Origin: an uncultured Desulfosarcina sp.
GTDB lineage: Bacteria > Desulfobacterota > Desulfobacteria > Desulfobacterales > Desulfosarcinaceae
Length of the DNA stretch: 64,000 nucleotides
Assembly (NCBI GenBank): GCA_963674945.2
Contig: CAXXWQ010000004.1
Span: forward strand, 896,001 to 960,000
Reading direction: 5' to 3'
A program made the translations under genes and the position numbers. The notes beneath the pieces were generated by a model. It saw only the letters and a program-made list of their open reading frames with translations, ran no database searches and was not told the origin of the DNA. This document shows positions 1-64,000 of this stretch, piece after piece (position 1 is the first letter of the stretch; every line of letters starts with the position of its first letter).

Positions 1-1504
1 GGATGGTCCCCGACAGGAGGTGCGATCTCCGATTTGGATGGCGGGCGAGGCCGGCCCGGAGCCTTTTTTTATCGGCCAATACCCGCTATTGACGGAAACC
101 GAATCGATTCAGGCCCTGGATGCGGCGGTTGCTGCCTATGATCATGGGCGGGGTCTGTGGCCCACCCTGTCCGTTGCCGAGCGAATTGATCACATGCAGC
201 AGTTCGTTTTTCGGATGATTGAAGAAAAAGACCGAGTCGTGCGATTTCTGATGTGGGAGGTCGGCAAATCGCTTCAGGATTCGCATAAAGAATTCGACCG
301 GACCATTCAATACATTAACGACACCCTTGCCGCGCTGAAAGACTTGGACCGCATATCATCCCGGTTCACCATCGAGGAGGGAATCATCGGCCAGATCCGG
401 CGCGCCCCACTAGGTGTGGTGCTCTGCATGGGACCGTTTAATTATCCGCTCAACGAGACCTTCACTACGCTGATACCCGCACTACTCATGGGCAACACTG
501 CGATTTTAAAGCCACCCAAGTACGGTGCGCTTCTTTACGCACCGCTTCTGGAAACCTTCCGCGATGTTTTCCCGAAAGGCGTCATCAACGTCATCTATGG
601 TGAGGGGAGAAAAGTGATTCCTCCGCTCATGGCATCCGGCAAGATCAATGTGCTGGGATTGATCGGCTCGAGCAAGACGGCCAATGCTTTGAAAAAACTG
701 CACCCTAACCCCAATCGACTCCGCTGCGTGCTGGGGTTGGAGGCCAAGAATCCGGCCATTGTTCTCAAAGGTGCCGATCTTGATCTGGCCGTGCGGCAAT
801 GCGTTCTCGGCTGCCTTTCCTTTAATGGGCAGCGTTGCACAGCACTTAAGATCCTCTTTGTGGAGGCCGCAATCGTGGACCTGTTTGTTGAACGTTTTTC
901 CGCGGCCGTTAATGCCCTGCCTTTTGGAATGCCTTGGCAAAAAGGAGTTTTCCTGACACCGGTGGCGGAAAAAGGCAAGACGGATTATTTGCGGGAACTG
1001 GTGTCGGACGCTGTTGCCCAAGGTGCCCGGGTCGTGAATCCTTCCGGAGGAGCGGTTTGCGGCAGCTTCTTTTTTCCTGCCGTCCTTTATCCGGCCAACT
1101 CTGAGATGAGAATCTATCATGAAGAGCAGTTCGGGCCGGTGGTTCCCGTGCTGCCATTCGACAACATAGACCAGCCCATTGCCTACATGATCAATTCCAA
1201 CTACGGCCAGCAAGTCAGCATTTTCGGCAGCGATCCGGACCAGATTGCACGATTGATCGACCCGCTGGTCAACCAGGTCTGCCGGGTCAACATCAACAGC
1301 CAGTGCCAGAGGGGACCGGACACGTTTCCCTTCACGGGCCGAAAGGATTCCGCCGAAGGAACCTTGTCCGTATCCGATGCCCTGCGGGTTTTTTCCATTC
1401 GAACCCTGGTTGCCGCCAAACAGACAGAGTTGAACAAACAGATCATCACCCGCATCGTGCGGGATCACAAAAGCAAATTTTTAGCGACCGATTTTATTCT
1501 ATAA
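1..1504 (+). CDS. gapN: NADP-dependent non-phosphorylating glyceraldehyde-3-phosphate dehydrogenase (ALDH family), copy 1; 5' end lies upstream of the window
   Basis: ALDH motifs GPFNYP, LGLEAKNPA, GQRCTA, EEQFGP; collinear with copy 2 at 19259-20884, which has a longer N-terminus. Confidence 0.85.
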   Translation, partial: DGPRQEVRSPIWMAGEAGPEPFFIGQYPLLTETESIQALDAAVAAYDHGRGLWPTLSVAERIDHMQQFVFRMIEEKDRVVRFLMWEVGKSLQDSHKEFDRTIQYINDTLAALKDLDRISSRFTIEEGIIGQIRRAPLGVVLCMGPFNYPLNETFTTLIPALLMGNTAILKPPKYGALLYAPLLETFRDVFPKGVINVIYGEGRKVIPPLMASGKINVLGLIGSSKTANALKKLHPNPNRLRCVLGLEAKNPAIVLKGADLDLAVRQCVLGCLSFNGQRCTALKILFVEAAIVDLFVERFSAAVNALPFGMPWQKGVFLTPVAEKGKTDYLRELVSDAVAQGARVVNPSGGAVCGSFFFPAVLYPANSEMRIYHEEQFGPVVPVLPFDNIDQPIAYMINSNYGQQVSIFGSDPDQIARLIDPLVNQVCRVNINSQCQRGPDTFPFTGRKDSAEGTLSVSDALRVFSIRTLVAAKQTELNKQIITRIVRDHKSKFLATDFIL

Positions 1505-1556
1505 AGGAGACCGAAAATGAAGAAAATTGGATGGATAAAAGAAAAGGCAATGGGTT

Positions 1557-2519
1557 ATGGCCACAAAATATCAAGATTACTATAAAATATTTGGGCTTGA
1601 GCGAAATGCGACAGCAAAGGATATCCAAAAAGCCTACCGGAAATTGGCTCGAAAATATCATCCGGATATTAACAAAGAAAAAACAGCTGAAGATAATTTC
1701 AAAAAGGTTACCGAAGCCTATGAGGTGCTGAAGAATCCTGAAAAGCGCAAGCTTTATGATCAATTGGGAGATGAATGGAAAAATGGACAGGATTTCAAGC
1801 CGCCGCCTGAATGGAAGCATCCACATTTTGATCGAGCACCTGATCAGGGAGAATTTTATAATAGCAAAGGATTCAGTGATTTTTTTGAAGCTTTATTCGA
1901 AGCAAATACCGGACAACAGGGGCCGTCAAATGGCTCTGCATATGGAAGCTGGAATTTGCGAGGGCAAGATCATGAAGCAAAAATAGAGATTAGTTTGGAA
2001 GAAGCCTATTCGGGTGCGCCGAAAGGTATCAGTCTGCAGAGTTTCGAAATCGATGCTCAAGGACAAGTGATTCCGGTGACTCGGAGCTACCAGGTTAAAA
2101 TTCCAAAGGGACTTGACGACGGTACTAGAATCCGTATGACCGGAAAGGGCGGCCCCGGCGTGAACAGCGGCCCTCCCGGTGATTTGTTCCTAAAGGTCAA
2201 TTTTATTCCCCATCCCCGATTTAAAGTAGTCGGGCACAATCTGAATATGGATGTGCCGATTACGCCTTGGGAGGCTGCACTTGGGGCCACAGTTACCGTC
2301 CGGCTGCTGGATGGGGAGATTCAGCTGAAAATCCCGGCTGGTATCCAATCAGGCAAAAAAATGCGTATCAAGGGCAAAGGCATGCCTAAAAAAATGAATG
2401 GCCATGGTGATCTTTATGCGCGCATTACCATTGTGATGCCGCAGACATTGACCCAAAAACAGATGGAGTTGTTTGCCGAACTCTCCGAAATATCGGATTT
2501 CAATCCGCGTGATTCCTGA
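1557..2519 (+). CDS. cbpA: DnaJ-class curved DNA-binding chaperone CbpA
   Basis: J-domain with HPD, no Zn finger, DnaJ C-terminal domain; followed by a cbpM-like gene. Confidence 0.9.
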   Translation: MATKYQDYYKIFGLERNATAKDIQKAYRKLARKYHPDINKEKTAEDNFKKVTEAYEVLKNPEKRKLYDQLGDEWKNGQDFKPPPEWKHPHFDRAPDQGEFYNSKGFSDFFEALFEANTGQQGPSNGSAYGSWNLRGQDHEAKIEISLEEAYSGAPKGISLQSFEIDAQGQVIPVTRSYQVKIPKGLDDGTRIRMTGKGGPGVNSGPPGDLFLKVNFIPHPRFKVVGHNLNMDVPITPWEAALGATVTVRLLDGEIQLKIPAGIQSGKKMRIKGKGMPKKMNGHGDLYARITIVMPQTLTQKQMELFAELSEISDFNPRDS

Positions 2520-2531
2520 TGGAGATTACAA

Positions 2532-2870
2532 ATGACGAGCAATTATTACCATATTATTCATTATCAACATGAACATTACCGGACATCTCCCGAGCTTATT
2601 TCGATAGATGAGCTGGCAAGGTTATCCAAACAGCACGTCGATATGATCAGATTTATGGTCGATTGGGGGCTGATCGAACCTTCGATAACGGATCCGCAAC
2701 CGCTTTTCTTCGAAACTGCGGTTCCTATGATCTGGAAAATTATGCGTATCCGAAAAGATTTGGGCGTAAATTGGTCCGGTATCGGCGTTATACTCACCCT
2801 TTTGGAACGAGTTGAAAGCCTGGAAAAAGAAGTTGCGCGTTTGGAACAAAATTTTAATGCCCTCAAGTAG
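2532..2870 (+). CDS. cbpM: Chaperone modulator CbpM (MerR-like HTH)
   Basis: RIRKDLGVNWSGIGVILTLLERVESLE motif; directly downstream of cbpA. Confidence 0.85.
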   Translation: MTSNYYHIIHYQHEHYRTSPELISIDELARLSKQHVDMIRFMVDWGLIEPSITDPQPLFFETAVPMIWKIMRIRKDLGVNWSGIGVILTLLERVESLEKEVARLEQNFNALK

Positions 2871-2877
2871 ATTCATT

Positions 2878-3116
2878 CCGGCACGAAGCTTTGTTATCGC
2901 AGGGATGTTGAAGATATCTTGACCAGGGAAATATTAGGTTCGCGGAAAAAATGGTCTCATATCATTGGTGTCGGTCTAATGGGTGACAACGGGTTTGGCG
3001 GACGATCTTATTATAGGGCTTTGTTCTCAAAGGATTGCTCATCAATACGGGTGTTGTGACCGATTTTACCCGGATTTCAGGCGAAACGCGAACCAATATT
3101 ATTCTTCGCGAACAGG
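2878..3116 (+). pseudogene. Two scrambled pfkB fragments (3' end, then an internal piece)
   Basis: 2878-2928 matches about 21827-21878 and about 3031-3116 matches about 21175-21259 of the intact pfkB. Confidence 0.75.
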
Positions 3117-3119
3117 GAA

Positions 3120-4517
3120 ATGATGATGTCTTTATCGATTACCGACAATAATGACACAGACGCCTTCTTACAGGGTCAGGAAAAGATCGGTCCCTTTCAA
3201 CGATTTTTCAACAAAATCGCAAGCGGGAGTTACCCTATTTTACTGGCAGTCATTCTGGCGATGATCTGGGCGAATCTATTGGCTGCCGCCTATCACTCTT
3301 TTTGGCATACCCCCTTATCTCTCTCGTTCGGGCAATTTAGCATCTCCAAGCCCCTGGTTCATTGGATTGACGAAGCTTTAATGGCCCTCTTCTTTTTTAC
3401 CGTCGGCCTTGAAATCAAACGCGAGATCCTTGTCGGGGGCCTTTCCTCTCCCAGGCAAGCCGCTCTTCCCCTTGCCGCTGCTTTTGGTGGCATGCTGGTC
3501 CCGGCAACCATTTTTTATCTGTTTAATCATGGAACAGCTGAAGCCACCGGCTGGGCCATCCCCATGGCCACGGACATTGCCTTTTCCCTGGCGGTTTTAG
3601 CTCTCCTAAAAGACAAAGTACCCAACGGTCTGCGGATTTTCCTGACCGCCTTTGCTATTGCCGACGATTTGGGGGCCGTTATGGTTATTGCGTTATTTTA
3701 TACCAAAACCATCGTATGGCAAAATTTGATCTTTTCTACTCTATTTTTTGTCGCCCTTTGTGTGGCGAACATCCTTTGGATTAGAAAAACCTTAGTTTAC
3801 ATCGTACTCGGTATGGGCATGTGGTTTACGATTTTGGGATCAGGTATGCATGCAACCATAGCCGGCGTGATCGTGGCCCTTTTTATTCCCGCAAGAGGAA
3901 AATACGACACGGAAACATTTACCGGAAATGTAAAAGCATATTTAAATCGGATCGTCTGTGAAAACGACTGCGGTTATACGATTTTAATGAATCAACAACA
4001 TCTCGATGCGGTTCAAGAGATCGAGATTGCCTGTTCAAACGTGGAGACACCGCTTCAAAGGTTGGAACATCATCTTCAATCATGGGTTGCCTATTTGGTT
4101 TTGCCCCTATTTGCACTGGCAAATTCAGGACTTGCTTTAAGAGAACTTGACGTGTTCACCGCGATCCGCCATCCGGTCACACTGGGTGTAATCTTCGGAC
4201 TTGTTTTCGGAAAACCGCTGGGAATCCTGTCCTTTACCTATTTGTGTTCCAAGTTTCTGCAAACACCTTTATTACAAGGGATAAAATGGTCTCATGTAGC
4301 GGGCGTCAGCCTATTGGGCGGCATTGGTTTTACGATGTCGTTATTTATTTCAGGCCTGTCCTTCACTTCAGCTCAAGTATTGGATTTTTCCAAACTTGGT
4401 ATCATTGCCGGATCGGTTGTATCCGGTATTGCCGGTTGGATTGTGTTGGGCTTTTTGGGCCGACCTGCACATACACCGGCATTTGACAAGCGCATTGCGC
4501 CCGGAGAACGATTATGA
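3120..4517 (+). CDS. nhaA: Na+/H+ antiporter NhaA
   Basis: FFFTVGLEIKRE, GWAIPMATDIAF, AIADDLGA, GIGFTMSLFI motifs. Confidence 0.93.
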   Translation: MMMSLSITDNNDTDAFLQGQEKIGPFQRFFNKIASGSYPILLAVILAMIWANLLAAAYHSFWHTPLSLSFGQFSISKPLVHWIDEALMALFFFTVGLEIKREILVGGLSSPRQAALPLAAAFGGMLVPATIFYLFNHGTAEATGWAIPMATDIAFSLAVLALLKDKVPNGLRIFLTAFAIADDLGAVMVIALFYTKTIVWQNLIFSTLFFVALCVANILWIRKTLVYIVLGMGMWFTILGSGMHATIAGVIVALFIPARGKYDTETFTGNVKAYLNRIVCENDCGYTILMNQQHLDAVQEIEIACSNVETPLQRLEHHLQSWVAYLVLPLFALANSGLALRELDVFTAIRHPVTLGVIFGLVFGKPLGILSFTYLCSKFLQTPLLQGIKWSHVAGVSLLGGIGFTMSLFISGLSFTSAQVLDFSKLGIIAGSVVSGIAGWIVLGFLGRPAHTPAFDKRIAPGERL

Positions 4518-5929
4518 GTGTCATTCTGCCAAAAACAAAGGTTGTCTGTACCATCGGTCCGGCCAGTGACTCGCCTGAAATCATAAGCGAATTGATACTG
4601 AACGGCATGCGCGTTGCCCGCTTGAATTTTTCTCATGGAACACACAGTGAGCATGAGAAAAAAATTCATACCATCAGAAAAATTGCCGGAGATATGGGCG
4701 AACCGGTTGCTATATTACAGGATCTCGGAGGGCCAAAAATACGGGTGGGGCATATCCCTGATCCAGGCGTCCGAATAGAACCGGGGCAGGATATTATTCT
4801 TACCACTCAGACAGTTGAAGGGTCGAAGCAGCGCATATCTGTTTCCTACCCGCTGTTAAACGAAGAAGTCAAAGCCGGAGATCGGATATTACTCGCAGAT
4901 GGCTTTTTGGAACTTCGGGTGCGCTCGGTAATCGGATCTGAAATCCATGGTGAGGTCATTACGGGCGGCGTGCTGACCTCTCACAAAGGGATTAATCTAC
5001 CGACCGGAACCATTCGCATGCCTTCAATGACGGATAAAGACCGTAACGATCTGTATTTTGGCCTGGGTCATGATGTTGATTATATAGCGCTGTCATTTGT
5101 CAGAACTGCGGCAGACATTCGAAACATAAAAGAAATCATTCGCCGGGAAAACAAGCATACGCCGGTCATCGCCAAAATTGAAAAGCATGAGGCCATCGCT
5201 CATTTTGAAGATATTCTGGATGCTGCCGACGCAATCATGGTGGCCCGAGGTGACTTGGGTGTGGAGATACCCTTGGAAGAAGTGCCCGGCATCCAAAAAC
5301 GACTGATTCAAAAAGCCAATGCTTTGGGAAAACCCGTTATTACCGCTACTCAGATGCTGCGCTCCATGGTAGATGCGCCACGACCAACCAGGGCCGAGGC
5401 CTCGGATGTAGCCAACGCTGTTTTGGATGGCACGGATGCCGTTATGCTTTCGGAAGAAACCGCGACGGGGAATTATCCGGTTCAAGCAGTTCGTTATATG
5501 ATTCGCATCGTAGCCCAAACGGAAAAAAACTACCCCCATGATCGATACCTGAAAATGGTGCCCGAAAAGGAGGTTTCGGACGCGGTGACATATGCTGCCT
5601 GCGTATTGGCGGATCACCTGGATGCAACTGCGATTTTAGCGCCAACACGTTCCGGCCGGACGGCCATACACATCTCCAGGTACAGGCCCAAGCAACCGAT
5701 TATTGCATTTACGCCCAGCCGGACAACCCTAAGGCAACTCTCTCTTTACCGTGGAATTTACCCCCGCATGATTTTAAACCATCAGGATACGGATGACCTG
5801 ATTGAAAAGGTATCCAAAAAGGCGGTTGAAACAGGCGATTTGGTTGAAGGGGAACTGGCCGTCATCACGGCCGGCAATCCGGTTTGGGTCGCCGGCATGA
5901 CGAATATGATTCGGGTCATGTCCTTATAG
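4514..5929 (+). CDS. pyk: Pyruvate kinase, copy 1
   Basis: [42 protein letters not shown]. Confidence 0.95.
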   Translation: MSVILPKTKVVCTIGPASDSPEIISELILNGMRVARLNFSHGTHSEHEKKIHTIRKIAGDMGEPVAILQDLGGPKIRVGHIPDPGVRIEPGQDIILTTQTVEGSKQRISVSYPLLNEEVKAGDRILLADGFLELRVRSVIGSEIHGEVITGGVLTSHKGINLPTGTIRMPSMTDKDRNDLYFGLGHDVDYIALSFVRTAADIRNIKEIIRRENKHTPVIAKIEKHEAIAHFEDILDAADAIMVARGDLGVEIPLEEVPGIQKRLIQKANALGKPVITATQMLRSMVDAPRPTRAEASDVANAVLDGTDAVMLSEETATGNYPVQAVRYMIRIVAQTEKNYPHDRYLKMVPEKEVSDAVTYAACVLADHLDATAILAPTRSGRTAIHISRYRPKQPIIAFTPSRTTLRQLSLYRGIYPRMILNHQDTDDLIEKVSKKAVETGDLVEGELAVITAGNPVWVAGMTNMIRVMSL

Positions 5930-5979
5930 AAATTGAGCCAAAAGCAGTAATCTGACGAATAACAGTGGGAGATAGAATA

Positions 5980-6270
5980 ATGAAACTGACGCTAATGCGG
6001 CACAGTGAAAGCGTTTGGAATAGGGAAAACCGCTTTACTGGGTGGACGGATGTCGATCTTTCCGGCCATGGCAGGATCGAAGCTCAAGAAGCGAGCAAGA
6101 CGCTCAAATCCGAAGGCTACTACTTCGATATCGCCTATACCTCAGTGCTCAAGCGCGCCATACGCACACTTTGGATTGTACTGGATGAACTTGACCAAAT
6201 GTGGATTCCTGTCGAGCGTTCGTGGCGAATGAATAGAAGAAGATCTTTTGCAGTGGCGAGATGGAAATGA
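5980..6270 (+). pseudogene. gpmA: Truncated 5' third of 2,3-BPG-dependent phosphoglycerate mutase
   Basis: Near-identical to 12477-12724, similarity ends at about 6228; RHG changed to RHS. Confidence 0.85.
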
Positions 6271-6284
6271 CGACGCCTATGATC

Positions 6285-6531
6285 CGGCTGGGCCTTGGCT
6301 TTGGTATCAGCCAATTCGTTGTTTTTCGGACTCAACCGTGCGCTTTTCAGCATAAGCGGGCTGCGGTTGGCGGCCGAGATGGCCGCTAACAGGTCAGTCA
6401 AATAGGTTGTTGCCTTAAGGGCTGACGCCAATGGGCTGCTGACGACGATTCGTTGGGGCATGAAAAAACAAATCCTCAGGGGGGCGGAGATTCTGGATCG
6501 GCTGTTACGGGGATTACATCTCAGGCAATAA
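6285..6531 (+). pseudogene. Remnant of a DUF21/CNNM-type membrane protein (N- and C-terminal pieces joined)
   Basis: Translated by hand: SANSLFFGLNRALFSISGLRL...*...DANGLLTTIRWG, then KQILRGAEILDRLLRG; resembles the two termini of DUF21 proteins, with an in-frame stop. Confidence 0.5.
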
Positions 6532-6586
6532 TTAGGCCGCAAGCTGCTTCCGGCTATTCAGAGTATTTTGATGGAAGGAATCAAAG

Positions 6587-7597
6587 ATGATTTATACCGT
6601 AACCTTAAATCCCGCATTGGACCGTTCCGTTGTTGTAGACCAGTTGCTTTCGGAAGACACCACCCGCATACTATCGGAAACGCCGTATGCTGCGGGCAAA
6701 GGCATTAATGTATCCAGGGTCATACGGGAGTTGGGGGGGCATGGTGTTGCCCTTGGTCTCATCGGCGGTTATGAGGGCTTACAGTTGGAAGGATTGCTTA
6801 TCAATGCGGGGGTCACGGCTGATTTTACCAGGATTTCAGGTGAAACGCGGACCAATATTATTCTTCGCGAACAATCAAAGGACCGCCAGTACGCGATCAG
6901 TGCTACCGGGCTGGAAGTTCATGCAACAGAAATCGGCCTATTTTATCAAAATGTTAACCGAATTCAGAATATGGATTACCTGATCTTGAGCGGGAGCCTT
7001 CCGCGCGGTCTATCACCGAATATCTATGGTCAACTGATCCTTACCGGTAAGAAAAAAGGTGATCGGTCCTTACCCGGAGGAGGAAGAGTCCCATATGATC
7101 AGCGCGGATGGGCACCCTGTTTTTATCCGCCCGGTAAAGCCCGAGGATGCCCCGCTTTTCACAGCGTTGTTCAAGGCCCTGTCGCCCACGACGATTTATC
7201 AGCGTTTTTTTGGGGCACTCAAGTCAAGGAACTGAATCCTGAAATGCTGGCCCGCTTCACCCAGATCGATTACGACCGCGAGATCGCGCTGGTGGCCATC
7301 GATGAAGATTCAGACACCGATCGCTTGCTGGGGGTGGCCAGAATCATCGGCGAGCCGGATGGACAAACAGGAGAGTTTGCCGTTGTGGTGGGCGATGCCT
7401 GGCAAAGCCGCGGCATTGGGTCGAACCTGCTGGGAAAATGCCTGTCCATCGCCGAAAAGCAGGGCTACACTATGGTTCTTGGCGTCGTGCTAAAAGAGAA
7501 CCAAAACATGCTCGCCATGGGAAAAAAGCTGGGGTTTGACATCCGTAGAGATGCCGAAGGCGGAGACAATGAGCTGGTGATTCATTTCGAGGTTTAG
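6587..7597 (+). pseudogene. Chimeric ORF: N-terminal half of PfkB fused to the C-terminal GNAT domain of an acetate-CoA ligase/Pat-type acetyltransferase
   Basis: 6587-7058 parallels pfkB 20971-21440; LARFTQIDYDREIALVA...GEFAVVVGDAWQSRGIG is a Pat-type GNAT domain. Confidence 0.75.
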
Positions 7598-7605
7598 AAC
7601 GGTCA

Positions 7606-8706
7606 GTGTCTGGAGATGATATTTTGAAAAATATAGCGCAACAAATTCCGTCACCGGAAGAGAGCACGAATCAGATTTTTGAACTCAGTGGGGCTAAATT
7701 TGAGCCTGACGTGGCCGCCGATCTGTGGCCCAAGATCATGAAACACAAGTGGCTTCTATCAGAAAAGCTCGGCAGGGATGTGGGGCTCCGGATTGCCTGC
7801 ATCGATTTTCTGGAAAACACCGAGCAAGCCCTTGTGGAATATATGATCTATAAACGAACGGATATTCTGAGCGATATGGGTGCTCAGACGGTCAAAAGAG
7901 AAATGTGGGATAGCATATCCGACTCCCAACCGCCCAAAATGCTGGTCCAACGCAGAATCATTTTACCCCTGACCGAGGAGGGCCTGTCCAAAAAGCATGG
8001 GGTGGTCCCGCCCAAGGCGATCATTTTCTTTGGACCTCCGGGTACCGGAAAGACCCATTTTGCGAAGGCCATCGCCGGTGTTTTGTCCTGGTGGTACATC
8101 GAAATCGTCCCCAGCATGTTGATGGCGGATGGTGTGGAAAAAATCGGTGCAAATCTACGGTTCATCATGGAGAGAGTCAGACAGCTCGATGAAGTGGTCC
8201 TTATTATCGATGAGTTCGATGAAATCGCAGGCAGCCGCGATAGGGCCAACCGGATCGACAAGTCCATCACCAACGAATTTTTGAAACAGATTCCATTGCT
8301 TAAAAACCAGGCAAACAAAATCCTATTGGTGTGTGCCACGAACTATATCCGGCAACTGGATGGCGCCATGCTTCGCCCTGGAAGGTTTGACTGCATCATT
8401 CCGGTCGGCGGGTTGGACCAGGAAGGCAGGACAACCATCCTGGCGCATTATCTATCCAGGCTGAATACCGGCCCAATCGATATAGCCCAGATCGTCGCAA
8501 TGACTATGGGGTTTACGCCCGCTGACATCCAGTATCTTTTTGAGCAGGTGGCGCAGTTCGCATTCGAGCAGGAGCTTACCGACAAAAAAGACTACCGCGT
8601 TACCGTGGAGACATTCACTCAAATTCTGAAAAGTGTGCGGGCATCCCTAAGCGAGGAGGTAATCGAAGAGTTTGAAAAGGACAGTCTCAGTTATTCGCGC
8701 TTCTGA
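7606..8706 (+). CDS. AAA+ ATPase with an N-terminal DUF4032-like segment
   Basis: Walker A GPPGTGKT, Walker B IIDEFD, SRH ATN...LRPGRFD; N-terminal HKWLLSEKLGRDVG. Confidence 0.8.
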   Translation: MSGDDILKNIAQQIPSPEESTNQIFELSGAKFEPDVAADLWPKIMKHKWLLSEKLGRDVGLRIACIDFLENTEQALVEYMIYKRTDILSDMGAQTVKREMWDSISDSQPPKMLVQRRIILPLTEEGLSKKHGVVPPKAIIFFGPPGTGKTHFAKAIAGVLSWWYIEIVPSMLMADGVEKIGANLRFIMERVRQLDEVVLIIDEFDEIAGSRDRANRIDKSITNEFLKQIPLLKNQANKILLVCATNYIRQLDGAMLRPGRFDCIIPVGGLDQEGRTTILAHYLSRLNTGPIDIAQIVAMTMGFTPADIQYLFEQVAQFAFEQELTDKKDYRVTVETFTQILKSVRASLSEEVIEEFEKDSLSYSRF

Positions 8707-8811
8707 AGTGGTGACGACAAGGTTTTGAGTTATGGGTGTTCTAAGAAATCGAAATAGCAGAAGGTATCCATTTTATTGGATCAACCAAGCATCCAAAAAA
8801 GGAGAAGAACC

Positions 8812-9060
8812 ATGATTAACAAAGACGAACTTTGCCGAAAAATCAAAGATATTTATCCGGACATCGGTGAATGCGGCGTCAATCTTAATGTTGCATTCGA
8901 TGAGGCAAATCAGCGGTGGGTGGTCGATTTGAAAAAAGGTTCCCGCCGAATGAGGACCTTTCTGGAAGAAGGGGATGCCGAAGCCTGTCTACAGGGCCGA
9001 CAGTGTGTCAGCCTGGGCATTGAAATCGGTCAACTGCGCGACACGATCGCGCGCATGTAA
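8812..9060 (+). CDS. Small hypothetical protein
   Basis: AGGAGA RBS before ATG 8812; operon position. Confidence 0.65.
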   Translation: MINKDELCRKIKDIYPDIGECGVNLNVAFDEANQRWVVDLKKGSRRMRTFLEEGDAEACLQGRQCVSLGIEIGQLRDTIARM

Positions 9061-9075
9061 CGTCATGGTACTGAC

Positions 9076-9732
9076 ATGCATACAGTCCTTTCAAACCCGA
9101 AGCGTGTTCAGTCGCAAGGCGAGGAAATCGCCAACAGCATCAGTCACGGCGCTGGTCTGGTCGGCGCACTGGCCGGAACACCATTTCTCATCTTGCATGC
9201 CGTAAGGCACTGGGATGCCGCATACATTGTCGGTACGAGTGTTTTCTCAGGGTCCATGATTCTTCTTTACCTTGCCTCGGCGCTTTACCATGCTTGTCCG
9301 ATCGGCAAAATCAAACGCTGTTTCCGGATCATTGAGCATTCCGCGATCTTCATTCTTATCGCCGGCACGTATACACCGTTAACTCTTGGCATACTTCGTG
9401 GGGCAATGGGCTGGATGCTCTTTGGGGCAATCTGGGGCCTTGCCGCAACCGGAGTGGTGCTGAAAGCTTTCTACCAAACCGCCCATCCAATTCTTTCCAC
9501 CTGCCTATATCTGCTTATGGGGTGGCTGCTAGTGATTGCGGTAAAGCCTTTATTGGCCGGCATGTCGGCTGCGGGTCTGTTCTTATTGATTGCGGGGGGC
9601 TTGTCCTATACCGCCGGTGTCGCCTTTTTTGCCACCGATTCGCGGATCCCTTATGGCCACTTTATCTGGCACCTTTTTGTCATCACCGGCACTACATGCC
9701 ATTATTTCTTAGTCCTTTGGTATGCGGCCTGA
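9076..9732 (+). CDS. Hemolysin III / PAQR family membrane protein
   Basis: EEIANSISHG, IFILIAGTYTP, HFIWHLFV motifs. Confidence 0.9.
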   Translation: MHTVLSNPKRVQSQGEEIANSISHGAGLVGALAGTPFLILHAVRHWDAAYIVGTSVFSGSMILLYLASALYHACPIGKIKRCFRIIEHSAIFILIAGTYTPLTLGILRGAMGWMLFGAIWGLAATGVVLKAFYQTAHPILSTCLYLLMGWLLVIAVKPLLAGMSAAGLFLLIAGGLSYTAGVAFFATDSRIPYGHFIWHLFVITGTTCHYFLVLWYAA

Positions 9733-10000
9733 GAATCAAGCAATTGTCATCCTATTGCCCATCCAGAAAGGGTTATATGTAACCATTGGTTAAATATAAC
9801 CCTTTTCAGGTGGTGATTAATGCTGCCCCCGGAATATTTGTTTAGCAAATTGCGTTTAAATATCAGAATGATAGGCATCGTTACCATGAATGCATGGTGC
9901 CTGGTACAAAAATTGAAAGTCCAGAAATTATCTGATGGACGTTCTGGTTACCGGCGAAAACGTGTGTGATTACAAAGCAAATTAGGAGTAGGAGCGATAG

Positions 10001-10855
10001 ATGATCATCAGCATAGCAAGTGGAAAAGGGGGGACGGGAAAGACGACTGTGGCCACCAATCTGGCCGTATCTCTCGGATCCGGTGTTCAGCTTCTGGACT
10101 GCGATGTCGAAGAACCAAACGCCCATCTCTTTATCCGTCCTTTGATTGAAGAAATTAAGATCATAACCACGCCTGTGCCCGAAGTGGACATGGATAAATG
10201 CACCCTTTGTAAGAAATGCACCGAGATCTGCCAGTTTAAGGCCATTGTGGTTCTTGGTGACACCGTTTTGCCTTTTCACGAACTCTGCCACAGTTGTGGA
10301 GGATGCATGGAGGTTTGCCCCGAGAAGGCCATTAGCGAGGTGGGTCGTGAACTGGGGTTGATCGAGTGCGGGCATAGGGATGGCCTGGAATTCGTGCACG
10401 GTAGGTTAAGGGTCGGAGAGGCCATGTCGCCCCCTCTTATCAGGGCGGTCAGGGATTTTACACGACTGGGGGGCCTGACCATCATTGATGCCCCACCCGG
10501 AACATCGTGTCCCGTGATCGCTTCCATGAAAGGGTCGGACTTCGTTCTTCTGGTCACTGAACCAACTCCTTTCGGCCTCCACGACCTCAAACTGGCTGTC
10601 GGTGCCACTAGAATGCTCGGGATTCCCTACGGTCTGGTCATTAACTGCTCGGATATAGGCGATGATCAGGTAAGCATCTATGCCCGAACGGAAGATATCC
10701 CCGTGCTCATGGAGATCCCCTTCGATCGGCGGATTGCGGAGACCTACTCAAGAGGTCGGATGATCGTGGAGGTGATGCCCGAGTGGAAGATGAAATTTCA
10801 GCAACTTTACCATCGTATTGAAGAAATAGCAGGTTCGAAAGGGTCAATGGCATGA
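10001..10855 (+). CDS. MinD-superfamily P-loop ATPase with inserted 2x[4Fe-4S] ferredoxin domain
   Basis: SGKGGTGKT, DCDVEEPN, two CxxCxxCxxxC motifs, DAPPGTSCP. Confidence 0.88.
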   Translation: MIISIASGKGGTGKTTVATNLAVSLGSGVQLLDCDVEEPNAHLFIRPLIEEIKIITTPVPEVDMDKCTLCKKCTEICQFKAIVVLGDTVLPFHELCHSCGGCMEVCPEKAISEVGRELGLIECGHRDGLEFVHGRLRVGEAMSPPLIRAVRDFTRLGGLTIIDAPPGTSCPVIASMKGSDFVLLVTEPTPFGLHDLKLAVGATRMLGIPYGLVINCSDIGDDQVSIYARTEDIPVLMEIPFDRRIAETYSRGRMIVEVMPEWKMKFQQLYHRIEEIAGSKGSMA

Positions 10856-11718
10856 AGGAACTGGTTGTCATAAGTGGCAAGGGTGGAACAGGGAAAACGA
10901 GTATATTGGCCGCCTTCGCTTCCCTGGCAAAGGGCAAGGTGCTTTGTGACGCGGATGTGGACGCGGCGGACCTTCATTTGATTATGAACCCGCAGATCAT
11001 CGAGCGCTATGATTTTGAGTCCGGTCATACCGCTATCATTAATCAGGAGAAATGCACCCGATGTGATCTTTGTCGAGATTTGTGCAGGTGGAACGCCATT
11101 AGCGATGATTTTGTGGTGGATTCCATCGCCTGTGAAGGTTGTGGTGTATGTCACTATTTCTGCCCTGAAGAAGCGATTGACTTTCCCCTGAGCACCTGCG
11201 GAGAATGGTTCATTTCCGAAACCCGTTTTGGCCCCATGGCACACGCCAGGTTGGGAATTGCTGAAGAAAACTCGGGCAAACTCGTAGTCCTTATCCGGCA
11301 GATAGGCAAGAAGCTTGCGGAAGAAAAAAACTTTAATTTGCTTCTCACTGACGGTCCTCCGGGGATCGGCTGTCCGGTGATCGCGTCGCTTGGCGGAGCC
11401 ACAGCGGTCCTAATCGTGACCGAACCCACGGTTTCCGGTAGGCACGACATGGAGCGAGTAGCCGAACTGGCCGCTTTTTTCAAAGTCCCTAGCATGGTCT
11501 GTGTCAATAAATTTGATCTCAATCCCGACCAGGGACAGGCTATTGAAGACTTTGCCCGAGAGAGACAGATAAGGGTGATGGGTCGAATTCCATTTGATCC
11601 CGTTTTTACAAGGGCGATGGTACAAGCGAAGACTATTTTCGAATATGACGGGCATTCTGCGGCTGCCGGGGCGGTCAAAAAGATTTGGGAAGATCTGGCA
11701 CACCATCTTGACATATAG
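10852..11718 (+). CDS. Second MinD-superfamily ATPase with ferredoxin insert
   Basis: SGKGGTGKT, DADVDAADL, two Cys clusters, DGPPGIGCP; ATGA overlap with the previous gene. Confidence 0.88.
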   Translation: MKELVVISGKGGTGKTSILAAFASLAKGKVLCDADVDAADLHLIMNPQIIERYDFESGHTAIINQEKCTRCDLCRDLCRWNAISDDFVVDSIACEGCGVCHYFCPEEAIDFPLSTCGEWFISETRFGPMAHARLGIAEENSGKLVVLIRQIGKKLAEEKNFNLLLTDGPPGIGCPVIASLGGATAVLIVTEPTVSGRHDMERVAELAAFFKVPSMVCVNKFDLNPDQGQAIEDFARERQIRVMGRIPFDPVFTRAMVQAKTIFEYDGHSAAAGAVKKIWEDLAHHLDI

Positions 11719-11781
11719 AATAATCGGGATTTTTCCTGTTTACCCAAGATAAAAATATCATTCACAAAGGAGATAAAAGCC

Positions 11782-12251
11782 ATGATCGAAATTAAAAAAA
11801 TACTACTCCCATGTGATTTGACGACAAATGCATCAAAAATTATTCCCTATGTGCTGTCTGTTGCTGAAAAATATAACAGCACGATTATCTACTTCATGTA
11901 GTAGAAGATCTTCATGGACTGGCCACTTACCCCTATCCTGGTTTGGGAAATGATCAAAAAATACATGAAAAAGCTGCTGAAAAAACCTTGCTGAAAAAAG
12001 TTGAAAAAATGTGTGATGAAGTATGTAATGAACATTTTCAGGGCTGTTTGAACATCAGAAAAATAATTGTTACAGGCCATCCGGTTGCTGAAATTCTAAA
12101 AGTGATTGAATCTGAAGATATTGATCTGATCATTATGGGCACGCATGGCCGAAGTAAAATGGAGCATGTGATTTTTGGGAGTGTAGCAGAAAATGTCGTC
12201 AAAAAATCACCTGTTCCCGTACTCACTATTAATCCTTACAAACTTAAATAG
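11782..12251 (+). pseudogene. Universal stress protein (UspA family), frameshifted at about 11886
   Basis: RBS then MIEIKKILLPCD...; adding one T at about 11886 restores TIYLLHVVED and joins DLIIMGTHGR...GSVAENVVKKSPVPVLTI. Confidence 0.8.
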
Positions 12252-12426
12252 TGTCCATCCATAAATGGCTAATTTGCCCGATATCGGCGTTGCGCGAAAA
12301 ATTTAATCCTCGGAATATCAACCATATGCCTCCGGTTAAATTTTTCGCACGCCTTCCGTCTTCGCCTGAAGGCTACGCCGAGACACGTGATCTCGACCAA
12401 ATTCTCCTATTTCTGGATGGACACTA
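12249..12426. repeat. MITE/REP-like long hairpin element with 13-bp terminal inverted repeats
   Basis: TAGTGTCCATCCA...TGGATGGACACTA; internal arms GCGAAAAATTTAA / TTAAATTTTTCGC. Confidence 0.75.
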
Positions 12427-12473
12427 AATAATCCAGTTCCCTTCATCTACCAAAAAAAACATCGGGAGATAGG

Positions 12474-13223
12474 ATGATGAAATTGACCCTATTGCGGCAC
12501 GGTGAAAGCGTATGGAATAGGGAAAACCGTTTTTCGGGGTGGACGGACGTCGATCTTTCCAGCCATGGCAGGATCGAAGCTCAAGAAGCCGGCAAGACGC
12601 TCAAATCCGAAGGCTACTGCTTCGATATCGCCTATACCTCAGTGCTCAAGCGCGCCATACGCACACTTTGGATTGTGCTGGATGAACTTGACCAAATGTG
12701 GATTCCTGTCGAGCGTTCGTGGCGGCTGAATGAGCGGCACTATGGTGCCCTGCAAGGCTTGAACAAGGCCGAGACCGCAAAGCGCTTTGGAGACGAACAG
12801 GTACTCCTTTGGCGAAGAAGCTATGATATCAAGCCCCCGGCCTTGGAGAAAACGGATGAACGATATCCGGTCCATGATCCGCGTTATCGGGAATTGGATG
12901 ATCGCGATTTACCGCTAACAGAGTGTCTAAAAGACACAGTCGAGCGCTTCTTGCTCTATTGGCACGCATTTATTGCACCTAACGTCAAAGTGGGAAAAAG
13001 AGCGATTATCGTAGCTCACGGCAACAGCCTACGGGCACTGGTGAAGTATCTCGATAATGTTTCAGACGAAGAGATTGTAGCATTGAATATTCCTACCGGA
13101 ATACCGTTGGTATATGAGTTGGATAAGGAGCTGCGGCCTATCAAACATTACTATTTGGGGGATGCAGAATATGTAGAGCAGGCAACGAAGGCTGTAGCGG
13201 ACCAGGGCAAGCTCGATAGATAG
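12474..13223 (+). CDS. gpmA: 2,3-bisphosphoglycerate-dependent phosphoglycerate mutase
   Basis: [29 protein letters not shown]. Confidence 0.95.
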
Positions 13224-13304
13224 GTAAGGTCAGCCAACAAGGTGGATGCAGACGACGGCAAATTAGCGGTCGCTATCGTTCGCAGCAGAAAGGAGGTGAT
13301 TCAT

Positions 13305-13445
13305 ATGCCAAATAAAGATGGAACCGGACCAAAAGGTCAGGGACCGAAAGACGGTCATGGTAAAGGTAAGGGCCAGGGCAAGGGCCTTGGTCAAGGTTCG
13401 ATGACTGGCGGAAAGAAAGGAATTAAGAAAGAAACCAAAAAGTAA
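13305..13445 (+). CDS. Small Gly/Lys-rich protein, DUF5320-like
   Basis: Strong RBS AGGAGGTG; MPxxDGTGPxGxGP N-terminus. Confidence 0.65.
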   Translation: MPNKDGTGPKGQGPKDGHGKGKGQGKGLGQGSMTGGKKGIKKETKK

Positions 13446-13594
13446 GCCAGGTTTAAGAACGAGAATTGAGGGCTTGCGGACAATCGCATCAGCGCCAACC
13501 AAAAAGGCCGGGGCTAACATTATTGCTGGTTTTCATGTCATGTGGTCCGGCCTTTTTTGGCTGGTTATGCGGCGTTACTGTATGAAGCAACAAA

Positions 13595-13745
13595 GATGGC
13601 TTCGTAAAAAGTCCAATATCTGCGTTGCGCTGCATCCTTCGGAATTTCACGTACTTCCATGTACGCTGTATTCCTCAGGATTTGCGCGCCTTGATCTTGA
13701 ACTTTTTACTTTGCCATCCAAATTTCGACTTTTTACGAGTTCATC
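13595..13745. repeat. MITE-like element with imperfect terminal inverted repeats
   Basis: GATGGCTTCGTAAAAAGTC ... GACTTTTTACGAGTTCATC; internal hairpin; non-coding. Confidence 0.7.
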
Positions 13746-13769
13746 AATAAAAGAGAAGGGGAATTACCC

Positions 13770-14792
13770 ATGAACAGCGATAAACTCAGATCAGTAGCAA
13801 AAGCCATCGTCTCGAAACAGAAGGGCGTGCTGGCGGCGGACGAAAGCAATCCCACGATCAAGAAGCGCTTCGATTCAATCGAAGTCGAATCCACCGAAGA
13901 AAATCGCCGGCGGTACCGCGAAATCCTTTTTACAACCGAAGGGATTGAACGCTATGTCGGAGGTGTGATTCTCTTCGACGAAACGCTGCGCCAAAGCACC
14001 CGAGATGGCACTCCCTTTGCCGAGTTACTGTCGAGCCGGGGGATTGTACCGGGTATCAAGGTGGACAAAGGCGCTAAAGCGCTGGCATTGTACCCTGAAG
14101 AAAAAATCGCCGAGGGGCTTGACGGCCTTCGCGAGCGGCTCGTCGAGTACAAACAGATGGGGGCTAAGTTCGCGAAGTGGCGGGCGGTTATTGATATCAA
14201 CGAGCGCGATGTTCCTACCGCGTTCGGTATTCGTGCGAATGCCCACGCATTGGCGCGTTACGCCGCGCTCTGCCAAGAAATGGATATCGTGCCGATCGTA
14301 GAGCCGGAAGTGCTCATGGATGGTGCCCACGACATCGAACGCTGCGAAGCTGTCACATCCAGGGTTCTCGATGCCGTGTTCACCGAGCTTGATGCCCATC
14401 GCGTGCTGTTCGAGGGTATGTTGCTAAAGCCGAATATGGTTATTGGGGGCATGAAATGCGCGCGTCAGGAAAGTGTGCAGCGGGTTGCCGAGGCCACGAT
14501 TCGTTGCATGATCCGCTATGTGCCGGCGGCTGTCCCTGGAATCGTATTCCTCTCCGGTGGGCAGAGCGCGGAAGACGCCACTGACCACCTGAACGCTATA
14601 AACATAATGGGCCCACATCCGTGGCAAGTCAGTTTCTCTTATGGACGTGCGCTGCAAGCACCGGTGCTTGCCACCTGGAAAGGTCAGGAAAGCAATATGG
14701 CTGCCGCTCAGAAAACGTTATTAAAACGCTGTCGCTTAAACGGTCTAGCTCGCGACGGAAAGTATGCTCGGGCAATGGAAATTGATGGATAA
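13770..14792 (+). CDS. Class I fructose-bisphosphate aldolase (eukaryote-like type)
   Basis: GVLAADES, GIKVDKG, FAKWRAV, VPIVEPEV, LLKPNMV, FSYGRALQ. Confidence 0.93.
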   Translation: MNSDKLRSVAKAIVSKQKGVLAADESNPTIKKRFDSIEVESTEENRRRYREILFTTEGIERYVGGVILFDETLRQSTRDGTPFAELLSSRGIVPGIKVDKGAKALALYPEEKIAEGLDGLRERLVEYKQMGAKFAKWRAVIDINERDVPTAFGIRANAHALARYAALCQEMDIVPIVEPEVLMDGAHDIERCEAVTSRVLDAVFTELDAHRVLFEGMLLKPNMVIGGMKCARQESVQRVAEATIRCMIRYVPAAVPGIVFLSGGQSAEDATDHLNAINIMGPHPWQVSFSYGRALQAPVLATWKGQESNMAAAQKTLLKRCRLNGLARDGKYARAMEIDG

Positions 14793-14863
14793 TCAGCATG
14801 ATTTGAAAAGAAGTTAAACTTGAATGGTCATGAATATTCATCATAAGACGAAAGGCGAAACGT

Positions 14864-15265
14864 ATGAAAACAAACATGGGGTTATGGATAGATCATCGCA
14901 AGGCGGTGATTGTGGCAGTTTCGGGCGAGGGGGAGGAATCAAGCGTTATCGAATCAAAGGCGGAAAAACAGCCCGGACGGTTTGACGGGGTACGTTCGAC
15001 TACCCCCTATGAAGCTCAGAAGGTTCAAGCCGATGGCAGACAGGATATAAAATTCGCCGACAAACTCAACATCTACTACGATGAGGTCATTTCGGTTCTT
15101 CGTGACGCCGAATCCATTTTTCTTTTTGGTCCTGGAGAGGCAAAAGGTGAGCTGAAAAAACGTTTAGAAGATGACCATCTCGGTAACCTCATCCAAGCTG
15201 TGGAAACTGTTGATAAGATGACGGATCGCCAGATTGCAGCGAAAGTCCGGGAGTATTTTAACTAA
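14864..15265 (+). CDS. Small eRF1-domain-2-like / baeRF-type hypothetical protein
   Basis: GLWIDHRKAVIV and FGPGEAKGEL motifs. Confidence 0.6.
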   Translation: MKTNMGLWIDHRKAVIVAVSGEGEESSVIESKAEKQPGRFDGVRSTTPYEAQKVQADGRQDIKFADKLNIYYDEVISVLRDAESIFLFGPGEAKGELKKRLEDDHLGNLIQAVETVDKMTDRQIAAKVREYFN

Positions 15266-15362
15266 AACTGCCATCAGCTATTCACGCATCTGAAGCGGCC
15301 ACGAACTCGTTTTCAGCTTTGGGATGTCCAAGGAATTCAAAAATACAGGAGGACAGGAAACC

Positions 15363-16784
15363 ATGCGACTATACCTGATCAACCCATCCAATCCGCTTGT
15401 CAGCATCGCCAAAGCCAGAAAGAACCGCTGGAGCCGGTACCGTGTGTGGAAACCGCTTAGCCTGATGGTTCTTGCCGGACTGACGCCTTCGCAGTGGGAG
15501 ATCTGCATTGTGGACGAGAACCTTGGCGTGCCGGACTATACTTCCATGCCTCGGCCGGACCTGGTGGGCATTACCGCTTTTACTTCTCAAGCAAACCGCG
15601 CCTATGAAGTATCCAATCTCTTCCGGCGATTGGGCGTGCCGGTGGTGATGGGCGGCATTCACGCCACAATGTGTCTGGAAGAAGCAATGGCGCGTGTGGG
15701 CACGGTCGTCACCGGGGAAGCGGAGGGCATCTGGCCGCGGGTCATTGAGGATGCGATGCGCGGTTGCTTGAAACGCAGGTATGACGGCGGGCTGGCCGAG
15801 ATCAGCGATGTCCCGTTGGCCCGTCATGATTTGTTGCCCTCGGGTTATGCTTTCGGAGCCGTGCAGACCACGCGCGGCTGTCCATTGAACTGCAATTTTT
15901 GCAGCGTGACGGCCTTCAATGGGGCTCACTACCGTCAGCGACCCATTGCCGATGTTGTGCGCGAATTCCAGTCCATCCGTGAAAAACATGTGCTGGTGGT
16001 GGACGACAACCTCGTGGGCACGCGTCCTGAACACATCGACCGCGCCAAGGATCTGTTTCGGGCCCTGGCACGGGCGAACCTTGGAAAGAAATGGGTTGCC
16101 CAGGCCTCCATCAATTTCGCCGATGACGAAGAGCTGCTAACGCTGGCCGAAAAGGCCGGTTGCAGCGGTGTTTTCATCGGATTTGAAACCCCATCGCCGG
16201 AAGGACTGAGGGAGCTCGGCAAGAAATTCAATCTTATGAAGGGACGCGATTTTCCAGCCTCGGTGCGGCGTATCCAACGGCACCACATGCTGGTCGTTGG
16301 TTCCTTTATCATCGGTTTGGATATTGATAAACCGGGCATCGGCAAACATATCGCCACGACGGCCCGCCGGTTCGGTGTGGATAATCTCAATACGCTGTTT
16401 CTGACCCCTCTGCCCGGCACGCGTCTGTGGGGCCGGATGAAATCTCAGGACCGCATCAGCCTGAATACGTTCCCCGCAGACTGGAAATATTACACCCTGA
16501 CCTTTCCGGTGGTCCGATATAAGCATCTGTCTCTGGACGGTATTATCGAAGAGATGAGCGCCTGCGACCGAAACTTCTACTCCCTACCGCGAATTCTCGG
16601 CAGGGTGTGGCGCAACTTGCGGCAACGACGAGAGCCGCTGATCAGCCTGGTGGGCAACCTTTCATATCGGAGAAATTTGCATACGAACAAAAAATTATAT
16701 GTGGAATTCACATCGGCCGTAAAAGCACAGGCCGTCGAATCGGCACACGGCTTTTTACATTCGCAAAACAGAGTACTTACTTAG
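15363..16784 (+). CDS. B12-binding domain radical SAM protein
   Basis: GGIHAT, TGEAEG, RGCPLNCNFC (CxxxCxxC), TPLPGT; RBS before 15363. Confidence 0.88.
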   Translation: MRLYLINPSNPLVSIAKARKNRWSRYRVWKPLSLMVLAGLTPSQWEICIVDENLGVPDYTSMPRPDLVGITAFTSQANRAYEVSNLFRRLGVPVVMGGIHATMCLEEAMARVGTVVTGEAEGIWPRVIEDAMRGCLKRRYDGGLAEISDVPLARHDLLPSGYAFGAVQTTRGCPLNCNFCSVTAFNGAHYRQRPIADVVREFQSIREKHVLVVDDNLVGTRPEHIDRAKDLFRALARANLGKKWVAQASINFADDEELLTLAEKAGCSGVFIGFETPSPEGLRELGKKFNLMKGRDFPASVRRIQRHHMLVVGSFIIGLDIDKPGIGKHIATTARRFGVDNLNTLFLTPLPGTRLWGRMKSQDRISLNTFPADWKYYTLTFPVVRYKHLSLDGIIEEMSACDRNFYSLPRILGRVWRNLRQRREPLISLVGNLSYRRNLHTNKKLYVEFTSAVKAQAVESAHGFLHSQNRVLT

Positions 16785-16849
16785 ATGCAAAATTCAAGGA
16801 GACAAAATTTGCCGCTTTGTGAAAAGACGCGCGACCTATACAAAAAAAT

Positions 16850-19135
16850 ATGGAAAATATTCAGATGCTTTCCAATTCCCGTCAAATTGTAAATGAGCTC
16901 AACAACACAGCGCAATTAGAGGAAGCACTATCGCTGGTCGTGCGACGGTCTAAATCGTCCATGGATGCGGATGCCTGTTCCGTCTATATGATTGATACAC
17001 AATCCGACAAGTATCTTTTGATGGCAACGGATGGGGCGATCTGCGCCGCTACTGACAAGGCACGTATAAACCGCGAGGAGGGATTGGTGGGCTGGATCGT
17101 TACGCATGAAGAAGCCATCAACCTGTCCAATGGTGCCGATCATCCCGGTTTTAAGCATATTCCGGAGAGCGGAGATGAACCCTTTCACGGTTTTATGGGT
17201 GCGCCCATCATTCATCATGGCCGCGTGTTGGGCGTCATGGTGGCCCGGAAGTTTGAGCGGCGACGTTTTGACAATGACGAGGCGGCATTTTTTACTACTC
17301 TGGCAACCCAGCTAGGCGGTGCCATCGGTCATCTTTTAACGAAATGGGATTTCAGTAGACGGCTCAACGGGCCATCGATTGGAAGAATGGTTATAAAGGG
17401 CGTGCCCTGTGCGCCGGGTGTGGCCATCGGCCATCTGGTCCCGGCACAACCCGTGGATCTGCAATCAACACCCGACCGCAGCGCACCGGATATCGAGACG
17501 GAGGAGAAGGCTTTCCAGGTTGCTGTTTCGGCAGCCAAACAAGACCTTCGCGCAAGCAGCGAACGCATGGGTGCCTACCTGCCCGCCGAAGTACTATCTC
17601 TATTTGATGCTTACGCAATGCTGCTTGAGTCCGACCGGCTGAATGCAGGGACGGTTGCACGGATTCGAAACGGGCAATGGGCGCGCGGCGCTTTAAGGGA
17701 TACCATTTTAGAACTTACCCACGTTTTCGAGCAGATGGATGATCCATATATTGCTGCACGTGCCGAAGATATTCGCAACATCGGCCGGCACATTCTGATC
17801 CAATTACAGGGATCCGCACCTACATCCGGAGAGTATCCAAAGCAGTGCATTCTTGCGGGCATTGAGCTCAGTTTAGCTGAAATTTCCAACGTACCGCGGG
17901 AACGGCTGGCCGGTATCATTTGTATGAAAGGAACAGCCTTATCCCATACCGCGATCATTTGCCGTGCCTTGGGTATTCCCGCCGTCATGGGGCTGACCGA
18001 TCTTGCCATGGGCTATTTGGAGGCGTGTGAAATCGCCGTTGACGGCAACCGAGGGGTCGTGTGCATCAACCCTTTGCCTGCGGATATCAATGAGTTTCAA
18101 CAACGCATGCAAGAAGAACAAGTCATATCGGCGCAACTGGAAACCCTTCGCGATCTGCCCGCCGAAACCTTGGATGGTGTATCGCTTCCTTTGTATGTCA
18201 ATCTGGGCATCGGCACCGATGATGTGATTCCAGGTATCGCGGAATATGAGGGTATAGGCCTTTATCGCACCGAGTTCTTCTTTATCGCGCGCAACACGCT
18301 GCCCACAGAAGACGAACAATATCGTCTTTACCGCAATTTACTCAAATCCTTAGCACCGAAACCGGTGACCATTCGTACCCTTGATGCCGGCGGCGACAAG
18401 GCGCTGCCTTTTTTTACCATTGCTGAAACCAATCCTTTTCTGGGTTGGCGCGGGATTCGTTTCACCCTCGATCATCCCGAGATATTTCTGACTCAGTTGC
18501 GGGCGCTGTTGCGGGCCAATGCCGGGTTGAATAACTTGCAGATCCTTTTACCCATGATCAGCAGGATCAGCGAAGTCGATGATACTTTGGGGCTATTGGA
18601 GCGCGCCTATTTGGATCTCACGGCGGAGGGCCTTGCCGCTTCAAAACCGCAACTCGGCGCCATGATCGAAGTGCCTTCGGCAGTCTATCTAATCAGCGCG
18701 CTGTCAAAGCGTGTAAATTTCTTCTCAATCGGGACCAATGATTTAACCCAGTATCTCCTCGCCGTGGACAGAAACAATCCTCGGGTTCAGGGTTTCTATG
18801 ACAATTTGCACACTGCCGTTATTCATGTCATCCAGGATATCGTTCAAAGCGCCCATCTTGAAAACAGGCCGGTGGGCGTATGCGGCGAAATGGCAGGGGA
18901 TCCGGCTTCCGCGCTTCTGCTTTTGGGCATGGGGGTCGACTCGCTTAGCATGAACCCATCCAGCCTTCCGAGGGTTAAATGGACCATCCGCAGTTTCACC
19001 ATGGAGCAAGCGCGCGGGCTTGCCGATAAAGCGTTGAAAATCGAAAATGAAGCGCATACCCACCAGTTGCTTGACGATGCATTGCGAGCAACAGGCCTTG
19101 GTGCGCTTGCCGGCATAAAACCCAGAGACGAATAA
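16850..19135 (+). CDS. ptsP: GAF-domain phosphoenolpyruvate-protein phosphotransferase (EI-Ntr)
   Basis: N-terminal GAF, phospho-His motif LSHTAI, GIGLYRTEF, NPFLGWRGIR, SIGTNDLTQY. Confidence 0.9.
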   Translation: MENIQMLSNSRQIVNELNNTAQLEEALSLVVRRSKSSMDADACSVYMIDTQSDKYLLMATDGAICAATDKARINREEGLVGWIVTHEEAINLSNGADHPGFKHIPESGDEPFHGFMGAPIIHHGRVLGVMVARKFERRRFDNDEAAFFTTLATQLGGAIGHLLTKWDFSRRLNGPSIGRMVIKGVPCAPGVAIGHLVPAQPVDLQSTPDRSAPDIETEEKAFQVAVSAAKQDLRASSERMGAYLPAEVLSLFDAYAMLLESDRLNAGTVARIRNGQWARGALRDTILELTHVFEQMDDPYIAARAEDIRNIGRHILIQLQGSAPTSGEYPKQCILAGIELSLAEISNVPRERLAGIICMKGTALSHTAIICRALGIPAVMGLTDLAMGYLEACEIAVDGNRGVVCINPLPADINEFQQRMQEEQVISAQLETLRDLPAETLDGVSLPLYVNLGIGTDDVIPGIAEYEGIGLYRTEFFFIARNTLPTEDEQYRLYRNLLKSLAPKPVTIRTLDAGGDKALPFFTIAETNPFLGWRGIRFTLDHPEIFLTQLRALLRANAGLNNLQILLPMISRISEVDDTLGLLERAYLDLTAEGLAASKPQLGAMIEVPSAVYLISALSKRVNFFSIGTNDLTQYLLAVDRNNPRVQGFYDNLHTAVIHVIQDIVQSAHLENRPVGVCGEMAGDPASALLLLGMGVDSLSMNPSSLPRVKWTIRSFTMEQARGLADKALKIENEAHTHQLLDDALRATGLGALAGIKPRDE

Positions 19136-19258
19136 ACAAAACAGCGAACTCAAAAAGGGGTCATATTCGGCCACTTGGGTAAAGGTTACTTTATTTATAT
19201 GCCCGTTAATGTCCGATCTGAAAGTACTTTTGAAACTAATTTTAGGAGTGACCAGTCC

Positions 19259-20884
19259 ATGACATTAATCAAAAATATTCAACACCTATTTCCACGGAGC
19301 ACTGATATACCGGAATCCCATGTAAGAGATATTCCCTGGATTCAGACCGGCTATCTCGTCAACGGTGAGATTCGGGCCTGGAACGGTCCACGCCGGGAAG
19401 TGCTCTCTCCCGTTTGGGTGGCCGACGACAATGGTCCCACACCCTTTTTCGTTGGTGAATATCCACTGTTGACGGAAAAGGAGGCGTTTCAGGCCCTCGA
19501 TGCGGCGGTTGCCGCCTATGATCATGGGCGGGGCTTGTGGCCTACCCTGTCCGTGGCCGAACACATCGAACATATGGAACGCTTCGTTTTCCGGATGATT
19601 GAAGCCAAGGACCCGGTCGTGCGATTTCTGATGTGGGAGGTAGGGAAATCCCTTCAGGATTCGGAAAAGGAATTTGACCGCACGATTAAATACATTAACG
19701 ACACCCTTGCCGCGCTGAAAGACCTGGATCGAATTTCTTCCCGGTTCACCATCGAGGAGGGAATCATCGGCCAGATCCGGCGCGCACCCTTGGGTGTTGT
19801 GCTCTGCATGGGACCGTTCAATTATCCGCTCAACGAGACTTTCACCACGATGATACCCGCGCTTATCATGGGCAACACCGTCATCCTGAAGCCGCCCAAG
19901 CACGGTGCGCTGCTTTACGCACCGCTTCTGGAAACCTTCCGCGATGTTTTCCCGAAAGGCGTCATCAACGTCATCTATGGTGAGGGGAGAAAAGTGATTC
20001 CTCCGCTCATGGCATCCGGCAGGATCAACGTGCTGGGTTTGATAGGCACGAGCAAGACGGCAAACGAATTGAAAAGACTACATCCCAACCCCAATCGCCT
20101 GCGCTGTGTGCTGGGGTTGGAGGCAAAGAATCCGGCCATTGTTTTAAAAGATGCCGATCTCGATCTGGCCGTGCGGGAATGCGTTCTCGGCTGCCTTTCC
20201 TTTAACGGGCAGCGCTGCACTGCCCTTAAGATTATTTTCGTTGAAGCCGGTATCGCGGGCGCGTTTCTCGACCGCTTCGCCGCAGCCGTTAATGCGCTGC
20301 CCTTTGGGATGCCATGGCAGGAAGGGGTTTTCCTGACACCGGTCGCGGAAAAAGGAAAGGCGGATTACCTGCGGGAACTGGTTACGGACGCTGTGGCCAA
20401 AGGCGCCCGGGTCGTGAATCCGGCAGGAGGAACGGTTTGCGGCAGCTTCTTTTTTCCTGCCGTCCTGTATCCGGTCAACCCTGACATGAAAGTGTATCAT
20501 GAAGAGCAGTTCGGACCGGTGATTCCAGCCCTGCCCTTCGATAAGATCGATGAACCCATCGCGTACATGATCGATTCCAGCTACGGCCAGCAGGTCAGCA
20601 TTTTCGGCAGCGATCCGGACCAGATTGCACGATTGATCGACCCGCTGGTCAACCAGGTTTGCCGGGTCAACATCAACAGCCAGTGCCAGCGGGGACCGGA
20701 CACGTTTCCCTTCACGGGACGAAAGGATTCCGCTGAAGGAACCCTTTCCGTATCCGACGCCTTGCGGGTATTTTCCATCCGGACCCTGGTCGCCGCCAAG
20801 CAGACGGAATTGAACAAACAGATCATCACCCGTATTGTGCGGGATCATAAAAGCAAATTTCTGGCGACTGACTTCATTTTGTAA
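19259..20884 (+). CDS. gapN: GapN-type aldehyde dehydrogenase, copy 2 (complete)
   Basis: Same motifs as copy 1; AGGAG RBS before ATG 19259. Confidence 0.88.
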   Translation: MTLIKNIQHLFPRSTDIPESHVRDIPWIQTGYLVNGEIRAWNGPRREVLSPVWVADDNGPTPFFVGEYPLLTEKEAFQALDAAVAAYDHGRGLWPTLSVAEHIEHMERFVFRMIEAKDPVVRFLMWEVGKSLQDSEKEFDRTIKYINDTLAALKDLDRISSRFTIEEGIIGQIRRAPLGVVLCMGPFNYPLNETFTTMIPALIMGNTVILKPPKHGALLYAPLLETFRDVFPKGVINVIYGEGRKVIPPLMASGRINVLGLIGTSKTANELKRLHPNPNRLRCVLGLEAKNPAIVLKDADLDLAVRECVLGCLSFNGQRCTALKIIFVEAGIAGAFLDRFAAAVNALPFGMPWQEGVFLTPVAEKGKADYLRELVTDAVAKGARVVNPAGGTVCGSFFFPAVLYPVNPDMKVYHEEQFGPVIPALPFDKIDEPIAYMIDSSYGQQVSIFGSDPDQIARLIDPLVNQVCRVNINSQCQRGPDTFPFTGRKDSAEGTLSVSDALRVFSIRTLVAAKQTELNKQIITRIVRDHKSKFLATDFIL

Positions 20885-20970
20885 TTGAGAGGATTTCATG
20901 CCTGTTTCAGATTGCGAGACCTATTGTAAAATGTTGGACCGGGCTATGGAGAAGAACAAAGGTTTCAAGG

Positions 20971-21897
20971 ATGATTTACACCGTCACATTAAATCCTGCG
21001 CTGGACCGTTTCATCATAGTTGAGCAGTTACTGGCGGAAGACACCACCCGCATCCTTTCGGAAACGCCATATGCAGCCGGCAAAGGGATCGATGTATCCA
21101 GGGTGATCCGGGAATTGGGAGGCCAGAGTGTGGCCCTTGGTCTCGTTGGCGGCTATGATGGCCTGCAACTGGAAGGATTGCTCATCAATGCGGGTGTCGT
21201 TACCGATTTTACCCGGATTTCAGGCGAAACGCGAACCAATATTATTCTTCGCGAACAGGCAAAAGGCCGACAGTACGCTATCAGCGCCGCCGGGCCGGAA
21301 ATCAAGGCAACAGAAATCGGTATGTTTTTTCAACATGTGAATCAGGTACGGGATATGGATTACCTGATCCTGAGCGGAAGTCTACCACGCGGCATTTCAT
21401 CGAATCTTTATGGTCAACTGATCCTTGCCGGGAAGAAAAACGGCGCTTTCATCGTTCTGGATACGGATGGCAAATCACTGAGCGAATCAATAGAATATCA
21501 GCCGACCTGTATTAAACCAAATGCATATGAGCTGTCACGACTGGCGGGAAAGGAGCTTAAAACCGAATCTGAAATTATAGGCTTTTGTGAGAAAATTCAT
21601 ACAAAAGGAATTCCATATATCATTGTTTCGAGGGGAAAAGCGGGCTTGCTGTTATCTTCGGTCGAACAAAGAATCAAGGCTGTTGCACCTCCGGTGGAGG
21701 TGGACAGCGCCGTAGGCGCCGGTGATTCGGTGGTGGGTGGATTCGTGCTGGCGCATTCCCGGGGTAAAGACCTTGTGGACTGCATGCGGATCGCTTGCGC
21801 CGCGGGAACGGCAACCGCGCAAACACCCGGCACGGAGCTTTGTCATCGCAGGGATGTTGAAGATATTTCGACCAGGGTTACATTATCAAAATTATAA
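20971..21897 (+). CDS. pfkB: 1-phosphofructokinase-family hexose kinase (PfkB)
   Basis: MIYTVTLNPALD, AGKGIDVSR, IKPN, SAVGAGDS. Confidence 0.9.
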   Translation: MIYTVTLNPALDRFIIVEQLLAEDTTRILSETPYAAGKGIDVSRVIRELGGQSVALGLVGGYDGLQLEGLLINAGVVTDFTRISGETRTNIILREQAKGRQYAISAAGPEIKATEIGMFFQHVNQVRDMDYLILSGSLPRGISSNLYGQLILAGKKNGAFIVLDTDGKSLSESIEYQPTCIKPNAYELSRLAGKELKTESEIIGFCEKIHTKGIPYIIVSRGKAGLLLSSVEQRIKAVAPPVEVDSAVGAGDSVVGGFVLAHSRGKDLVDCMRIACAAGTATAQTPGTELCHRRDVEDISTRVTLSKL

Positions 21898-21978
21898 CTG
21901 AGAGATTCCTAATATACGATCTTGGCAACCTGTAAAAAACATCCCCTGCGATCCATATGACCAGGAAGATCCGAAAAA

Positions 21979-22124
21979 GGTCATATTTAACCAGCGGTAA
22001 AATATGACCTCTTTCCTATGACTTTTCCTCACTGCCCTGAAAGTGCTATGGAAACAAATTATCGTTAAATATCAAGATTATATTTAGCGTCCTTCCGAGT
22101 GTTGCATTCTGGCACAAAGATTGA
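21979..22124 (+). promoter_or_regulatory. Putative sigma54 promoter with tandem enhancer boxes
   Basis: GGTCATATTTAACC (21979) and GGTAAAATATGACC (21996), then TGGCAC-N5-TTGA at 22110-22124. Confidence 0.65.
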
Positions 22125-22141
22125 AATGCTAATTTAATGAA

Positions 22142-22470
22142 TCAACGGCAAAAGGAATCGGTTGTACCATTCAGGGGGTGTGTGGAAAGCAACCGGAGGT
22201 GGCCGCTCACCTGGACTTGCTTTTGTACTCCCTCATGGGACTTTCCCAGGTTGCCGTGGTGGGAAAAAAATCAGGCAGTTCCGACCATGACGTAAATGTG
22301 TTTACGGTTTATGCTTATATCAACGAAGCCCTTGCCGCCATACAAAGCGACGACCTGGATCTCAGAGATACTCCCTACCCACGGTTACCCGAAGTTAAAG
22401 CAATATGCCCATTTCTATGCCCATTACGGTACAAGGTGGCAAAATCAGATCAAAGAATTTCCAGAAGCTA
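22142..22470 (+). pseudogene. hcp: Hybrid-cluster protein (hydroxylamine reductase) remnant with large internal deletions
   Basis: TAKGIGCTIQGVCGKQPEVAA (Hcp N-terminus) and, in another frame, [30 protein letters not shown] (Hcp middle). Confidence 0.75.
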
Positions 22471-22492
22471 TTGAAACAACAGGAAAACGATT

Positions 22493-23908
22493 GTGGCCAT
22501 TGCCCTGCCAAAAACCAAAATTGTGTGTACCATCGGACCGGCCAGTGACTCGCCTGAAATCATAAGGGAATTGATCGTAAGCGGCATGCGCGTTGCCCGT
22601 TTGAATTTTTCTCATGGTACACACATTGACCATGAGAAAAAGATTCATGCCATCCGAAAAATCGCCGCGGATCTGGGAAAGCCGGTTGCCATATTACAGG
22701 ACCTCGGAGGACCAAAAATTCGGGTGGGGGTTATCCCTGAGCCAGGTATTCGATTGGAACCGGGACGTCATATTATTCTTACCACGCAGACCGTTGTGGG
22801 TTCGCAGCAGCGCATATCGGTTTCATATCCGTTTTTAAACGAACAAGTAAAGGAAGAGGATCGGATAATGCTCGCGGATGGCTTTTTGGAACTTCGGGTT
22901 GTTGAGGTAAGCGGATCTGAAATCCACTGTGAGATCATTACGGGCGGGGTGTTGACGTCTCACAAAGGAATCAATCTGCCGACCGGAAGCATTCGCATGC
23001 CTTCCATGACGGATAAAGACCGTGACGATCTGCATTTTGGCCTGGATCATGATGTGGATTATGTCGCGCTTTCATTTGTCAGGACGGCAACAGACATTCA
23101 GGACATAAAAGAAATCATCCGCCGGGAAAACAAGCATACACCGGTCATCGCCAAAATCGAAAAGCATGAGGCCATCGATCATTACGAAGAGATCCTGGAC
23201 GCTGGGGACGCAATCATGGTGGCCCGAGGTGACTTGGGGGTGGAGATACCCTTGGAAGAAGTACCCGGCATCCAAAAACGACTGATTCAAAAAGCCAATG
23301 CTTTGGGGAAACCGGTCATTACGGCTACCCAGATGCTGCGATCCATGGTAGATGCGCCACGACCAACCAGAGCCGAGGCCTCGGATGTAGCCAACGCTGT
23401 TTTGGACGGAACGGATGCCGTTATGCTTTCGGAAGAAACCGCCACGGGGAATTATCCGGTTCAAGCGGTTCGTTATATGATTCGCATCGTAGCCGAAGCG
23501 GAAAAAACCTACCCTCATGATCGGTACCTGAAAATGGTGCCTGAAAAGGAGGTTTCGGACGCGGTGACATATGCGGCTTGCGTTTTGGCGGACCACCTTG
23601 ATGCAGCTGCGATTTTAGCGCCTACACGGTCCGGACGGACAGCCATACACATCTCCAGGTTCAGACCCAAGCAACCGATTATTGCCTTTACGCCCAGCCG
23701 GACAACCCTAAGGCAACTCTCTCTTTTTCGTGGGATATACCCCCGCATGATTCCGAATCATCCGGACACGGATGACCTGATTGAAAAGGTATGCAAAAAT
23801 GCGGTTGAAACAGGCGATTTGATTGAAGGGAACCTGGCCGTCGTCACGGCCGGCAATCCGGTTTGGGTCGCCGGCATGACGAATGTGATTCGGGTTGTCT
23901 CTTTTTGA
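22493..23908 (+). CDS. pyk: Pyruvate kinase, copy 2
   Basis: Same motifs and same length (471 aa) as copy 1. Confidence 0.95.
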
Positions 23909-23965
23909 GAGAGGGTGATGTTGAAGAAATCCAAAAAAAACTAATAATTGAAAAGGAAACTAGAA

Positions 23966-25588
23966 ATGGCGGCAAAAGAGATAAAATACGGTACAAAGGC
24001 AAGGGCGAAGATGATGAAAGGAGTAGATGCCATGGCCGACGCGGTCATGGTGACCCTTGGGCCCAAGGGTCGCAATGTCCTCATCAATCAATCCTGGGGT
24101 TCTCCTAAACTTACCAAAGACGGCGTCACCGTCGCCAAGGAGATCGAACTGGAAGACCGGTTCGAAAACATGGGTGCACAGATGGTCAAGGAAGCGGCTT
24201 CAACGACGTCCGACGAAGCCGGAGACGGTACCACCACGGCAACTGTCCTGGCCCGGGCCATCTATCGTGAGGGTGCCAAACTCGCTGCGGCGGGGTTGAA
24301 TCCCATGTCCATCAAACGGGGCATGGACAAGGCAGTTGAATTGGTGGTGGAAGAATTGAAAAAGATGTCCAAGCCGACTGAGGACAAAAAAGATATCGCC
24401 CAGGTCGGAGCCATCTCGGCAAACAACGATCCTACGATTGGCGACCTGATTGCAGAGGCCATGGAAAAAGTGGGCAAGGAGGGCGTGATAACGGTGGAAG
24501 AAGCCAAGGTCATGGAGACGACGCTGAAGGTCGTTGAAGGATTGCAGTTTGACCGCGGCTACCTGAGCCCCTACTTTGTTACCGACCCGGAGAAGATGGC
24601 GGTTCATCTGGATGAGCCTTATATCCTTATGCATGAGGGAACGATCCGTACGATGCGGGATCTGCTTCCTATTTTGGAGCAGGTTGCGAAAACCGGCAAG
24701 CCCATCCTGATTTTAGCGGAAGATGTGACCGGCGAGGCGTTGACCACCATGGTGGTCAACAAACTGAGGGGAAGCTTGCATTGCGCGGCGGTCAAGAGCC
24801 CCGGCTTTGGTGAAAACCGCAAGGGTACGCTTGAAGATATTGCCATCCTGACTGGCGGCCGGGTGATCAGTGAGGATTTGGGCGTCAAATTGGAGACAGT
24901 ATCCCTGGAGGACCTGGGCACGGCCAAACGGATTACGGTAGAAAAGGACAATACGACGATCATCGATGGGGGTGGGGATCGCAATGCCCTGAAGGGAAGG
25001 ATCAAACAGCTCCGGGCGCAAATCGAAGCGACCACCAGCAATTACGACAAGGAACGGCTACAGGGCCGCCTGGCGAAATTGAGCGGGGGGGTGGCCGTCA
25101 TCAATGTGGGTGCTGCGACGGAGACGGAAATGAAAGAGAAAAAAGACCGAGTCGAGGATGCCCTCAATGCCACGCGTGCCGCCGTGGAGGAAGGTATCGT
25201 TCCCGGAGGCGGCGTCGCTTATATACGCGCCATGAAGGTGCTTGATTCCGCCCGATTCCCCAATGAAGAGCAGCTTGGCGTCAACCTTATTCAACGTGCC
25301 CTCGAAGAGCCGGTGCGACAGATTGCCGACAATGCCGGTTTTGAGGGCGCCGTGGTAATCCAGCACGTTAAGGACGGAGAGGGGAGTTTTGGATTCAATG
25401 CCGAAACCGAGATTTATGAAGACCTTATGCAGGCCGGCATCGTGGATCCGACCAAGGTTTCCCGATTGGCACTTCAACATGCCGCGTCCGTTGCCGGCCT
25501 TTTCATGACCACGGAAGCGATGATTGCGGATAAGCCTAAAAAAAGGAAATCCGCGGAGCCTGACATGCCCCCTGAGGATATGTATTAA
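23966..25588 (+). CDS. groEL: Chaperonin GroEL (no adjacent groES)
   Basis: [35 protein letters not shown]. Confidence 0.95.
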
Positions 25589-25857
25589 TTTCCACTCCCC
25601 TAATCTTCGAATTTATCCATGTTCACCATAGAACCAAACGGTTTTCTCCATCTGGTGAACATGGCTCCTTGTTTTTCCGCCACCGGCTTCCGAAATTCCC
25701 TTGCCCTGGTTGCGTTCACCAAAAAAATAGAATAAAATAAAAAACTCATCATGGATAACCCGCAACTTCTTAAAAAAGCTGCCTGACTCGAAGGACCTGT
25801 TTTTTTAGGTGCAAACATACTACGCGACCAAGCATACGGATAGCGCGGAATAGACAA

Positions 25858-27339
<1,482 letters not shown>

Positions 27340-27345
27340 AATAGT

Positions 27346-27490
27346 GGCCAAATATGATCAATGGTCATATGCGGCCAATCTTATTATCTCCTTTTGCTCT
27401 GCCACCTTCATCTGCTCGATTTTTATTTTCTATTAAATCAGATCAATACAGTTAATTCTCGGTATCTACCAAACCCGGCATGAACCTTGA
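27346..27490 (+). promoter_or_regulatory. Second putative sigma54 promoter with tandem enhancer boxes
   Basis: GGCCAAATATGATC (27346) and GGTCATATGCGGCC (27363), then CGGCAT-N5-TTGA at 27476-27490; same geometry as 21979-22124. Confidence 0.65.
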
Positions 27491-27678
27491 TTATTAAGTT
27501 GACGGATGTCGTTGCATGGGACCCGGATATTCGTCAGCAACAAGCTATCCTCGATGAGGTGAAATGATGATAGCCCCTTTCGAAACGGTTCAAACCGAAA
27601 AAGGCACCCCCTTAATGAAAGAAATGATTGAAATCATCGACAAACCTTAAAAACTGGCATTGCCGGGAGGTCGCCGCC

Positions 27679-28002
27679 ATGATCGTTGTTCGCATTACCA
27701 TGCATGTGCTTCCGGAAAAACAGAAGGAGCTGGTACAAACGATTCTTTCCATGGTCGGGTCCATCGAGAAGGCGGCAGGCTGTATGAGTTACGCGCTTTT
27801 TTGCAATATGGAAGACAAAAACCTTCTGAACCTTATCGAGGAGTGGCAAACGCGAAAAGATTTGGAGCAACATTTAAAGTCCGACCTCTTTGGTGTTTTG
27901 CTGGGGACCAAGAGTCTTTTGGCCGAACCGCATGGAATTCAGATTCATACGATCCATCGATCGGAGGGAATGGAAGCCGTTCTTGCCGCCCGGAGGAAAT
28001 AG
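27679..28002 (+). CDS. ABM-family (putative quinol monooxygenase) protein
   Basis: GGAGG RBS; GCMSY...EEWQTRKDLEQHLKS pattern. Confidence 0.75.
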   Translation: MIVVRITMHVLPEKQKELVQTILSMVGSIEKAAGCMSYALFCNMEDKNLLNLIEEWQTRKDLEQHLKSDLFGVLLGTKSLLAEPHGIQIHTIHRSEGMEAVLAARRK

Positions 28003-28149
28003 CACGGCCGCACCGATGCAGCCTACACCATCGTCGCTCTCGAAGGATTGACGTTTCGATAGGGTATAACCGCAGTGGAGAAGCGTTACGACACAGATAA
28101 AATCATTGTGCATAAATTATAATTTTATCACGCACGTGGAGAAATCAAA

Positions 28150-28395
28150 ATGGAATATTTTTGGATGATCTTAATTGGCTTGATTGTCGGATCGCTTGCC
28201 GGGCAATTTATGACCGGCAACGGTTTTGGGGTGGTCGGAGACATCATTACCGGCATGGTTGGTGCGCTGATCGGCGGACTTCTTTTTGAAAGAACAGGTC
28301 TTTTTGCAGGAAGCAGCATGATCGGGAGTCTGCTCGTCGCAACCGTTAGTGCAATTATCTTCCTGTATGGCATACGGGTATTTAATAAGGCATAG
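28150..28395 (+). CDS. GlsB/YeaQ/YmgE family stress membrane protein
   Basis: IGLIVGSLAG...GDIITGMVGALIGGLL pattern. Confidence 0.85.
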   Translation: MEYFWMILIGLIVGSLAGQFMTGNGFGVVGDIITGMVGALIGGLLFERTGLFAGSSMIGSLLVATVSAIIFLYGIRVFNKA

Positions 28396-30711
28396 GTGGC
28401 GGCAATGACATCGGTTATCAAGTATTACGAGGGAATCAACTCGGTTGCCGTCATCGGCAATTATTTGCCCCGTCAATGCGGTATCGCAACCTTTACTACA
28501 GATCTGGTTGACGGGTTGTCAGTCGAAGCACCCGAAATCAATTGCTGGGCGGCGGTTATGAATGACAAACCAGAGGGATACCCGTATCCGGACAAGGTGC
28601 GTTTCGAGATCAATCAGAACAAGTTAAGCGATTATCGTACCGCTTCTCAATTTCTAAACATCAGTCAGACGGATATCGTCTGTGTACAGCATGAATACGG
28701 TATTTTCGGAGGGATGGCCGGCAGTCATCTACTGGAACTGTTGGCTGATCTGCGCATGCCGGTAGTGACAACCTTGCACACAGTGTTGAAGGATCCCGCG
28801 CCGGAGTATCGTTCCGTCATGCGCAAGGTATCAGATCTGTCCGACAAACTAGTCGTAATGAGTCATAAGGCATCCGAGTTTCTCAAGGATATCTATGCAG
28901 TACCCGAGGAGAAAATTGTCTTTATCCATCATGGCATTCCCGATACGCCGTTTATCGACTCAAGCTTCTACAAAGACAAGTTCGGCGTCGAAGGCAAGAA
29001 GGTGTTGCTCACTTTCGGTCTGCTTTCCCCAAACAAGGGCATCGAAAATATGCTGCATGCGCTGCCGTCGATCATCAACGAGCACCCGGATGTGGTTTAT
29101 ATCGTCCTGGGGGCAACCCACCCGCACATTTTAAAATCACAAGGGGAGGCCTACCGGATCATGCTGCAACAACTCGTGCGCAAACTTGAAATCGTTGAGC
29201 ATGTCATTTTTCAAAATCGGTTTGTCGAACTCAAAGAGTTGTGCGAGTTTCTCGGCATTGCCGATATCTATGTAACCCCTTATCTCGAAGAGGCCCAGAT
29301 TGCCTCCGGGACCCTGGCCTACGCCATGGGCACCGGCAAAGCCATCGTTTCGACGCCATACTGGTATGCCACCGAGATGCTTTCCGAAGGCCGGGGCCGA
29401 ATCGTGCCTTTCAACAATCCGGACGCCATCGCCGAACAAATCATCGACCTGCTGGGCAATGATGTCACACGGCACGCCATGCGAAAAAAAGCCTATACCT
29501 TCACTCGTGAAGCGGTGTGGAAGGAAGTATCCCGGAAATACCTTCAGGTTTTCAATGAAGTGCGGCAAAACCGCACCCGTAATCCCCGTCCCCGGCATTC
29601 ATATGTCGAAAACATCAAGGCCATCACCAATTTCGAGCTGCCGGAGATCAAGCTCGACCACCTGAAAGCCTTCACCGATGATACCGGCATCCTGCAACAT
29701 GCCAATTATACCATCCCCGATCGCATCCATGGCTACTGCACCGATGATAATGCCAGAGCCCTGCTGGCTGCCGCCATGGGTCAAAAATATCTGCCGACCA
29801 ACGGCTTGGGACTCGATTTTCTCAGCGGTCATTATCTCGGATTCCTTCTGTATGCCTATAATGAAAAAAACGGCCGCTTTCGTAATTTCATGACCTATTC
29901 ACGACAGTGGATGGAGGAGATCGGGTCCGAGGACGCGCATGGAAGAGCACTCTGGTGCCTTGGTAGAGCAGTCGGTTTTCTGGACAATCCCGGACACCTG
30001 GCAATGAGCACAACCCTTTTTAACAAGGCCCTGCCGGCTGCTGAGAATTTCAGCTCGCCCCGCGCCATGGCCTTCTCTCTGATAGGCATACATGCCTACC
30101 TGAATAAATTTTCCGGCGACAGTGATGTGCGCAGAATCAGGAATGTTCTCGCCGACCGGCTTTTCGATCAGTTTACCAACTATGCAACCGACGATTGGCC
30201 CTGGCTTGAGAACGCCCTGAACTATGCCAACGGCAAACTGCCCCATGCCTTGCTGCTTTCGGGACATCGGATGCAACGCAGCGACATGGTCGATATGGGC
30301 CTCAAGGCCCTCACGTGGCTGCTCTTCATCCAGACCGAAGGTAACCACTTAGTCCCCATCGGCAACAACGGATGGTATGATCGAGACGGATCCAGAGCCC
30401 GTTTCGACCAGCAGCCCGTCGAGGCCAATGCCATGGTCGAAGCCTGTGTCGAAGCGTTTAACATTACCCGGGACCAAATCTGGTTTGAGAAGGCGGCCAT
30501 GTGCTTTAACTGGTTTCTCGGACAAAACGATTTGAATATGCCCCTCTATGACCCCAAGACCGGCGGATGCCGGGATGGATTGATGGCTAACGGCATCAAC
30601 CAGAATCAAGGCGCCGAATCCTCGCTTGCCTGGCTGCTCTCGCTGATGACCCTGCAGAATCTCTATGGCGAAGAGATACTCCATCAGTGGGCTTCACAGA
30701 AGACCGAATAA
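28396..30711 (+). CDS. GT4 glycosyltransferase fused to a C-terminal alpha/alpha-toroid (glycoside-hydrolase-like) domain
   Basis: PRQCGIATFT, QHEYGIFGG, FGLLSPNKGIE; C-terminal GYCTDDNARAL, FDQQPVE, NQNQGAES. Confidence 0.85.
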   Translation: MAAMTSVIKYYEGINSVAVIGNYLPRQCGIATFTTDLVDGLSVEAPEINCWAAVMNDKPEGYPYPDKVRFEINQNKLSDYRTASQFLNISQTDIVCVQHEYGIFGGMAGSHLLELLADLRMPVVTTLHTVLKDPAPEYRSVMRKVSDLSDKLVVMSHKASEFLKDIYAVPEEKIVFIHHGIPDTPFIDSSFYKDKFGVEGKKVLLTFGLLSPNKGIENMLHALPSIINEHPDVVYIVLGATHPHILKSQGEAYRIMLQQLVRKLEIVEHVIFQNRFVELKELCEFLGIADIYVTPYLEEAQIASGTLAYAMGTGKAIVSTPYWYATEMLSEGRGRIVPFNNPDAIAEQIIDLLGNDVTRHAMRKKAYTFTREAVWKEVSRKYLQVFNEVRQNRTRNPRPRHSYVENIKAITNFELPEIKLDHLKAFTDDTGILQHANYTIPDRIHGYCTDDNARALLAAAMGQKYLPTNGLGLDFLSGHYLGFLLYAYNEKNGRFRNFMTYSRQWMEEIGSEDAHGRALWCLGRAVGFLDNPGHLAMSTTLFNKALPAAENFSSPRAMAFSLIGIHAYLNKFSGDSDVRRIRNVLADRLFDQFTNYATDDWPWLENALNYANGKLPHALLLSGHRMQRSDMVDMGLKALTWLLFIQTEGNHLVPIGNNGWYDRDGSRARFDQQPVEANAMVEACVEAFNITRDQIWFEKAAMCFNWFLGQNDLNMPLYDPKTGGCRDGLMANGINQNQGAESSLAWLLSLMTLQNLYGEEILHQWASQKTE

Positions 30712-30723
30712 CAAGGAACCGTC

Positions 30724-31743
30724 ATGCACATTGCCATGCTTGCGCCCATTGCCTGGCGTACACCGCCCCGCCACTACGGTCCCTGGGAGAACGTGGCGTC
30801 ACTGTTGACCGAGGGACTGGTCTTGCGCGGTTTTGACGTTACCTTGTTTGCAACCGCGGATTCGCAAACCAGCGGCAAATTGCATGCCGTTTGCCCAAGG
30901 GGCTATGAAGAAGATCGCTCACTCATCCCGAAAGTCTGGGAGTGCTTACATATTTCGGAACTTTTTGAGAATGCCGAGGCCTATGACATCATCCACAACC
31001 AATTTGATTTTCTGCCGTTGACATACGCCGGGCTGACCACAACGCCGGTCGTGACCACCATTCACGGCTTTTCATCGCCAGGGATCCTACCAGTTTACAA
31101 GAAATACAACGGCAGCGTGTCCTATGTTTCCATCAGTGATGCGGATCGATCGCCCGATCTTGATTATATCAAAACAGTTCATCATGGAATCGACATTCGG
31201 CAGTTTAATTTTCAGCCTGCCCCGGATGACTATCTGCTTTTTTTCGGGCGTATTCACCAGGACAAAGGCACCCGCGAAGCCCTGGAAATCGCCCGGATCT
31301 GTGGCAAAAAGCTGATCCTGGCCGGCATCATCCAAGATCAGGTCTACTTCGACCGATATATCGCACCGTACCTGGATAACGACAACGTGGTTTATGTGGG
31401 AAGCGTTGGACCTGAGGCGCGCAACCGTTTGCTCGGCAATGCCTTCGCGTTGCTGCACCCCATCCAGTTTGAGGAGCCTTTCGGTTTGTCCGTGATCGAA
31501 TCGATGGCCTGCGGCACGCCCGTGATCGCCTTCAATCGGGGCAGCATGCCGGAACTGATCGAAAACGGCAGAAACGGATTTTTGGTGGATAACGTGGAGG
31601 CAGCCATTGAGGCGCTTACACGGATCAAAGAGATCGACCGTGCAGCCTGTCGTCGCCATGTACAACGGCACTTCACCGTGGACCGCATGGTCCAGGAATA
31701 TATAGGGGTTTATGAAAAAATCGTAAGGAGAATTTCAGAATGA
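30724..31743 (+). CDS. GT4 glycosyltransferase
   Basis: PPRHYGPWE, GRIHQDKG, EPFGLSVIESMACGTPV. Confidence 0.9.
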   Translation: MHIAMLAPIAWRTPPRHYGPWENVASLLTEGLVLRGFDVTLFATADSQTSGKLHAVCPRGYEEDRSLIPKVWECLHISELFENAEAYDIIHNQFDFLPLTYAGLTTTPVVTTIHGFSSPGILPVYKKYNGSVSYVSISDADRSPDLDYIKTVHHGIDIRQFNFQPAPDDYLLFFGRIHQDKGTREALEIARICGKKLILAGIIQDQVYFDRYIAPYLDNDNVVYVGSVGPEARNRLLGNAFALLHPIQFEEPFGLSVIESMACGTPVIAFNRGSMPELIENGRNGFLVDNVEAAIEALTRIKEIDRAACRRHVQRHFTVDRMVQEYIGVYEKIVRRISE

Positions 31744-32681
31744 AAACAAAGTCTCCGATCATCACGCGATGTAAAAGCAACCCTGTCCTGACCCGTAGTG
31801 ATGTGCCCTATCCGGTGACGACTGTTCACAATGCGGGCATCGTCAAGCATGACGGTCACTACATCATGTTGTTTCGATCGCATCTGTTGAACGGACGTTC
31901 GATCATCGGTAGGGCAGACAGTCAGGATGGGTTTTCATTCACGGTTCATCCCAAGCCCTTTTTGATACCATCCACGGATACCGTTTTCGCCGAATATGAA
32001 GCTTTCGGCGTCGAAGATATGAGAATCTCACCGGTGGATAACGCATATCTGCTGACCTACAGCGCCTATTCCCGTCACGGCGTGCGGATTGCCCTGGCGC
32101 GTACAAACGATTTTAAAAACGTGGAGCGCGTGGCGCTGATCACTCAGGCCGACCTGCGCAACGTCGTCATTTTCCCTGAAAAGTTCGATGGTCGCTATGT
32201 GCGTCTGGACCGACCGCATTCGGAAATCTCGCCCTGGTCGATCTGGATTTCCTATTCTCCGGACCTGATTCACTGGGGCGATTCCCGGGTGATCATGAAG
32301 CCCTTGGCCTATCACTGGGATGAGATGAAAATCGGGCCCGGCGCGCCACCCTTCAGAACCGATAAAGGCTGGCTGCATATTTACCATGGCGTTTTCAAGA
32401 CCATGGCCGGAACGGTGTATCGACTCGGCGTAGCCCTGCACGACTTTGATGATCCGGCGACCATCATCGGCGTCTCCGATAGGTGGATTCTGCAGCCTGA
32501 AGATCCCTGGGAGGTGACTGGCTATGTTCCCAATGTGGTCTTTACCTGCGGCGCGGTTCCGGAAGCCGATGGTACGGTAAAAATCTATTGGGGCGGTGCG
32601 GATACGGTCATGTGCGCCGGAACGGCCGTGATCGATGATTTGGTCTCCCTCTGCCTCTCGGACTCCCGTCCAGCGGTTTAG
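31740..32681 (+). CDS. GH130 beta-mannoside phosphorylase/glycosidase
   Basis: VHNAG, GVEDMRI, KIGPGAPP, GYVPNVVFTCG. Confidence 0.88.
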   Translation: MKTKSPIITRCKSNPVLTRSDVPYPVTTVHNAGIVKHDGHYIMLFRSHLLNGRSIIGRADSQDGFSFTVHPKPFLIPSTDTVFAEYEAFGVEDMRISPVDNAYLLTYSAYSRHGVRIALARTNDFKNVERVALITQADLRNVVIFPEKFDGRYVRLDRPHSEISPWSIWISYSPDLIHWGDSRVIMKPLAYHWDEMKIGPGAPPFRTDKGWLHIYHGVFKTMAGTVYRLGVALHDFDDPATIIGVSDRWILQPEDPWEVTGYVPNVVFTCGAVPEADGTVKIYWGGADTVMCAGTAVIDDLVSLCLSDSRPAV

Positions 32682-32829
32682 CTGCTGCTTTCCGATCTAA
32701 GTGCAGATCGAAGAACCCCGCTTTTTCTTAGGTCGGCTGGATTAGAATTCGTCATCCCCATTGCTTCAGCGTTGAATGCAAAGCATGAGGGCAACGAAAA
32801 CATGCATTTAACATGAAGGACACCGGAAT

Positions 32830-34311
32830 ATGCAGGTTAAAAACCATACACCGTTGAAAGTTAAAAGAAAAGCGATCAAGATCGTCGGGGATACTTCTCG
32901 GGTCATCACCAGGCTTCATCTGCCGGATGAGCGGTCTCGGATCAATAAAATCATTCAGCGTATCATTAACCTGCCCGACACGGTGGCTGAAGCGTTGATG
33001 GCGCAAATCATGGTAGATTTTGCCGGCCGGCACGAAGACATCGGGAACGTCTTTGAACGGAACCTGAAAGCGGTGCAGAATAATCTCCCACCGGATACCG
33101 TACTCAGCGATCTTAAAAAATCACTCATCGGGGCTTTCTTTACCAAGGAGTACTCCATTGAATCGGCGGCCCTTTTCAACCCTTCCATTGTTCCCCATCC
33201 GGATCAGAGCCGTTTGAAAAATGGCAGCCTGCGCTTCGTCATGAGTCTCCGGGCGACCGGTGAAGGTCATATTTCGTCCATCGTCTTTCGCAGCGGTGTC
33301 CTTGACCGACACAATCGGTTTCGCTTCGACCCGATCAGCGATTACGTGGAAACACCTGACCTTCAATTAAATCCGGATTACAAACGCGATCTTTTCCGGC
33401 GCAAATTGAACGAAATGGGGGCCGAAAATGAGATAACCGCCCTTATTCTAAATCATATGCCAGTTGATTTTACGTATAATGAGCTAATCGAAAGAATTGG
33501 CAAACTTCGAGTGGAACCAGTATTTCCCAAGAATCGTCAAAACAGAGCTTTCGAGATTATGTGGTGGCTTGCCAATTCCAATTATGAGGTAGTGTTCCAC
33601 CCGGATCACCGCATATCCGAACGAGTGATCTTTCCGGTCTCAAAAAACGAAAGCCGAGGTATTGAAGATGCCCGCTTCGTTCAATTTCTCACTGACCGGC
33701 AAGAAGCCACTTATTATGCGACCTATACCGCCTATAATGGGCATACGATCCTACCGCAACTGATCGAAACCAAGGATTTTATCAAATTCAACATTGTCAC
33801 GCTTAACGGAAAAGCAATAAAAAACAAGGGAATGGCACTTTTCCCGCGCAAAATTGGCGACCGCTATGCCATGCTCTCTCGCCAGGATGGCGAAAACAAC
33901 CATATCATGTTTTCGGACAATATCCATTTCTGGCAAACGTCCCAAATTATCCAGGAGCCTGAATATCCGTGGGAATTCATCCAGATCGGCAACTGCGGGT
34001 CGCCCGTAGAGACGGATCAAGGTTGGATCGTGCTCACCCACGGTGTCGGCCCCATGCGTCAATATTGTATTGGCGCCATTTTGCTTGATCTTGAAAATCC
34101 ATCGAAAATAATCGCTCGTCTGGTTGAACCACTACTCTCCCCGCATGAGAAAGAGCGCGAGGGATATGTTCCCAATGTCGTTTATTCATGCGGTGCGATC
34201 ATTCATAATAACGAATTGGTTATTCCCTACGCAATGTCCGACATCAACTCCGGCATTGCGATCGTCGCCGTGGATGAACTGCTGAATTGTATGCGGGCGG
34301 TGAAATCATGA
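32830..34311 (+). CDS. GH130 family protein (long form)
   Basis: EYSIESAALFNPS, RGIEDARFV, QIGNCGSP, EGYVPNVVYSCG. Confidence 0.88.
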   Translation: MQVKNHTPLKVKRKAIKIVGDTSRVITRLHLPDERSRINKIIQRIINLPDTVAEALMAQIMVDFAGRHEDIGNVFERNLKAVQNNLPPDTVLSDLKKSLIGAFFTKEYSIESAALFNPSIVPHPDQSRLKNGSLRFVMSLRATGEGHISSIVFRSGVLDRHNRFRFDPISDYVETPDLQLNPDYKRDLFRRKLNEMGAENEITALILNHMPVDFTYNELIERIGKLRVEPVFPKNRQNRAFEIMWWLANSNYEVVFHPDHRISERVIFPVSKNESRGIEDARFVQFLTDRQEATYYATYTAYNGHTILPQLIETKDFIKFNIVTLNGKAIKNKGMALFPRKIGDRYAMLSRQDGENNHIMFSDNIHFWQTSQIIQEPEYPWEFIQIGNCGSPVETDQGWIVLTHGVGPMRQYCIGAILLDLENPSKIIARLVEPLLSPHEKEREGYVPNVVYSCGAIIHNNELVIPYAMSDINSGIAIVAVDELLNCMRAVKS

Positions 34312-34433
34312 AATCTTTAAATTGTGCGCGAAAAAACCACCGCAATTGGGCAAAGCATACGAAAACCGGATCCTACGTTTACGAGAAAACCTTTGGAATT
34401 CGACTGATGAAGAATAGCCAGGGGAGAAAGAAG

Positions 34434-36086
34434 ATGTTGACACTGCTTGGAAAAAGCGTTTCCCCAGGGATGGCGCAAGGGAAGGCCTATGTCTATAAGG
34501 ATGTGTTGTTAAGGGATTCCGAACTCTATCTGATCGACGAATCCCAGATGGATGATGAGAAAACCAGAATTAAAAGGGCGATCGACGATGTAAGAAAATG
34601 CCTGATAATCGATGCCAAGCAAATTGAGGGGAAGTTGGGCAAGCAATCGGCGGATATCTTCCGCGCGCAAGAAGCAATCTTGATAGATCCCCAATTGGCA
34701 AAGGAAATAAAACAGGTTTTGGAAACAAAGATGATCAATGCCGAGCAAGTGGTCAGAACGGTATTCCGAACACTGGCGCGCCGATTCAGAGACCTGAACG
34801 GTGAACTGCTAAGGGAACGTGGGGATGATATTGACGACCTGTCGCGCCGGTTGTTGCTGTCATTGGCAGGTATTCACGCGCATAGCCTCGAGAATGTGCC
34901 TGCCAACACGGTACTGGTGGCCCGTCGGCTGTTGCCGTCGGATACGGTGTTTCTTTCGCGTTCATCCACCGTCGGCGTTCTTGCAGAGTTCGCGGGGCCC
35001 TCGGCACATGCGGCTCTTATTGCCCGAGAGCTCGGCATCCCCTGTGTGGGGGGGATTCCCGGTTTGTTGCAAACGGTCCATACGAGTGACGTCGTGCTTG
35101 TTGATGGGACCAAGGGTACAGCGGTGATCAATCCGAACCCCCAAGTCCTGCGACATCACAACAAGGCATTTGAGGAAGTCCGCAAAAACCGTGAGACGAT
35201 GGCATATATCAGCACAGTTGAAGGAGCGGTAGCCGTGGATGGTGTTGATGTCTTGATCATGGCTAATGTCCGCAGTCGTGAAGATGTTGAACTCGCTATG
35301 GAATGCGGGGCGGATGGGATTGGACTGTTCCGAACAGAGCCCTTCTTTCTTTCGACCAAACATTTACCTTCAGGCAAGGACTTCCAGAGGTTTCTACATG
35401 AGAGCCTGGAACCGGTACGAGGAAGGCATATCGACGTTCGTCTTCTCGATATTGGTGCCGACAAGAATCCCATTTACCTTCATCTGCCACCGGAACCCGA
35501 CCCTTTTTTGGGCCGGCGGGGTGTGCGTGTGCTGCGTGAGTATCCAGAGTTGTTGGCTACACAGTTGCGGGCTGTCTTGGAAGTGTCTCAGGAATTCGAA
35601 ATCGGTGTCCTGATACCGATGGTCACGATCGAAAGCGATGTGACGCATGTTGTCTCACGGTTACAAAAATTTGCCACTGAAATGGGTATTCGCAAGCTGC
35701 CCCGTATCGGTGCAATGATCGAAACACCAGCCGCGGCATTATCAATCGCATCTCTGAAAAAACACGTGGACTTTTTCAGCATCGGCTCAAATGATCTCAC
35801 ACAATATACTATGGCCGCCGGACGGGAAAATCCCTTGGTTACGGAGTATTTCATTGACGACCATCCAGCGGTCTTACGGCTTATCGAATTAATCATTAAG
35901 GAATCCGGTGACACGCCCGTTTCAATCTGCGGTGAGTTGGCGGGCCGGGTTGACGTTATCCCAAAGTTGTTGAGAACCGGAATCAGGTCTCTCAGTGTGG
36001 CTGCCGCGCTCGTCCCGGACGTGAAATTTGCCGTAAGGAACATAAAAGTCGAAGATAAGGAAAATTATGTTGAAATTGTGGAATAG
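34434..36086 (+). CDS. ptsI: PTS Enzyme I (PEP-protein phosphotransferase) without GAF
   Basis: SAHAALIAREL, GADGIGLFRTE, DPFLGRRGVR, SIGSNDLTQY; RBS before 34434. Confidence 0.87.
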   Translation: MLTLLGKSVSPGMAQGKAYVYKDVLLRDSELYLIDESQMDDEKTRIKRAIDDVRKCLIIDAKQIEGKLGKQSADIFRAQEAILIDPQLAKEIKQVLETKMINAEQVVRTVFRTLARRFRDLNGELLRERGDDIDDLSRRLLLSLAGIHAHSLENVPANTVLVARRLLPSDTVFLSRSSTVGVLAEFAGPSAHAALIARELGIPCVGGIPGLLQTVHTSDVVLVDGTKGTAVINPNPQVLRHHNKAFEEVRKNRETMAYISTVEGAVAVDGVDVLIMANVRSREDVELAMECGADGIGLFRTEPFFLSTKHLPSGKDFQRFLHESLEPVRGRHIDVRLLDIGADKNPIYLHLPPEPDPFLGRRGVRVLREYPELLATQLRAVLEVSQEFEIGVLIPMVTIESDVTHVVSRLQKFATEMGIRKLPRIGAMIETPAAALSIASLKKHVDFFSIGSNDLTQYTMAAGRENPLVTEYFIDDHPAVLRLIELIIKESGDTPVSICGELAGRVDVIPKLLRTGIRSLSVAAALVPDVKFAVRNIKVEDKENYVEIVE

Positions 36087-36159
36087 GTAATCCAGTTTAA
36101 CCAGCTATATCTGACAGGTTGGACAGTTGATGCTGTTTTACCTTGAAATAGGATGTCCT

Positions 36160-37014
36160 ATGCAGCGCTACAAAATTCTTCATCGTACTTATTACAATTT
36201 CTCGGGGATGGTGAGGCTCGGCACCCATCACCTGCGCCTTCGTCCGAGGGAAGACTATGAGCTTCGTATCGAATCCTCTACATTGACGATAACGCCTCCG
36301 GCAACCCTGCTTTGGCACCGGGACGTGGAGGGAAACTCAGTGGCCATCGCGACATTTAATTCGCCCACCAACCAACTTGCGGTTGAAAGCGAAGTCATTA
36401 TCCAGCAATACAACGAAGCACCGCTCGACTTTCTTGTGACCGATTACGCCATCGATTACCCGTTCACCTATCCACCCGACGACAGGATTTTGCTGTCGCC
36501 CTATATGGCATCCTCGGCGCATAGTGTGGAAGGCATTTTGGGTGAATGGATTGCTAATTTATGGAAATCCGGTGAACGGATTCAGACTTACACGTTGTTG
36601 CAGCGCCTTTGCACTCTCATTCATCAAAAATTGTCATATAGAGTGCGGGAAGAACCCGGTGTACAATCTGCGGAGCAAACACTATCAGGCGGTACTGGTT
36701 CTTGCCGTGACTTTGCAGCGCTATTTATGGTCGCAGCGCGGTGTTTGGGTTTCGCCGCTCGCTTTGTAAGTGGCTATCTACATGTACCCCAATCAACCGA
36801 TAGTTTGGGGGCAACCCATGCCTGGGCCGAAGTATACCTGCCGGGCGCTGGTTGGAAGGGGTTCGATCCCACCAACGGAGAAATCGCCGGAACGGATCAT
36901 TTTGCCGTGGCGGTGGCAAGATTGCCAGAATCAGTTCCACCAATAGCGGGCTCGTTTGTGGGTTCTCCGGGGTCACGTCTTGATGTTGGCGTATGGGTAA
37001 CAATGTGGGAGTAA
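36160..37014 (+). CDS. Transglutaminase-family protein
   Basis: GSCRDFA, ARFVSGYL, HAWAEVYLPGAGWKGFDPT. Confidence 0.9.
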   Translation: MQRYKILHRTYYNFSGMVRLGTHHLRLRPREDYELRIESSTLTITPPATLLWHRDVEGNSVAIATFNSPTNQLAVESEVIIQQYNEAPLDFLVTDYAIDYPFTYPPDDRILLSPYMASSAHSVEGILGEWIANLWKSGERIQTYTLLQRLCTLIHQKLSYRVREEPGVQSAEQTLSGGTGSCRDFAALFMVAARCLGFAARFVSGYLHVPQSTDSLGATHAWAEVYLPGAGWKGFDPTNGEIAGTDHFAVAVARLPESVPPIAGSFVGSPGSRLDVGVWVTMWE

Positions 37015-37467
37015 AGAACGACTCCTGCTTTTATGAGTCAGGAAATCAAATCTTCTACTCTCAAATTAGGAAGAGCACTTGAAACTGCCTGGTAATTGAG
37101 ACCTTAATAGCCACCACCTCAAATACAATCGAAAACAGGTGTTAAGGACAGCCGATCCAAATCACACTCCTGAGGACTAGCGACCATAAGTGCTCTGTCA
37201 TGGCAAGATCAAAAGGTGAGGATTACTGAAGGCAATCCTCGCCCTTTCCATTGGTTAGAGAATGAGGCGATAGTTAAACAGTTTACGAGGTCCTTGTCCC
37301 ATGTATAAAGAAGGCAAAACAAAAAAAGCGACCCATAATGGTTGCTCACAATCCAAATCTTGCTGTTGTCTGTGATGCAGAACAAATATGTTAGGATATT
37401 CCAGAAAAATAAAAGGTTCTCTATTACATATGATGTGATGCCAGAATACTATACCGCTAATTGTACT

Positions 37468-38046
37468 TTACTTCCCTTTTCCCTTACTCTTTATCTTTGG
37501 ATGGTGAGAAAAAAAGGGACCGCCGCATCCCACTAAAAAATCGACGGAACAACGCAGTGTACTAGCCAGCTTAACGATCACATCCGTACTTGCGTGGTAA
37601 CCAGCTTCGATCCTTTTGATTTGATCGACTGGTAGCCCGGAACGTTTGGAAACCTCCGCGATGCTAAATCCCATATCCTCACGCCAATAACGAACCCGTT
37701 TACCCATTTCCGGATCTTTTGCCGCAGGAAGCCCATGGTCTTTGTTGGTTTTGGCATGAAGGTATTTTGGCACATCTTCTTTAACCATCGCATCCGGCAA
37801 ATCAGTCATTTGGTAAAAAACGTGTCCCCATAAAAAATAATCCATCGGTTTACCAGTGGCCACAGATACAGCTAATATGTAATTTAATGAAGGATTTTGG
37901 CTGGCTTTTGCGCTATGAATATTGGATACCACGTTGATCTTCACGCCAACTTTATTCGCCCATTCTGTCCTGGAATAGCCTTCCATTTCCTTCTCAATGC
38001 GTCGAAGGACATCTTTGAAATTGATGTCAATGTGATATTTTTTCAT
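37468..38046 (-). CDS. Repressor with two XRE-type HTH domains
   Basis: SRTEWANKVGV..NPSLNYIL and RVRYWREDMGFSIAEVSKRSG..IEAG; divergent from the integrase. Confidence 0.8.
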   Translation of the reverse strand: MKKYHIDINFKDVLRRIEKEMEGYSRTEWANKVGVKINVVSNIHSAKASQNPSLNYILAVSVATGKPMDYFLWGHVFYQMTDLPDAMVKEDVPKYLHAKTNKDHGLPAAKDPEMGKRVRYWREDMGFSIAEVSKRSGLPVDQIKRIEAGYHASTDVIVKLASTLRCSVDFLVGCGGPFFSHHPKIKSKGKGK

Positions 38047-38135
38047 TTTCTATTATTTTTTTCTTGACATTAAGTTCATTTTTTATGTATATAGTAACCT
38101 ACACACCCTCAATTGAACCTGATCTCCTATTTTCC

Positions 38136-38210
38136 CAGAATTGTCCCTCTTCAGAATTGTCCCTCTTCAGAATTGTCCCTCTTCAGAATTTTCCTAATAT
38201 TCAGAATTCT
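38136..38210 (+). repeat. 16-bp tandem repeat CAGAATTGTCCCTCTT x3 plus two degenerate units
   Basis: Read directly at 38136, 38152 and 38168. Confidence 0.9.
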
Positions 38211-38479
38211 TTTGTTGTTAGCTAATGGTGAAGAAATAAGTTCCTTCTTTTAATTAATAATGTAGCCCTAAAACATGTGTCGACAAACAACATTGACTCA
38301 GCGTTTGATTTTCGATTTGCTGATATCGCTCACGGGAGGTTCATTTCTAAATTACATTAATACGTTAACGGAATCAAACCCTTTTCCATTAAACGTAGAG
38401 CAAATAAAATGAGAGTCGTCGAAAAACTCGAAAAAGAATTCAAAAGAAGGCTGAACTTCAATCCAGCAGGTAGGCTGAT

Positions 38480-38662
38480 TTGACTGAAACAATGCAAATA
38501 CAGAAAGATCTTGAGTCTATCAAAAAGCAACTAGCTACGCTGATGGACCATTTGGGAGTCGGGGCCACTCCTCAACGCTCAGATCGGGATATTCAACAAG
38601 AAATATCCAACCGTTTACATAAACAATTGACCCGTGCTAAAAAGTCGAATGGCCGTGCGTGA
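38480..38662 (+). CDS. Small hypothetical protein overlapping the integrase start
   Basis: 60-aa ORF with TTG start directly upstream of int. Confidence 0.4.
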   Translation: MTETMQIQKDLESIKKQLATLMDHLGVGATPQRSDRDIQQEISNRLHKQLTRAKKSNGRA

Positions 38663-39686
38663 AATAGGGATAGGTAAATTTCAGTTGGATGTAAGCCGTG
38701 GTGTAGGTAAACGCACCCGTATGGTTTTTTATGGTTCAAAAGCTGAAGCTGAGAAAGCTTTCACCTATTTAAAGCGCCAGTGTGACCAGGAAGACGGCAG
38801 GGAAAAGAAATCCCACTACAATATTGGTGATCTAGTCGATGCCCACCTTGAGCATGAAAAGCTGCACAAAGCGAATAAAACATGGGAGGAAAAAAATAGA
38901 ATCATTCGCGGCCCTATAATGTCCATGTTCCGCAAAATGCACTTCGATTTCGTGTACACATCAACGATTGAAGCCTACAAGAAAAAAAGGGTCAACGATA
39001 TTGGCAAAAAGCACAGAGCCATCAACCTTGAACTGATCTATTTTTCAGGTTTCTGGAAATGGGCATATCAAAACGGGTACTGCCGAAACATGACTATTAA
39101 GATGCCAAAGCTCCCATATAAAAGGAAACCACCCAAAGTTTTAACAAAGTCTGAATGTATGGCCATCTTTCACCATGCTGGACCACATCGACAAGCCATG
39201 TTTCTTTGTTTGTACCACGCTGGATTACGGGCCAATGAAGTGATGACTTTGAAACGATATAATGTAGATTTCACGGGTTGTTCGATTACTGTGATCGGCA
39301 AGGGTGACAAGACCAGAACGGTGCCGATGACACAAACGCTATCCGAAGCGATGAAAAAACATTTTTCGTTGATGGACGATCGTATCTCGAATCCAAAAAC
39401 GAAAGTCCTGTGGGATGAAACCCTGGCCTTTCCGTCACTGCGGACCGGCAAGCAATTAACAGACATTCGCCGGCCATTATGGAACGTGATTGAAAAACCC
39501 GATATCTCGAGAAAGGTGATGCCGCATATTTTGCGACACAGCTTTGCAACCCACATGTTTGAAGCCGACGCGGATTTGAGAACGATCCAGGAATTATTGG
39601 GCCATGAAGATATTGCCACAACCCAGGTGTACAAGCACGTTGCCATCAATAAGAAGAGGACAGTCATTGATTTGCTCAAACAATAA
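38649..39686 (+). CDS. Tyrosine recombinase/integrase (intact)
   Basis: AGLRANE (R), GKGDKTR (K), [10 protein letters not shown] (HxxR), LLGH, TTQVY (Y); adjacent to the tRNA-derived att. Confidence 0.93.
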   Translation: MAVREIGIGKFQLDVSRGVGKRTRMVFYGSKAEAEKAFTYLKRQCDQEDGREKKSHYNIGDLVDAHLEHEKLHKANKTWEEKNRIIRGPIMSMFRKMHFDFVYTSTIEAYKKKRVNDIGKKHRAINLELIYFSGFWKWAYQNGYCRNMTIKMPKLPYKRKPPKVLTKSECMAIFHHAGPHRQAMFLCLYHAGLRANEVMTLKRYNVDFTGCSITVIGKGDKTRTVPMTQTLSEAMKKHFSLMDDRISNPKTKVLWDETLAFPSLRTGKQLTDIRRPLWNVIEKPDISRKVMPHILRHSFATHMFEADADLRTIQELLGHEDIATTQVYKHVAINKKRTVIDLLKQ

Positions 39687-39776
39687 CCAATATGACTTTG
39701 GACGGCTGATGACAAGCTTGTCATTTTTTCTTCGATTATTTATAGTTTTTTCGGTTACTTATTCTATAACCACCAA

Positions 39777-39822
39777 ACTCTTAATCAGTAGGTTGAAGGT
39801 TCGATTCCTTCACGGCCCACCA
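39777..39822 (+). mobile_element. att core: 3' half of tRNA-Lys(CTT), copy 1
   Basis: ACTCTTAATCAGTAGGTTGAAGGTTCGATTCCTTCACGGCCCACCA = anticodon loop, T-arm and CCA; no 5' half upstream. Confidence 0.9.
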
Positions 39823-39840
39823 TCATTAATTTTTTGTTTA

Positions 39841-39881
39841 AAAACGGGAAGTTAGGCTGTTCTGCCGCTTCCCGTTTTTTT
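39841..39881 (+). terminator. Intrinsic terminator-like hairpin after att
   Basis: AAAACGGGAAG...CTTCCCGTTTTTTT; related copy at about 51661-51699. Confidence 0.6.
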
Positions 39882-40664
39882 GTATTTTCTTCCATTATCT
39901 TAATCAGTTGGTTGAAGATTTGATTGCTTCACGGTCAACCAAAAAATACTAAGTGAAATTGGTTCTTTATACCTGTTTCGCTTTTTTTTTTAGGGAGTCT
40001 CCATTAAAAAAATGACAAGGAAATGACAAGGTGGGCAACCATGTGATCGAACACAGATTTTCACGTGGAATACAGAAAATAATCGTGAGTTGAAACCAGT
40101 TCCCGAAAAGAGCGCTATTGGCAGCTACAGCTTGCCGAGGTCTTTTAATAATTGCCTGAAGGTAACAAGCACAAACTGCGTGAACTGTTCCATGTTCAGG
40201 CCCTCGAAAGCAGAAGGTGGGCGTTGTTCCGTTACACACAGTACCCCTTCAGAGCTTGTTGTTTCAAAATAGAGACTCAGGTTTTCAATGAACGTTTTAA
40301 ACCAGGCAGGGTATTTTTTCGAGAGCTGGTCAAAATCATCCAAGATGGCAGGCATGATTTGGCCGCTCCCGGTTAAAATGTCAAAAATATAGAAGAGGTC
40401 TTTGGCCTTCTTTTCAGGATCTTTTCTCCTTCTGAAAACCAGGCCCTTGTGAAACATATACGCGGCAGGAGTCGGTATCTTAACAATCAATGGGGATGAT
40501 TGTCCTGCTAGTACAGCATCATCAATCGTCACCTCAGTTACATTTTCAGTTACAATGGATATGAATCTGAGGGCTTCGGCATGAAGGCCTTTTTGAACCT
40601 CCAAAACAATTTCAGGGTTGGACCCTGTTTGATCAACCAAAAATTCGATCTCAACATCCATATT

Positions 40665-43120
40665 CAGAACACTGCATCTCCGGGAAAACTATGTGACACC
40701 TCCGGCATGATTTGAGGTGCTGCAGCCATTTAGTTCGAATATCATTTGCAGCTCGGTACCGGGGTATTTTACCTGCGCACTGTTCAGATGCGCAAACAGT
40801 TGGCAAAGAGCCCGATTGGCCGCTGGGAACGAAGCGCCGTGCAATCGTATATTCAATTGCTGATTTTCAATATCGGGCAGTACATCGCCTTCGGTCTGGA
40901 ACAGTGTCTGGAGAAGACTCCGTGCATCCGACGAGTTTACCGTCGGACCCGTGAGCAACCCAACCATTGCCGTCTCTGCACGATATGCAATCATACGAAC
41001 CGTGTCCATCAGGCGTTTTCTGCCCGGTTGTAAACGTAAAAATTTATCTTTTGCTTCAAGTTCTCCCCACGTGATGTGTTTACTTGTCTGTTTTCGTTTT
41101 TCTTTCAACTCGCTGAGTTGATACTCCATCTTTTCGATTTCTTCTAACAGCTCGGCCTTTTTCTCTATCCACTTCTTAAACTTTACCGGTTTGTCTTCAT
41201 TTTCAGGGTGAATGGTCATCTCGGCAAAACAGGCACGACGATATCGTAGCTTGTTCTGCAACGAATTACGGGATTGATTCAATTGCCGCCAAACGGGGTT
41301 GATTACCCGTTCGGTATCAGGAAATTCAACGACACCATAATCTAAAAGCACATCGATATCAAAATGTTGCATCATATAGTTGAAAAAGTTTTCCTGACAC
41401 CACCGGCTGAACATGCGTGCTGCCAATTGAGTATGCGGCAAATCGAAAGCGGTGCTGATTACGCTGGTCTGGTGTCCGGAATCGGTCAGTTTTCGCACTT
41501 GTCGCATCCATGTTGCACCCTTACCAGATCCCACCAAACTACCCATTTCGCAAAGCCGCATCTTCACCACCTCTTTGTTTGGCATCGCAACTTCATACTC
41601 GGTGAACCAATGCTCCGGCCATGATTCACCAGGATGCTTATGATACGTCATGCAGCCGATTCGATGGCGATCCCACATTTCCTTGAAGAATGCGGGACTA
41701 TATCCTTCCCTGTCGAAAACAAGAACGAACCGGCATAAACATGGGTTCTCTTGTAGTTGCTGCAAACCGGGTTGATTCGGAACGTCTTGCAACAACCGGG
41801 GAACGATATCGTCTCTTAAAACCGCCAATAATCCAGGATCGATCTGCTTTTCGACGACAAAAAAAGGTCGGCCAATCGCATCGTTAACCCAATAGTCGGT
41901 AATGCCCCTCATGCACAATCGTTCCCGGGACACGTAGCGGCGCGGTAGTCGGGTCAATTTTCCATGATAAACACGTACATGCCCGTCAACATAAAGCGCG
42001 CCAACCGATTCGGGCGCCTGTTCCATCCAGTATTTACCGAGGTATGCGGCCCACTTTTCCGCGCCGTGGTCTGCGCTCAACGCATCCATCTTGTAACGCA
42101 AACAGCGAACCTCCGGTGCACGATCCAAGCCCAATAACTTACCAAATTCTCCCGGAGCATGGCCTCGTATTTTTTCTGTCGTCTTGATCCTGCATAAGGC
42201 CATAAACGAAAGCAGCAACAAGACATGAAAGATCGTGTAATAGCCTTTGACTTGGCCGAGGAACTGTTTTGCGCCGGTAAACAACCCGTTTGCCACCAAT
42301 GACGGTATCGCACAAAGAACGCCTGCTTTGGGAACGTCCAGGCATCTGTCAAAACGAACCGGCGCACCAACCATTTTGCCCAATGATGCCAATATGCGTT
42401 CCCCGACTCGGTTGCAAGCCGTCCCCATACCATCGGCAGCAGCCATGTCGACCATGTCCCGATCTGATTTGGTTAGACACGGTTCACCAATCCTTGATTC
42501 GATTAACCGACCATCATCTATAGCTTTGCGAAACGTATCGTATTTAATGCCAAGTTCCAGGGCGGCATCTTTTTTCGAGCACCCTTGATCCAGTAAACGT
42601 TGGGCTTGTTCAAGCACCTCAGGTTTGAAAACCTTGCCGCCGCGTCGTCCCCGCCGCTGAACGAAAAATGCCTCGGCGCCGCCGGACCTGAGTTTGTTCA
42701 CGGATCGGATGACATTGCTCTTGGATACGCCGAATGTGTTTTGGATATCGATCTGGCGGCAATCTCCGGATTCAACCAGTTGGGCTGTTATCATCCGAAA
42801 CATTCGTTGATCGCCTTGTCTGTGAGAATAAATCGGAACTGTCGATAGAAAATAGGTCCATTTCGTATCGTCACGAAATACACTGACAAGCCCGTTGATT
42901 TGTCTTGCACCGCGAGGAATAAGTGGTAGTATCTGTTGAGGCATGGCATCCTTTTCCTTTCATTTATCCGCCAAGATAATAAGGTTAAAGGTGCCATGTT
43001 CATTTTCCGGTTGCAATACCTTACCGGCCTGCTGGATTCAGACTCCTATCTTTCTGTTTTTCAACCACTTACATTATGTTTTGCTTGCCATATGCAACAA
43101 TTAGGAAATCAAGTTTCCTG
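40665..43120 (-). mobile_element. 2,456-bp insertion sequence with 5-bp target duplication
   Basis: ATATT at 40660-64 and 43121-25; imperfect 17-bp IRs CAGAACACTGCATCTCC / CAGGAAACTTGATTTCC. Confidence 0.9.
40689..42944 (-). CDS. Large (751 aa) putative DDE transposase with N-terminal HTHs
   Basis: YVDGH, FDREG and RWCQENFF acidic triad; only long ORF in the IS. Confidence 0.8.
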   Translation of the reverse strand: MPQQILPLIPRGARQINGLVSVFRDDTKWTYFLSTVPIYSHRQGDQRMFRMITAQLVESGDCRQIDIQNTFGVSKSNVIRSVNKLRSGGAEAFFVQRRGRRGGKVFKPEVLEQAQRLLDQGCSKKDAALELGIKYDTFRKAIDDGRLIESRIGEPCLTKSDRDMVDMAAADGMGTACNRVGERILASLGKMVGAPVRFDRCLDVPKAGVLCAIPSLVANGLFTGAKQFLGQVKGYYTIFHVLLLLSFMALCRIKTTEKIRGHAPGEFGKLLGLDRAPEVRCLRYKMDALSADHGAEKWAAYLGKYWMEQAPESVGALYVDGHVRVYHGKLTRLPRRYVSRERLCMRGITDYWVNDAIGRPFFVVEKQIDPGLLAVLRDDIVPRLLQDVPNQPGLQQLQENPCLCRFVLVFDREGYSPAFFKEMWDRHRIGCMTYHKHPGESWPEHWFTEYEVAMPNKEVVKMRLCEMGSLVGSGKGATWMRQVRKLTDSGHQTSVISTAFDLPHTQLAARMFSRWCQENFFNYMMQHFDIDVLLDYGVVEFPDTERVINPVWRQLNQSRNSLQNKLRYRRACFAEMTIHPENEDKPVKFKKWIEKKAELLEEIEKMEYQLSELKEKRKQTSKHITWGELEAKDKFLRLQPGRKRLMDTVRMIAYRAETAMVGLLTGPTVNSSDARSLLQTLFQTEGDVLPDIENQQLNIRLHGASFPAANRALCQLFAHLNSAQVKYPGTELQMIFELNGCSTSNHAGGVT

Positions 43121-43408
43121 ATATTTTCGATGTAGCCTTCGTAATGAATAACAGGAGGGATGTCCCTGCTTTTGAATACGGCTTCAAAACCTGCCTCCAC
43201 CAACACCTGATCAACCGTTTTTTCGCCGATGACCGGAACGGTTCTCGGAACCATCAAATCTATATCACGTGTACGGATTGGTTCATGACTTGTGTTTCCC
43301 AATAAATATCGGTGATAAACGAAAGGCGCCCATCCCCCTCCGATCACTATCACTGGGAGGTAATCTTTGAGTATCCAGAGTGTCTTTAAAAATCCAGAAA
43401 CAAAAAAG

Positions 43409-44521
43409 TCATTCACTCCGATTCACCTTTTCAAATAAAGGTTTAATCTTTTTGTCCATTAGATGCTCAGCCTGCTCCAGACCGCGAATTGGATAGCTAT
43501 GCAGATCCAGATACAGCTGAATATCTGAGACAACTCGAAGGCTATCGATAATTCGGCTGTCATGAAAAACGGAATGCTTGTAATAGGGAAGCATTAAAAT
43601 CAGATTTGCCCCTTGTTCTGCGTTTTCAAGGTTCAGCTGTTTTTCAAAATACTCCAAGGCCATTTTATTGCCGACGTACATATGAATTTCTTGATAAGCA
43701 GCATATGGGGCAACCAGATTGCCGCCGGCCTGAACACTAAGCGCATAATTGACATTGGAAGGTATTTTTAGATTTCGAATCTTATCCAAAACGTCAACCG
43801 AACTCGTTGCCATCAAAAAATAGCCGAAATTTTTGTTTTTATTGAAATTATAATTTCTGGTCCAGTCATCGAGGATGCTTACAGGATCTCGAAGTTTTAT
43901 TTTGGAATGAATCCGTGAAATATATTTTCGTTTTTCAAGCTCTTTTGCCATGCGCGAAACAAAGCCTGGATCCAAATGAACCCTTTGGGCCAACTCCCTG
44001 ACGCCCCACAGATGTCCACCATCTTTAAGAATAGATCGAAGGATGAGACTGGCTTTATCTGAAAACGGCCCCCTGCCCTTCCGTTCTTCCGGAAACTTAT
44101 TTGGGAAACCAGTTCGCTCCACATAGAGGCTTCTAAATTTGATGAACACGTTTCCGGAAAGGTCAACAAAACAAACACCCTGATCCCGACAAATGTTCTG
44201 CCGCTGTTGGCTTAGATAGGGAGCAGCCAAGACCGGCACTGCATCATTAGACGCGTTTGCTATCGTCTTGAGTCTGGATATCTTGTCTTTCAACACTGAA
44301 AGACTGGTTTTCGCCACAATCTCAATAGTCAACTGAAAACGCAAATCACCATACCGGGCTCGAGCAACAAGATCTGGCGAATCGGATTCGTTTGATATCG
44401 CGCCTGACACCATGTTGATTTTCAGATCGTCTAAAGATAGAAGCCCTTCTAAGGATCTTTCCAGCTCTTTTTTTATTTTTTGTTCAGGTCTCATGTTGTC
44501 TACTTTTAGAATGTTGTCCAT
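43409..44521 (-). CDS. AbiEi-like type IV TA antitoxin / HTH regulator (370 aa), copy 1
   Basis: FVDLSGN, WGVRELAQ HTH, VVSDIQLYLDL...RGLEQAE; overlaps the NTase start. True start may be 44494. Confidence 0.75.
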   Translation of the reverse strand: MDNILKVDNMRPEQKIKKELERSLEGLLSLDDLKINMVSGAISNESDSPDLVARARYGDLRFQLTIEIVAKTSLSVLKDKISRLKTIANASNDAVPVLAAPYLSQQRQNICRDQGVCFVDLSGNVFIKFRSLYVERTGFPNKFPEERKGRGPFSDKASLILRSILKDGGHLWGVRELAQRVHLDPGFVSRMAKELEKRKYISRIHSKIKLRDPVSILDDWTRNYNFNKNKNFGYFLMATSSVDVLDKIRNLKIPSNVNYALSVQAGGNLVAPYAAYQEIHMYVGNKMALEYFEKQLNLENAEQGANLILMLPYYKHSVFHDSRIIDSLRVVSDIQLYLDLHSYPIRGLEQAEHLMDKKIKPLFEKVNRSE

Positions 44522-44595
44522 TTGGACAACAAGTTAATTAAAAACAACACTCACGTCAAGAATAAATTTGAAGCAACCATATGGAGAGGTGATCA

Positions 44596-45795
44596 ATGGC
44601 AACGATTAATCGCAAAGAACTCTACAAAAAGGTATGGGAAACGCCCATCACTCGATTGTCAAAGGAATATGGCTTATCTGATGTGGGCTTTGCCAAGATA
44701 TGCAGAAAACACAATATACCCAGGCCGCCACGGGGTTATTGGGCCAGAAAGGCGGCCGGATACAGGGTAAAACAGATCCCCTTGCCATCTGGGAAGAATG
44801 TTACAATTGAAATCAGCCCCAATCCATACATTCAGAAGGCCAATAAAAACAAAGAACTGGTTGCACAGATATCGCCGTCTGAACAGCCAAATGAGGCACC
44901 CATTGTTGTTCCCGACCGATTGACCAATCAGCACCATTTGACCAAACAAACTTCTGAAATCCTGAATGGCCGGCAACCAGACAAAGAAGGGATTGTACTT
45001 CCTACCAAGAAAGGATGCCTTGATATATCGGTTTCGAAAGCAAGCTTGAGACGAGCCCTTCGTATCATGGACACAATCCTTAAAGCCCTTGAGAAAAGGG
45101 AATGTGAAGTATACCTGTCCAAGGGGTACACCAAAACGAAAATCCATAACGTCCCCGTTAGTTTCAAAATCTACGAGAAATTGGTCAATAGGAGAAAAGA
45201 GCCCAAAGAACATAGTCTGGATAGCCGCTACCGGTTTGGGCACAGCAGGTTCATCGAAGAACGTATCCCCTCAGGGGATCTATGTCTCACAATTCACCAG
45301 GCCGATGGCTTTTATATTTACGGTTGTCAGCAAAACTGGAACGACGGGAAAAAATCAAAGCTCGAAGAGCGCATCAATAGTTTCATCGATGGCCTGGTAA
45401 CGGTCGCTGTTGCTAAGATCGCGCGTGACAAAGAAAAGATGGAGGAAGAAAAGCGAAGGATCGAACGGCAAAAAAGACTTGAAGAGGAAAGGGAGATACG
45501 CGCCGTGCTAAGACGCAAGTACATGGAAGAAGAAGCCAGGGTAAATCAATTAATAGCCGAAGCCGAAAATTGGAAAAAGAGCCAAATTCTCCGGGACTAC
45601 ATCGTTGAAATTGAAAGTAGCGCAACTAATGAAAATCTATCGCTTAGCCCCGAGAAGCCGTTAAACGAATGGCTAAAATGGGCCAAGGACCAGGCGGACC
45701 GGCTGGACCCTTTGAAACAAAGCCCGCCATCGATTCTCGACGAGGAATGCCCGCCGGAAGAGAAGCGAAATGAATATTCCTATTACCGATATTAA
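44596..45795 (+). CDS. Conserved hypothetical protein with N-terminal HTH-like motif and C-terminal coiled coil
   Basis: RKELYKKVW..P...LSKEYGLSDVGFAKICRKHNIPRPPRGYW; GGAGAGG RBS. Confidence 0.8.
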   Translation: MATINRKELYKKVWETPITRLSKEYGLSDVGFAKICRKHNIPRPPRGYWARKAAGYRVKQIPLPSGKNVTIEISPNPYIQKANKNKELVAQISPSEQPNEAPIVVPDRLTNQHHLTKQTSEILNGRQPDKEGIVLPTKKGCLDISVSKASLRRALRIMDTILKALEKRECEVYLSKGYTKTKIHNVPVSFKIYEKLVNRRKEPKEHSLDSRYRFGHSRFIEERIPSGDLCLTIHQADGFYIYGCQQNWNDGKKSKLEERINSFIDGLVTVAVAKIARDKEKMEEEKRRIERQKRLEEEREIRAVLRRKYMEEEARVNQLIAEAENWKKSQILRDYIVEIESSATNENLSLSPEKPLNEWLKWAKDQADRLDPLKQSPPSILDEECPPEEKRNEYSYYRY

Positions 45796-45809
45796 ATCAC
45801 GTTTTTGTC

Positions 45810-46991
45810 ATGAAACGAACCGAAACATACGAGGAAATCAAACCCCTGGTCGAGTTGTGTAAATCAGGCAAGCTTTTCGAGGTACAGGAATGGATTGCAT
45901 CTGGAAAACCGGTGAACCCTCCGCCATCGGAATTCGGATATAGAAAGAAAAGCCCTTTAGAAATAGCAATTGAAATGGGATTTCATAGTCTCGTTAAAGT
46001 TTTGCTCGAAGGAGGGGCTGACATCAATGAACCTCGGTATTGGCCATTAGATGAAGCCTTGCATAAACGTCGGTTGGACCTGGTCAAACTGCTTGTCGAG
46101 TACGGCGCTGATATCAATTCCGTCTCAATGGCAACCGTCTTTGAAACTTGGCAGCCCGATATCATGAAATGGTTTATTGAACAAGGCGCTGATGTCGAGA
46201 CCGACAATCCCCTTGCCTATGCCTTTTGTGAAAGGATAAGAACCGCTTTGGGTATATTTAAGAGCTACAGGGATCGGTTTCCCAGCTTCCAAGAACAAGC
46301 AAACATCGCTTTGCGTCATCACTGCAAGGAAGGTAACCTTAAGTGGGCGTCGCTTATGCTCTGGGTTGGAGCGGATCCGGAATCCAAAGGACCTTATTGC
46401 TGGAGCGAAGATCCGGACCCGGAGTTTGATCGAAATGCATTGGAATTGGCAGCTTTCTATGAGCATTTTGAAATTTTCAACCTGAAACCAATTCGTTTGG
46501 ATCCGGCAAAGCCTGAACTGAAAGAGATATTGTTAGAGGCATGTCATGCTAAAAATTCAGACTTTCTCAATAAACTGCTAAAAAAAGGATTCAAGCCATG
46601 TGAATATGAGAACAGCGGAACACCGTTGATACAGGCATTACTTTCCCGCCTGAGCTGGTATTTTGACTTCAATCGTTGGGACACCTGGAGTGATAATCGG
46701 ACTCCCAAAAGGGACAATGACAATGAAAAGGCCCGGGAGAAAATAAAGATGATTCACATGTTGTCGAAGCATGGTGCCAAATGGCTTCCCACTGACCGTT
46801 CAGAAATCGGAGACGCTCGTCGATCATTGCTGAAAATGAAACCAGATTATACTGTCGAGTTCATTTGGATAATGTCCAAATACAATGCCACTAAACGTGA
46901 AAACATCGAGGAGCTTATCCGGACACCTTCAATACGTTCCGTTGTTCATCAACATATGGTAAGGATAAATGAGCTCCTTAATAATTTTTAA
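45810..46991 (+). CDS. Ankyrin-repeat protein
   Basis: SPLEIAIEMG..SLVKVLLEGGADIN, PLDEAL...LVKLLVEYGADIN repeats. Confidence 0.8.
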   Translation: MKRTETYEEIKPLVELCKSGKLFEVQEWIASGKPVNPPPSEFGYRKKSPLEIAIEMGFHSLVKVLLEGGADINEPRYWPLDEALHKRRLDLVKLLVEYGADINSVSMATVFETWQPDIMKWFIEQGADVETDNPLAYAFCERIRTALGIFKSYRDRFPSFQEQANIALRHHCKEGNLKWASLMLWVGADPESKGPYCWSEDPDPEFDRNALELAAFYEHFEIFNLKPIRLDPAKPELKEILLEACHAKNSDFLNKLLKKGFKPCEYENSGTPLIQALLSRLSWYFDFNRWDTWSDNRTPKRDNDNEKAREKIKMIHMLSKHGAKWLPTDRSEIGDARRSLLKMKPDYTVEFIWIMSKYNATKRENIEELIRTPSIRSVVHQHMVRINELLNNF

Positions 46992-47048
46992 GTGTCTGAA
47001 AAATGACCGATAATTTTAAGATTAGGGGCTAAAGGAAACAAATAAGTT

Positions 47049-47318
47049 TTATGAAATTGAAGCCTTTTGAGCTAAATAATGCTGATCTAAGGATTGACGT
47101 AGATAGGTTTTTATGACAGCTTGCCGGCTGATATTTAATTCCTTTGCAAGGACGTCCAGTTCCTTGAGCATATCAACACTAAAGTCCACGTTAACTCTCT
47201 GAATGGCCGGTTTCATCTCGCCCTTATTGGTAAAATGCTGAGAGATGTCCTCACCACTCATGGCCTTTTCGGCAATTTCGTCAGCGGTTATTTTTTTCTT
47301 TTTAGCTGAACTCATCAT
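47049..47318 (-). CDS. CopG/RHH antitoxin (BrnA-like)
   Basis: QRVNVDF...LD..AKELNISRQAVIK; overlaps brnT. Confidence 0.8.
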   Translation of the reverse strand: MMSSAKKKKITADEIAEKAMSGEDISQHFTNKGEMKPAIQRVNVDFSVDMLKELDVLAKELNISRQAVIKTYLRQSLDQHYLAQKASIS

Positions 47319-47580
47319 ATAGTTGCTCTTCCTGTTTTGTTGATCTCCAGAGTGTGACAAGATGATAGTATTCACCTTTGTCATCTTCTCTGATTTCGTA
47401 TATTACCGAGTAAAGCCTTCCCTGCACCCATCCGATGGCACGAAACTGCTCTGGATCGTCACTACGACAGTCCACGTAATGGGGGTGCGTCCAAATTTCC
47501 TGGACCTCGGAGAAACCGATATTTCGGCGAGGGTCTGCTTTAAGCTTTTTACTCTTTCGACCGTCGTATTTAAACCTCAT
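47302..47580 (-). CDS. brnT: BrnT-family ribonuclease toxin
   Basis: MRFKYD..KS, IGF.E, RAIG, LVTLWRST.QE pattern. Confidence 0.78.
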   Translation of the reverse strand: MRFKYDGRKSKKLKADPRRNIGFSEVQEIWTHPHYVDCRSDDPEQFRAIGWVQGRLYSVIYEIREDDKGEYYHLVTLWRSTKQEEQLYDEFS

Positions 47581-47722
47581 GGATTTGAACTGTATAACAG
47601 TTATACCGCATTGTCAATGAAATAAGAAAAAGCACCGATAGCAACAAAAAAATGCTTGCTCATCGTATGCATCAAGGGGCACAGCTACCAACTGCGAAGA
47701 CACCAGATTGGAAAAACCGGTG

Positions 47723-47783
47723 TATCCGGCCTGAAGCCTGTTGCTTCCGCTTCGGCTGCAAGCTTCTCGGGAGAAATCTTCAT
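47723..47783 (-). pseudogene. First ~20 codons of AbiEii toxin
   Basis: MKISPEKLAAEAEATGFRPD matches the protein starting at 60317, then similarity stops. Confidence 0.85.
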
Positions 47784-48586
47784 GACACCTCTCCCCATGT
47801 TCGTTCGAGGACTTCGCTTGGGACCACCAAGTTCCATTCCGACACGAAGCGACCAGATTTCCGCTTGGAACGGTTTAGGTAATGAGGCTGCCTTGGACGC
47901 ATGTCGCGAAGCATATTAAGATGTCGGTCATCAACCATCAATGTTTCGCGGTGTTGATCGAGGAAAAACCCCACTTTCGCACCGGTGGTCGCATTTCCGA
48001 GCAGGAGCGCATATTCCACGACCTTATCGAGGTCGAAGAATTCGACGGACTCCAGCGACCGCCATATTTCCTCCCAACTTCCTGAGAGATCTGGACGATC
48101 AAGCACATCGACCAAGGTCCGTTCCAGGGTCGTAACCCTCAATTCCTGGCCAGACCGCTCTGCGGCCGAAACACCGAAATTTTCTTTCCCAGAACGGAGA
48201 AGCGCTTGACGAAACCTCGCTCCCCGGAAAACGTACGCTCGAAAATTCAAAGATCCAAGCGGACGGGATGCCGAGTAGACAAAGTGTGTATGAACCGAGT
48301 AAGCCTTGCCGTGAAATTCAAGCGCGGTGTAGTGCGACAGCACTGCATCCGGAGTTAACTTCGCTGCTACGAGAAAAGGGTCGATAGGATATGAATCGGG
48401 ATCGGCTCCCGGGGGAATAACTGCATACAACCCTCGTCGCACCAGGACAATCCGACCGGCCTTCCGGTGATAGGCTAAAAATGACTCCTGCGTTCGTCCA
48501 CGGACCTCACCCAGAGACGATAAATGACCAGTCAACTCTTTTCCGGTAAAAACCGGATGCTTTCGGAAAAACTCATCATGTTTCAT
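47780..48586 (-). CDS. AbiEi type IV TA antitoxin (268 aa), copy 1
   Basis: RRGLYAV, LSHYTALEFHG, VTTLERTLVDVLDRP; ATGA coupling to abiEii. Confidence 0.85.
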   Translation of the reverse strand: MKHDEFFRKHPVFTGKELTGHLSSLGEVRGRTQESFLAYHRKAGRIVLVRRGLYAVIPPGADPDSYPIDPFLVAAKLTPDAVLSHYTALEFHGKAYSVHTHFVYSASRPLGSLNFRAYVFRGARFRQALLRSGKENFGVSAAERSGQELRVTTLERTLVDVLDRPDLSGSWEEIWRSLESVEFFDLDKVVEYALLLGNATTGAKVGFFLDQHRETLMVDDRHLNMLRDMRPRQPHYLNRSKRKSGRFVSEWNLVVPSEVLERTWGEVS

Positions 48587-48824
48587 CGTCGGCGTCCTTG
48601 ACTTTGTTTCATGTTACCCATAAAAATTCCATGGGTTTCATAATTAAATGTCAAGTAAAAGCATCGGTCCAATCTATCCAACCGACTTGACAGAATAACA
48701 CATAACCCATATCTAATTATGGGTTTCGCATGTGCGTGTCAAGAGCCAAATGAGGAAATCGGGAGAAGTCGGATTTGTGGGATACAAAAAAAATGATTGA
48801 TTTGTCGGCGTATTTGCCGTAATA

Positions 48825-49985
48825 ATGCCGACTATGTTTACAAGAGAGTTGTTAAAAATTGAAACCTCTGCTTTTTTGCTTGGCCCCAGGGGGACGGGAA
48901 AGTCTACTTGGATTCAGCAAAACTATAAGGGCGATTCCGTTGTTTACGATCTTTTGAATACTACGGAATTGATTCGACTCAGCCGCGATCCTTCTCTACT
49001 TTACCAGGAAACAGCCCATTTGCCCCCGGACTCATGGGTTATCGTAGATGAAATTCAAAAAGTGCCGGATTTGCTTAATGAAGTCCACAGAATCATAGAG
49101 AACAAAAAGCTCCGCTTCATTTTGTCCGGTTCCAGCGCACGAAAAATTAGAGAGTCTGGAGTGAATTTACTGGCCGGCAGGGCACTTACCTACAATATGT
49201 TCCCTTTGGTGTCCAAGGAGGTCAACTTCGAGCTCGATCTGGAAAAGCAGATCGCATTTGGGATGCTTCCCAGTTCATTTTCAAATGCAAACCCCAAAAA
49301 ATACCTGCAGGCGTATGCGGAAACCTATTTGAAAGAAGAAATCAGGGCGGAAGCATTAACACGAAATTTCGGCAATTTTGCCCGCTTTTTGGAAATAGCC
49401 GCCCGCCAGAACGGCCAACTCACCAACACCGCTGCCATTGCCAGAGATGCGGGGGTAGCCCGGCAGACAGTTCAAGGATATTTCGACATTTTGAGTGATA
49501 CCCTGATCGGCTTTTGGCTTGAACCATGGAAACTGAAAAGGCCCACCAAACAAGTAGGCCATTCCAAATTTTACTTTTTCGATTCCGGCGTTGTCAGGGC
49601 TTTGTCCGGCCGGCTGCCTTATCTGCCAACACATGAAGAGTCAGGGCCGCTGTTTGAGTGCTTCATAATCAACGAACTAAGAGCGTACCTGCACTACACT
49701 GGGCGAGATTATCCGCTTCATTTCTGGAGAAGTCAGGGTGGCGTTGAAGTTGACATCATGCTTGAAACCGCAAGAGGTTATGTAGCCATCGAACTAAAAA
49801 ATGGTACCAGATGGGAGAAAAAGTTCAACCGTGGTATGCACAGATTATCAGATGCGTTGGGCAAAGACAAGGTTGCCTGTATCGGAGTTTTTATGGGTGA
49901 ACGACAGCTTACTATTGATGATGTTATCGTCTTCCCGGCGCTTGATTTTCTTAGGCAGTTATGGAGTGGCGAAATAATCTATTAA
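48825..49985 (+). CDS. AAA_14 ATPase with DUF4143 / C-terminal PD-(D/E)XK-like domain
   Basis: GPRGTGKS, VDEIQK, SGSSA, KFYFFDSG, EVD...IELK. Confidence 0.88.
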   Translation: MPTMFTRELLKIETSAFLLGPRGTGKSTWIQQNYKGDSVVYDLLNTTELIRLSRDPSLLYQETAHLPPDSWVIVDEIQKVPDLLNEVHRIIENKKLRFILSGSSARKIRESGVNLLAGRALTYNMFPLVSKEVNFELDLEKQIAFGMLPSSFSNANPKKYLQAYAETYLKEEIRAEALTRNFGNFARFLEIAARQNGQLTNTAAIARDAGVARQTVQGYFDILSDTLIGFWLEPWKLKRPTKQVGHSKFYFFDSGVVRALSGRLPYLPTHEESGPLFECFIINELRAYLHYTGRDYPLHFWRSQGGVEVDIMLETARGYVAIELKNGTRWEKKFNRGMHRLSDALGKDKVACIGVFMGERQLTIDDVIVFPALDFLRQLWSGEIIY

Positions 49986-50026
49986 TCAGAAAAACGCCCC
50001 GACCCCTCAATTACTTAGTCCCTGTT

Positions 50027-50612
50027 TTAGTTGTTTCTCCTACGCTTCTCCGCTCTATTTAGGTGGTGAGCCACAGAAGTTCCACCACATCCCAGTAAAA
50101 AATCAATTGAACACCGCAATGCATTAACCAATTTAACGATCACGTCTGTGCTTGTGTGGTAACCGGTTTCGATCCTTTTGATTTGATCGACTGGTAACCC
50201 GGAACGTTTAGAAACCTCCCTAATGCTGAACCCCATATCCTCACGCCAATAAATAACGAACACGTTTGCCCATTTCCGGATCTTGGGCCACAGGAAGCCC
50301 ATGTTCTTTATTGGTTTTGGTATGAAGGTATTTGGGTATATCTTCTTTCACCATCGTGTACGGTGAATCAGTCGTTTGGTAAAAAACGTGTCCCCACAAA
50401 AAATAATCCATCGGCTTGCCGGTGGCCATGGATACAGCTAATATGTAATTCAATGAAGGATTTTGGCTGGCTTTTGCGCTGTGAATATTGGATACCACGT
50501 TGATCTTCACACCCACTTTATTTGCCCATTCCGTCCTGGAATAGCCTTCCATCTCCTTTTCAATGCGTCGGAGGACATCTTTAAAATTTATGTCGACGTG
50601 ATATTTTTTCAT
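50027..50612 (-). pseudogene. Second copy of the dual-XRE repressor, frameshifted by a 4-bp duplication
   Basis: Parallels 37468-38046; CCAATAAATAACG at about 50246-50258 versus CCAATAACG in copy 1. Confidence 0.85.
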
Positions 50613-51118
50613 TATCTATTATTTTTTTCTTGACAATAAATTCATTGTATTTGTATTAATAATCTACACACCTTCAATTGAACCTGATCTCATATTATTA
50701 TAGAGTTGTTTCTCCTCAGTATCTTTATAGCATTCAGATCTTTTCAGCTATTGCTCTAATGGTGTAGAAGCAGGTCCTGATATTCAATTTTAATGTAATT
50801 CTAAAACATATGTCAACGAACAGCAAGGACTAATCATTTGATTTTCTATTTGCTAATATCGCTCACGGGAGATTCATTTTCAAATTACATTAATGCCTTA
50901 GCGGAATCAAATCCTATTCCATTAAACGTAGGACAAATAAAAATGGATATCGCTGAAAAACTCGAAAAAAAATTTGCTCGGCCTCTCACCGCAAAAGAGT
51001 TGATGGCCACGAGCTGTTTGTTGATTGCCGTATGGATGAATAAATGTTTGGACGAAGTGAAATCCCACTTTTTGAAACAACACATGAAGAAAGTGGACAT
51101 ATCCAAACGGGGAAGCAA

Positions 51119-51503
51119 TGGTGACAAGTCCAGAACGGTACCGATGTCACAAACGCTATCCGAAGCGATGAAAAAACATTTTTCGTTGATGGACGATCGT
51201 ATCTCGAATCCAAAAACGAAAGTCCTGTGGGATGAAACCCTGGCCTTTCCGTCACTGCGGACCGGCAAGCAATTAACAGACATTCGCCGGCCATTATGGA
51301 ACGTGATTGAAAAACCCGATATCTCGAGAAAGGTGATGCCGCATATTTTGCGACACAGCTTTGCAACCCACATGTTTGAAGCCGACGCGGATTTGAGAAC
51401 GATCCAGGAATTATTGGGCCATGAAGATATTGCCACAACCCAGGTGTACAAGCACGTTGCCATCAATAAGAAGAGGACAGTCATTGATTTGCTCAAACAA
51501 TAA
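51119..51503 (+). pseudogene. C-terminal third of the integrase (N-terminus deleted)
   Basis: Essentially identical to about 39302-39686; lacks the first catalytic Arg region. Confidence 0.88.
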
Positions 51504-51593
51504 CCAATATGACTTTGGACGGCTGATGACAAGCTTGTCATTTTTTCTTCGATTATTTATAGTTTTTTCGGTTACTTATTCTATAACCACCAA

Positions 51594-51639
51594 ACTCTTA
51601 ATCAGTAGGTTGAAGGTTCGATTCCTTCACGGCCCACCA
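51594..51639 (+). mobile_element. att core: 3' half of tRNA-Lys(CTT), copy 2
   Basis: 46-bp exact repeat of 39777-39822. Confidence 0.9.
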
Positions 51640-51859
51640 TCATTCATTTTTATGTTTAATAACGGGAAGTTAGGCTGTTTTGTTGCTTCCCGTTTTTTTG
51701 TACTTTCTTCCATTATTTTAATCAGTTGGTTGAAGATTTGATTGCTTCACGAACAAACCATAAATACTAAGCGAAATCGGTTATTTACACCTGTTTCGCT
51801 TTTTTGTTTTTTAGGGAGTCTCCATTAAAAAAATAACAAGGAAATGACAAGGTGGACAA

Positions 51860-52036
51860 GCGGATAGTAAACCCTCCAATGATTGCCGGCAAGATGAAGT
51901 CTCCCGGGATAGCACTGCCGCCTAAATCGAGACTGCCCTTCATCTTTCCCTTGAATTCGGCCATTGCGCTTTCGGTCTCATCCCGCAAGGCGAGCAGACG
52001 TTTGGCGTACTGGTATAGCAAGACGTCCACCCTTTC
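51860..52036 (-). pseudogene. LysR-family regulator fragment
   Basis: LLYQYAKRLLALRDE...KGSLDLGGSAIPGDFILP; the preceding IDRLAK lies just beyond the other IS66 end (55468-55485). Confidence 0.65.
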
Positions 52037-52117
52037 GTGTGTTTTCGGCAAGCGTGCATGAAATCCGCTGAGAGATGGGATATTATCGGTTGACCCCAAT
52101 AATAAGGAGGCCCGCCG

Positions 52118-52531
52118 ATGAATGACGATATCCAAGATGTTTCTATAATCGCTCCCAGCCTTGAGCAAGTTCAACAGCGGTTTGAATCCTGGCGAAAGCT
52201 GCGAAAGAAACGCACCCGAATTCCCCAAAACCTTTGGCAGGCAGCGGTCGCGCTATCAGAAGAGTACTCCATCTACCACCTGTCAAAGGCCCTGCGTGTA
52301 AACTACACGACGTTAAAGAAAAAAGTTGCCGGTACTCACTTGCCGGAAGAACACCCGTGCGAGATTTTCTCCACACCCTTTATAGAATTGCCGGCTCCGG
52401 CACCCCTTCTACCTGAATCCACCATCGAAATGATCAAAACGAACGGTTCGGTCATGAGAATGAATGTAAAAGGAGCCACCTGTTCCGATCTGGTGGAACT
52501 GGGAAAAGCATTTTTGGCTATGGCTTCATGA
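52118..52531 (+). CDS. IS66 TnpA-like accessory protein
   Basis: HTH-like RIPQNLWQAAV..L; ATGA overlap with tnpB. Confidence 0.7.
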   Translation: MNDDIQDVSIIAPSLEQVQQRFESWRKLRKKRTRIPQNLWQAAVALSEEYSIYHLSKALRVNYTTLKKKVAGTHLPEEHPCEIFSTPFIELPAPAPLLPESTIEMIKTNGSVMRMNVKGATCSDLVELGKAFLAMAS

Positions 52532-52884
52532 TTGCCATCACGCCACACATGCGGATTTTTGTTGCAGTGGAGCCGGCTGATTTTCGAAAAGGCATCGACG
52601 GATTAGCCAAGCTTTGCCGTGACCATCTCAAGGCGGACCCATTTTCCGGTGCCGTATTTGTTTTTCGCAACAAACGGGCCACGGCATTGAAAATTATTGT
52701 ATACGACGGCCAGGGATTCTGGCTTTGTCAAAAGCGGCTGTCGAAAGGGCGGTTTACCTGGTGGCCCAATGGCACGGATGATGTCTTGCGTCGGCTCAAT
52801 GCGTATCAACTGCAATCGCTGATTTGGAACGGAGACCTTGCCACCATCGAGGTCGCCCCGCATTGGAAAAAGATTCATGCATAG
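52528..52884 (+). CDS. tnpB: IS66 accessory protein TnpB
   Basis: PADFRKGIDGL, AVFVFRNK, YDGQGFWLCQKRL. Confidence 0.92.
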   Translation: MIAITPHMRIFVAVEPADFRKGIDGLAKLCRDHLKADPFSGAVFVFRNKRATALKIIVYDGQGFWLCQKRLSKGRFTWWPNGTDDVLRRLNAYQLQSLIWNGDLATIEVAPHWKKIHA

Positions 52885-52925
52885 GGGCTTGCGTTCCAGT
52901 AACGAGTGTGCTATGAATGCCGACC

Positions 52926-53810
52926 ATGGAAACGATTCTCACCTACCGCGGCAAAACCGTAACAGTTCAGGATGCGGCGTTTATCCAGCAGCTGATCGAC
53001 CGAAACCCGAGCGACAGCCGAAGACGCCTTTCCGTCAAACTTTGCCAAGCCTGGGATTGGCGCCAAGCCAACGGCGCCTTTCGGGATATGGTCTGCCGGG
53101 GCTTGATGCTCGCTCTTCACCGGGCCGGGCACATTCGATTGCCGGCCAAAAAAATGACCCCGAACAATCCTTTGGCCAGACGAAAAGAGCCTGAGAACAT
53201 CACCATTGAGCGATGCCCGATAGAAAGCAAGCTGTCAGCCATTACCCCCCTTACATTCCGACAGGTTCGCCGAACCGATGCCGAACCGTTGTTCAACAGC
53301 TTGTTGGAACAGTACCATTATTTGGGCTACACCCAGCCGGTCGGTGAACACCTGAAATACATCGTTTATTCTCAAAAGCGGCCCATCGCGTGCCTGTCCT
53401 GGTCATCGGCCGCCAGGCATATCGGATGCCGTGACCGGTTCATCGGTTGGTCCCAGCATCGGCGAATGGCGAACCTGCATTTGATGGCATACAACAGCCG
53501 CTTTTTGATATTGCCCTGGGTTCGCGTATCACACCTGGCCTCTCATATTCTGGGGCGGATGCGTCGTATCCTGCCAACGGATTGGCAAGCGATATACAAT
53601 CATCCCATTTATTATCTGGAAACCTTCGTGGACAAGGACCGGTTTGCCGGCACCTGTTACAACGCCGCCAACTGGATTTACCTGGGAGATACCACCGGCC
53701 GTGGGAAGAATGACCAAACCCACCGGCCGAACCGATCCATCAAAGCGGTTTGGGGATATCCGCTGGTCAAGATGTTCAGATCTCGTCTTACCGCAGGAAA
53801 AAGCGCATGA
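52926..53810 (+). CDS. DUF4338 (DruA-like) protein
   Basis: YHYLG, RDRFIGW, NSRFLILPWV, LETFVD..RFAGTCYNAANW.YLG.T.GRG. Confidence 0.82.
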   Translation: METILTYRGKTVTVQDAAFIQQLIDRNPSDSRRRLSVKLCQAWDWRQANGAFRDMVCRGLMLALHRAGHIRLPAKKMTPNNPLARRKEPENITIERCPIESKLSAITPLTFRQVRRTDAEPLFNSLLEQYHYLGYTQPVGEHLKYIVYSQKRPIACLSWSSAARHIGCRDRFIGWSQHRRMANLHLMAYNSRFLILPWVRVSHLASHILGRMRRILPTDWQAIYNHPIYYLETFVDKDRFAGTCYNAANWIYLGDTTGRGKNDQTHRPNRSIKAVWGYPLVKMFRSRLTAGKSA

Positions 53811-55366
53811 CACCGCCGCCCATCGAACTTTCGGCCGAGGAGCTTAACGCACTGATCGATCGGGTCAAATCTCGCAGCCTTTTGGATAAGGATTATGCAA
53901 CTATTGCGGCCATGGGCGAGACGATCAACGTGTTGAGTCACAGTGTGGATGAAAAAGCCGCATCCATCAAACGCTTGCTGAAAATGATCTTCGGCGCATC
54001 CACGGAAAAAACCGATACCATTGTCAAAAAACGAAAACCGAAGAGCGCTGATAAAACGCCCAAGGCCAAGAAAAAAGGCCATGGCCGAAATGGGGCTGAT
54101 GATTACACCGGTGCCGAGAAGATCACGGTGTCTCATGGTGAGCTTAAACATAAAGATCCGTGCCCGCTTTGTCCCAAGGGCAAGGTCTATGTATATAAAC
54201 AGCCCAAAACCCTCATCCGTGTCACCGGCACCTCGCCGTTAACAGCGTCGATATACGAGCTGGAAAAATTGCGCTGTAATCTGTGTGGAGAGATTTTTAC
54301 GGCCGATGCCCCACGGGATGTCGGCGAGGAAAAATACGATGCATCCGCCGGAGCAATGATTGCTCTTTTAAAATATGGCAACGGCTTTCCTTTCTACCGG
54401 CTTCAAAATCTGCAGGACAGTATCGGCATACCGCTGCCTGCATCGACCCAATGGGATATTGTCAGGGATTTTTATTGGCACGCCTACCCGGCCTTTGATG
54501 AACTGATCCGGCAAGCGGCTGGCGCAAAGCTGATCCATAATGACGACACCACCATGAAAATTCTTTCTTTGGTCAACGAAACACAAGATGCCAAAAGAAA
54601 GGGCATTTTTACCAGCGGCATGGTGGCGGTGTCGGACGATCACAAAATCGGGCTGTTTTTTACCGGAAACAACCATGCCGGAGAAAACCTGGCGGATCTA
54701 CTTACCAAGCGCCAGGCCGATCTGGGTCCGCCGATCCAGATGTGCGACGCGCTGTCGAGAAATGTGCCCAAGGATTTTGAAACCCTTTTGGCCAACTGCA
54801 TCTCACATGGAAGGCGGCGCTTCGTGGATGTATACGATAACTTCCCGGACGAATGCACTCATGTACTCAACGTGTTGGGCAAGGTGTATAAAAACGATGC
54901 CGATGCCAGGGAGCAAAACCTTTCTGACGATCAGCGCCTCGAATACCATCGGAACCATAGCGGTTCGTTGATGAAGGATCTTAGAGACTGGTTTGATGAG
55001 CAGTTCGAGGAAAAAAATGTGGAGCCCAACTCCGGGCTTGGCCAGGCCATCAAGTATATGTGCAACCACTGGGAGAAACTGACCCTGTTTTTACGTCAGC
55101 CGGGTGCCCCGTTAGACAATAATGTTTGTGAACGCGCCTTGAAAAAAGCGATTTTGAATCGGAAAAACGCCTTGTTCTACAAGACTGAACGTGGTGCCCG
55201 AGTCGGTGACCTGTTTATGAGCCTGATCCACACCTGCGAACTATGCACTGCAAATCCTTTTGACTATCTGGTTGCCATCCGGGAACACTCAGAGCAGGTG
55301 AAAGCCCGCCCGGATCAATGGATGCCGTGGAATTATGAACGGCAGACCTCTGAAATCAACTCCTAA
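53807..55366 (+). CDS. tnpC: IS66 DDE transposase TnpC
   Basis: Zn ribbon CPLC...CNLC, HNDDT, CDA, C..HGRRRF, LDNNVCERALK. Confidence 0.9.
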   Translation: MTPPPIELSAEELNALIDRVKSRSLLDKDYATIAAMGETINVLSHSVDEKAASIKRLLKMIFGASTEKTDTIVKKRKPKSADKTPKAKKKGHGRNGADDYTGAEKITVSHGELKHKDPCPLCPKGKVYVYKQPKTLIRVTGTSPLTASIYELEKLRCNLCGEIFTADAPRDVGEEKYDASAGAMIALLKYGNGFPFYRLQNLQDSIGIPLPASTQWDIVRDFYWHAYPAFDELIRQAAGAKLIHNDDTTMKILSLVNETQDAKRKGIFTSGMVAVSDDHKIGLFFTGNNHAGENLADLLTKRQADLGPPIQMCDALSRNVPKDFETLLANCISHGRRRFVDVYDNFPDECTHVLNVLGKVYKNDADAREQNLSDDQRLEYHRNHSGSLMKDLRDWFDEQFEEKNVEPNSGLGQAIKYMCNHWEKLTLFLRQPGAPLDNNVCERALKKAILNRKNALFYKTERGARVGDLFMSLIHTCELCTANPFDYLVAIREHSEQVKARPDQWMPWNYERQTSEINS

Positions 55367-55521
55367 CCGTGGGCAGGGGCTTATCACCCTGCCTACGTAG
55401 CCATTCTGTCAGCACCGTAGCCCCGCCTTGAGAAAAATCTGCTTACGCACCGTTGCCGAAAGGACACCTTTGCAAGGCGATCGATTCCGTGTCTCATTTT
55501 GGACTTAATAACTGTTGAAAC

Positions 55522-55550
55522 TTGACACATTGGTTTCATTTGGGTATCTT
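55522..55550 (+). promoter_or_regulatory. sigma70-type promoter of the Xre-RES operon
   Basis: TTGACA-17bp-TATCTT, overlapped by palindrome TTGACAGTGTCAA. Confidence 0.6.
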
Positions 55551-55592
55551 GACAGTGTCAAATAAAACTATCAGATTGAAGGGCTTTGAACA

Positions 55593-55997
55593 ATGGAACA
55601 AACCTGCTTGGCATCGCTCGGATCAGAAAACAACCAAAGCCTGATCGCCCTGTGCAAATCTGGTTTAAGTGCCAAAATATTTGATGAAGTGGCCGATTGT
55701 TTACAGGTGCCGGACATCCGCCTAGCCAACATCATCAATTTAAAAAAAAGCACGCTCATCAGGCGAAAACGTGAAGGTCGGCTAAATTTTGAAGAGTCAG
55801 AACGGCTGTATCGTATCGTTCGACTGTTTAACATGGCTGAAAAAATTTTAGGCTCAGGTGAACATGCGCGGGAATGGCTGAACACACCCTCCAATGATTT
55901 CGAGGGCAAATCACCGCTCGATTATGCGGATAATGAAATCGGTGCAAGGGAGGTTGAGGCCGTATTAGACAGGATCGGTGACGGAGTGATCTTTTGA
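55593..55997 (+). CDS. Xre/MbcA/ParS antitoxin
   Basis: ESERLYR, AREWLNTP...G.SPLD, GAREVE. Confidence 0.9.
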   Translation: MEQTCLASLGSENNQSLIALCKSGLSAKIFDEVADCLQVPDIRLANIINLKKSTLIRRKREGRLNFEESERLYRIVRLFNMAEKILGSGEHAREWLNTPSNDFEGKSPLDYADNEIGAREVEAVLDRIGDGVIF

Positions 55998-56455
55998 TCA
56001 GAGCCTGGCGTCTCGTTGCGGCTACATATGCCGACCGGATCATGTCTGGAGGCGGTGCTTTCCGCCATGGAGGGCGATGGAACAGCCAGGGAAGAGCTGT
56101 GGTTTATATGTCTGAAAGCCTGTCACTCTGCGTTCTTGAGAACCTGGTGCACATGGTAAAACTGCCCGTGATGCGTAGCTTCAAGAGCATATGGGTGGAT
56201 ATCCCCGAATCATTAATTCACGCTTTAGAAAAAAAAGATCTGCCCTCTTCATGGAAAGAATTACCTGCTCCGGAAGCCACTAAAGAGATCGGCGACAAAT
56301 GGTTTGATGCAAAGGTGTCTGCTGTTTTGAAAGTGCCAAGTACTGTTGTTTCGGATGAATGGAACTTTGCACTTAATCCGGCACATCCGGATTTCGAAAA
56401 ATTGGTAATTGGTGAGATCCGCGATTTTGAATTCGATGAACGTCTATATCCATAG
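55994..56455 (+). CDS. RES-domain NAD+-consuming toxin
   Basis: GGRWNS.G...VY.SESLSL..LE, VPS, N..LNP.HPDF. Confidence 0.9.
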   Translation: MIRAWRLVAATYADRIMSGGGAFRHGGRWNSQGRAVVYMSESLSLCVLENLVHMVKLPVMRSFKSIWVDIPESLIHALEKKDLPSSWKELPAPEATKEIGDKWFDAKVSAVLKVPSTVVSDEWNFALNPAHPDFEKLVIGEIRDFEFDERLYP

Positions 56456-56638
56456 ATACTATCACTAATTCAGACAGGCCCGATTATTGGATTTGACTCA
56501 CAATGGAACGAAAAATTACGCTAAACTTATAGATGCCCGGTTGTGGGGTTTGTTTAGATATAGGGAAAAATCCAACAATCTTGTTTCAATCCGCCGGTTC
56601 CGGTCCAGAGCGTCTTTAAAAATCCAGAAACAAAAAAG

Positions 56639-57751
56639 TCATTCACTCCGATTCACCTTTTCAAATAAAGGTTTAATCTTTTTGTCCAATAAATGCTCAG
56701 CCTGCTCCAGACCGCGAATTGGATAGCTATGTAGATCCAGATACAGCTGAATATCTGAGACAACTCGAAGGCTATCGATAATTCGGCTGTCATGAAAAAC
56801 GGAATGCTTGTAATAGGGAAGCATCAAAATCAGATTTGCCCCTTGTTCTGCGTTTTCAAGGTTCATCTGTTTTTCAAAATACTCCAATGCCTTTTCATTG
56901 CCGACGTACATATGAACTTCTTGATAAGCAGCATATGAGGCAACCAGATTGCCGCCGGCCTGAACACTAAGCGCATAATTGACATTGGAAGGTATTTTCA
57001 GATTTCGAATCTTATCCAAAACGTCAACCGAACTCGTTGCCATCAAAAAATAGCTGAAATTTTTGTTTTTATTGAAATTATAATTTCTGGTCCAGTCATC
57101 GAGGATGCCTACAGGATCTCGAAGTTTTATTTTGGAATTAATGCGTGAAATATATTTTCGTTTTTCAAGCTCTTTTGCCATGCGCGAAACAAAACCTGGA
57201 TCCAAATGAACCCTTTGGGCCAACTCCCTGACTCCCCACAGATGCCCCGCATCTTTAAGAATAGATCGAAGGATGAGACTGGCTTTATCTGAAAACGGCC
57301 CCCTGCCCTTCCGTTCTTCCGGAAACTTATTTGGGAAACCAGTTCGCTCCACATAGAGGCTTCTAAATTTGATGAACACGTTTCCGGAAAGGTCAATAAA
57401 ACAAACACCCTGATCCCGACAAATGTTCTGCCGCCGTTGGCTTAAATAAGGAGCAGCCAATACCGGCACTGCATCATTAGACGCGTTTGCTATCGTCTTG
57501 AGTCTGGATATCTTGTCTTTCAACACTGAAAGACTGGTTTTCGCCACAACCTCAATAGTCAACTGAAAACGCAAATCACCATACCGGACTCGAGCAACAA
57601 GATCTGGCGAATCGGCTTCGTTTGATATCGAGTCTGGCACCATGTTGATTTTCAGATCGTCTAAAGATAGAAGCCCTTCTAAGGATCTTTCCAGCTCTTT
57701 TTTTATTTTTTGTTCAGATCTCATGTTGTCTACTTTTAGAATGTTGTCCAT
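56639..57751 (-). CDS. AbiEi-like antitoxin (370 aa), copy 2; partner NTase reduced to ~14 codons
   Basis: Near-identical to 43409-44521; downstream similarity stops at about 56604. Confidence 0.75.
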   Translation of the reverse strand: MDNILKVDNMRSEQKIKKELERSLEGLLSLDDLKINMVPDSISNEADSPDLVARVRYGDLRFQLTIEVVAKTSLSVLKDKISRLKTIANASNDAVPVLAAPYLSQRRQNICRDQGVCFIDLSGNVFIKFRSLYVERTGFPNKFPEERKGRGPFSDKASLILRSILKDAGHLWGVRELAQRVHLDPGFVSRMAKELEKRKYISRINSKIKLRDPVGILDDWTRNYNFNKNKNFSYFLMATSSVDVLDKIRNLKIPSNVNYALSVQAGGNLVASYAAYQEVHMYVGNEKALEYFEKQMNLENAEQGANLILMLPYYKHSVFHDSRIIDSLRVVSDIQLYLDLHSYPIRGLEQAEHLLDKKIKPLFEKVNRSE

Positions 57752-57825
57752 TTGGACAACAAATTAATTAAAAACAACACTCACGTCAAGAATAAATTTG
57801 AAGTAACCATATGGAGAGGTGATCT

Positions 57826-58010
57826 ATGACAACGATTAATCGCAAAGAACTCTATAAAAAGGTATGGGAAGCGCCCATCACTCGATTGTCAAAGGAATAT
57901 GGCTTGTCTGATGTGGGCTTTGCCAAGATATGCAGAAAACACAATATACCACGGCCGCCACGGGGATATTGGGCCAGAAAGGCGGCCGGATACAGGGTAA
58001 AACGGATCCC
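57826..58010 (+). pseudogene. Truncated copy of the 44596-45795 gene
   Basis: First ~62 codons match, then unrelated sequence. Confidence 0.85.
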
Positions 58011-58239
58011 ATTTCTCCGCCAACAGACGGGAGAAAGAAAAGACCGCGCCCCAGCCGTCGGCCGTGCCGCCCTGCCGGCGCTCATCCATGTGCCACATGG
58101 TGAGAGGGTTTCAAATTTGCGTGCCCCCCCGTCTTATCGCGGCGAAGCTGAAAGCGTAGACGGAAGCGACGATAAGGGTGAAGCCGTTGTAGGCTACTGC
58201 GATTCCTTGGTAACAACGATACATCCATTGATATTGATA

Positions 58240-58405
58240 AATGCTGGTGGCTGATAATGTGTAGTAGCCTAGTACAGCGGGACTATTAGTTTCCACGAGT
58301 ACGAATGTGGCTGCCACGTGTTTGCGGATATCCTGGCCGGCTTGCCTGTGCAGATAGCGGTCCAGGACAACTTTGCTGCATGTAAAAACTTTGCGATTGT
58401 GGCTG
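58240..58405 (-). pseudogene. N-terminal fragment of a GNAT (TacT/AtaT-like) toxin
   Basis: HNRKVFTCSKVVLDRYLHRQAGQDIRKHVAATFVL...VLGYYTLSA. Confidence 0.7.
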
Positions 58406-58473
58406 TATTGATCAAACGATGCACATGATACGTCCCCCGTTCTACCCTTTAAATTAGATATGCGATACGGTTA

Positions 58474-58520
58474 CTATTCTGTGCAAATTGGAACCCCATA
58501 TTCCAATTTGCACAGAATAG
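58474..58520. promoter_or_regulatory. Perfect 20-bp inverted repeat immediately upstream of a TTGACA and the ATPase gene
   Basis: CTATTCTGTGCAAATTGGAA-7nt-TTCCAATTTGCACAGAATAG. Confidence 0.7.
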
Positions 58521-58559
58521 CCTTGACAGAGTCTCACCGCTTATTTAATCATGCTGAAT

Positions 58560-59732
58560 ATGAAAGATTATATTCCGCGCCGAATCACCTCTGACATAGA
58601 GCGAAAATTCAAAACCACACCAGCGGTTGCGATTTTGGGACCGCGCCAGTGCGGAAAGACCACTCTTGCCAAGCGAATCCTTTCAACGCTGACATCGTCT
58701 GTTTACCTGGACCTGGAAAGGCGTGCCGATCTTAATAAACTTCGCGACCCGGATGCTTTTTTTGATTTAAACAAAGATCGGCTGATTTGTCTGGATGAAA
58801 TACAGCGCGTGCCGGAGTTGTTTCCGGAAATGCGATCGAGCATCGACAGACAGGATAAACCGGGTCAATTTTTACTTTTGGGTTCGGCTTCTCCCGAGTT
58901 GCTCCAACAAAGCTCCGAGTCCCTTGCCGGGCGAATCTCTTACGTAGAGTTGGCCCCTTTTAGCCTTCAGGAACTTAGCCCGCAGAGAATCGATTTGGAC
59001 TTGATGCGAACCCTCTGGCGAAGGGGCGGTTTTCCCCGCAGCTATCTGGTTGGTGATGAAGATGAAAGCTGGGAATGGCGTCGGGATTTCATCCGTACTT
59101 TTCTTCAAAGAGACATCCCACAACTGGGAATTCGGATACCGCAAAGGCGGCTTGAGCGTTTCTGGACTATGTGCGCTCATATCCACGGTCAGTTGTTGAA
59201 CCGCTCAAAATTGGGGGCGTCATTAGGAGTAAGCCACCATACGATCAATACCTATATCGATTTGCTTGACCAAACCTTTCTGCTGCGTGTGCTTGAGCCC
59301 TACCATGCCAATATAAAAAAACGTTTAATCAAATCGCCGAAAATTTTTTTGCGCGATACAGGCCTTTTACATGCGCTGCTGGACATAAAGAGCCATAATG
59401 ACCTGCTCGGGCATCCGACCTATGGATCGTCCTGGGAGAGCTTTGTCATTGAAAACACGTTAACCTCATCTCCGGAGTGGAAACCCTATTTCTACAGAAG
59501 TGCCGTGGGAGATGAAATTGACCTGTTGCTTCGAAAGGGGCGCCAACGGGTGGCCATTGAAATCAAAGCTTCGACATCCCCTGAGGTGACATCGGGATTC
59601 TGGCGGGCATTGAATGACTTAAACGTTGATAAAGCCATTATTGTAGCACCGGTTGAGTCGTCCTACCCATATAAAGGTGATATCCAAGTCATCCCACCAC
59701 AATCCGTCCGGGAGTACTTGGAATCCATATAA
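58560..59732 (+). CDS. Second AAA_14-DUF4143 ATPase (distant paralogue of 48825)
   Basis: GPRQCGKT, LDEIQR, LLGSAS, RGGFP, KSPKIFLRDTG, EIDL...IEIK. Confidence 0.9.
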   Translation: MKDYIPRRITSDIERKFKTTPAVAILGPRQCGKTTLAKRILSTLTSSVYLDLERRADLNKLRDPDAFFDLNKDRLICLDEIQRVPELFPEMRSSIDRQDKPGQFLLLGSASPELLQQSSESLAGRISYVELAPFSLQELSPQRIDLDLMRTLWRRGGFPRSYLVGDEDESWEWRRDFIRTFLQRDIPQLGIRIPQRRLERFWTMCAHIHGQLLNRSKLGASLGVSHHTINTYIDLLDQTFLLRVLEPYHANIKKRLIKSPKIFLRDTGLLHALLDIKSHNDLLGHPTYGSSWESFVIENTLTSSPEWKPYFYRSAVGDEIDLLLRKGRQRVAIEIKASTSPEVTSGFWRALNDLNVDKAIIVAPVESSYPYKGDIQVIPPQSVREYLESI

Positions 59733-60317
59733 ATCGTCCATTCTGAGAATTCGATGGCTGTCGAACAAGTCCCTAGCTTGTCGGCGCGAGAATAGCGCAG
59801 CCAATTTCCCGGCAGCCAATTCATTGAGATTCAGCACGGGAATTTCCGTTGCTCGCCACGTCCCGACAGCATGAGAATCTCTGATTGTCACTGGCCACAA
59901 TGGAACACGGAACATGAAATTAAGATCTACTTCTAAGTTACCACCCTGGCCAAGAGCGTTTTTATACCGCAACGACCACTTGCCTCCGGCGTGCTCTTCA
60001 GGCATCCGCCTGACAGTGAACCCCTCACGAGCAAAAACTGCCTGAACGGCTTGTTCGACCTTGGGGCGGTCAGCGAGCATGCCATCTCGATCTGCGGCTC
60101 CCACATAGTTCAAATCGATGTCGACAGAAAGCCGGGGTACATCAAAGACAAATAGGTTCAAGGCCGTTCCGCCCTTGAGCACCAGCTTCCCTTTGAGGAA
60201 TGGATGACTCCGCAATGCATCCAACAGCCCCAACAGCTGAGCAACCTTTTCGAGCATATCCGGCCTGAAGCCTGTCGCTTCCGCTTCGGCTGCAAGCTTC
60301 TCGGGAGAAATCTTCAT
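59727..60317 (-). pseudogene. AbiEii nucleotidyltransferase toxin, probably C-terminally truncated
   Basis: LKGGTALN, RLSVDIDL, GKLAALFSR..ARDLFD, then the frame runs antisense into the ATPase 3' end. Confidence 0.75.
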
Positions 60318-61120
60318 GACACCTCTCCCCATGTTCGTCCGAGGACTTCGCTTGGGACCACCAAGTTCCATTCCGACACGAATCGACCAGATTTCCGCTT
60401 GGAACGGTTCAGGTAATGAGGCTGCCTTGGACGCAGGTCGCGAAGCACATTAAGATGTCGGTCATCAACCATCAATGTTTCGCGGTGTTGATCGAGAAAA
60501 AACCCCACTTTTGCCCCGGTGGTCGAATTTCCAAGCAGGAGCGCGTATTCCACGACCTTATCGAGGTCGAAGAATTCGACGGACTCCAGCGACCGCCATA
60601 TTTCCTCCCAACTTCCTGAGAGGTCTGGACGATCAAGCACATCGACCAAGGTCCGTTCCAGGGTCGTAACCCTCAATTCCAGGCCAGATCGCTCTGCGGC
60701 CGAAACACCAAAATTTTCTTTGCCAAAACGGACAAGCGCTTGACGAAACCTCGCTCCCCGGAAAACGTACGCTCGAAAATTCAAAGATCCAAGCGGACGG
60801 GATGCCGAGTAGACAAAGTGTGTATGAACCGAGTAAGCCTTGCCGTAAAATTCAAGCGCGGTGTAGTGCGACAGCACTGCATCCGGTGTTAACTTCACGG
60901 CTACGAGAAAAGGGTCGATAGGATATGAACCGGGATCGGCTCCCGGGGGAATAACGGCATACAACCCTCGTCGCACCAGGACAATCCGACCAACCTTCCG
61001 GTGATAGGCCAAAAATGACTCCTGCGTTCGTCCGCGGACCTCGCCCAGAGACGATAAATGACCAGCCAACTCTTTTCCGGTAAAAACCGGATGCTTTCGG
61101 AAAAACTCATCATGTTTCAT
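60314..61120 (-). CDS. AbiEi antitoxin (268 aa), copy 2
   Basis: Near-identical to 47780-48586. Confidence 0.85.
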   Translation of the reverse strand: MKHDEFFRKHPVFTGKELAGHLSSLGEVRGRTQESFLAYHRKVGRIVLVRRGLYAVIPPGADPGSYPIDPFLVAVKLTPDAVLSHYTALEFYGKAYSVHTHFVYSASRPLGSLNFRAYVFRGARFRQALVRFGKENFGVSAAERSGLELRVTTLERTLVDVLDRPDLSGSWEEIWRSLESVEFFDLDKVVEYALLLGNSTTGAKVGFFLDQHRETLMVDDRHLNVLRDLRPRQPHYLNRSKRKSGRFVSEWNLVVPSEVLGRTWGEVS

Positions 61121-61751
61121 CGTCGGCGTCCTTGACTTTGTTTCATGTTACCCATAAAAATTCCATGGGTTTCATAATTAAATGTCAAGTAAAAGCCTCG
61201 GTCCAATCTATCCAACCGACTTGACAGATTAACACAGAACCCATATCTAATTATGGGTTTCGCATGTGCGTGTCAAGAGCTAAATGAGGAAATAGGGGGA
61301 AGTCGGGTTTGTGGGGAAATCTGAAGGAAATCTGATCAGCTTCCAAAGCTGGGGTTTTTTAATGTGAATACATGTCCGATTATCGCAAATGATTGGCCTA
61401 ATAATGAGCGACCCTTGCGTTGGACAAACACACATTATAGGTCGTGCTTACCTAAACTAAAAAGTACCGGTGATAGAATCAATGGTCCGCCACTGGCCAT
61501 GACTCCTATTGCGGTTTCGTTCGGCAAACTTGTTGTTTCCAAAGGGAAACCGGGGCCGGGACCATCTTGAAGGATACAGATTCGAATTGATTGTTTGAGG
61601 AGGCATGAAAACATAGACCTGCCTATTATGGTGTCAGCTGCGGTCTGAAGATGCATCAAAGCTGGCGATTTAAAAATGTTCAATGATTATGCCGAGAAGT
61701 TTGGTCACCCGAGCCGTTTTTTTACGACTCGGGCGACTTTTCACGGCGGTT

Positions 61752-62507
61752 TTATCCTTCGATTTTCTCTTTCATACGATAGCTTTTCCCTTCGATGAGA
61801 ACGGTTTCGGCATGGTGCAACAGCCTGTCGAGGATAGCGGAAGTCAGCGTACTGTCGTTGTTAAAGATTTCCGGCCAGTCTTTGAAAGCTCGGTTGGACG
61901 TGATTGCCAGCGCCCCTTGCTCGTAGCGCCGACTGATGACCTGGAACAATAGATCCGCGCCGGCCTTGTCGATGGGCAGAAAGCCCAATTCGTCGAGGAT
62001 CAGAAGTGAGGGACGGGTATATTTTTTCAATTCCTGTTTCATCCGTCCCGCGGCCTGGGCAGCCGAGAGGGTGTTGATCACATCGATGGCCGTGGCAAAC
62101 AAAACCGTATATCCCGCAAGACAAGCCTCGTAACCCAAGGCGGATACCAGATGGGTTTTGCCCAGGCCCACACCGCCCAGGAAAATGATATTGGCCGGTT
62201 GTTTGACAAATTGCAACCTGAACATTTGCTGAACTTGAAGGCGGTTGATCTTCTTAGGCCAGGTCCAATCGAATGCGTCCAGCGTTTTAACCACCGGAAA
62301 ACGTGCCTGGTTAATACGGCGTTTGGTGGAACGATCTTTTCTCAAGGCCGCTTCGCCATCGGCCAGTTTTTCCAAATAGTCCTCATGGGACCAGTTGTTT
62401 TTGGCGGCCTGTTTTGCCATTTGGTGATGTTGTTCACGCATGAACGGCAGTTTCAAATATTTGAGATGACAGTCAAGGGGATGCTCCGGGAATTGCTTGT
62501 CGGTCAT
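61752..62507 (-). CDS. istB: IS21 helper ATPase IstB
   Basis: GGVGLGKTHL, LILDELGF, RRYEQG, AILDRLLHH, GKSYR. Confidence 0.95.
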   Translation of the reverse strand: MTDKQFPEHPLDCHLKYLKLPFMREQHHQMAKQAAKNNWSHEDYLEKLADGEAALRKDRSTKRRINQARFPVVKTLDAFDWTWPKKINRLQVQQMFRLQFVKQPANIIFLGGVGLGKTHLVSALGYEACLAGYTVLFATAIDVINTLSAAQAAGRMKQELKKYTRPSLLILDELGFLPIDKAGADLLFQVISRRYEQGALAITSNRAFKDWPEIFNNDSTLTSAILDRLLHHAETVLIEGKSYRMKEKIEG

Positions 62508-63970
62508 GCGTCCTCCTTTTGGTAGATGGTCAGATCGGGCGATTGTACCGTCAACTCCAATAGATCCTCACGGCGGGTCAGATGCAAGGCGCCGGGTTCG
62601 GGCAGGCAACGGGTGCGCTGTTCGAGCAGATTGGCGATATACTCGCAGGAAAAGGCTTGGAAAACGAAGGCATCCTCCATTGCCCTGGCAACGGCCTCGG
62701 GGCCGTGAATTTCGCTTAGGGCGACGATTTTCTGCACATGATGATAGGGGTTCATGCGTCGCTGTTCGAGCTTTCGATAATATTGTTCGGATTTTGGCGA
62801 CAGGGATAAAAACCGCATGACGATCTTCTTTTCGCGGGCCTTTTTCCGCCATAGCAACAACTGCCTGGGATGATCCGGGTCCTCGAAGTCCTGGTGGCGG
62901 TCATAACTTCTCGCATGGCGAGCAATCAATTTGTTGTCGTGATAAAGACAAAGCCGGTCAGGATAGGTTTTTAGGGTCAGCCGGCGTCCGGCATACTCGG
63001 CCAGCACCGAGTAGCGGTTTGTATCGAGCGTTACGCGGAACTGGCTCGAAGCCCGGACCTGGGAAACGGTAGTGATGTCGAAACGATGCCTCGGCAAAGG
63101 GTTTAAAACAGATCGCTCTTTTTCGAACCGTTCGATGGGTTTTTCGTGGGTTTCGCCATGAATACGCGGGTTGGCCACCGAATCGATCCAGTACCTGGCT
63201 GCCGGATGAATCGAAGGAAAATCGGGAATGTCCAATCCGGCCAGAAAGTTCTTTTTCACATAGCCGACGCCGTTTTCCACGCGCCCTTTTTCATTGCCTT
63301 TGCCTACGTTGCAAGCCGCTATGTTAAATCCGTAGTAATTGGCAAAATCCAGGTACTTGGGATTGAAAACCGGGACCATACCGATAATTCTTTTGAGAAC
63401 GGCGCTTTTGAGATTGTCCACCATGATTTTGCGGGGCACCCCGCCGAAGTACTCAAAGGCGTTTTGATGGCATCCCAGAAAATGCTCCATGGTTTGGGAG
63501 ACGGTGAACTCCACATACATCAAGCGGCTATGGCAAAGCACCATTACGAAAAAACTGAGCCGTCTGCGTGTATTGCCGACATTGACGGAACCATAGGATC
63601 CCCAATCGACTTGGGCACATTCGCCCGGAGCGAACGACAGGGTGAGATATGCACTGGTCTTGGGCGGCCTGACCTTTCTGACGTAGTCCTTGACGATGGA
63701 ATAGCGGCCTGTAAAACCCTTCTCCAGGATACGTTGAAAGATCTGGGTGGCGGTGTAGGGATGGGCTTCGAGCGATCGAACGATTTCTTGTTTGAAGGGA
63801 TCGAGCTTGCTGGTGCGCGAAGTGCTTTGACGAGGTTTGAAGTGGGCTTCGCCAAGCCATTTGCGGACCGTTCTCACGTCCATTGAAAGCTCTTGGGCGA
63901 TCTGCGGGGCGGTCAATCCATCGCTTGTTCTCAGGTGGTTGATTTTGCAGTAAAGGGCATAATCGATCAT
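62504..63970 (-). CDS. istA: IS21 transposase IstA
   Basis: AQVDWG, VDNLKS, KGRVENGVGYVK. Confidence 0.95.
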   Translation of the reverse strand: MIDYALYCKINHLRTSDGLTAPQIAQELSMDVRTVRKWLGEAHFKPRQSTSRTSKLDPFKQEIVRSLEAHPYTATQIFQRILEKGFTGRYSIVKDYVRKVRPPKTSAYLTLSFAPGECAQVDWGSYGSVNVGNTRRRLSFFVMVLCHSRLMYVEFTVSQTMEHFLGCHQNAFEYFGGVPRKIMVDNLKSAVLKRIIGMVPVFNPKYLDFANYYGFNIAACNVGKGNEKGRVENGVGYVKKNFLAGLDIPDFPSIHPAARYWIDSVANPRIHGETHEKPIERFEKERSVLNPLPRHRFDITTVSQVRASSQFRVTLDTNRYSVLAEYAGRRLTLKTYPDRLCLYHDNKLIARHARSYDRHQDFEDPDHPRQLLLWRKKAREKKIVMRFLSLSPKSEQYYRKLEQRRMNPYHHVQKIVALSEIHGPEAVARAMEDAFVFQAFSCEYIANLLEQRTRCLPEPGALHLTRREDLLELTVQSPDLTIYQKEDA

Positions 63971-64000
63971 GGCCGGCCCTCCCCGATGCGCTTGAAGATC

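Follow-up and report, generated by a model that had tools for sequence, protein, structure and literature searches.

The window, by which we mean the whole stretch of 64,000 nucleotides analysed here (contig C4 of the Desulfosarcina genome G000; C4 positions are window positions plus 896000), carries two modules composed of an XRE repressor gene, a tyrosine integrase gene and an att site, at 37468-39822 and at about 50027-51639, the distance between their att cores being 11,817 bp. This agrees with an earlier note on this DNA, and the further module that the note advised seeking on the right was found beyond the window, its core ending at C4:963174 (window-equivalent 67174). In module 1, xre1 (37468..38046, minus strand) encodes an intact XRE/HTH_3 repressor of 192 aa and int1 (38649..39686, plus strand) a full-length integrase of 345 aa with the catalytic R-K-HxxR-H-Y present, the only full integrase of its type in the genome. 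Module 2 (plus strand) holds a frameshifted xre2, an integrase remnant, an arm palindrome and core 2, and module 3 an intact xre3 (182 aa, 84% identical to xre1), an integrase remnant and core 3. The module-2 remnant is devoid of the N-terminal two thirds and of the first catalytic Arg, and that of module 3 carries the same 5' deletion and has also lost the His/Tyr end; this one deletion is common to both, as is an xis-like start missing from module 1.

Core 1 (39777..39822, plus strand), core 2 (51594-51639, plus strand) and core 3 each match the 3' end of tRNA-Lys(CTT) at 46 of 46 bases, and in all three modules the palindrome ATGACAAGCTTGTCAT (39709..39724 in module 1), a predicted integrase arm site, lies 68 bp from the core, so that modules 2 and 3 have kept an attR with an exact 46-bp core and the palindrome upstream. 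The cores and arms of modules 1 and 2 are identical, a likeness that would hide an excision product in contigs, and none was seen; the arm repeats presumably bind the integrase. All three cores are more conserved than their flanks (the chance of this at flank divergence is 0.1-1.3% per core), a pattern compatible with recent use or with gene conversion, and uninformative as to excision in cis or in trans.

The intact tRNA-Lys(CTT), which the earlier note had proposed to look for on the left, was found at C4:778889-778965, 157 kb away. Behind it lie an F-type tra cluster (TraL, E, K, B, V, C, U, TrbC, TraF, H and G), a coupling protein and ParAB, a backbone that lies ~100-115 kb left of the window in the same island. 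As the tRNA gene stands at this distance and is followed by these tra genes, the first module is the right end of an ICE of 156,857 bp with tRNA-Lys(CTT) as attL, xre1 and int1 are its repressor and integrase, and positions 1..39822 (plus strand) are its right-hand 40 kb, carrying metabolic and stress cargo. Integrase, attL and attR, a T4SS with VirB4 and the coupling protein are all present, and the backbone is common to G007 and G016 at 71-92% identity. TraN was not found in a search of the island, and five relaxase families (PF07514, PF03432, PF08751, PF13814 and PF03389) gave no match in the island and, when searched genome-wide, none on C4. As traG is split by an IS, transfer of the ICE is probably blocked in this strain. 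ARAGORN and Rfam detected no RNA gene in the window, nor in 36.5-64 kb on its own.

Every exact core (3/3) is followed after ~75 bp by a degenerate second core with 6-8 differences, which had escaped the earlier note. Behind core 1 the spacer, with a hairpin and a T run, and a degenerate core differing at 8 of 46 bases occupy 39823..39941 (plus strand); the corresponding spacer, degenerate core and left end belong to unit B at 51640..51859 (plus strand) and, beyond core 3 as far as C4:963293, to a relic unit C. The spacer and degenerate core form a microCIME-like relic of ~120 bp, 88-91% identical across its three copies, and the spacer was found by DNA search only in G000 among 31 genus genomes. 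The terminator scan left its hairpin unscored, the loop being above the limit of the scan. The spacer was also considered as an XerD-like site, an idea dropped as no XerC partner was seen by eye. Next, at 39942..40043 (plus strand), comes an ICE-family left end bearing ATGACAAG direct repeats, which matches the sequence after the intact tRNA-Lys in G000 and four relatives; the left ends of the units resemble this ICE attL family at about 80-88%. Their arm repeats are present and yet correctly spaced only relative to the degenerate core: the distance between left arm and core is 72 bp at the ICE attL, 67-71 bp for the degenerate cores and 186-193 bp for the exact ones. Excision of A or B alone is therefore less likely, and the att anatomy would favour excision in cis together with the ICE over independent excision.

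Unit A measures 11.8 kb, in line with the elements of about 12 kb announced earlier, whereas unit B, as the third module ends at 67174 outside the window, measures 15,535 bp; free of IS DNA (9.2 kb in total) the two come to 9,356 and 8,780 bp. The insertions are an IS of 2,461 bp with a PF21804 transposase (40660-43120; 28 near-full genomic copies), an IS66 element of 3,430 bp with a DruA-domain passenger (52037..55466, plus strand; 5 near-full copies) and an IS21-family element of 3,325 bp with istA/istB (61663..64000 and on to C4:960987, minus strand; a single copy). A functional integrase is missing from both units, which fits CIMEs and speaks against IMEs. No tra or relaxase family was recognised among the unit ORFs, though gene X (below), which belongs to no known family, may have an unrecognised role. 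A scan of 45 ORFs of 28-64 kb, 12 of the ORFs being compared with PHROGs, likewise gave no phage or conjugation family in 37-64 kb. The absence of such genes claimed previously thus holds for that interval and not for the island, in which the tra genes lie.

The two units share two blocks in the same order, as had been noticed before. Block 1 (43374-44783 in A, 56604-58013 in B, both minus strand; 96.8% identity) consists in unit A of the first 43 bp of T1, the AbiEi_2 antitoxin A1 (43409-44521, minus strand, 370 aa) and the first 187 bp of gene X; in unit B, A1 is an orphan and T1 and X are both cut. T1 itself (40125..43416, minus strand), an NTP_transf_8 nucleotidyltransferase toxin of type IV TA, is split in unit A by the 2,461-bp IS. 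Block 2 (47723-48781 in A, minus strand, 60257-61315 in B; 96.4% identity) holds in unit A the AbiEi antitoxin A2 (47780-48586) and only the first 38 codons of an AbiEii toxin, and in unit B is part of 59734..61315 (minus strand), where the AbiEii toxin is missing its C-terminal third and homology ends beside the stop codon of ATPase-2. Type IV toxins are thus broken, by an IS or by truncation, at all four loci of the units and their antitoxins are open, so that no locus has an intact AbiE antitoxin-toxin pair, a finding that speaks against the working TA and anti-phage platform envisaged earlier.

Around the blocks, unit A carries gene X (399 aa) with an ankyrin-repeat gene (393 aa) at 44596..46991 (plus strand), a BrnT toxin/CopG-RHH antitoxin operon with open frames (47047..47628, minus strand) and ATPase-1 (AAA_14+DUF4143; 48825..49985, plus strand). 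Unit B carries an Xre/MbcA antitoxin with a RES toxin, both open (55593..56455, plus strand), the N-terminal relic of what we take to be a GNAT-family toxin (readable at ~58240-58450, minus strand; no Pfam match) and ATPase-2 (AAA_14+DUF4143; 58551-59732, plus strand). The PADLOC check that the earlier note had suggested matched ATPase-1 to the candidate PDC-S01 and found ATPase-2 PDC-S01-like. All the genes that the note had placed between the blocks exist, but BrnT/CopG occurs in both units, its second copy (96%, open frames) lying beyond the window at 65037-65618 (C4:961037-961618), ATPase-1 follows block 2 and Xre-RES precedes block 1. Gene X has an HTH-like N-terminus and belongs to a large family without Pfam entry; it gave no informative match in Pfam, PHROG, PADLOC or solved structures, and its Atlas neighbours are all unnamed. 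A further copy of T1, X and the ankyrin gene persists as three fused scraps of 83-116 bp (window-equivalent 103221-103506). Through addiction, the intact BrnT/CopG and Xre-RES pairs may keep the units from being lost. The BrnT/CopG operon has identical, sharp ends in its two contexts and a metagenome contig departs from the ankyrin gene exactly at its boundary, which gives this part a cassette-like look.

Blocks 1 and 2 end inside genes (T1, X and T2), as deletions would leave them. A recombination site common to the ends of blocks and cassettes was rejected, since the 14 junction windows (84 pairs) showed a mean similarity of 8.0 and a maximum of 11, no higher than the background of random cargo (mean 7.8, 99th percentile 12). 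In the relatives, AbiEii-AbiEi directly adjoins the xre-integrase genes in G004 and G007, and block 2 is therefore right-end backbone of the ICE. The scaffold of block 1 plus block 2 was not found in relatives; with ends that cut genes and no junction site, the fixed scaffold with swappable slots described in the earlier note finds no support. Of 64 family genomes, 9 have homologues of A1, and none of the eight A1 loci examined had X, A2, xre or integrase in its vicinity; gene X occurs in one of the 64. Loci of the integrase type were seen in 2 of 40 relatives, at 2 loci among 33 candidate stretches of genome contigs and in 3 of 58 from metagenome contigs, and the flanks examined, several of them on short contigs, held no unit like A or B. 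These genome searches scored the top candidates per genome, so that absence means not found with the query used.

Based on these data we consider it likely that units A and B are CIMEs, derived by decay from an older member of this ICE family, and that their excision from the chromosome would occur chiefly in company with the present ICE. This is the best reading. The ICE attL at tRNA-Lys, the tra backbone, the three attR-type ends, the common integrase deletion and the broken toxins are observed directly, and a metagenome run of another study that has the left part of unit B in IS66-free form agrees with this reading; the course of events that follows is a reconstruction. An earlier ICE of the family would have been displaced from tRNA-Lys by another insert, which then shrank to the ~120-bp relic of spacer and now degenerate core. 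The displaced ICE would have lost tra and most of int, keeping the TA-rich region beside xre, and recombination, either site-specific or by RecA, may then have turned this unit into a tandem series (A, B and relic C), whose copies later diverged by ~10%. The differing gene orders of today would stem from IS insertions and from deletions inside single copies or between adjacent ones, and the present ICE would finally have inserted at tRNA-Lys upstream of the stack. Depending on whether its integrase recombined attL with core 1, 2 or 3, the ICE, ICE+A or ICE+A+B would be excised. This history is incomplete, since unit C lacks a right end and rpsF, the native flank downstream, is found on another contig. 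The claim that related integrase-less units are stacked at tRNA-Lys(CTT) is borne out. Their dependence on the one intact integrase also stands; int1 belongs to the 157-kb ICE, and its service in trans is not supported.

It is unlikely that the stack is wholly inert, a single dead element duplicated in tandem by homologous recombination and decaying ever since, with no excision even in cis because gene conversion from the module-2 pseudogene damaged the ICE integrase. The last ~520 bp of int1 through the core are indeed 99-100% identical to module 2, against 82-91% in the flanks, and changes beside the catalytic motifs are missing from module 3 and from two orthologues. As the last 127 codons contain 10 private amino-acid changes versus 9 silent ones, the integrase may be impaired, an excess that is not significant (p 0.12-0.24). 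The split traG and the many deletions and IS insertions point the same way. Yet all catalytic residues of int1 are present, core 3 has stayed exact next to a flank of 86% identity, and synonymous changes dominate between the units in A2 (17:12 codons) and CopG (7:5 codons).

We also regard as improbable that the CIMEs act as regulatory satellites, in which four orphan AbiEi, xre3 and the two live type II TA pairs would restrain excision of the ICE and neutralise AbiE toxins brought in by sister ICEs, the CIMEs themselves travelling along in cis, with recombination between tandem copies shuffling the TA and PDC-S01 modules into new combinations.

Little probability attaches to an active non-autonomous family whose units are excised and reintegrated singly in trans by the ICE integrase and whose TA and defence slots are swapped as cassettes. 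The similar IS-free sizes, the exact att cores, the three intervals of differing content, the identical BrnT/CopG ends and the PDC-S01 match of both ATPases would suit such a family, as would the common integrase deletion, by which a defective unit would have spread after the loss of int. Against it stand the left arms mis-spaced from the exact cores and the 6-8 differences of the degenerate ones, block ends inside genes with a negative junction test, the four broken type IV toxins, the scarcity of A1 and X and the isolation of A1 in the family, and a spacer found only in G000 among the 31 genus genomes.

Misassembly, finally, is very improbable. Contamination of the assembly stands at 5.7% and IS copies are numerous, no one contig covers the whole region, and run X20 also holds a second, diverged integrase allele. 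But the repeat copies are 80-97% identical with private indels over alignments of 0.6-1.4 kb (beyond chance), contigs of X20, which may be the source sample, bridge 39904-40599, 48717-50460 and 55441-56641 without differences, and run X1 of another study contains pieces of both units, so that the duplication is real and not the assembly artefact that the earlier note gave as a refuting case. Four of the 23 listed runs were compared with the stretch, and X22 and X23 cover it patchily.

A purpose-built cassette platform is not supported; the stack is a known way in which genomic islands pile up and decay and not a new cassette system. It exemplifies cleanly the tandem accretion of an ICE with CIMEs in sulfate reducers, a group for which we found no such description in the open-access literature, and illustrates that what looks like a scaffold with slots can be produced by tandem copies together with deletions. 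Should the ICE be controlled by the orphan antitoxins and the second repressor, a regulatory role would fall to decayed elements. An undescribed Desulfosarcina ICE family and the large unannotated family of gene X are modest leads on the side.

Integrons and cassette arrays are TA-rich and of variable gene order beside a tyrosine recombinase. The units are likewise TA-rich, variable in order and adjacent to such an enzyme, but no repeated recombination site marks their gene boundaries, which cut genes, and the integrase is of the island type with tRNA att cores. They resemble IMEs and tandem SGI1 arrays, as treated in PMC5704250, in being small, non-autonomous, helper-dependent units in tandem at one att site, whereas the IMEs of that account have their own integrase and usually an oriT or relaxase, and here there is neither a functional integrase nor a recognisable relaxase. 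AbiE (see PMC3985639) is a type IV TA system, and in ICESsuHN105 of S. suis excision is damped by two antitoxins, AbiEi and SezA, which bind oriT and attL (PMC11062541). The ICE-borne AbiEi/AbiEii near an integration module is common to both cases; here the AbiE-type toxins of the units are broken at four of four loci, leaving antitoxins only. The closest likeness is to the CIMEs and microCIMEs of Streptococcus, described in PMC5704250 and PMC7563491 as decayed elements that lost integration and transfer genes, kept their att sites and stand in tandem behind an ICE at a gene 3' end, the most decayed farthest from the target gene, with sizes of 1.2-13 kb with cargo and 130-220 bp without; for S. 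agalactiae, PMC7563491 mentions 215 CIMEs located at tRNA-Lys(CTT). The order of target gene, ICE and decayed units and the sizes found here fit these descriptions, the relic spacer unit (~120 bp) falling slightly under the microCIME range given there. In distinction from the Streptococcus cases, the ICE is of the F type and resides in Desulfosarcina, a sulfate reducer, two copies and a relic third of one CIME lineage are present, xre and int remnants are kept with one repressor intact, the cargo is almost only TA and defence genes, and every left end combines an exact core with a degenerate one.

The DNA left of the window (C4:896001-960000) identifies the first of the xre-int-att modules. 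As the earlier note anticipated, an intact tRNA-Lys(CTT), the only one in the genome, lies there, at C4:778889-778965, 156,857 bp left of the first att core. It is followed 3' by an HTH/replication-initiator-like gene (an Atlas lead), TraL, E, K, B, V, C and U, TrbC, TraF, H and G, a coupling protein, ParAB, SSB, a RepB primase, DUF932, RadC and an Integrase_1 protein. Since the tRNA is followed by a tra/coupling/ParAB backbone, module 1 is the right end of an ICE. The backbone is common to two relatives, G007 and G016, at 71-92%, its left end is additionally present in G024 and G004, and in the three genomes that share it, it closes with a conserved 320-aa Integrase_1/Phage_int_SAM_2 gene. 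A relaxase was not detected in the island with the five Pfam families searched, and in this strain traG is interrupted by the same 2.46-kb IS as the toxin gene T1 discussed below. This F-type ICE family at tRNA-Lys(CTT) (C4:778889-819822) is apparently undescribed; searches of the open literature for Desulfosarcina ICEs or TA-rich stacks of decayed ICE derivatives returned nothing relevant. The ICE cargo at window 1-25600 includes diverged paralogous aldehyde dehydrogenase, pyruvate kinase and PfkB kinase sets (78-85% DNA identity), NhaA, GroEL, a DnaJ-type protein and PtsP, and farther left an alternate F1F0 ATPase operon, FtsH/HflKC and Hsp20. A fused scrap within the ICE (C4:846431-846594) matches window 37178-37257 and the 3' end of the ankyrin gene (46915-47002).

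The doubled module is plainly seen by self-comparison, at 37.5-39.8 kb and 50.0-51.6 kb with cores 11,817 bp apart, as are the two blocks common to the units that follow (96.8% and 96.4% identity). A third module lies right of the window, where further ones had been predicted, ending at 67174 in continued window numbering. It is followed by a left end, by cargo of an unrelated kind and, at 103221-103506, by a shredded T1-X-ankyrin scrap; the genome has no more xre genes, close integrase copies or cores than these. The downstream flank that is native in relatives, whose gene we take from its translation to be rpsF, sits on contig C3 without a core. Divergence of 3-20% and private indels between the copies, together with difference-free contigs of run X20, possibly the source sample, that cross 39904-40599, 48717-50460 and 55441-56641, make an assembly artefact unlikely, even though no single contig crosses the whole repeat region.

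Only module 1 carries a full-length integrase, int1, with all catalytic residues; the two closest integrase loci are 90% and 84% identical. Because remnants 2 and 3 share a 5' deletion and an xis-like start absent from module 1, their likely source is a sister ICE, with spread after the loss of int. xre2 is frameshifted, whereas xre3 is intact. Over its final ~520 bp (39302-39822) module 1 matches module 2 (51119-51639) at 99-100%, a match that ends exactly at the core, as compared to 82-91% in the flanks. Gene conversion may have given int1 its C-terminus from the module-2 pseudogene; private changes of int1 are 10 replacement/9 silent in the tract versus 11/22 in the 5' part, an excess that is not significant (p 0.24). 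Runs X20 and X22 also contain a second integrase allele that departs at many positions from window 38874-39035, as well as a second attL-type joint; we take these to come from a further related ICE or strain present in the sample.

Each of the three cores is identical to the last 46 bases of tRNA-Lys(CTT), and 68 bp upstream of each lies the palindrome ATGACAAGCTTGTCAT. Downstream come, in turn, a hairpin-bearing spacer of ~75 bp, a degenerate core (with 8/46 and 6/46 differences in two cases and one additional base in the third case) and an ICE-type left end with ATGACAAG repeats. The spacer was found in this genome alone among 31 of the genus, and since the degenerate cores have changes in common, a single origin of the compound left end is likely. 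At the ICE attL the repeats stand 72 bp from the core; at the compound left ends the distance is 67-71 bp to the degenerate core and 186-193 bp to the exact one. We infer that the repeats are integrase arm sites; if so, attR2 and attR3 would still be usable with the ICE attL and the units' own left ends would be poor substrates, favouring excision in cis of ICE-unit composites. In G007 another ICE-type left end directly follows attR (L016:18225), a tandem accretion in this relative too. T-stem variants of tRNA-Lys(CTT) with compensatory changes occur at three loci (L027:6636-6712, L028:7711-7787, L031:4708-4784), in genomes whose attR cores retain the other form.

The feature is genuine, but the earlier note partly misread it. 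Without IS DNA, units A and B, which follow cores 1 and 2 and lack a full-length integrase, measure 9,356 and 8,780 bp. Unit A reads T1 (a type IV toxin, IS-split), A1 (an AbiEi-type antitoxin), gene X, ankyrin, BrnT/CopG, a stub of a second toxin T2, its antitoxin A2, ATPase-1 and xre. Unit B reads a scrap, presumably LysR-type, IS66, Xre/RES, a T1 stub, A1, an X stub, a GNAT stub, ATPase-2, truncated T2, A2, IS21, BrnT/CopG and xre. Pfam matches bear out the cargo genes named previously, except the putative GNAT relic, which is readable in translation.

A fixed scaffold with swappable slots is not supported for these units. Block 1 ends within T1 and X, block 2 has its left end within T2, the similarity among fourteen junction windows (84 pairs) is no higher than that of random cargo, and at the four type IV loci every toxin is broken and every antitoxin open. 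Block 2, present in 3/30 genus genomes, is ICE backbone, as it directly adjoins xre and integrase in G004 and G007, the integrase of G004 being a different one. At L070:8447-13288 G004 carries an intact AbiEii-AbiEi-xre linked with an unrelated integrase (21% identity), and a second xre remnant lies upstream; this reflects module exchange and probably another tandem relic. A1 occurs in 9/64 family genomes; in the eight loci examined, of 10 places outside this genome, T1 adjoins in seven and X, A2, xre and integrase are absent nearby. X was found in one of the 64, adjoining an ankyrin fragment and restriction/helicase genes. The differing gene orders could be built from tandem copies via deletions within and across unit borders. 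Against this, BrnT/CopG has identical sharp ends in both units, and a contig of run X1 (a metagenome of another study, 90% threshold) departs from the ankyrin gene at exactly 47046, as an exchangeable cassette would have it, yet a single novel joint in unit A accounts for these observations equally well.

An IS66-free form of the left part of unit B in X1 and an IS-free joint across T1 in X20 indicate that the IS insertions are likely late and that related units occur in other strains. The IS at 40660-43120, which has struck T1 as well as traG of the ICE, encodes a 751-aa PF21804 (Transposase_29) transposase and has 28 near-full copies. The defence value of the units is limited to candidates: two PDC-S01-like ATPases, a weak ankyrin match and two open-frame type II TA pairs. 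Gene X (44596-45795) adjoins ankyrin genes here and in G060 and belongs to a large family without Pfam, PHROG or PADLOC annotation, with conserved W/P/R/D residues; a threshold of E<=1e-3 gives 12,341 representatives, and one of 1e-30 gives 1,140.

We consider it probable that the units are CIMEs, decayed ICE derivatives keeping att sites, in tandem accretion with the ICE. As AbiEi is able to restrain ICE excision, according to PMC11062541, these CIMEs might in addition be regulatory satellites that damp ICE excision, disarm incoming AbiE toxins, hitch-hike in cis and shuffle modules, which we regard as improbable. For CIMEs in tandem accretion, PMC5704250 and PMC7563491 describe the order target gene, ICE, decayed units, with the most decayed elements farthest from the target gene, and the arrangement here agrees with both, as do the sizes of the units with those of the elements and gene-less micro-elements described there.

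Follow-up and report, generated by a model that had tools for sequence, protein, structure and literature searches.

The usual view of insertion sequences is that they bring along nothing beyond their transposition genes or else some distal cargo, and the canonical IS66-family organization is tnpA-tnpB-tnpC. The 64,000-nucleotide stretch of Desulfosarcina DNA analyzed here (the window) contains an IS66-like element with a fourth gene, which codes for a DUF4338 protein. What is this gene, and what might it do inside a transposon?

An IS66-family element with a fourth gene

The element has the following features.

52037..55467, + strand: IS66-family element, 3,431 bp (five identical copies, four with an 8-bp target duplication)
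52037..52057, + strand: left terminal inverted repeat (GTGT...)
52118..52531, + strand: tnpA-like ORF, 137 aa, ATGA overlap with tnpB (position; homologues upstream of tnpB in related loci)
52528..52884, + strand: tnpB, IS66 accessory protein, 118 aa (PF05717, 2e-29; NF033819)
52888..52896, + strand: conserved 9-bp box CTTGCGTTC over the predicted -35 hexamer, candidate operator
52909..52917, + strand: predicted extended -10 element (TG-n-TATGAA), 17 nt past the -35 (conserved positions in upstream regions)
52926..53810, + strand: DUF4338 gene, 294 aa, with a winged-helix-like N-terminus and a Mom-like GNAT domain
52926..53165, + strand: N-terminal domain, about 80 aa, winged-helix-like, predicted to bind DNA (predicted model, pLDDT 90)
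53235..53798, + strand: GNAT domain (Foldseek, VIA, conservation)
53807..55366, + strand: tnpC, DDE transposase, 519 aa, coupled to the DUF4338 gene by ATGA (PF03050, NF033517)
55447..55467, - strand: right terminal inverted repeat (...ACAC)

The genome holds five copies of the 3,431-bp element, all identical, which make its boundaries exact. Four of them are flanked by a perfect 8-bp target duplication. The window holds the copy that lacks one; its flanks match an intact LysR paralogue, relative to which the insertion site shows a net deletion of 13 nt. The terminal inverted repeats span 21 nt (81%) and enclose the gene order tnpA-tnpB-DUF4338-tnpC. We confirmed that this is a real, recently active and mobile IS66-family element. 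The earlier note had described an IS66-like transposon with a DUF4338 gene between tnpB and tnpC, overlapping tnpC by ATGA and lying inside GTGT...ACAC repeats, and every part of that description was borne out. A clean empty site or circle joint was not found in contigs of four runs, a material that cannot show absence. Rfam gave no match within 50000-57000, and ARAGORN found no tRNA in the window.

TnpC matches PF03050 (1e-48) and NF033517 (206 bits against a cut-off of 180), retains the conserved cysteines and acidic residues, and has dN/dS values of 0.09-0.27. It is only 24% identical to the TnpC of the other IS66 element in the same genome, which is GTAA-ended. The tnpA-like ORF has no Pfam or NCBIfam match and is identified by its expected place and its conservation in relatives; its dN/dS is 0.14-0.20 in five of six pairs, the remaining pair being saturated.

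GTAA termini are typical of the IS66 family, and the window element has GTGT instead. Among 71 related loci with detectable ends, the left end reads GTGT in 48 and GTGA in 13 (61/71 together), and a target duplication was seen at 13. Within this TnpC clade, GTG.. ends predominate whether or not the DUF4338 gene is present. We rejected the idea that GTGT ends mark the cassette (the DUF4338 gene with its promoter box, described below), as cassette-less elements have the same ends. A GTGA end has been reported for ISDge4 (PMC12898284), so GTAA ends are not strictly defining for the family.

Promoter box and distribution of the cassette

The DUF4338 gene is intact and matches PF14236 (3e-32, profile positions 37-225 of 297). 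Its overlap with tnpC at 53807-53810 was confirmed, and a stop/start overlap joins DUF4338 and transposase genes in 67 of 94 loci. dN/dS values of 0.07-0.24 (22 pairs) indicate purifying selection equal to that on tnpC. The earlier note's length of about 295 aa needed a small refinement: the start is most likely ATG 52926, giving 294 aa. We rejected ATG 52917 because it is part of the predicted -10 hexamer and because the majority of close homologues have 294 aa.

A conserved box precedes the gene. TTGCGTTC is exact in 88 of 104 distinct upstream regions and present with at most one mismatch in 98, against backgrounds of 1.3% and 3.5%. The start codon lies 8 nt beyond the predicted -10 element, which predicts a leaderless or nearly leaderless mRNA, and a Shine-Dalgarno-like motif occurs in only 3 of the 104 regions. 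Use of this promoter with a leaderless start is, judging from these patterns, probable. The box is present in 68 of 71 cassette-bearing spacers and in 1 of 15 cassette-less spacers, the latter representing only about 4-6 lineages. This tie between box and gene points to a self-operator. Deletions in cassette-less spacers may simply have taken the box away too. In other subfamilies a different box occupies this position (CTGGCGTCC, CTGGACTC, CTGGACA), and some subfamilies show a leader but no recognizable box. Mom's loose SASNY consensus can be read in some of the boxes; we dropped this lead, as the consensus is too loose and is absent from the window's box.

The arrangement is widespread. The order tnpB-DUF4338-tnpC is conserved at 59 of 80 loci, so the synteny is no one-off. 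The earlier note had further proposed that DUF4338 is a core gene of an IS66 subgroup, and neither half of that proposal held. Of the TnpC relatives that could be assessed, 21 of 76 lack the gene, through at least four losses, and these cassette-less elements still show intact ends together with target duplications and purifying selection. Such elements evidently persist and transpose, so any benefit of the cassette would be conditional. An IS66 subgroup is also too narrow a frame, since the gene accompanies transposases of at least seven other families: the cassette precedes or is fused to IS630, IS1634, IS4, IS701, ISAs1, ISKra4 and IS1182-like transposases. Among the best 120 longer homologues, 119 carry transposase-type domains. 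In an IS630 element the cassette comes first after the left end; at the IS1182-like locus, where no terminal repeats were found, adjacency alone is shown. The cassette pairs with unrelated transposases over short branches, which indicates that it moves between IS families.

At E<=1e-10 we counted 4,647 cluster representatives at 50% identity, and, of 401 genomes sampled from this phylum (Desulfobacterota), 68 contain relatives. The gene was found in 2 of 72,556 plasmid records, both distant, and at three loci in viral contigs.

Domains and predicted activity of the DUF4338 protein

Structural comparison places the C-terminal part of the protein near Mom, as the earlier note had suspected. The top Foldseek match in the PDB is Mom (8bv8, E 1.7e-6; next 3.3e-5). 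VIA also ranks Mom first (Z 12.6, rmsd 4.3, 170 aligned residues), leading generic GNATs (Z 11.6) by only 1.0 Z. On these models, the C-terminal part is a GNAT fold, with Mom narrowly the closest. Sequence similarity is faint. The window protein scores 18.2 bits against PF25680 (Mom; E 0.002), below the cut-off of 27.1, and a fused relative reaches 22.6 bits. A profile-profile comparison with Mom gives a weak signal (probability 15%, E 0.0018), as does matching a diverse profile to a single Mom sequence; no significant match came from a close-relative profile set against Mom alone, and PDB sequence searches with the protein and with an alignment of homologues gave no match.

The candidate catalytic residues are H134, Y135, R195, S209, D239, R242 and Y248, numbered from ATG 52917. 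We scored conservation in two sets, 70 full-length representatives of 50% clusters and 118 fusion proteins: H134 is kept in 70/70 and 117/118, R195 in 70/70 and 118/118, S209 in 69/70 and 117/118, D/E239 in 62/70 and 115/118, and Y248 in 67/70 and 118/118. The Mom residues that matter for function are documented in PMC13219725 and PMC7261163. In a weak profile alignment, Mom H58/Y59, S124, D149 and Y159 (241-aa numbering, as for all Mom positions here unless noted) align to H134/Y135, S209, D239 and Y248. Mom also has two essential arginines, R111 and R151. R242 is one residue off Mom R151. R195 is not aligned to Mom R101 / R111, a pairing that rests on spacing and strand position. Mom's helix-turn-helix-like insertion, essential for its activity, is replaced by a short loop in the DUF4338 alignment and model.

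The N-terminal domain retrieves mostly winged-helix proteins in VIA, with a weak best Z of 5.8, and nothing in Foldseek at E<=0.001. We lean toward a model in which this domain binds the box as an operator. With similar reservations, the structural match favors DNA-adenine modification of the Mom type by the GNAT domain.

We propose that the DUF4338 protein is a self-regulated, transposase-coupled DNA-adenine modifier that would shield element DNA from host restriction, a reading to which we assign a probability of about 40%. The transposase gene would sit behind a portable, optional cassette consisting of the conserved promoter box and the two-domain gene. The N-terminal domain likely binds the box and would limit expression of its own gene and of the transposase. 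The Mom-like domain would, by prediction, attach an acyl or aminoacyl group to adenines in DNA, most likely protecting the element against host restriction. A copy entering a protein-free cell would thus produce a short burst of enzyme and transposase together, after which the DUF4338 protein would damp its own promoter. Such damping would also limit toxicity, given that Mom over-expression is reported to be lethal (PMC7261163). The rarity of the gene on plasmids and viral contigs, where anti-restriction should matter, counts against shielding.

That same rarity fits a role within the host chromosome, in which the DNA mark would be a self-regulatory switch: a box-anchored enzyme would modify promoter or end adenines and gate transposase expression or end cleavage, much as Dam methylation gates IS10 and IS50. 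The position of the box on the -35 and its divergence between subfamilies suit this switch, and an enzyme stably fused to the N-terminus of transposases would be held at the element ends. We nevertheless consider it doubtful, as no conserved adenine motif common to the ends of different IS families was seen and cassette-less elements share the GTGT ends. Alternatively, the enzyme could act on something other than DNA, acylating either a protein, such as the transposase or a host factor, or a tRNA, in the manner of GNAT toxins that target aminoacyl-tRNA. GNATs of the generic protein and small-molecule kinds nearly equal Mom in VIA, the DNA-binding insertion of Mom is missing, and GNAT substrates are described as not predictable from structure alone (PMC13219725). 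This alternative is unlikely, because the HY, R, S, D and Y residues correspond to those of Mom, and R101 is described as a residue kept among Mom homologues and not across GNATs (PMC7261163). The exchange of unrelated transposase partners over short branches also argues against a specific protein partner, and the element contains no antitoxin gene.

Two readings would detach the gene from transposition. The cassette may hitch-hike, offering a promoter and exploiting IS mobility while its enzyme helps it persist or benefits the host (e.g., as an addiction mark). Its movement among IS families, its repeated loss and the continued selection on cassette-less elements agree with this, but it lies directly upstream of or fused to the transposase and not in a distal cargo position, which makes hitch-hiking quite improbable. 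We reject the gene as Druantia cargo, an anti-phage gene of the DruA type, as the least probable reading. The PF14236 match, together with two PADLOC-positive DruA proteins to which the homology is clear (probability 95-97%) and which have the RD-x-x-IGW motif in common with it, reduces the DruA link drawn in the earlier note to distant homology. These similarities do not extend to Druantia type I identity: the window protein matches no PADLOC family at E<=1, the element has no room for druB-E, and the two DruA proteins lack the Mom-type residues in our alignments (the HY, R195, S209, ETFVD and Y248 positions), which the window protein keeps.

Significance and comparison with known systems

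Across at least eight transposase families, a conserved predicted enzyme whose gene has a promoter box of its own stands coupled or fused to the transposase. Should this enzyme prove to modify DNA, hypermodification of the Mom type would be widespread in cellular genomes and chromosomes, and insertion sequences would have an undescribed layer of control or protection. It is possible, if on the unlikely side, that the cassette is an undescribed portable IS control module, in which the winged helix anchors a tRNA-dependent Mom-type adenine modifier at the element's own promoter and IS of at least eight families thereby write their own hypermodification to gate or protect transposition. Such modules would be DNA hypermodifiers programmable by domain. 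Natural pairs with and without the cassette allow a direct test. In the sampled phylum, most PF14236 'DruA' matches are the IS-type protein (2 of 30 loci fetched were DruA-like), so Druantia counted by Pfam alone is overcounted.

A link between DUF4338 and transposases was not found in the literature searched; ISfinder, Gourbeyre 2010, the supplementary material of PMC10853773 and PMC13219725, and Iyer 2009 and Iyer 2013, which reportedly treat Mom-like families, may be relevant to how new it is. That DUF4338 has a GNAT fold is already in print: a DUF4338 domain fused to DndF has been called a GCN5-like acetyltransferase (PMC10853773). The passage concerned deals with phosphorothioate-linked defence fusions, and the main text makes no mention of Mom, DruA or Druantia.

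The element shares with canonical IS66 elements (IS66, IS679) the tnpB and tnpC families, gene order, inverted repeats starting in GT and the 8-bp duplication. It differs in its internal predicted promoter, the fourth gene coupled to tnpC and the GTGT/GTGA ends of its clade. Phage Mu Mom (PF25680, PDB 8BV8) is described as a Gly-tRNA-dependent DNA adenine N6 modifier (PMC13219725), moving glycine from the tRNA onto adenine in dsDNA. The DUF4338 protein has in common with it the GNAT fold and the HY, S, D and G-x-x-Y-x-A-x-N motifs, in the same order and at similar spacing. Identity is only 14-16%, however, and the DUF4338 protein has an extra N-terminal domain and an RD-x-x-IGW insert. Its gene resides in insertion sequences, whereas Mom belongs to phage late genes.

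Druantia type I DruA (PF14236; PADLOC DruA1) shares the Pfam family and the RD-x-x-IGW...R...L segment. The two DruA proteins we compared (PADLOC scores 2e-109 for L207 and 3e-82 for L208) are longer, at 376-406 aa, and the window gene has tnpB and tnpC as neighbors in place of druB-E. Transporter IS with passenger genes and the transposon anti-restriction proteins ArdA and ArdD likewise place a non-transposase gene inside IS ends, with a possible anti-restriction role. In contrast to these, the DUF4338 gene is joined to the transposase gene by translational coupling or by fusion, under a predicted common promoter, recurs across IS families, and codes for a predicted enzyme rather than a DNA mimic.

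The element and its setting

The window contains a member of the IS66 family with the following features in and around it.

48825-49985: AAA_14/DUF4143 ATPase
50838-51751: truncated tyrosine integrase (PF00589) with two tRNA-like 3' fragments after it
51598-51631 and 51718-51751: the tRNA-like 3' fragments
51785-52036 and 55468-55490: degenerate LysR-type regulator fragment, interrupted by the element, 86% identical to its paralogue
52037-55467: IS66-family element, 21-nt imperfect inverted repeats at both ends
55593-56455: Xre/MbcA-RES toxin-antitoxin pair
56639-57751: AbiEi-like regulator (below-cut-off MarR HTH and AbiEi_2 matches)

An earlier note had placed a DUF4338 ORF inside IS66-like terminal repeats, overlapping tnpC through ATGA, and the analysis bears this out. 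The 3,431-bp element is present in five identical copies in the genome. Perfect 8-bp target duplications at four of them fix the element ends and demonstrate recent transposition of the four-gene form. The flanks of the window copy align with an intact LysR paralogue (contig C2, near 204600), with a 13-nt net deletion at the insertion site that accounts for the missing target duplication. The interrupted gene is presumably a LysR-type regulator, judging by its sequence. The tnpB and tnpC products are IS66 proteins at the family level, and the first, tnpA-like ORF had no family match in Pfam or NCBIfam. The extra ORF matches PF14236 (3e-32) and, below the cut-off, PF25680 (Mom; 0.002). It likely starts at ATG 52926 rather than 52917.

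The integrase and tRNA-like fragments resemble what is left of a genomic island's attachment site, and no complete tRNA was found in the window. Contig C4 has similar stretches at three further positions. The toxin-antitoxin pair, AbiEi-like regulator and ATPase flank the insertion within an AT-richer island. A second IS66 in this genome (e.g. C2:12916-15409) is ~2.5 kb long, has GTAA ends and lacks DUF4338. tblastn finds 11 copies of it, and on C4 two of the studied element's copies are separated from it by a few kb at most.

Distribution and loss of the cassette

We surveyed tnpB-DUF4338-tnpC synteny among the best 80 of 182 genome loci encoding a DUF4338 relative. The arrangement is no one-off: 59/80 have tnpB upstream and tnpC downstream, and 64/80 have tnpC downstream. 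The closest named relatives among these 80 are Desulfosarcina and Desulfobacteraceae (86-88%). Record titles for the forward loci span Desulfobacterota-type deltaproteobacteria, Acidobacteriota, Planctomycetota, Gemmatimonadota, Nitrospiria, Chloroflexota, Bacteroidales, Burkholderiales, Syntrophomonadaceae and one archaeal bin. Three loci (L028, L031, L036) hold 5.4-kb versions with ~1.9 kb of extra DNA between tnpC and the right end.

At non-canonical loci the gene is followed by an IS66 transposase without tnpA/B (L014, L018, L061, L073, L079), an IS630 transposase (L048-L052, L060, L067), IS1634 (L038) or an IS1182-like gene (L013). Terminal repeats enclose it in L014, L038, L061 and L073 and in a 2,513-bp IS630 element with five copies; none were found at L013. 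A phylum sample added more remote relatives, which lie upstream of ISKra4, IS4, IS1182-like and IS66 transposases. Among 25 downstream ORFs at loci L237-L268, 17 have a transposase-type Pfam match (one weak); NCBIfam assigns the other eight to ISKra4 (two), weakly to IS1182-like (two) or to no family (four). By hand count, the best 120 of 2,758 longer homologues carry fusions to IS4/Tn5-type domains (78), PF13546 (24), PF03050 (12), PF01609 only (three), PF13808 (one) and an HTH set (one), and one has no listed partner; fusions with a single member may in some cases be artefacts of sequencing. At L240 and at L209/L233 (G123:C69), a single contig bears two distinct DUF4338 genes a few kb apart at most, which suggests nested or clustered cassette-bearing elements.

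The reverse search, from TnpC, did not uphold the claim that DUF4338 is a core gene. Upstream of TnpC in the best 80 of 587 metagenome loci, a whole or partial DUF4338 gene was found in 55, none in 21, and there was no room in four; the cassette-less elements keep their ends, duplications and selection. tnpB directly precedes tnpC in 18 loci; two more seem to be truncated or chimeric, and L107 and L112 retain what deletion has left of the DUF4338 gene. On a TnpC tree of 117/125 loci (unknown and broken loci left out), cassette-less elements nest at four or more separate positions among the cassette-bearing ones. They share the same GTGT ends, and of the 12 whose ends were detected three are flanked by perfect 8-bp duplications. 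Identical 2,637-bp forms turn up at separate sites, and the tnpC of cassette-less elements has dN/dS 0.11-0.17 (7 pairs). The DUF4338 gene is therefore ancestral in this TnpC clade, yet dispensable in cis. In elements that carry it, the gene is inherited together with tnpC (distance correlation 0.63, a value shared descent alone can yield; identical nearest neighbour in 54/80), and purifying selection acts on it as strongly as on tnpC.

The predicted promoter box

The sequence TTGCGTTC lies upstream of the DUF4338 gene, exactly in 88/104 distinct regions and with at most one mismatch in 98/104, against a random-window background of 1.3% and 3.5%. Nine box positions are each kept in 94-98/98 regions, in contrast to a drifting spacer. 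The predicted -10, of TG-n-TA type, comes 17 nt past the box, with the start codon a few bases further; only 3/104 regions have a Shine-Dalgarno-like motif. The box accompanies the gene into IS630, IS1634, IS1182-like and tnpC-only IS66 elements. Within one mismatch, it occurs in 68/71 cassette-bearing and 1/15 cassette-less tnpB spacers, a contrast that the nominal P value overstates, because the 15 represent ~4-6 lineages. Among 38 diverse loci, boxes particular to other subfamilies occupy the equivalent position, and some subfamilies have a leader with no visible box. We infer a candidate operator recognised by the N-terminal domain; the box may also be merely a tuned -35. One cassette-less clade (L102, L124, L127, L129, L135, L147, L151, L161) has lost the box from the tnpB-tnpC spacer; its members have another motif in common, CCGATAAT/CCGATAAC, which lies further upstream and may be a replacement promoter.

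Fold, function and known systems

The predicted structure (pLDDT 86) has two domains. Residues 107-294 adopt a GNAT fold (residues here and below are counted from ATG 52917). Its closest PDB structure is Mu Mom, both in Foldseek (E 1.7e-6; runner-up 3.3e-5) and in VIA (Z 12.6 with 170 residues aligned at rmsd 4.3; runner-up 11.6), in agreement with the proposed Mom/GNAT resemblance. A viral structure library returned mainly uncharacterised phage proteins, with a Mom ranked 7. The N-terminal 80 residues are confidently folded in the model and weakly resemble winged-helix proteins (best Z 5.8). Mom moves glycine from Gly-tRNA onto adenine N6, as shown in PMC13219725, where H58, Y59, R111, S124, D149, R151 and Y159 are listed as important along with a helix-turn-helix-like insertion. 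In a weak profile alignment with 118 Mom sequences (probability 15%), HY falls on H134/Y135, S on S209, D on D239 and G-x-x-Y-x-A-x-N on G245-N252; R195 is unaligned to Mom R111, and the insertion is absent. These residues, R195 included, are near-invariant both among full-length representatives (70 of 149 used) and among fused proteins (118 of 120 used).

We tentatively favour (probability about 0.4) a Mom-type DNA adenine modification that would shield element DNA from restriction during an expression burst. One internal promoter would drive both enzyme and transposase, and we propose a self-limiting cassette because the parts fit one. Against a protective purpose stand the gene's dispensability, its near absence from plasmid records (2/72,556) and the mere three loci on viral contigs; in our judgement, plasmid and viral collections under-represent the hosts. 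That the cassette is instead a self-marking switch is rather doubtful, and a protein or tRNA substrate is unlikely. A hitch-hiking gene is less likely still. DruA-type defence is very improbable, and the window protein, which had no match in a PADLOC search, is not DruA.

Two PADLOC-positive DruA proteins are homologous to it and share its RD-x-x-IGW segment, but lack its conserved HY/R195/S209/D239/G245-N252 set. One such DruA (L208:1357-3648) adjoins a CARF-domain gene. Mom-like action is predicted for the window protein, whereas two tests for Mom-family membership came out negative. An excerpt of PMC10853773 already terms DUF4338 a GNAT, and the portions retrieved from PMC7824862 and PMC4738411 assign Mom-family enzymes to systems of phages and bacteria, with no mention of IS elements. 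A literature search, with ISfinder outside its scope, found no publication that connects DUF4338 or Mom-like genes with insertion sequences. The transposase-coupled DUF4338 cassette, for which the literature searched held no prior description, is real and widespread.
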